A stretch of 20,000 nt of DNA from Raillietiella orientalis (lineage: Eukaryota), in the NCBI GenBank assembly GCA_036172245.1, contig JAYWIR010000035.1, positions 2,278,949 through 2,298,948 on the forward strand, in the 5' to 3' direction. Shown one piece after another: positions 1-20,000 of the stretch. Under the pieces are notes generated by a model that saw only the letters and a program-made list of their open reading frames with translations, was not told the DNA's origin and ran no database searches. The position numbers and the translations under genes were made by a program. Numbering within the stretch: position 1 is the first letter of the stretch; every line of letters begins with the position of its first letter.

Positions 1-780
1 GCGGACTGTGTTTTGGGGGCACACCAGACGGGTGTGCCCCGCTTGTTTGCATTGCTGGCACTGCACGCTCGGACACCTCATTTTCAGGTGACCAAAGCTG
101 CTGCAGCAGCCGCAAAACTTCTGTTTCTCAACGTACCTCACGTCAACGGATTCACCGTTGACGGTGAGTTTGTGGGCAAACTCACATCCTTCGCGAACCG
201 TCACTCGCCCTGCATTCAGCCCGCCAAGCACCCCGTCGTAATCAACAAATGGACTAGGCTTACCGCACAGCGTGTGGACAGTTGCAAATTTTTCTAATTC
301 GTTCCGGACGGCCTCCTTCGTCATCCGGAACGTGATAGCGGTCAGGTGAATGATCACCAACCGGTCTTCAGTAATTGAGAGAAGCCTCCGGCTTCCCATA
401 ATTACGGGGGTTCGCAGAAGTCTCTGCGCAAGAGTTGCCTCCTTGCAAATAACTTCCACAAATTGACCCCCGCTTCTGACGGACATAGCCAGAAGCTCTT
501 GTTTTTGTACGCCGAGAACGCGCATCACCTGAGGGAAGGCGCGCGCGTTCTCGGGAGAATATAAAGCGCCTTCCTTGTATAGGAGGAGTGGGTTGTACCC
601 CTCTTCCAGGTAGGTCCTGATCTCCGCCACAGCCGCCGGCGTGGTCGCGGCAGCCACGGCGTTCCAAGCCCTGGGTAGGGCCGGGGGCGCATCAGTGGGG
701 GCGGAAGCCCCAACTTCCATCTCCTCCGGGGGCAATGGGGTCATCGCCTCCGGATCCTCACCGGTGGTGTAATCAGGCTT
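1..780 (-). CDS. E1 ORF1p (RRM-like region and two CCHC zinc knuckles), 3'-partial
   Basis: Hand translation is open from 780 to 1: MEVGASAPT...YLEEGYNP...VIIHLTAITFRMTKEAVRNELEKFATVH...CGCCSSFGHLKMRCPSVQCQQCKQAGHTRLVCP. The codon matching the E6 ATG is AAG (780-778); in-frame ATGs lie at 744 and 720. It is missing from the ORF track because it runs off the edge. Confidence 0.85.
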
Positions 781-880
781 TGCTGCCTAATCCTCCACCC
801 ACACCACACAAAACACCACCGGAAAGCGAAACTCAGGAGCAGCGAAAAGACACGTTCGCTCGACGCTCCAGAGTCTCTCT
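1..880 (-). mobile_element. E1: 5' part of an L1/Tx1-like LINE (5'UTR and ORF1), continuing off the left edge
   Basis: The minus-strand 5'UTR (GAACGTGTCTTTTCGCTGCTCCT...GTGTGGTGTGGGTGG...GGCAGC) aligns with the E6 5'UTR. The ORF1 that follows is collinear with E6 ORF1. Confidence 0.9.
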
Positions 881-2805
881 GTAAACTTGGTACGCAGGGA
901 CGTTTATTTTTTCAAATAAACTTATATAATGTATGACTGGACCAGTAGTCCCTCCACGCCCTGGAAACATTCAGCCTGCCGGGCTACCGGTGCACAGACT
1001 GGCGCGGTCGACCTCGGAAGCAGAGGATACAAAAAATCAAAGAAAAAGAAAATAAAGAAATAAACAAAACCAATGAGGGAGCGGGAAGAAATGATTGTCT
1101 GCTGGGAGGGTCCGTCATCCTCTGAAGGATGCCGGCAAGCTTTCGCTGAATGCTGGATTCCAGATGGGGCTATCGCTTCGGCATCCTCAGGTAAGGGACG
1201 GCGTAAACGGTTGCGTCCCTGTCGCTGGACCCTCCCGTCGCATTGCTTGATCCCACGACGAATCCGCGTGGGCAGCACAGGTCTGCAGGGTGTCACGGAC
1301 AAAAAGGGGGCGCAAAGCGTCTCTGGGGTTGCCTATGGGGATCCCCAGGGCTGCAGCAAAGCGTTCCCACAAGGGACGGAGGGCAACACAATCCACTAAC
1401 AGGTGAGGGAAGTATTAACTCTCCCTGCACCTGACACAATTTGGGTTGACTCCCCCCCACGTTCAGTGGTGTCGGCGGGCGTTGCAGGGGAGGCACGAAT
1501 GCAACACCAGGAGTGCCGACTGTTGCCACTTCATGGGGACGATGCGCGAGTCCATGAGCACCGGGGGCCACTCGAGATGTTCCTCTGGAACATCCAGTAG
1601 CTCTTCCTAGCGCAAGAGAACATTTGGTGTGGTCCTCGGGGTCGCAGCGTTGGTGAGCTGACCCGTTCACCAATCCTCGATTTTCTTCGCCCTGCTGGAG
1701 ATCTTGACAGTAACCTCTCATTGTGCCGCGACGTCGATGCCCAGATGTTCCCGTAGGGTAGGCAGTACCGCAGCAAGGGAGGTTTCTTGAGCCCACGCTC
1801 TCCTTAGGGGATATTCGATGATTTCTCGGAGCGTTCGGTGGGCGTACGGCCCAAACAGAGCTTTCGCTCGTGTTGCGGGCTCTGCTCCTGAGTCATCGCC
1901 CACGTGCGGACGGTTTCCTGCAACCAGGCAGGACCGTTGGCGGGGCGTACTAGGATCCGCTCCGAGTTGGTCTTCGCGAGCTTGGCCGCCCTTCGAAGCT
2001 GAAGTCCGCAGTGGCAGATGTTGCTTCGGAGTGCAAAGTAGGACGAGAGTCCCGCATTGCCGGTGGCCCGCTCGACGAGGAGACGTGCAGGGAGACACCA
2101 GGCGGTGCACCAATTTTATGACATAAAGGCAACACTCTGGAAATGGAGATGAAGCTCCAGCCGCTCCAGAGTCAGGAGGCCAAGAGCGCCGTACCGACGC
2201 GGACCGCGCAAGTCCGCGAGACGGACTCAAGGCCTCCCTCTGCCCCAAAGGCTATCCTCAGGAGATCCTTCGTCCCTTTCCTAGATTCCACTGAGGGGTG
2301 GCAAACAAAAAGCAAGGGGCGAAGGAGGAGTGCCGCAAAAGCGTTACACGCGGGGCCCGTTCCTGCAAGTAGAACCTGCCGCCTCGGAACGGGCCGATAG
2401 CCGTCACTTCTTTTTGGAGGCAGCCGGACCACGCTTCCGCAGGGGAGTAGTCCCCCAACGGCACACCAATGTACTTGAAGTACCTCACCGTGGGGATCCC
2501 CAAACGGACCCAGTCCTGCTGCCCTGCCCACGCCGCTCCGACTGGCATTACGCACGACTTCGCCCTGTTCACCGTCAGTCCTGTTCCACGACTCAGCAGG
2601 TCGAAGAAGTCCTCGACCGCCGAGGCCGGGGTGGACATAGGCAGCAGCAGCAGAAGATCGTCCGCGTACGCCGAAACCGCAGGCGTACCGGGGCAATCGC
2701 ACGGCAGGTGCGCAAGAGTCTCCCTGTACGCTCTCAGCACCAATTCGAAAAAGGCGCTAAAGAGCAGGGAACTCAGGCTGTCTCCCTGCCGTATGCCGTA
2801 TGCCG
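881..2805 (-). mobile_element. E2: 5'-truncated LINE (RT C-terminal half, C-terminal domain, 3'UTR)
   Basis: Starts at GIRQGDSLSSLLF and contains AYADD and FKYIGV. A pyrimidine-rich 3'UTR and the family 3' motif (881-921) follow. Confidence 0.9.
1095..2805 (-). pseudogene. E2 ORF2 remnant (RT palm/thumb and C-terminus), frameshifted
   Basis: ORFs 2258..2743, 2172..2702 and 1187..1396 carry consecutive segments very similar to E6 ORF2, in different frames. Confidence 0.88.
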
Positions 2806-4290
2806 GACGCGGGGCCTCCGATTGCCCAAGAGGTATTTTCTAATGAAGCCACTTGTCCTTTGTCGAATTTTGGGAGGTATTGTGCGTACAAAAAGCAGGG
2901 GGCGAAAGAGGGGGGTCGCAAAAGCGTTCCACACCGCGGCCCGTTCCTGCAAGTAAAACTTGCCGTCTCGGAACGGGCCGATCGCCAACTCCACCTTTTG
3001 TAGACAGTCGGACCAGGCTTCTGCAGCGCAAAAGTCCCCCAACGGAACTCCAAATTACTTGAAGTACCCGCCCGTGGGGATCCCCGAGCGGATCCAGTCG
3101 GACCGTCCTGCCCGCGACGAGTCCGAAGAAATGATTGACGACTTCGCCCTGTTTACCTGGAAGCCCGTCCCACGGTTCAGCAACTTAAAGAAATCTTAGA
3201 GCGACGATGCCGGGATGGACCCGGAAAGCAGAAGCACAAGGTCGTCGGCATGGGCCGACACGGCAGGCGTGCAGGGACAGCAGCTCGGCAGGGTTGCTAA
3301 AGTCTCCCTGTATGCTCTCAGCACCAACTTAAAGTAGATGCTGAAGAGCAGGGGGCTCACGCTGTCACCCTGCCGGATGTCGCGACCAACCGGCACGCCG
3401 TACACGTGGCGGCTGCTGAAATGGATGTTAATTAGCGCGAAGCGACAGCAAGAGCGCAGGTACGCCAGGAAGACGGCCGGAAATCCCAAGCGTTCCAGAA
3501 GCACCAGGAGGAGCCCCTAGTCGACGCAATCGAAAGCTTTACGCAAATCGAACGCGACCGCAAGGGCTCCGGGCGCCACATCCTCCTCCCGGCTTCCCTC
3601 CGCAAGGTCAGTGAAGAGTCCAGGACTCTCCTGACCTAGCTGAGCCCTGTTGCAACTGACAGAAGGTGCTGGCGAGGAACAGGTTGGCCTCCATGGTTCG
3701 TCCGGGAAAAGCGTAAGTCTGTTCCGTACTGACCACGGATTCCGCTACCCGTCCAAGACGCTCAGCCCAGAGTTTAACGAGCAACTTTGCGTCCACATTC
3801 TCCACAGTGATAGGACGCCAGTTGCCAACGTTGCGCAACTCTCCTCCCTTAGAGAGGAGACGTACTCTAGCTGACCGGAACGAGTTGGGGACATCCCCGC
3901 GTTCACGGATCAGAAAACACAATCTGAGCACCAGGGCAGCCAACACTGCCGCAGAATGTTGGTAGAATTCAGCTGGCAGGCCGTCTTCCCCTGGTGCTTT
4001 GTTTTTTTTGAGTTTTCTGATGGCGGAGACAATCTCCGTCATCGTAAATTCCAGTTCGAAGGTGTGACGTTCCTCCTTCCTTAGCGCGGGAGCACCCTCT
4101 GACAGCAGACTCTGCGCAAAACGGCGCTTTGGTGGTCACTTGGCGTAAAGGGAGGAGTAGAAATCCCGCAAAATGCAACAAACCTACGCTGCAGAAGAGT
4201 CCTCCTGGCCTTCTTCGTCCAATAAGCAGGCAGACCCGGATTGCCAGGCCTGCCTCTCAGCTTAAGCCTTGATTTCCGCCAGGCGACGGT
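2806..4290 (-). pseudogene. E3 downstream part: ORF2 linker and RT up to the thumb, degraded and 3'-truncated
   Basis: KAPGEDGLPAEFY, NWRPITVENVDAK, DLRKAFDCVD, IRQGDSVSPLLF, AHADD and ...RPRVR are present, with several stops and frameshifts. Confidence 0.88.
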
Positions 4291-4328
4291 CGTTCTCCTT
4301 TGCCAGGCAACCCTGGCAAAGGAGAACG
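4291..4328. repeat. Perfect 17-bp inverted repeat with a 4-nt loop at the E4 5' junction
   Basis: cgttctcctttgccagg-caac-cctggcaaaggagaacg. Confidence 0.95.
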
Positions 4329-5445
4329 CCTGGATGGTTTGTGGCCCCGCCAACTTCTCCGCTTGGCTGGAAGAGACTTTTGGCACCTGGACCAAGCAGA
4401 AACAGAGGTGCGAAGACCGGATGAACTGCCTACGAGTCGGCTTTTACGCCCGCCGAACTCTTTGTGAAATTATTGAACTTCCACCGAGTTGCACGTGGGC
4501 GGAAGGCACACCCCTTGTTACGGTGATGCCCTTCCTCCAAAGGGAGCTTCATGGAAGCCGGAAGCCAAAGTGGCAAGTCCGCTGCCGTATCGCAGGCAGA
4601 GAGAAGATGATGATCGGCTGGACCATGGGGGAGTTGACAGATGCAGCGACCCCTTGTCTCCAGCCGCGTGGATTAAGAAAATGGGGCGAGCTGCTCGGCA
4701 TCCGATTGGATTACCTGAAGTGGCCCCCGGTTCTACTTGGATCCAGGATTCTTCCCCTGAAGTGGCAAGAATCGGCGCTTCTGTGGCTGCATTGGGGTCT
4801 ACCCTGCAACGCGCGCCGCCTCAACTGGACGCGAAGAAGAGTAAATCCTGTGTGTGCCAGGTGTGGGGAGCGGGAGTCGCTCCCCCACCTCTGAGTTGAA
4901 TGCCCTGCCGTCCGGATTCTTTGAAATCGTCTTAAAACGGTCCTTGGGATACCCGATGCTGGCAATGTTGGATGTGTCTACAGTCTTGTGTTCGCGCGGG
5001 ATATCCTCAGTCCAGCCGCAGCCCTGGCAGCACTTTGCTGCATTCGTGGTATCGTGGCATCCTGGAGTGATGCCGAAGATGAAGGCTGCATCGTGAGGGA
5101 GGTCATCGAGTATGCTTCTCGCTTCCTGCAGAGAGCTACCCGATGGCCCCATCGAGGAAAACTGAAAATGCAACTAGAAGGCATCCTGCGAAGGAGGGGC
5201 CCTCACAGCAGTTTTCTGTGATCCCTTCCCGGCCCTCCAAACTTTTTTTTGTGGTTTGTTTTTCTCTTTTATTTTATTTTTGTTCTCTCCCCCATCCCCA
5301 TCCACTGCCGAGGGGAGCCACACGGAGCTGCGTTCCGGTGTCCCGGCAGTTCAGGTATTGCGTGGCCATCAGTGGGGCCTTGTACCACGTTCTGTATTGA
5401 CTGTTGAAATGTTTTTAATAAACGTCCCGGCGTATCCGGGTGGAA
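4291..5445 (+). mobile_element. E4: 5'-truncated LINE (ORF2 C-terminus and 3'UTR) inserted antisense
   Basis: ATLAKENAW...CARCGERESLPHL*VEC...RGPHSSFL* ends at 5221. A T-rich UTR and AATAAACGTCCCGGCGTATCCGGGTG follow. Confidence 0.9.
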
Positions 5446-6329
5446 TCGCCGAATCCCCGGGGCAGACGTTGCACAGCGAAAAGTTCGCAAAACTCCCGGA
5501 CCGAGTCCTTAAATAGGTCCCAATCCGCGAAACTCTGGAGTGTGACGCCTCGCAGGAATTCGCGATGATGTTCTTTCGCTACTCATAGACGCGTCCAGTC
5601 TACTGGCATACGCCAATCCCTGGATGGCGGTCCCTTGTCGCGCGGGCGCATCTCCAATAATAACCGGGAATGGTCTGACAGCGTCGATCCAAGTGTCCCT
5701 ATTTTTCCGACCCGTGTGCACAGATCGTCGTCGAGGAAGACGTGGTCCACGCTGCTGAAAATCCCGCTTATTTCTGTGAGCAAGTTGCGCGCGAGCATGG
5801 CGGCGCACAACTTGTTGATCGTGTTCCCCTATGTTCCCGGCTGATCTTAGATCCGGCGGACGTTGAAATCCTTCGCTGGCATATGCGCCTTTCGCACGTC
5901 CGTTTCCACCAGACATTCGCACTTCAAGGTTTCCAATTACGCGTTGCGCTTTTGGTATCCTTGTTTACCGCTAGGTGCGTACACATTGGTGACGATGAGG
6001 TCGACCGATTCGGATTATCTGAGAGTCTGTTGGCCGATTTCTCTGTCGTCCCCAAAGCGCATGCCCTTCACGTACGCATTAATGGCTGGCTTTAGAAACA
6101 ACACGACCCCGCAGGTGTTGCGGGCGCCGCATCGTGAGTACAACCGCCCCCCCGCGATCGTATCGATCTCCTGGGCGTCTTTTGCTGTGATCACGTCTAT
6201 CTCTTGCAAAAGCACCAGGTCGAAATCTTGCTGGGTTGCGGCTGTGTCCCGTCTGTTTCCGTCATCGCGCAGCCCGTTGACATTCCAACTGGCCGCGCGG
6301 ATCCGACGGCGACAGGCGAGTCCAGGTGT
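5446..6329 (-). pseudogene. E3 ORF2 N-terminus: APE endonuclease and start of the linker
   Basis: SWNVNGL, LLQEID, NVYAP, KDFN, VDHVF and LSDH motifs, with internal stops. Confidence 0.88.
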
Positions 6330-7692
6330 TATCCCTGGGAACCTGGCGGTGGGGCTCCCGCCACCTTTTGGGGCGAGTCGCTGGACGGGGTTGGCGTCTT
6401 GCCCACCAACTCCCCATCCTGCTTACGTGCCGACGTCTCCGGCTGCTCGTGCGAAGGGGGTGTTGCTCGTACCTGTTGGCTCACATCCATTGGTGCGGGT
6501 GGTCCAGGTTCGGCGGTTTCAGGGAGCATTGCTGCCCCTGCTTACCCTCCTGCATTAAAGTAGCCTTCTCGTCGGCTTCCGCACATATGTGATGCCCGAC
6601 TTGGGCTTCCACGCTGCCACCCTCTGGTTCCTCGTCCAGTGCATCCCCCTCGCGCGGAGGCGGAAGGCACCATCGGGGTTTCTGAAATTTTCGCTCCGCT
6701 TTCCGTGGTGATGCTTCAATAGAGGATGCACTTCCGGCCTCCCTATCCGACTCACCTGCGGAAGCCACTTTAACCGATGCCGGCCTACGTAACCCCTTTC
6801 GCGAAGGGTTCTTGCGTTCGGCAAGCGTTGCCGCAAGCTCCTCGGCGGCCTTCTCGAAGGCTGCGTCCTTGGTTTCGGCGATGTTGTCGTCCGGCTGGCC
6901 CTCTCCGCAAGCAGGGGGTGGGTTTTTGCGCGCATTCGTCGCGGCGGGAAAATCGATCGAAGCCGTATCGCCTCCGGTGGTGTCGGCTGGAACGTGACTG
7001 CGCTCCAGCGTAACCGTGCATTTTCGGAGAGTTTTTACGCGCGAAACAGGATTGAGCTTATGTTCCGGCCGCTGCCTTTTCTTTTTTCTTCGAAACATGC
7101 TTGTCCTTTTTCTCTTTTTTGGCTTTGACTAGCTGGAGCCCTGTTCTCCCTCTGCGGTTTCGGGAAGATTTTTCTCCGATGCCGCGCTTGCAGCTTGGGT
7201 TATTGGCAGCTTTTCTCGGCCAGTTTCACGGTTTCCCAATTTCTCTTTCCCCGCGCGTTTCCCTTGCGCCTTTTTGGCGGCCGAGGAAATTGGGGTGGGG
7301 CGTTTAGGGCACACGCGACGGACGTGTCCCTTTTCCCCGCACAAGTAGCATACGATGTTTGGGCACCTCTTTCGGATGTGTCCGACCGCATCGCAGTAGT
7401 GGCAATACCGTGGTTTGACCGCATACCAGACGTCTATTGGTTCTTCCGCGGCCTCAAGCTTGTAAGGAAGCTTCGCTTGGTCTTTTGGGGTTACACGTGC
7501 CTCGGCGAGGCCCCCGAAGTGGCGTCCGTAGCCCTCAAATATTGTGGGTTTCGGCTACAGCGGGTGTACGTCCCCGTATTTACGTAGCTCACCTTTGACG
7601 GCAGTGCGCGTCAGGCGCTTACATATTCCTGTGAAGTGGACCACTACCGAGTGGTCCATTGACACAAGGAAGAAACAGTCCGACATTCGTCG
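6329..7692 (-). pseudogene. E3 ORF1 remnant (5'-truncated; two CCHC knuckles, low-complexity C-terminus)
   Basis: VVVHFTGICKRLTRTAVKGELRKYGDVH; CHYCDAVGHIRKRCPNIVCYLCGEKGHVRRVCP; FEKAAEELAA matches E6 FARAAEELAA. It ends GSQG* at 6329. Confidence 0.87.
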
Positions 7693-9797
7693 TTATCATC
7701 TGGGTACGCCCGGGGCGTTTATTTGTAAACTCTACATGCGTGGTACGAGGCTCCACCACGGCCGCAAACACAGGACCTGTCGGAACACCGAGACTCAGCC
7801 CGGCGTGACACTCTCCGACAACAAAGGCGGATAAGGATAAGACAAAAATAATAATCAAAAATGGAAACAAACAAAAAGAAGTTGGAGGGCAGAGAAGGGA
7901 TCACTCGTCGCTGTAAGGAGGGCCCATCCGTCGAACGAAGCCTTTGAGGTCTGTCTGCATATTCCCTAGTTGGCGCAATCGGACAGCTCTTTGCAAAAAG
8001 CGTTGGGCATAAGGAATGACATCCCTCGCCTGTGGACCCACTTCTTCGTTGTTGGCGTAGCTGCATGCCGCCACGATGCAACAAGCGCAGCACAAGGTTG
8101 CGATGGCTGCGGCTGGCTGCAGTACGTCCTTCACAAAGAGGGGCCGCAGAACTTCTCTAAGGGTGCTGCCCGTAGGGAGCACGAGGGTCATTCCGAGCCG
8201 TTCCCAAAGTTGTCGGAGGGCAGCACAATCCACAATAAGGTGGGGGTGCGACTCCCGCTCCCCACACCTGGCACACGCAGGATCAACAGCTCCTCTCGTC
8301 CAGTGGAAGCGGCGCGCGTTGCAGGGTAGACCCGAGTGCAACAGGAGACACGCCGACTCTTGGAACATGAGGGGCAGGATCTTGGATTCTTTCATCACCG
8401 GGAGCCACTTCAGCTCATCCATGGGGATGGCGAGCAGCTCGCCCCATCTTTCTAATCCTCGCGGCTGGACGCTCAGGGTCGTGGCGTCGGCCAGTTCTCC
8501 TGTTGTGCAGCCGCTGATCAACTTCTCGCGTCCCTCGATGCAGCAGGAGACTTGCCACCTTGGCGTCCGGCTGCTGTGAAGTGCCCTCCTCAGGAAGGGC
8601 AGCGCCGTAGCTAGGCAGGTCGTCTCTGCCCACTTGCATCTTGCTCGACTCATCAGGAGATCCCGCAGCGTCTAGCAAGCGTAGGGGCTGCATCGGAGAC
8701 GATTCTACGTTTCGTGGCTGCTCTGGTTAACCACTGCCCACGTTCCAATTTTCTCCTCCATGCCAGCGGGGGAGTTGGCGGGCAGCAAACAATCCAGCTG
8801 TTCTCCTTGGCCAATGTTGCCATGCGCCCGAGCAGTAGGCCGCATCTTCGCAACTTCAGGTAACGGCTCAGAAGAAAAGACGCGAGTCCATCGCACCGGG
8901 ACACACGGCTGGCCAGGAGGCGGGCTGGAGTGCACCAAGGGGTGCTCCACATCTTCGCTGCGATGGCGAGGGTTCGCCAGTGCAGCTGCTTCTTCAAGCG
9001 CTCCAGCGTCAGGAGGCCAAGACCGCCGTCCCGACGCGATGCGCACAAGTCCTTCAGAGGGACTCGGAGCCTCCCTTTGCCCCAAAGGGCGATGCGGAGG
9101 AGTTGCTTTGTCCTCTTCTTTGATTCCACGGTGGGGGGGCAAACAACAAGCAAAAGGCGGAGGATGAAGGCCGCGGAGGCGTTTCAAACGGCGGCCCGTT
9201 CCAGCAAGTGAAACTTGCCTTCCAGGAACGGGCCGAACGCCGTCTCGACTTTTTGGAGGCAGCTGGACCACGCCTCCGCAGGGGAGAAGTCCCCTGACGG
9301 CACACCGAGGTATTTGATGCACCTCACCGTGGGATCCCCAGACGGAACCAGTCCTGCTGCCCTGCCCACGTCGCTCCTACTGGCACCAGCGACGACTTCG
9401 TCCTGTTACCCTGTAATCCGGCCCCACGACTGAGCAGGTCGAAGAGATCTCCGACCGCCTTTGCCGGGGTGGACATTGGCAACAAGAGCAGAAGATTGTC
9501 GGCGTACGCTGCTACGGCGGGCGTGCCAAAGCACGAGCTCGGCAAGGAAGCCACAGTCATTCTGTACGCTCTCAGCATCAACACAGCGTAGGTGCTAAAA
9601 AGCAGGGGGCTGAGGGTATCTCGCTGCCTTATGCCCCGCCGCACCGGCACGCCATACACCTTGTGACCACTGAAAGAGAAGGTAATCATCCCATTCCGCC
9701 AGCAAGAGCGCCGGTAGGAAATCAGGGTGGGTGCGAAGCCCATGCGACCCAGGAGCTCCAAGAGGAGTTCCTGGTCTACACAGTCGAACGCCTTGTG
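7693..9797 (-). mobile_element. E5 3' half: RT from HKAFD onward, C-terminal domain and 3'UTR
   Basis: HKAFDCVDQ, AYADN, KYLGV and CARCGERESHPHLIVDC; stop at 7901; 3' motif at 7693-7730; frameshifted. Confidence 0.9.
9782..9797 (+). repeat. Left copy of the E6 target-site duplication
   Basis: agtcgaacgccttgtg matches 15363-15378 at 15 of 16 positions. Confidence 0.9.
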
Positions 9798-9891
9798 CGT
9801 TCTAGGGTGGACGTGTTTTTTCGGTTCTCCTCGTGCCAGGAAGTCTCCCCCAGTGCAAGCGTCGTGTGGTTCGGTGGTCGATCTGGCAGCG

Positions 9892-11567
9892 ATGCCTGAC
9901 GCGACCACCAGGGATGGCCAGGGGGCAGCGGCAACGCCGCTCCCAGAGGCGCTGGAGAGCCAGGGGGCGGCGGCAACGTCGCCCCCAGAGTCGATGGAGG
10001 TGGGGGCATCCGCCCCCACAGAATCGTTCCCCGCTGCAGCGCGGGCGTGGAGCGCCGTTGTGTCGGCGCCATCGCCTGCAGCCGCGGCGGAATTGTCGGC
10101 CTATGTAGAGGAAGGGTACAACCCCTCAGTGTTCTACAAGGTAGGCAATTTATATTCTATAGAGAGCGCGCGCGCCTTCTCGAATGGCATGCGCGATCTC
10201 GATGTGAAAGAGAAGGAGCTCAGCGCTATGACCATCCGCAGCGGGGGTCTGCACGTTGATGTCATCTGCAAACATGCAGAGCTGTCCCAACGACTGCTTA
10301 AAACCCCCGTTGTGATGGGGACGCGCAGGCTCCTCCCCACTACGGCGGACCGCAGCATGGTGGTCCACCTGTTAGGCGTCACCGCGCGAATGCGCAAAGA
10401 ACAGGTACGCGCCGCTTTGGAACAGTTCGGAACGGTCCACGCGCAGTGGACGAAAGTAAGTCCTTTCGAGGACTACACGGGGCTGCAACACGGCCTCACT
10501 GCTGCGCGCGTGACCGTTCGGGAGGGCTGCACTCTTCCCCACAAACTGGTGGTCGAAGGCGAAACCGTCGACCTCTGGTATGTGGGGAAGCCGAAATACT
10601 GTGGCTTCTGCAATGCGTCGGGCCACCTCAAAAAGAGGTGTCCCAATGTGCAGTGCCAAGTATGCGGCACAATGGGCCACACGAGGAAGGTGTGCCCAAA
10701 AGCAGCAGTGCGGGTGGTTTCCAAGAGAAGCCTTAAAAAGCACGCCCGGCTTTCTGCAGAAAACGCTGGCGGCGAAAGCTGCCGCGAAGGTTGTGCCACC
10801 CGCGCCCAAGACCCAGGCCGCACCCGAGACCCCGGCGACCAACGCCGAAAAAGTTGAGGGAGCCGGCCTGGAGACTGGGTGGCAAGTGGCAACGGCCAAA
10901 AAATCAAAGAAGGAGAGGAGGATGGAATAGAAAATCGCCTACCAACAGAAGAAGAAAGAGCAGGGTAGCGCGATAATTAAAGAGTGCAGCGTCGTTGTCG
11001 AACAAGTTCTCGATGTTGCCGAACGGTGCCGGAAAGAACTCGCCGCTACCGACGACCTCCCCTCTGTTGACACAGTCAACAGCGAGGGGAGCGAGCCGGC
11101 GGCGGCGTCCGTCATCGACACCACCATCGATGACGTAGCCTTCGCGCGAGCCGCGGAGGAGCTGGCAGCCTCGTTGCAGCCAGAATTCTCCAAGGCTGGC
11201 AAGAAGGCCGTAAGGCGTCCGGCCTCCCCTCAGGAGTCCCCCACTTCCGACCCCGAGGTGGAGGCCGGATGCGCAGCCTCCGTTTCTACGGCACCGCGCA
11301 AGAAGGCTGGACGTAAGTCCACAAAGCCAAGGAAGCTCGTCTCCCCCGTCGAAGGGGAAGAGATGGCTTCCGCAAGCGAGGGTGCCATGAGCGTGGGAAA
11401 CTCTCGGGACCCGTCGTCCGAGAGACTCCCACGCGCGGACACGGAGGGGATGGAGGGGGTGGAATCCGAACAGGTGCCTCAGGTGCCTGAGAAGGCCGAA
11501 ACCCCCATGGACATCATGCCCGCCTCGCAAGGAGGGCTCCCCCACACCTTAATCTTCCCAGCAGTAA
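9892..11567 (+). pseudogene. E6 ORF1p (RRM-like region and two CCHC knuckles; Tx1/L1 type)
   Basis: ATG 9892 (MPDATT) is placed by alignment with E1. CGFCNASGHLKKRCPNVQCQVCGTMGHTRKVCP is present. There is a frameshift near 10700-10750, a TAG at 10928 and a probable deletion near 11520. Confidence 0.85.
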
Positions 11568-14500
11568 TGCCGGGAATCTCCTCCCGCCGTCGTCTGCGCA
11601 TCGCCGTTTGGAACGTGAACGGCATGACAGACGCCGGCAGGAGACGAGACATATCCGCCCTTCTGGAGTCCTACGACCTTGCGCTGCTGCAGGAGATCCA
11701 CGTGATCTCTGCAGAACAAGCGCAAGAGATCGAACGGATCTGCAGAAAGCAGCTCTGGTACAGGTGTGGGAGAGCAAAAAGTTGCGGTGTCGCCTACCTG
11801 CTTCGGCCAGCCGTCGAGGCCGCGGCTCGGGGCGTGCGGTTCGACGATCACGGTCGTGTCGGCCAGCTGACTCTCAGGTGGTCCGATTCGATCGATCTGA
11901 TCGTCACGAACGTGTACGCACCGAGCGGCAAGGACCCGATCACCAGGAGGGCGAGGAAAGAGTTTTTCCTTGCCCTCCGGCGAGACTGGCTGACCAAAGC
12001 AGGCGTGCAGTATGCCCATCTGGTTGCAGGCAATTTCAACGTTCGCCTGAAACCAGATGGGCAGAATCCTGAGCGTGACCTGGTCAACGAGGTGTGCATG
12101 GCGGTGCACACCTGTAATTTGTTGGCCAGTGCACCGGGGATGGAAGACAGCATTGACCACGTGTTTCTTGACGAGAACCTGTGACCTCGCGTGGGCAGGC
12201 CCGGCAAGTTACCGTGCGAGCTGTCCGACCATCGCCCTCTAGTCCTCGAGATCCATCCGCGCGACAGGGGCTCCCCCTCGTCAGCGTGGCGACTCCCAGG
12301 GGACTGGCTGAAGCTCCCGGACACGGCGGAACATCTCCGCACGTTCACACGGAGCTTTAGGCTGCGGACACTCCAGGATTGGGACCGCTTCTAGCGGTCG
12401 GTCCAGGAGTTCTGCGACCAGTTCCCTCTGCACCGCCTACCTACGGGTTTTTAGACCGGGGTCCGTAACGAACGAGCCTACCTGCAGGCCTGTCGTTACG
12501 CCACGACCCCCGACATCCGCAAGCTGGCGGAATACAAAGCGGGAGCCCAGAGGCAAGCCTGGCAGTCCGGATCGGCGAGCTTCCTGGACGATCAGGGCCA
12601 GGAGCACTCTGCACCTGCCCAAATCCGCGGCCTGCTGCGGAGTTACTACTCCTTCCTGTATGCCTTGGCACCTCCAAAGAGGAACGTCTCACGACTCCTG
12701 CTTCCGGAAGGCGCTCCAGCGATCGGGGAGGAGCAGAGAAAGACCCTCGACGAGCCTTTCACGATGGACGAGATCCTCTCGGCCATCGGAAAGCTCAAGA
12801 GGCGAAAGGCTCCAGAGGAGGACGGTTTGCACGCGGAGCTTTATCAAACTCTCGCGGCTGAGCTTACCCCCCTGGTACAGCAACTCAGCTTGCTGATACG
12901 CAAAACAGGTGACGTTCCCGCCTCGTTTCGTTCGGCAAAGGTGCGGCTCCTCCGGAAGGGAGGAGACCTAAGGAGCATGAACAACTGGTGTCCCATCACA
13001 ATATTGAATGCGGACGCCAAGTTGATGGCTAAGGTTTGGGCAGAGCGTCTGGGACGGGTTGCCAACATCTTCATCATCCCGGAACAGACATATGCTGTTC
13101 CCGGGCGAAGCATGGAGGCGAACCTGTTCAACGCTCCCACCTGGCTAGAGCTCCAACATGAAAGGAGATTGGTGCGCAGCCGGAATTCCGGTGCGTACGC
13201 CGGCAAGGAGTTGAATGGTCGGTTGGGGGAGGGAGCCCTTGCGGTCGCAATCGACTTGCCAAAAGCATTCGATTGCGTCGACCAGAATCTCTTTCTGGAA
13301 CTTCTGGAACGCTTGGGCTTCCCGGCCTCATTAGTAACCTATCTGCGCTCCTGCTGGCGCGATGCGATCATCAATGTTACTTTCAGCGGGCAGACCGTGC
13401 ACGGCGTGCCGGTGCGGCGTGGGATCCGGCAGGGAGACAGCCTGATCCCCTTGCTCTTCAGTACCTACTTTGAGTTGGAGCTAAAAGCGTACAGGGGAAC
13501 TCTGGCGCACCTGCCGCACGACTGTGCCGGTACGCCGGCCGTTTCAGCATACGCGGACGACCTTCTGCTGCTGCTCCCTATGTCCACCCCGGCTGCGGCG
13601 GTCGAGGAGTTCTTCGACCTGCTGCATCGGGGAACCGGACTTACGGTGAACAGGGCGAAGCCGTCCGTGATGCCAGTTGGTGCGGCGTGGGCAGGGCAGC
13701 AGGACTGAGTCCGTTTGGGGATCCCCACGGTGAGGTACTTCAAGTACCTTGGTGTGCCGTTGGGGGACTACTCCCCTGCGGAAGCGTGGTCCGGCTGCAT
13801 CCAAAAAGTAGAGACGGCTATCGGCCCGTTCCGAGGCGGCAGGTTTTTCCTGCCTGAACGGGCCGCGGTTTGGAACACGTTCGCGGCTCCTCTCCTCCGC
13901 TCCCTGCTTTTTGTTTGCCGCCACAGAGAGGATCAAAAAGCGGACGAAGGACCTCCTCCGTATCGCCCTTTGGGGCAACGGGAGGGCCCGAGTTCGCTTT
14001 AAGGACTTGTGCGCTCCTCGTCGGGATGGTGGTCTGGGCCTCCTGACGCGGGAGCGGCTGGAGCTTCAGATCCAGTTCCGCTTTTCGGCACTCTTTCCAG
14101 AGTTGTGGTGCACCTGTTGGTGCGTCCCTACACGTCTCCTACTCCAGCAAGCCACCGGCAAGTCGGGACTGACGTCGTTTCTTGCACTACGTCGCCGCGT
14201 CAGCCGATGCGGAATGCAGCTACGGAGGGTGGCTGCGCTTTATCGGAAAAACCCAGGATTGCTCACCTGTCGCCCGTTTGACGGTAGTGCCTGGTTGCTG
14301 GAAACCGTTCAAAGGTGGGGACAGTTCGGCATGCAACGCTCCCAACAGGAACGAAGGTTCCTGTCTGGGGGTTACAGAAGTTGCACGCTCCGCGAGATCC
14401 TGGAGGATCCAAAGAAGAGAGCGTGGGCAGGAAGAACCCCCCTCGCTGCTGCGCTGCCCTCCCTGATGGAAGATCTGGACAGCGATGTTGCGGCGAAGTG

Positions 14501-15146
14501 GGTGGTTACAGAAACAATCTCCGGAAAGGAGAAGAAGATAGGAGAGTGGAAGACGGGCCAGTTAACAGACGCTGCGACCCCGAGTACGCCTCCCAATGGA
14601 CTTCTGCGCTGGGGCGCGCTGCTCGATGTTCCCATTGAACATCTGAAGTGGCCCCCGGTGCTCATGAACACTTCCGCCCTCCCCTTAAAATGGCAGGAGT
14701 CGGCTATCCTGTTGCAGCACTGGGGACTCCCCTGCAACGCCCGCCGACACCACTGGACCTGGGGAGCGGTGGACCCAAATTGCGTTAGGTGTGGGGAACG
14801 GGAGTCCCTCCCCCAACTGCTAGTGGATTGTTTTGCCCTTCGGCCCCTTTGGTTTCGCTTTGCCGCGGCCATCGGAATCCCCTGCGGCAACCCCAGGGAC
14901 GCACTGAAAGCCCTCTTCGTTGCCGACGCCCTTCGGCCAGCTGCCTCGTTAGCAGCTTGGTGCTGCCTACGCGGGATCGTCACCGCTTCGAGCAAGGCTA
15001 CGGGAGGACAACGCGACCAGAGTGCCATCCAGCACGCCTCCCAGTTCCTGAGGAGGGCGTCCCGATGGCCCCACCTGGATCCAGGAATACAGAAAAAGCT
15101 TGCCGGCATCCTGCAAAGGATGCAACGGCCCCACCAGCAACTGTGA
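11567..15146 (+). pseudogene. E6 ORF2p: APE endonuclease, reverse transcriptase and C-terminal zinc-binding region
   Basis: WNVNG, LQEIH, NVYAP, GNFN (catalytic D>N), IDH, SDH; DLPKAFD, GIRQGD, YADD, KYLGV; CVRC..Q..C. In-frame stops occur at 12182, 12392, 12452 and 13706, with a frameshift near 13920. Confidence 0.93.
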
Positions 15147-15322
15147 TCCCCTCCCTTACCCTCCCAACTTTTCTTTTCTTTTTTGTTTTGTTTTTTGTTT
15201 TCCCCCCTTCCCCCTGCCGCCGTGGTGGACCGTACCCGTCTTCGAACCGGTGACCCGGCAGGCTCTGTGTTTCTTCGTGCGTGGCTGGAGCAATGGTCCA
15301 GCCACCGCACGTCTTTGTAAAA

Positions 15323-15362
15323 GTTTATTTTACAATAAACACCCCGGCGAAATCCGGGTGAA
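15323..15362 (+). other. Conserved LINE 3'-terminal element (AATAAA-containing hairpin followed by a GC hairpin)
   Basis: GTTTATT-ttac-AATAAAC a c CCCGG-cgaaat-CCGGG tgaa. Homologous motifs lie at 881-921, 5411-5445, 7693-7730 and 16616-16658. Confidence 0.8.
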
Positions 15363-15378
15363 AGTCGGACGCCTTGTG
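15363..15378 (+). repeat. Right copy of the E6 target-site duplication
   Basis: agtcggacgccttgtg; the minus strand reads AVDLHKA, which continues into HKAFDCVDQ at 9797. Confidence 0.9.
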
Positions 15379-16615
15379 GAGATCAACTGCAAGAGCTAGG
15401 GCCCGCTTCCCCGCCCGGGGGTCCCTTTTCAGCCCGGCTGTTGGCCTTAATGTGGGGTTGCCGACATTCCCTATCCCTTTCTTGTCTTTTCTCTGCAGGT
15501 GCACCCTTGTGCTTGCGAAGAAGAGGTTGGCATCCATACTTCGCCAGGGAACAGCACAAGTCTGCTCCGGGCTAATTTCGGATTCTGCCACCTGCCCCAG
15601 ACGTGAAGCCCATAGCCCTGCTATTAACTTAGCGTCCGTATTCACGATCGTCATCGGACGCCAGTTCTTTCAATCCCTGAGGTCTCCCCCTTTCGGAAGG
15701 AGCCTCACTCTGGCTGACCGAAACGAGGCGGGAACATCGCCTTCGTCTCGGATCAGCCTTGTCAGCTGAAGCAACAGGGGTGCCAGCTCTTCCGCGAAGC
15801 TCTGAAAGAAGTCCGAGGGCAAGCAGTCTTCCCCTGGAGCTTTTTGCCTCTTAAGCCTTTTGATACCGGCGAGAAATTCGCCTGTGGTAAAAGGCTCGTC
15901 GAGGCTTTCCAACTACTCCTCCCCTATTGCCAAGGCGCCATCCGGAAGCAAGCGCCGAGAGGCGTCTCAATCGGGGGGCTCCCTGGCGTAAACGGAGGAA
16001 TAAAAACTCCGCACAAGATGCCGTACCGACGCCGGGGACGAACATTCCGGCCCTGGTCGTCCAGCAAGCTGGCCGACCCGGATTGCCAGGCTTGGCGTTC
16101 GGCCCCGGCGCGGTACTCGGCCAGGCGACGGACATTAGGGGTTCTCTCGTACCTACGAGCCTGTAAATAGGCCCGATGGTTGCGAGCACCCTCGCCGAAT
16201 CCGGGGGGCAGTGGATCCAGGGGGAACTGCTCACAGAACTCGCGGACCGATTCCTTAAAAAGGTCCCAGTCCTGGAGTTTCCGGAGCGTGACACCTCTCA
16301 GGAATTCGCGAAGGTGTTCCTTCGCACCTCAGAGTCGCATCCAGTCCCCCGGCAAACGCCAATTCCTGGATGGCGGTCCCTTGTCGCGAGGCCGCATCTC
16401 GAAAATTAACAGGGAATGGTCCGACAACGTCGACGCAACCCTTCCCCGTTGGCCGACCCGTGAACACAGGTCAGCGTCGAGGAAGACGTAGTCGATGCAG
16501 CGAACCATTCCCCTCTCACCCGCGAACTAGTTGCGCGCACGCATGGCGGCGCACAACTCGATCATCGCGTTCTCTTGTGTTTCTGGCTCACCTTTTAGCA
16601 GACGGAGATTGAAAT
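15363..16615 (-). pseudogene. E5 5' half: APE C-terminus, linker and RT N-terminus
   Basis: FNLRL...IDYVF...LSDH, KAPGEDCLPSDFF, PEQTCAVP and ALALAVDLHKA, with stops and frameshifts. Confidence 0.9.
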
Positions 16616-19502
16616 TTATCACGCAGTCACGCCGGGGCGTTTATTAATAATAATAAACTGGTCAGGGACAATGTCCTTAACCAACAGAACGACAGAGAAC
16701 ATAGAAAAATTACCGGCACGCAGGCCTGGTAAACAAACCGCTCGCAGCGTGGAGGGAATGAGGGGACACAAACAAAAATGTAAAACAGGAGGGAAGGGTA
16801 ACGGGTTCTTGGTTAGGCTCCGTACTCACGGGGATTTAAACGATGAGCACCTAAAAGGTTCCGGAGCCTATGGGGACGCGTGTGCAAAAAGAAAATACAA
16901 AATTAGTTTCTAGAGGGTAGGGCAATGATCACCGGGTTGGCCGCTGCTGAGGGTGTGTAAACCGGCGGTGTATTGCGGCGAGATTCCTTTTTGTCTCCTC
17001 TGTCAAATGAGGCCATCTAGCGGATGCTCCCATGTAGAAGGATGCTTTGCTGATTACCTGTTGGTGCTGTCCGTTGATTACCAACGCCTGGCGCACGGAA
17101 ACTATCGCGCGTATGCAACCAATAGTTGCAATCCTTGCGCTTAGTGACAGCCCGCTCGGCGTGAAGAACCGTCGCAGCAAGTCTCTTGCGGTGTCCACGG
17201 GATGCAATAGTGCTGTTGCCAGCCTACGCCACAGTCCTTGTAGGACACCGCAGTCCAGAAGTAGGTGCGGAATCGACTCCGTCGATCCGCACCGAACGCA
17301 GTTCGCAGACGCAAGTCCCCCGGAGTCACGATGCCAACGCTCGTTGCACTGAAAACCCCAGTGAACGAAAAGCAGCACGGCTTGTTTCCAAGCAAGGGGA
17401 AGCAGCGAACTGTCAATGCACTGTGGAGGGACTACAAGTTCTTCGGGGGTGACCGCAAGTTCTTCTGCCCACCGGAGGAGTCCCTTTGTAGTAGGACGAA
17501 AAGTGGGGGCCTCCGCCTACTCACTCGTCTTCTAGGCGACAAGGTGTTCCGTTTTTCCCCCTATCGTGCAGGAAACCTGCCACCTCGCCGGTTGGTAACT
17601 GGCGTTTCTTGCTTTGAGGGCAGACAGCGCTGCGGCAAGAGGCGTGGCAGCCAGGGTAGAAAACTTTACCTCGTCCTGCAGTACTTCTTCCAACGATCGT
17701 GGAAAACATCGGCGCAGGGGGCGAAGATCTTCAAAGCGTATTCCTTGAAACGCCGCCCAGGATTCAACCGACTCCTGCCTCCAAGATTCAAAGTTCATTG
17801 GGCGGCAGGAGATCCACGAGTGAGCTTCCAGAAGTGCGGTCAACTGCCGCAATGGAAACCCGAAACCCCGCTTCCTGTATTGAGTGCACGGCAAAAGCGA
17901 GAGAAATCCTCCGCTGCCGGCGCATCTCCGCAGGAGAATGCGGGCTGGCACACACAGGGGGGATGTGCATAGCTGGGCACACAGTGCCAACAGTCGGAAC
18001 TGCACCTGCAGTCCGATTCGCTCCATTGTCAAGATACCCAAACCAGCATCCCGACGCGGAGCTAACAAATCTTTAAGGCGGATCCTGGATCTCGCCGGAC
18101 CCCAGAGAGCGTTCCTGAGCAGGCGTTTAGCCCGCTGTATTGCCGCATAGGGGAAGTCCAAAACAAAAAACAGGGGACGGAGGAGGGGGCCACAAAGGTG
18201 TTACAAATAGTCGCCCGTTCCTGCAAGGTAAACTTGCCGTTAAAGAACGGGCTGATGGCCAACTGTGCTTTCTGAAGACAGTCCGCCCACGCTTCGGCTG
18301 CGCCGAAAGCGCCCAACGGAACGCCAAGGTACTTAAAGTACCCGCCCGTGGGGAAACCCAGGCGCATCCAGTCGGACTGCCCCTCCCACGACGTACTCAC
18401 AGAAACGACCACGCTCTTCTCTCCGTTCACGCTCACGCCCGCTCCCCGACGTATCAGGTCGAAGAAATCCTCGACACTGGACGCCGGGGTGGACATGGGG
18501 AGCAGAAGAAGCAGGTCATCAGCGTAGGCGGCCACTGCAGGCGTTCCCGGGCAGGAGATTGGCAAGTGAGACAGCGTCAGCCTGTATGCTCTTAGCACCA
18601 ACTCAAAGAAGATGCTGAAAAGCAACGAGCTTAAGCTGTCGCCATGTCGGATGTCCCTACGAACGGGGATACCATACACGCGGCAGCCGCTCAAAGTAAT
18701 GCAGGTTAGCGCGTGGCGCCAGCACGCGCGCAAATACAGCAGGAGTTGCGCCGGGAACCCAAGGCGTTCCATAAGCTCCAAAAGCAGCTTCTGGTTTACG
18801 CAGTCGAACGCCTTGTGGGGATCGACCGCGACCTCCAAGGCACCTGGAGTTCGATCCTGCCGTCGGCGCCTGTTCTTCTTGCCTGCGGCAGTGACTTTCG
18901 AAGCAGCCTGGCTTTGCTGCGCCACAACTTCCTGCAGCTGCATCCATGTACGCGCGAAAAGGATGTTCGCCTCCATGGATCGTCCCGGAACCGCGTAGGT
19001 TTGTTCCGGGCTCACCACAGATTCCGCGATACTTCCTAACCGCTCGACCCACAGATTGGAAAACAACTTGACGTCCGAGTTCAAAAAGGAGATCGGACGC
19101 CAGTTGTTAAGTTGACGCAAGTCTCCGCCTTTCGGCAGGAGACGCACCTTCGCTGAGCGGAAGGAATCCGGGACAATCCCGGATTCACTCATCAGCGTCG
19201 CGAGTTTCAGCATCAAGGGAATGAGCTACATCGCAAAGCACTGATAAAACTCTGCAGGGAGCCCATCCTCGCCTGGCGCCTTTCGTCTCTTCAGCGCAGC
19301 GATTGCGGACGGAAATTCATCCGCCGTGAAGGGCTCGTTGAGACGTTCGCGTTCCTCCTCGCCGACAACACAAGCATCCTGAGACAGGAGTATCTCAAAA
19401 GGAATATCCTCCGTCGGGGATTCCACGTACAGCGAGGAGAAGTAGCGTCTCACAATGCGGCGTACTTCGGCTGGGACGCCTCACGTACTCTCTCCGCCGC
19501 CT
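16616..19502 (-). mobile_element. E7: LINE with RT, C-terminal domain and 3'UTR, starting in the ORF2 linker
   Basis: KAPGEDG, NWRPISFLNSDVK, DPHKAFD, AYADD, FKYLGV and CVRCGSTESIPHLLLDC; stop at 16929; 3' motif at 16616-16658. Confidence 0.92.
16929..19502 (-). pseudogene. E7 ORF2 remnant
   Basis: ORFs 19226..19453, 18062..19216, 17532..18161 and 16929..17378 are consecutive ORF2 segments broken by stops or frameshifts. Confidence 0.9.
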
Positions 19503-20000
19503 GAAGGCCTGCGGCGAGATTGGCTGGCCGAAGCAGACATGCGAAAGGCGCACCTCATTGCCGGGGACTTTAACGTCCGCCTGCTGGCAGGTGCGCCCGA
19601 CATTCGCGCACAGCTGGTCAACGAGATGTGCGCTGCCATGCACGCGCGCAACTTGTTGGCCGGTGACGCCGGGACGGAGACGAGGATCGACCACATGTTC
19701 TTCGACAACCACCTGTGTTCGCGGGTGGGAAATCGAGAAGCAGTGCCATCCGAACTTTCCCACCATCCCCGGCTGGCGCTAGAAATACACCCGCGCGGTA
19801 GAGGTCCACCCTCCACAGCGTGGCGTTTGCCAGGGGACTGGTTGCGCCTCGAAGGAGCAGCGCAACATCTTCGCTCGTTCCTTCAAGGCTTCCATCTGCA
19901 GTCGCTCGCGGACTGGGACGACTTGAAGAGCTCACTCCGCGAGTTCTGCGACCAGTTTCCCCTGAACCGTCTCCCTCCAGGTTTCGGCGAAGGGCGGGGG
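19503..20000 (+). pseudogene. E8: APE C-terminal half and linker fragment, running off the right edge
   Basis: Open frame EGLRRDWLAEADMRKAHLIAGDFNVRL...RIDHMFF...LSHHP...AWRLPGDWL...FCDQFPLNRLPPGFGEG. Confidence 0.9.

Follow-up and report, generated by a model that had tools for sequence, protein, structure and literature searches.

A 20-kb window made up of nested copies of a single LINE family

Results

Content of the window

The window, i.e., the whole 20,000-nt stretch of DNA analyzed here, is a nest of one LINE family whose copies lie inserted into older copies of the same family, a statement that we make with very high confidence. When the full-length element E6 was used as the sole nhmmer query, 19,468 of the 20,000 bases (97% of the window) were covered, which bears out an earlier sequence-only reading of this DNA as LINE sequence of one family without host DNA; with E6 itself excluded, 13,902 of 14,434 bases were covered. 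A self-comparison of the window by blastn yielded 24 related pairs with 65-82% identity. The same reading had counted eight pieces, but ten are present (Table 1), derived from seven or eight insertion events, with two pairs of pieces being the halves of single split copies. Its claim that every resolvable junction joins family members agrees with our map, in which all nine junctions are family-to-family joins with at most 28 nt of filler.

The stretches left uncovered by nhmmer are mostly family sequence nonetheless. Positions 4294-4450 were assigned to the C-terminal domain of P4 by tblastn, and 16617-16886 is a diverged 3' UTR of P8 that terminates in the terminal motif of the family. The remaining gaps are the 28-nt filler at 19479-19506 and a few junction bases.

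Of the 104 stop-to-stop ORFs with a length of 100 aa or more, 54 were searched against Pfam. RVT_1 was found in five of the 54 ORFs (three exceeding the curated cut-off), zf-CCHC in two (one exceeding the cut-off) and Exo_endo_phos in one. Within the 20-kb window, searches for tandem satellites, tRNAs, Rfam families and telomere-type repeats were all negative, and neither another repeat class nor unique DNA is present. The GC content is 53-63% in 1-kb windows. The observed/expected ratio of CpG is 0.95, i.e., CpG is not depleted, and the window therefore does not bear the methylation-decay mark of old heterochromatin.

Table 1. Features of the window. All positions are window coordinates; those in parentheses give the corresponding part of E6 for each of the other pieces.
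Feature	Position	Strand	Description	Evidence
P1	1..878	-	5' UTR and part of ORF1 (about 9798-10710); continues past window edge	tblastn, ORF1 aa 32-332, 55% identity; nhmmer E = 7e-85
P2	879..2798	-	5'-truncated copy (13421 to 3' end)	blastn, 73% identity over 1948 nt; nhmmer E = 3e-299
P3	2799..4290	-	3' half of host copy H2 (about 12513-14001)	nhmmer E = 7e-198
Filler at P4 5' junction	4291..4311	.	first 17 nt of P4 as an exact inverted copy, then CAAC	exact check: 4291-4307 is the reverse complement of 4312-4328
P4	4312..5444	+	5'-truncated copy (about 14237 to 3' end), antisense within H2	tblastn, C-terminal aa 141-444; nhmmer match
P5	5445..7692	-	5' half of host copy H2 (about 10290-12457): ORF1 end with CCHC knuckle, ORF2 N-terminal extension, endonuclease	nhmmer E = 5e-95; zf-CCHC E = 1.5e-8; tblastn
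P6	7693..9797	-	3' half of host copy H1 (13259 to 3' end)	nhmmer E = 5e-215
E6	9798..15363	+	full-length 5,566-bp element	Pfam, ORF/stop map; 15-bp target-site duplication on flanks
E6 ORF1	9892..10857	+	two CCHC knuckles	
E6 ORF2 frame	10931..15146	+	N-terminal extension, APE endonuclease, RT, C-terminal zf-RVT-like domain	
E6 3' UTR	15147..15363	+		
E6 3' terminal module	15323..15363	+	GTTTATT-TTAC-AATAAAC, CCCGG-CGAAAT-CCGGG, TGAAA; no poly(A)	
P7	15364..16614	-	5' part of host copy H1 (12032-13276)	nhmmer E = 6e-129
P8	16615..19478	-	copy from about 12610 to 3' end	RVT_1 E = 2e-17; nhmmer E = 2e-197
P8/P9 filler	19479..19506	.	28 nt	outside nhmmer coverage
P9	19507..20000	+	inverted piece (11973 to about 12466); continues past window edge	nhmmer E = 1e-50

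Element E6 and the junctions between copies

The endonuclease and RT domains of E6 lie in a common frame (Exo_endo_phos, E = 4.1e-9 at 10931-12184; RVT_1, E = 3.2e-14 at 12455-13708), and an SDH motif can be read at the endonuclease end. ORF2 is disrupted by four premature stops (12182, 12392, 12452 and 13706) and changes frame somewhere between 13708 and 13812. E6 splits the older antisense copy H1, whose halves on either side of it meet at one element coordinate (13259-13276), and the copies of its target-site duplication (left, 9783-9797, GTCGAACGCCTTGTG; right, 15364-15378, GTCGGACGCCTTGTG) are identical at 14 of 15 positions.

The second split host, H2, is interrupted by P4. The coordinates of P3 carry on from those of P5 across this insertion, apart from a loss of about 63 bp of H2, and no target-site duplication could be recognized at the P4 junctions. 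The 5' end of P2 meets P3 at a 7-nt direct repeat (CGGCATA/CGGCATA), i.e., microhomology, and its 3' end adjoins the 5' end of P1, which matches the full-length 5' end of E6. Besides the 5'-truncated P2 and P4, both H1 and P8 start inside the element within the window. The 3' end of P8 adjoins P7 at H1 coordinate 12032. P9 is best read as the 5' segment of the P8 insertion in inverted orientation; in run X1, which represents another genome in short contigs, one 3,755-nt contig carries P9-like and P8-like sequence in a single orientation (joint 19475/19987).

The 3' terminal module is common to the ends of E6, P2, P4, P6 and P8. Alignment of these five ends left AATAAAC and CCC invariant, and together with folds it identified the module as a conserved hairpin type. 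The last bases after the conserved motif are GAAA, GGA(A), ATAA, ATAAA or ACAG. A poly(A) or A-rich tail is absent, with no A or T run of at least 8 at any of the five 3' ends. Zepp, a LINE compared below, has a poly(A) tail, whereas the copies in the window finish in a hairpin-type motif and have just two or three A at the terminus.

Five host sites could be placed on the element, at coordinates of about 10300, 12032, 12450-12513, 13270 and 14001. All of them are different, three are in sense and two in antisense orientation, they are not A/T-rich, and no word at the nick is common to the five. In two of the five 3' flanks, GTCGGAC precedes CCTTGTG, at distances from the nick that differ between the two; two ordered shared 7-mers were seen in 0.24% of 200,000 trials with random pairs of 40-nt segments of the window, or about 2% over 10 pairs. 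CGAA occurs within 10 nt of the nick in three of the five flanks. Such different positions in both orientations argue against a fixed target sequence and make homing at the level of a domain likelier.

Reconstructed order of insertions

The window was most probably built by successive events of target-primed reverse transcription, each into an older copy of the same family. Recognition of the element RNA would depend on its conserved 3' terminal module, a pair of small hairpins with GAAA at the end, from which reverse transcription would start without a poly(A) tail. H2 (P5 plus P3, minus strand) would be the oldest copy, and H1 (P7 plus P6) would have inserted into it at about coordinate 10300. 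H1 would then have received P8, with its inverted 5' segment P9, at 12032, followed by E6, antisense at about 13270, with the 15-bp target-site duplication as the result. P4 would have entered H2 next, antisense at 12450-12513 and with a small target deletion, and P2 last, at 14001, with the full-length P1 directly after the P2 3' end.

In-frame stops per 100 aligned codons, counts that depend on alignment to the E6 frame, fall in the expected order for H2 (1.16; 13/1124), H1 (0.80; 8/998), P8 (0.37; 3/802) and E6 (0.24; 4/1693). The densities of P2 (1.70; 9/530) and P4 (1.00; 3/299) are not below that of their host H2, and the age order is thus only partly borne out. P1 has no in-frame stop in 259 aligned codons.

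Divergence among copies

All seven or eight elements are about 22-35% apart. Among the 22 copy pairs with at least 60 codons, dN/dS was 0.21-0.54 in the 19 pairs with finite dS (pS 0.44-0.72), and synonymous sites were saturated in the other three (pS 0.76-0.78). This combination of divergence and dN/dS indicates that the copies descend from several lineages of old age. Recent bursts have left no sign in the window, no copy pair being closer than about 78%. The overlapping segments of P2 and P3 differ by 27% with a dN/dS of 0.35, which excludes duplication after insertion for this pair. The sequence-only reading had ascribed the locus to repeated retrotransposition and not to tandem duplication; the target-site duplication, the two split hosts, the 5' truncations and the P2/P3 dN/dS well below 1 all speak for this view.

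Affinity of the family

Sequence features place the family in the L1/Tx1 group of non-LTR retrotransposons. An L1/Tx1-like assignment had been made before and is upheld by the APE endonuclease N-terminal to the RT in ORF2 and by an RT that is nearer to L1/Tx1 than to R2. Among the LINE groups represented in the libraries searched, to which this judgment of RT affinity applies, the best PDB match of the RT was human L1 ORF2p (E = 4.5e-34, versus 2e-10 for R2); the endonuclease matched the L1 endonuclease in PDB (E = 1e-4). Weak zf-RVT (PF13966) matches in three ORFs (E = 1.6e-4, 2.8e-3 and 8.2e-3) all fell short of the 27.5-bit gathering score.

Among named sequences, the best relatives are Tx1-clade LINEs (Xenopus Tx1 ORF2 'YTX2' and relatives from fish and reptiles), which have the same domain order of Exo_endo_phos, RVT_1 and, going by the sub-threshold matches in the window, zf-RVT. 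The E6 RT is 28-32% identical (131-140 bits) to Tx1-type proteins of Xenopus, alligator, paddlefish and pufferfish, whereas a grass L1-like protein reaches 25% (89 bits). In a preliminary tree of 31 rows, the window family forms a clade by itself (SH-aLRT 100, stem length 1.52), and a supported clade (99) with all seven named animal Tx1-type rows excludes it. The Tx1 group includes many site-specific elements. Assignment to a site-specific LINE (Tx1L, R1/R2, or telomere- or microsatellite-specific Tx1 relatives) was rejected, as the five insertions have no common target sequence.

Insertions of the family resemble those of human L1: the target-site duplication measures about 15 bp, copies are 5'-truncated, microhomology occurs at a junction and one 5' segment is probably inverted. 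These are hallmarks of human L1 insertion, of which 5' inversion is attributed to twin priming. The family differs from human L1 in the absence of poly(A), in an ORF1 with CCHC knuckles and in sites that are not A/T-rich.

Comparison with Zepp and ZeppL

By analogy, a nest of this LINE type is already known from Zepp and ZeppL, and the nested self-insertion of these elements, to which the locus had been likened before, has a real counterpart here as far as published descriptions go (PMC8226300, PMC3446292). No Zepp or ZeppL entry is among the named database hits of the family. Zepp/ZeppL clusters are described as formed by elements that insert, nested, into copies already present, and as arrays in which 3' ends abound (PMC8226300, PMC3446292, PMC9940879); in the window, copies are likewise inserted into existing ones, in arrays that are mostly 5'-truncated. 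Zepp, an L1-type LINE of Coccomyxa subellipsoidea C-169 (formerly Chlorella vulgaris C-169), resembles the present family, as far as these excerpts go, in its nested copies with frequent 5' truncation, GC richness (61% for Zepp), cluster sizes (1.5-42 kb), lack of satellite DNA and two ORFs, one Gag-like and one with RT (PMC3446292, PMC8226300).

ZeppL nests (ZeppL-1_cRei and others, in Chlamydomonas and relatives) are family-specific nests of an L1-type LINE as well, and are described in the excerpts as highly localized and coincident with centromeres and CENH3 (PMC8226300, PMC9940879, bioRxiv 10.1101/2025.03.28.645958). According to the same kind of source, ZeppL is about 8 kb long and makes up about 60% of clusters of 51-320 kb, with other transposons alongside (PMC9940879, bioRxiv 10.1101/2025.03.28.645958). 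In contrast, the element here is 5.6 kb long and its family fills about 97% of the window. A further difference is that C. reinhardtii has one ZeppL family, while the seven or eight elements here are all at least 22% apart.

Discussion

On balance, we lean towards the view that the family seeks out a chromosomal domain that already consists of its own copies. The earlier suggestion that it targets a chromatin domain or its own copies is supported in part, every reconstructed insertion having gone into the family itself; a defined target sequence finds no support, as the sites vary in coordinate and orientation. Homing would act through chromatin or a tethering protein and not through a fixed DNA word, as proposed for the centromeric clusters of Zepp/ZeppL, and it would be an old behavior, since several lineages that diverged under purifying selection are all found within 20 kb. 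The undepleted CpG, the lack of recent bursts and the only partly confirmed age order speak against this view. It is plausible, by analogy, that the window marks a centromere or subtelomere. More tentatively, and with considerable doubt, the family may be a centromere-type ('centrophilic') LINE, forming its own long-branch clade of the L1/Tx1 group outside named Tx1, with a hairpin 3' end without poly(A), and possibly unrelated to ZeppL. The presence of old sublineages under purifying selection in one nest would then imply that homing is an old, element-encoded trait and not a by-product of survival in junk DNA, with ORF1 or the conserved ORF2 N-terminal extension as candidate determinants.

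A passive origin is possible though unlikely. A dominant repeat with near-random insertion could survive in a gene-poor, recombination-cold stretch, where old and young subfamilies would become nested by chance; the L1-rich regions of mammals are a parallel. Divergence among the copies varies widely at dN/dS values below 1, as would fit successive subfamilies of one long-lived lineage, the insertion sites have no common sequence or orientation, and 20 kb of a repeat-rich genome would look alike if the family were abundant and dispersed. Run X1 (1,482 million letters in 13.4 million records), the one public run with related sequence, contains 323 contigs at least 90% identical to the window, indicating that the family has multiple copies in a data set that is large or mixed. 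Against such a pile-up, the same family received all reconstructed insertions, neither another repeat class nor unique DNA occurs in the 20 kb, and public protein sets contain very few members of the family (two of 11 tested were family-level, from the best 150 matches among 1.84 billion cluster representatives). It is improbable that the window is a subtelomeric array formed by head-to-tail addition on or near telomeres, like HeT-A/TART or subtelomeric Zepp. Five of seven elements do share a single orientation, the P8>P7, P6>P5 and P2>P1 junctions join a 3' end to a 5' side without filler, and Zepp was originally found near a telomere (cited in the excerpt of PMC3446292). However, telomere-type repeats are absent from the window, P8>P7 and P6>P5 are fully explained as the 3' sides of nested same-orientation insertions, and the two insertions that lie internally and in antisense orientation, of which E6 has a 15-bp target-site duplication, point to endonuclease-type entry into duplex DNA and not to addition at an end.

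Recognition by the endonuclease of one DNA word inside the element, as in many Tx1-clade and R-type elements, is very improbable and largely refuted: the Tx1-type nearest named relatives and the words shared by some of the flanks would fit it, but these words lie at unequal distances from the nick, and the five coordinates, in both orientations, have no common nick word. We give hardly any weight to an artefact, whether mis-assembly or the duplication, segmental or tandem, of a single element. Assembly of repeat nests is difficult, and among 8 of the 340 records of run X1 none bridges a junction by at least 31 nt on both sides; yet the target-site duplication, the meeting host halves, the microhomology and the intact 3' termini at every 3' junction are unlike chimeric joins, and the divergence and dN/dS of the P2/P3 overlap speak against duplication. 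Only for the P2>P1 junction does tandem formation, by an RT template switch from the 5' end of one RNA to the 3' end of another in one event or by a second insertion re-using the target regenerated at the P2 3' end, have an even chance of being correct. There, the P2 3' end meets the full-length P1 5' end with at most about 5 unassigned bases, and the other side of P2 lies in H2; the unlike stop frequencies of P1 and P2 (small counts) suggest different ages and argue against a single event.

The centromeres of Chlamydomonas and Coccomyxa are LINE-only nests. If the family were merely abundant, the window would be an ordinary repeat graveyard. If domain-level homing is true, a second, very divergent family with the nest habit and no fixed target would provide a comparison point for the homing determinant, and the family would be of practical use in finding the centromeres of an unstudied genome. 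Were the family indeed centrophilic, it would represent an independent origin of LINE-built chromosomal domains.

Composition of the window

The window proved to be built of one LINE family, far beyond chance, as the sequence-only reading had proposed. Used as a single nhmmer query, the near-full-length copy E6 alone matched 19,468 of the 20,000 bases. The unmatched bases consist of a diverged 3' UTR, a stretch assigned to the family by tblastn, a 28-nt filler and a few junction bases. Self-comparison by blastn gave 24 related pairs at 65-82% identity. Of 104 stop-to-stop ORFs with a length of 100 aa or more, 54 were scanned against Pfam and returned LINE domains only (five RVT_1, one Exo_endo_phos, two zf-CCHC and three zf-RVT, the last all sub-threshold). 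Rfam families, tRNAs and telomere-type repeats were not found across the window. It also contains no tandem satellite, the tandem repeats being four short arrays of two to three copies within elements, and runs of eight or more A or T are absent at every element end.

GC content stays at 53-63% along the entire window, and third-codon-position GC of the E6 ORFs is 0.67-0.71. The TA dinucleotide is strongly depleted window-wide (observed/expected 0.54). CG is not depleted over the window (observed/expected 0.95), so there is no sign of methylation decay here, and CpG decay was set aside as a mark of age or methylation.

Pieces, junctions and order of insertion

By nhmmer and tblastn we counted ten pieces, two more than had been claimed from the sequence alone.

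Pieces of the LINE family in the window and features of the element
Feature	Window position	Strand	E6 coordinates or remark
P1	1-878	-	5' end to about 10710
P2	879-2798	-	13421 to 3' end
P3	2799-4290	-	12513-14001
P4	4312-5444	+	about 14237 to 3' end
P5	5445-7692	-	about 10290-12457
P6	7693-9797	-	13259 to 3' end
E6	9798-15363	+	complete element, 5,566 bp
P7	15364-16614	-	12032-13276
P8	16615-19478	-	about 12610 to 3' end
P9	19507-20000	+	11973 to about 12466
ORF1 of E6	9892-10857	+	two CCHC knuckles
ORF2 N-terminal extension, E6	10931-11590	+	about 220 aa, upstream of endonuclease, in ORF2 frame
ORF2 N-terminal extension, P5	6616-6801	-
T-rich tract of 3' UTR	15169-15202; 5243-5290	+	also at starts of P2, P6 and P8 3' UTRs

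E6 splits one copy, H1, into P7 and P6, and these halves meet at element coordinates 13259-13276. E6 is flanked by a 15-bp target-site duplication, GTCGAACGCCTTGTG at 9783-9797 and GTCGGACGCCTTGTG at 15364-15378, which shows endonuclease-type insertion into duplex DNA by target-primed reverse transcription. P5 and P3 form a second copy, H2, split by the antisense P4, with about 63 bp of H2 missing at the insertion site. At the 5' junction of P4, its first 17 nt recur exactly as an inverted copy, and a 7-nt direct repeat, CGGCATA, lies at the P2/P3 junction on the 5' side of P2. Both 5' truncation and microhomology-mediated 5' joining are evident in the window, and 5' inversion is probable: the simplest account of P9 makes it the 5' segment of the P8 insertion, in inverted orientation. 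P9-like and P8-like sequences stand in one orientation on a 3,755-nt contig of X1, the sole public DNA run with related sequence, so both belong to one kind of element.

Three junctions lead without filler from a 3' end into another copy. Two of them, P8 into P7 and P6 into P5, are simply nested same-orientation insertions at their 3' side, the 5' side in each case falling outside the window. In the third, the 3' end of P2 meets the full-length 5' end of P1, which requires either that the site was hit twice or that the template was switched; we prefer neither.

The nesting makes H2 older than H1, and H1 older than both P8 and E6. Densities of in-frame stops per 100 aligned codons, which depend on alignment to E6's frame, match this order: 1.16 in H2 (13/1124 codons), 0.80 in H1 (8/998), 0.37 in P8 (3/802) and 0.24 in E6 (four premature stops in 1693 codons). 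The values of P2 (1.70) and P4 (1.00) are not below that of their host H2, so that stop density supports the age order only in part. E6 ORF2 also has a frame change between 13708 and 13812. None of the copies in the window has an intact ORF2; ORF1 of P1 is open up to the window edge.

For divergence between the copies, 22 pairs offered 60 or more comparable codons. In 19 of these, dN/dS is 0.21-0.54 at a pS of 0.44-0.72, and synonymous sites are saturated in the other three (pS 0.76-0.78). The bulk of the 22-35% divergence therefore accumulated under selection, in separate active lineages. The copies had been described as clearly diverged and not tandem duplicates, and this view holds: the 580-nt overlap of P2 and P3 differs by 27% with a dN/dS of 0.35, which rules out tandem or internal duplication as its source. 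Since the closest pair in the window is about 78% identical (self-blastn), there is no sign of a recent burst here.

Structure of the element

The N-terminal part of E6 ORF1 contains a 42-bp unit twice (87% match, 9917-9999, + strand). In ORF2, an N-terminal extension is followed by an APE endonuclease, the reverse transcriptase (RT) and a Cys-rich tail. The extension is acidic and rich in Ser and Ala, has no Pfam match, and is conserved from copy to copy, with 41% identity between E6 residues 91-152 and P5. It is a candidate tethering or homing region.

Directly after the ORF2 stop, all 3' UTRs begin with a T-rich tract, which in E6 comprises 2.8 copies of TTTTGTTTTCTT. A conserved word, CCGGTG.CCCGGCAGG, follows about 100 nt before the 3' end. 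All five 3' ends finish with AATAAAC-NN-CCC..GCG.., then GAAA, GGA(A), ATAA, ATAAA or ACAG, and none of the five has a poly(A) tail. GTTTATT, the exact complement of AATAAAC, precedes it in three of the five copies, and CCCGG/CCGGG arms follow in two. Folds of the five 80-nt 3' ends gave z-scores from -2.6 to +1.1, and structure beyond the complementary words is not statistically supported. We infer that this terminal module may be what the RT recognises.

Relatives of the family

The best PDB match of the E6 RT is human L1 ORF2p (E = 4.5e-34), with R2 far weaker (2e-10). Word-indexed protein searches with this RT retrieved one family-level protein only, P0013 (619 aa, 70% identical, from a 2.9-kb contig), and the next-best matches were 26-27% identical. 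When 1.84 billion cluster representatives were searched exhaustively with a profile, 599 matches reached an E-value of 1e-30 or better. Eleven top profile matches were set against the window, and of these P0013 and the 132-aa P0021 alone proved family-level; the remaining nine are below 40% over long stretches. The best non-family match is a sea-turtle gene model, and its named relatives are Tx1-type, including Xenopus Tx1 ORF2. The E6 RT is 28-32% identical to named Tx1-type proteins versus 25% to a grass L1-like protein. A quick tree of 31 rows gives the family its own long stem, separate from the plant row and outside a supported clade holding all seven named animal Tx1-type rows. The RT matches and the tree thus bear out the earlier label "L1/Tx1-like".

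The best non-family matches include several long gene models with two or three RT segments each (P0016, P0017, P0018 and P0022), of which P0016 comes from a sea turtle and has Tx1-type named relatives. Such models were probably drawn across adjacent LINE copies and are irrelevant to this locus. An ESM Atlas search with the RT gave generic reverse-transcriptase clusters only, without usable taxa. In metagenome contigs, none of 149 matches to an RT pattern was related, and nor, by nhmmer or tblastn, was any of the eight loci from a 3'-end motif scan.

Among public runs, X1 was the one DNA run found, matching a fraction of 0.23 of the words sampled from E6; no RNA run carrying E6 words was listed. 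Its contigs fit the window at 90% or more in 323 cases (20 at 99% or above, 108 at 95-99% and 195 at 90-95%); X1 represents another genome or other copies. No contig bridging a window junction with 31 nt or more on each side was found among the 8 of 340 records listed. Most of the eight joints listed reflect one foreign copy that fits first one window copy and then another. Two X1 joints, 5441/16273 and 11728/16614, resting on 25-28 nt only, resemble additional junctions of family with family in that other genome. The summed depth of contigs peaks in some 3'-end bins (31.7 at 668-1334 and 26.9 at 16009-16675) and lowest, about 1.6-4.7, over the old host copy H2 and P4, a pattern consistent with 5' truncation and a scarcity of close relatives for the oldest copy.

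Target choice and interpretation

That the nest itself is real we regard as nearly certain, and an artefact as very unlikely. Insertion at a fixed sequence is the habit of Tx1 and R2. Here, the five host sites lie at different element coordinates, three in sense and two in antisense orientation, and share no common word at the nick. Fixed-sequence targeting is therefore not supported, and a fixed-site target is highly improbable. A subtelomeric array is given very little weight too, the window being free of telomere-type repeats.

Some words do recur near the nicks. GTCGGAC followed by CCTTGTG occurs in the target flanks of both E6 (15364-15403, + strand) and H1 (7653-7692, - strand) at differing spacings, two ordered 7-mers being shared by 0.24% of random 40-nt pairs from the window, and CGAA is found no more than 10 nt from the nick in three of five 3' flanks. 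As a lead towards a nick-site preference, these words are weak and post hoc.

Every reconstructed insertion entered family DNA, and nothing else is present in the 20 kb. On these grounds, the best reading is that insertions may home to a domain that the family already makes up, or survive only there, and we lean slightly towards domain-level homing. Passive pile-up of an abundant family appears less likely. Locally, a family that is just abundant in a repeat-rich genome would give an identical picture. The same picture as homing to, or survival in, a family-made domain is described in passages on Zepp of Coccomyxa and ZeppL of Chlamydomonas (PMC8226300, PMC3446292, PMC9940879, bioRxiv 10.1101/2025.03.28.645958).

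This kind of locus is already known. Our literature search was aimed at Zepp, and we lay no claim to a first description of the family. New in this case are a highly divergent family whose hairpin end lacks poly(A) and the gathering of several old lineages in one nest.
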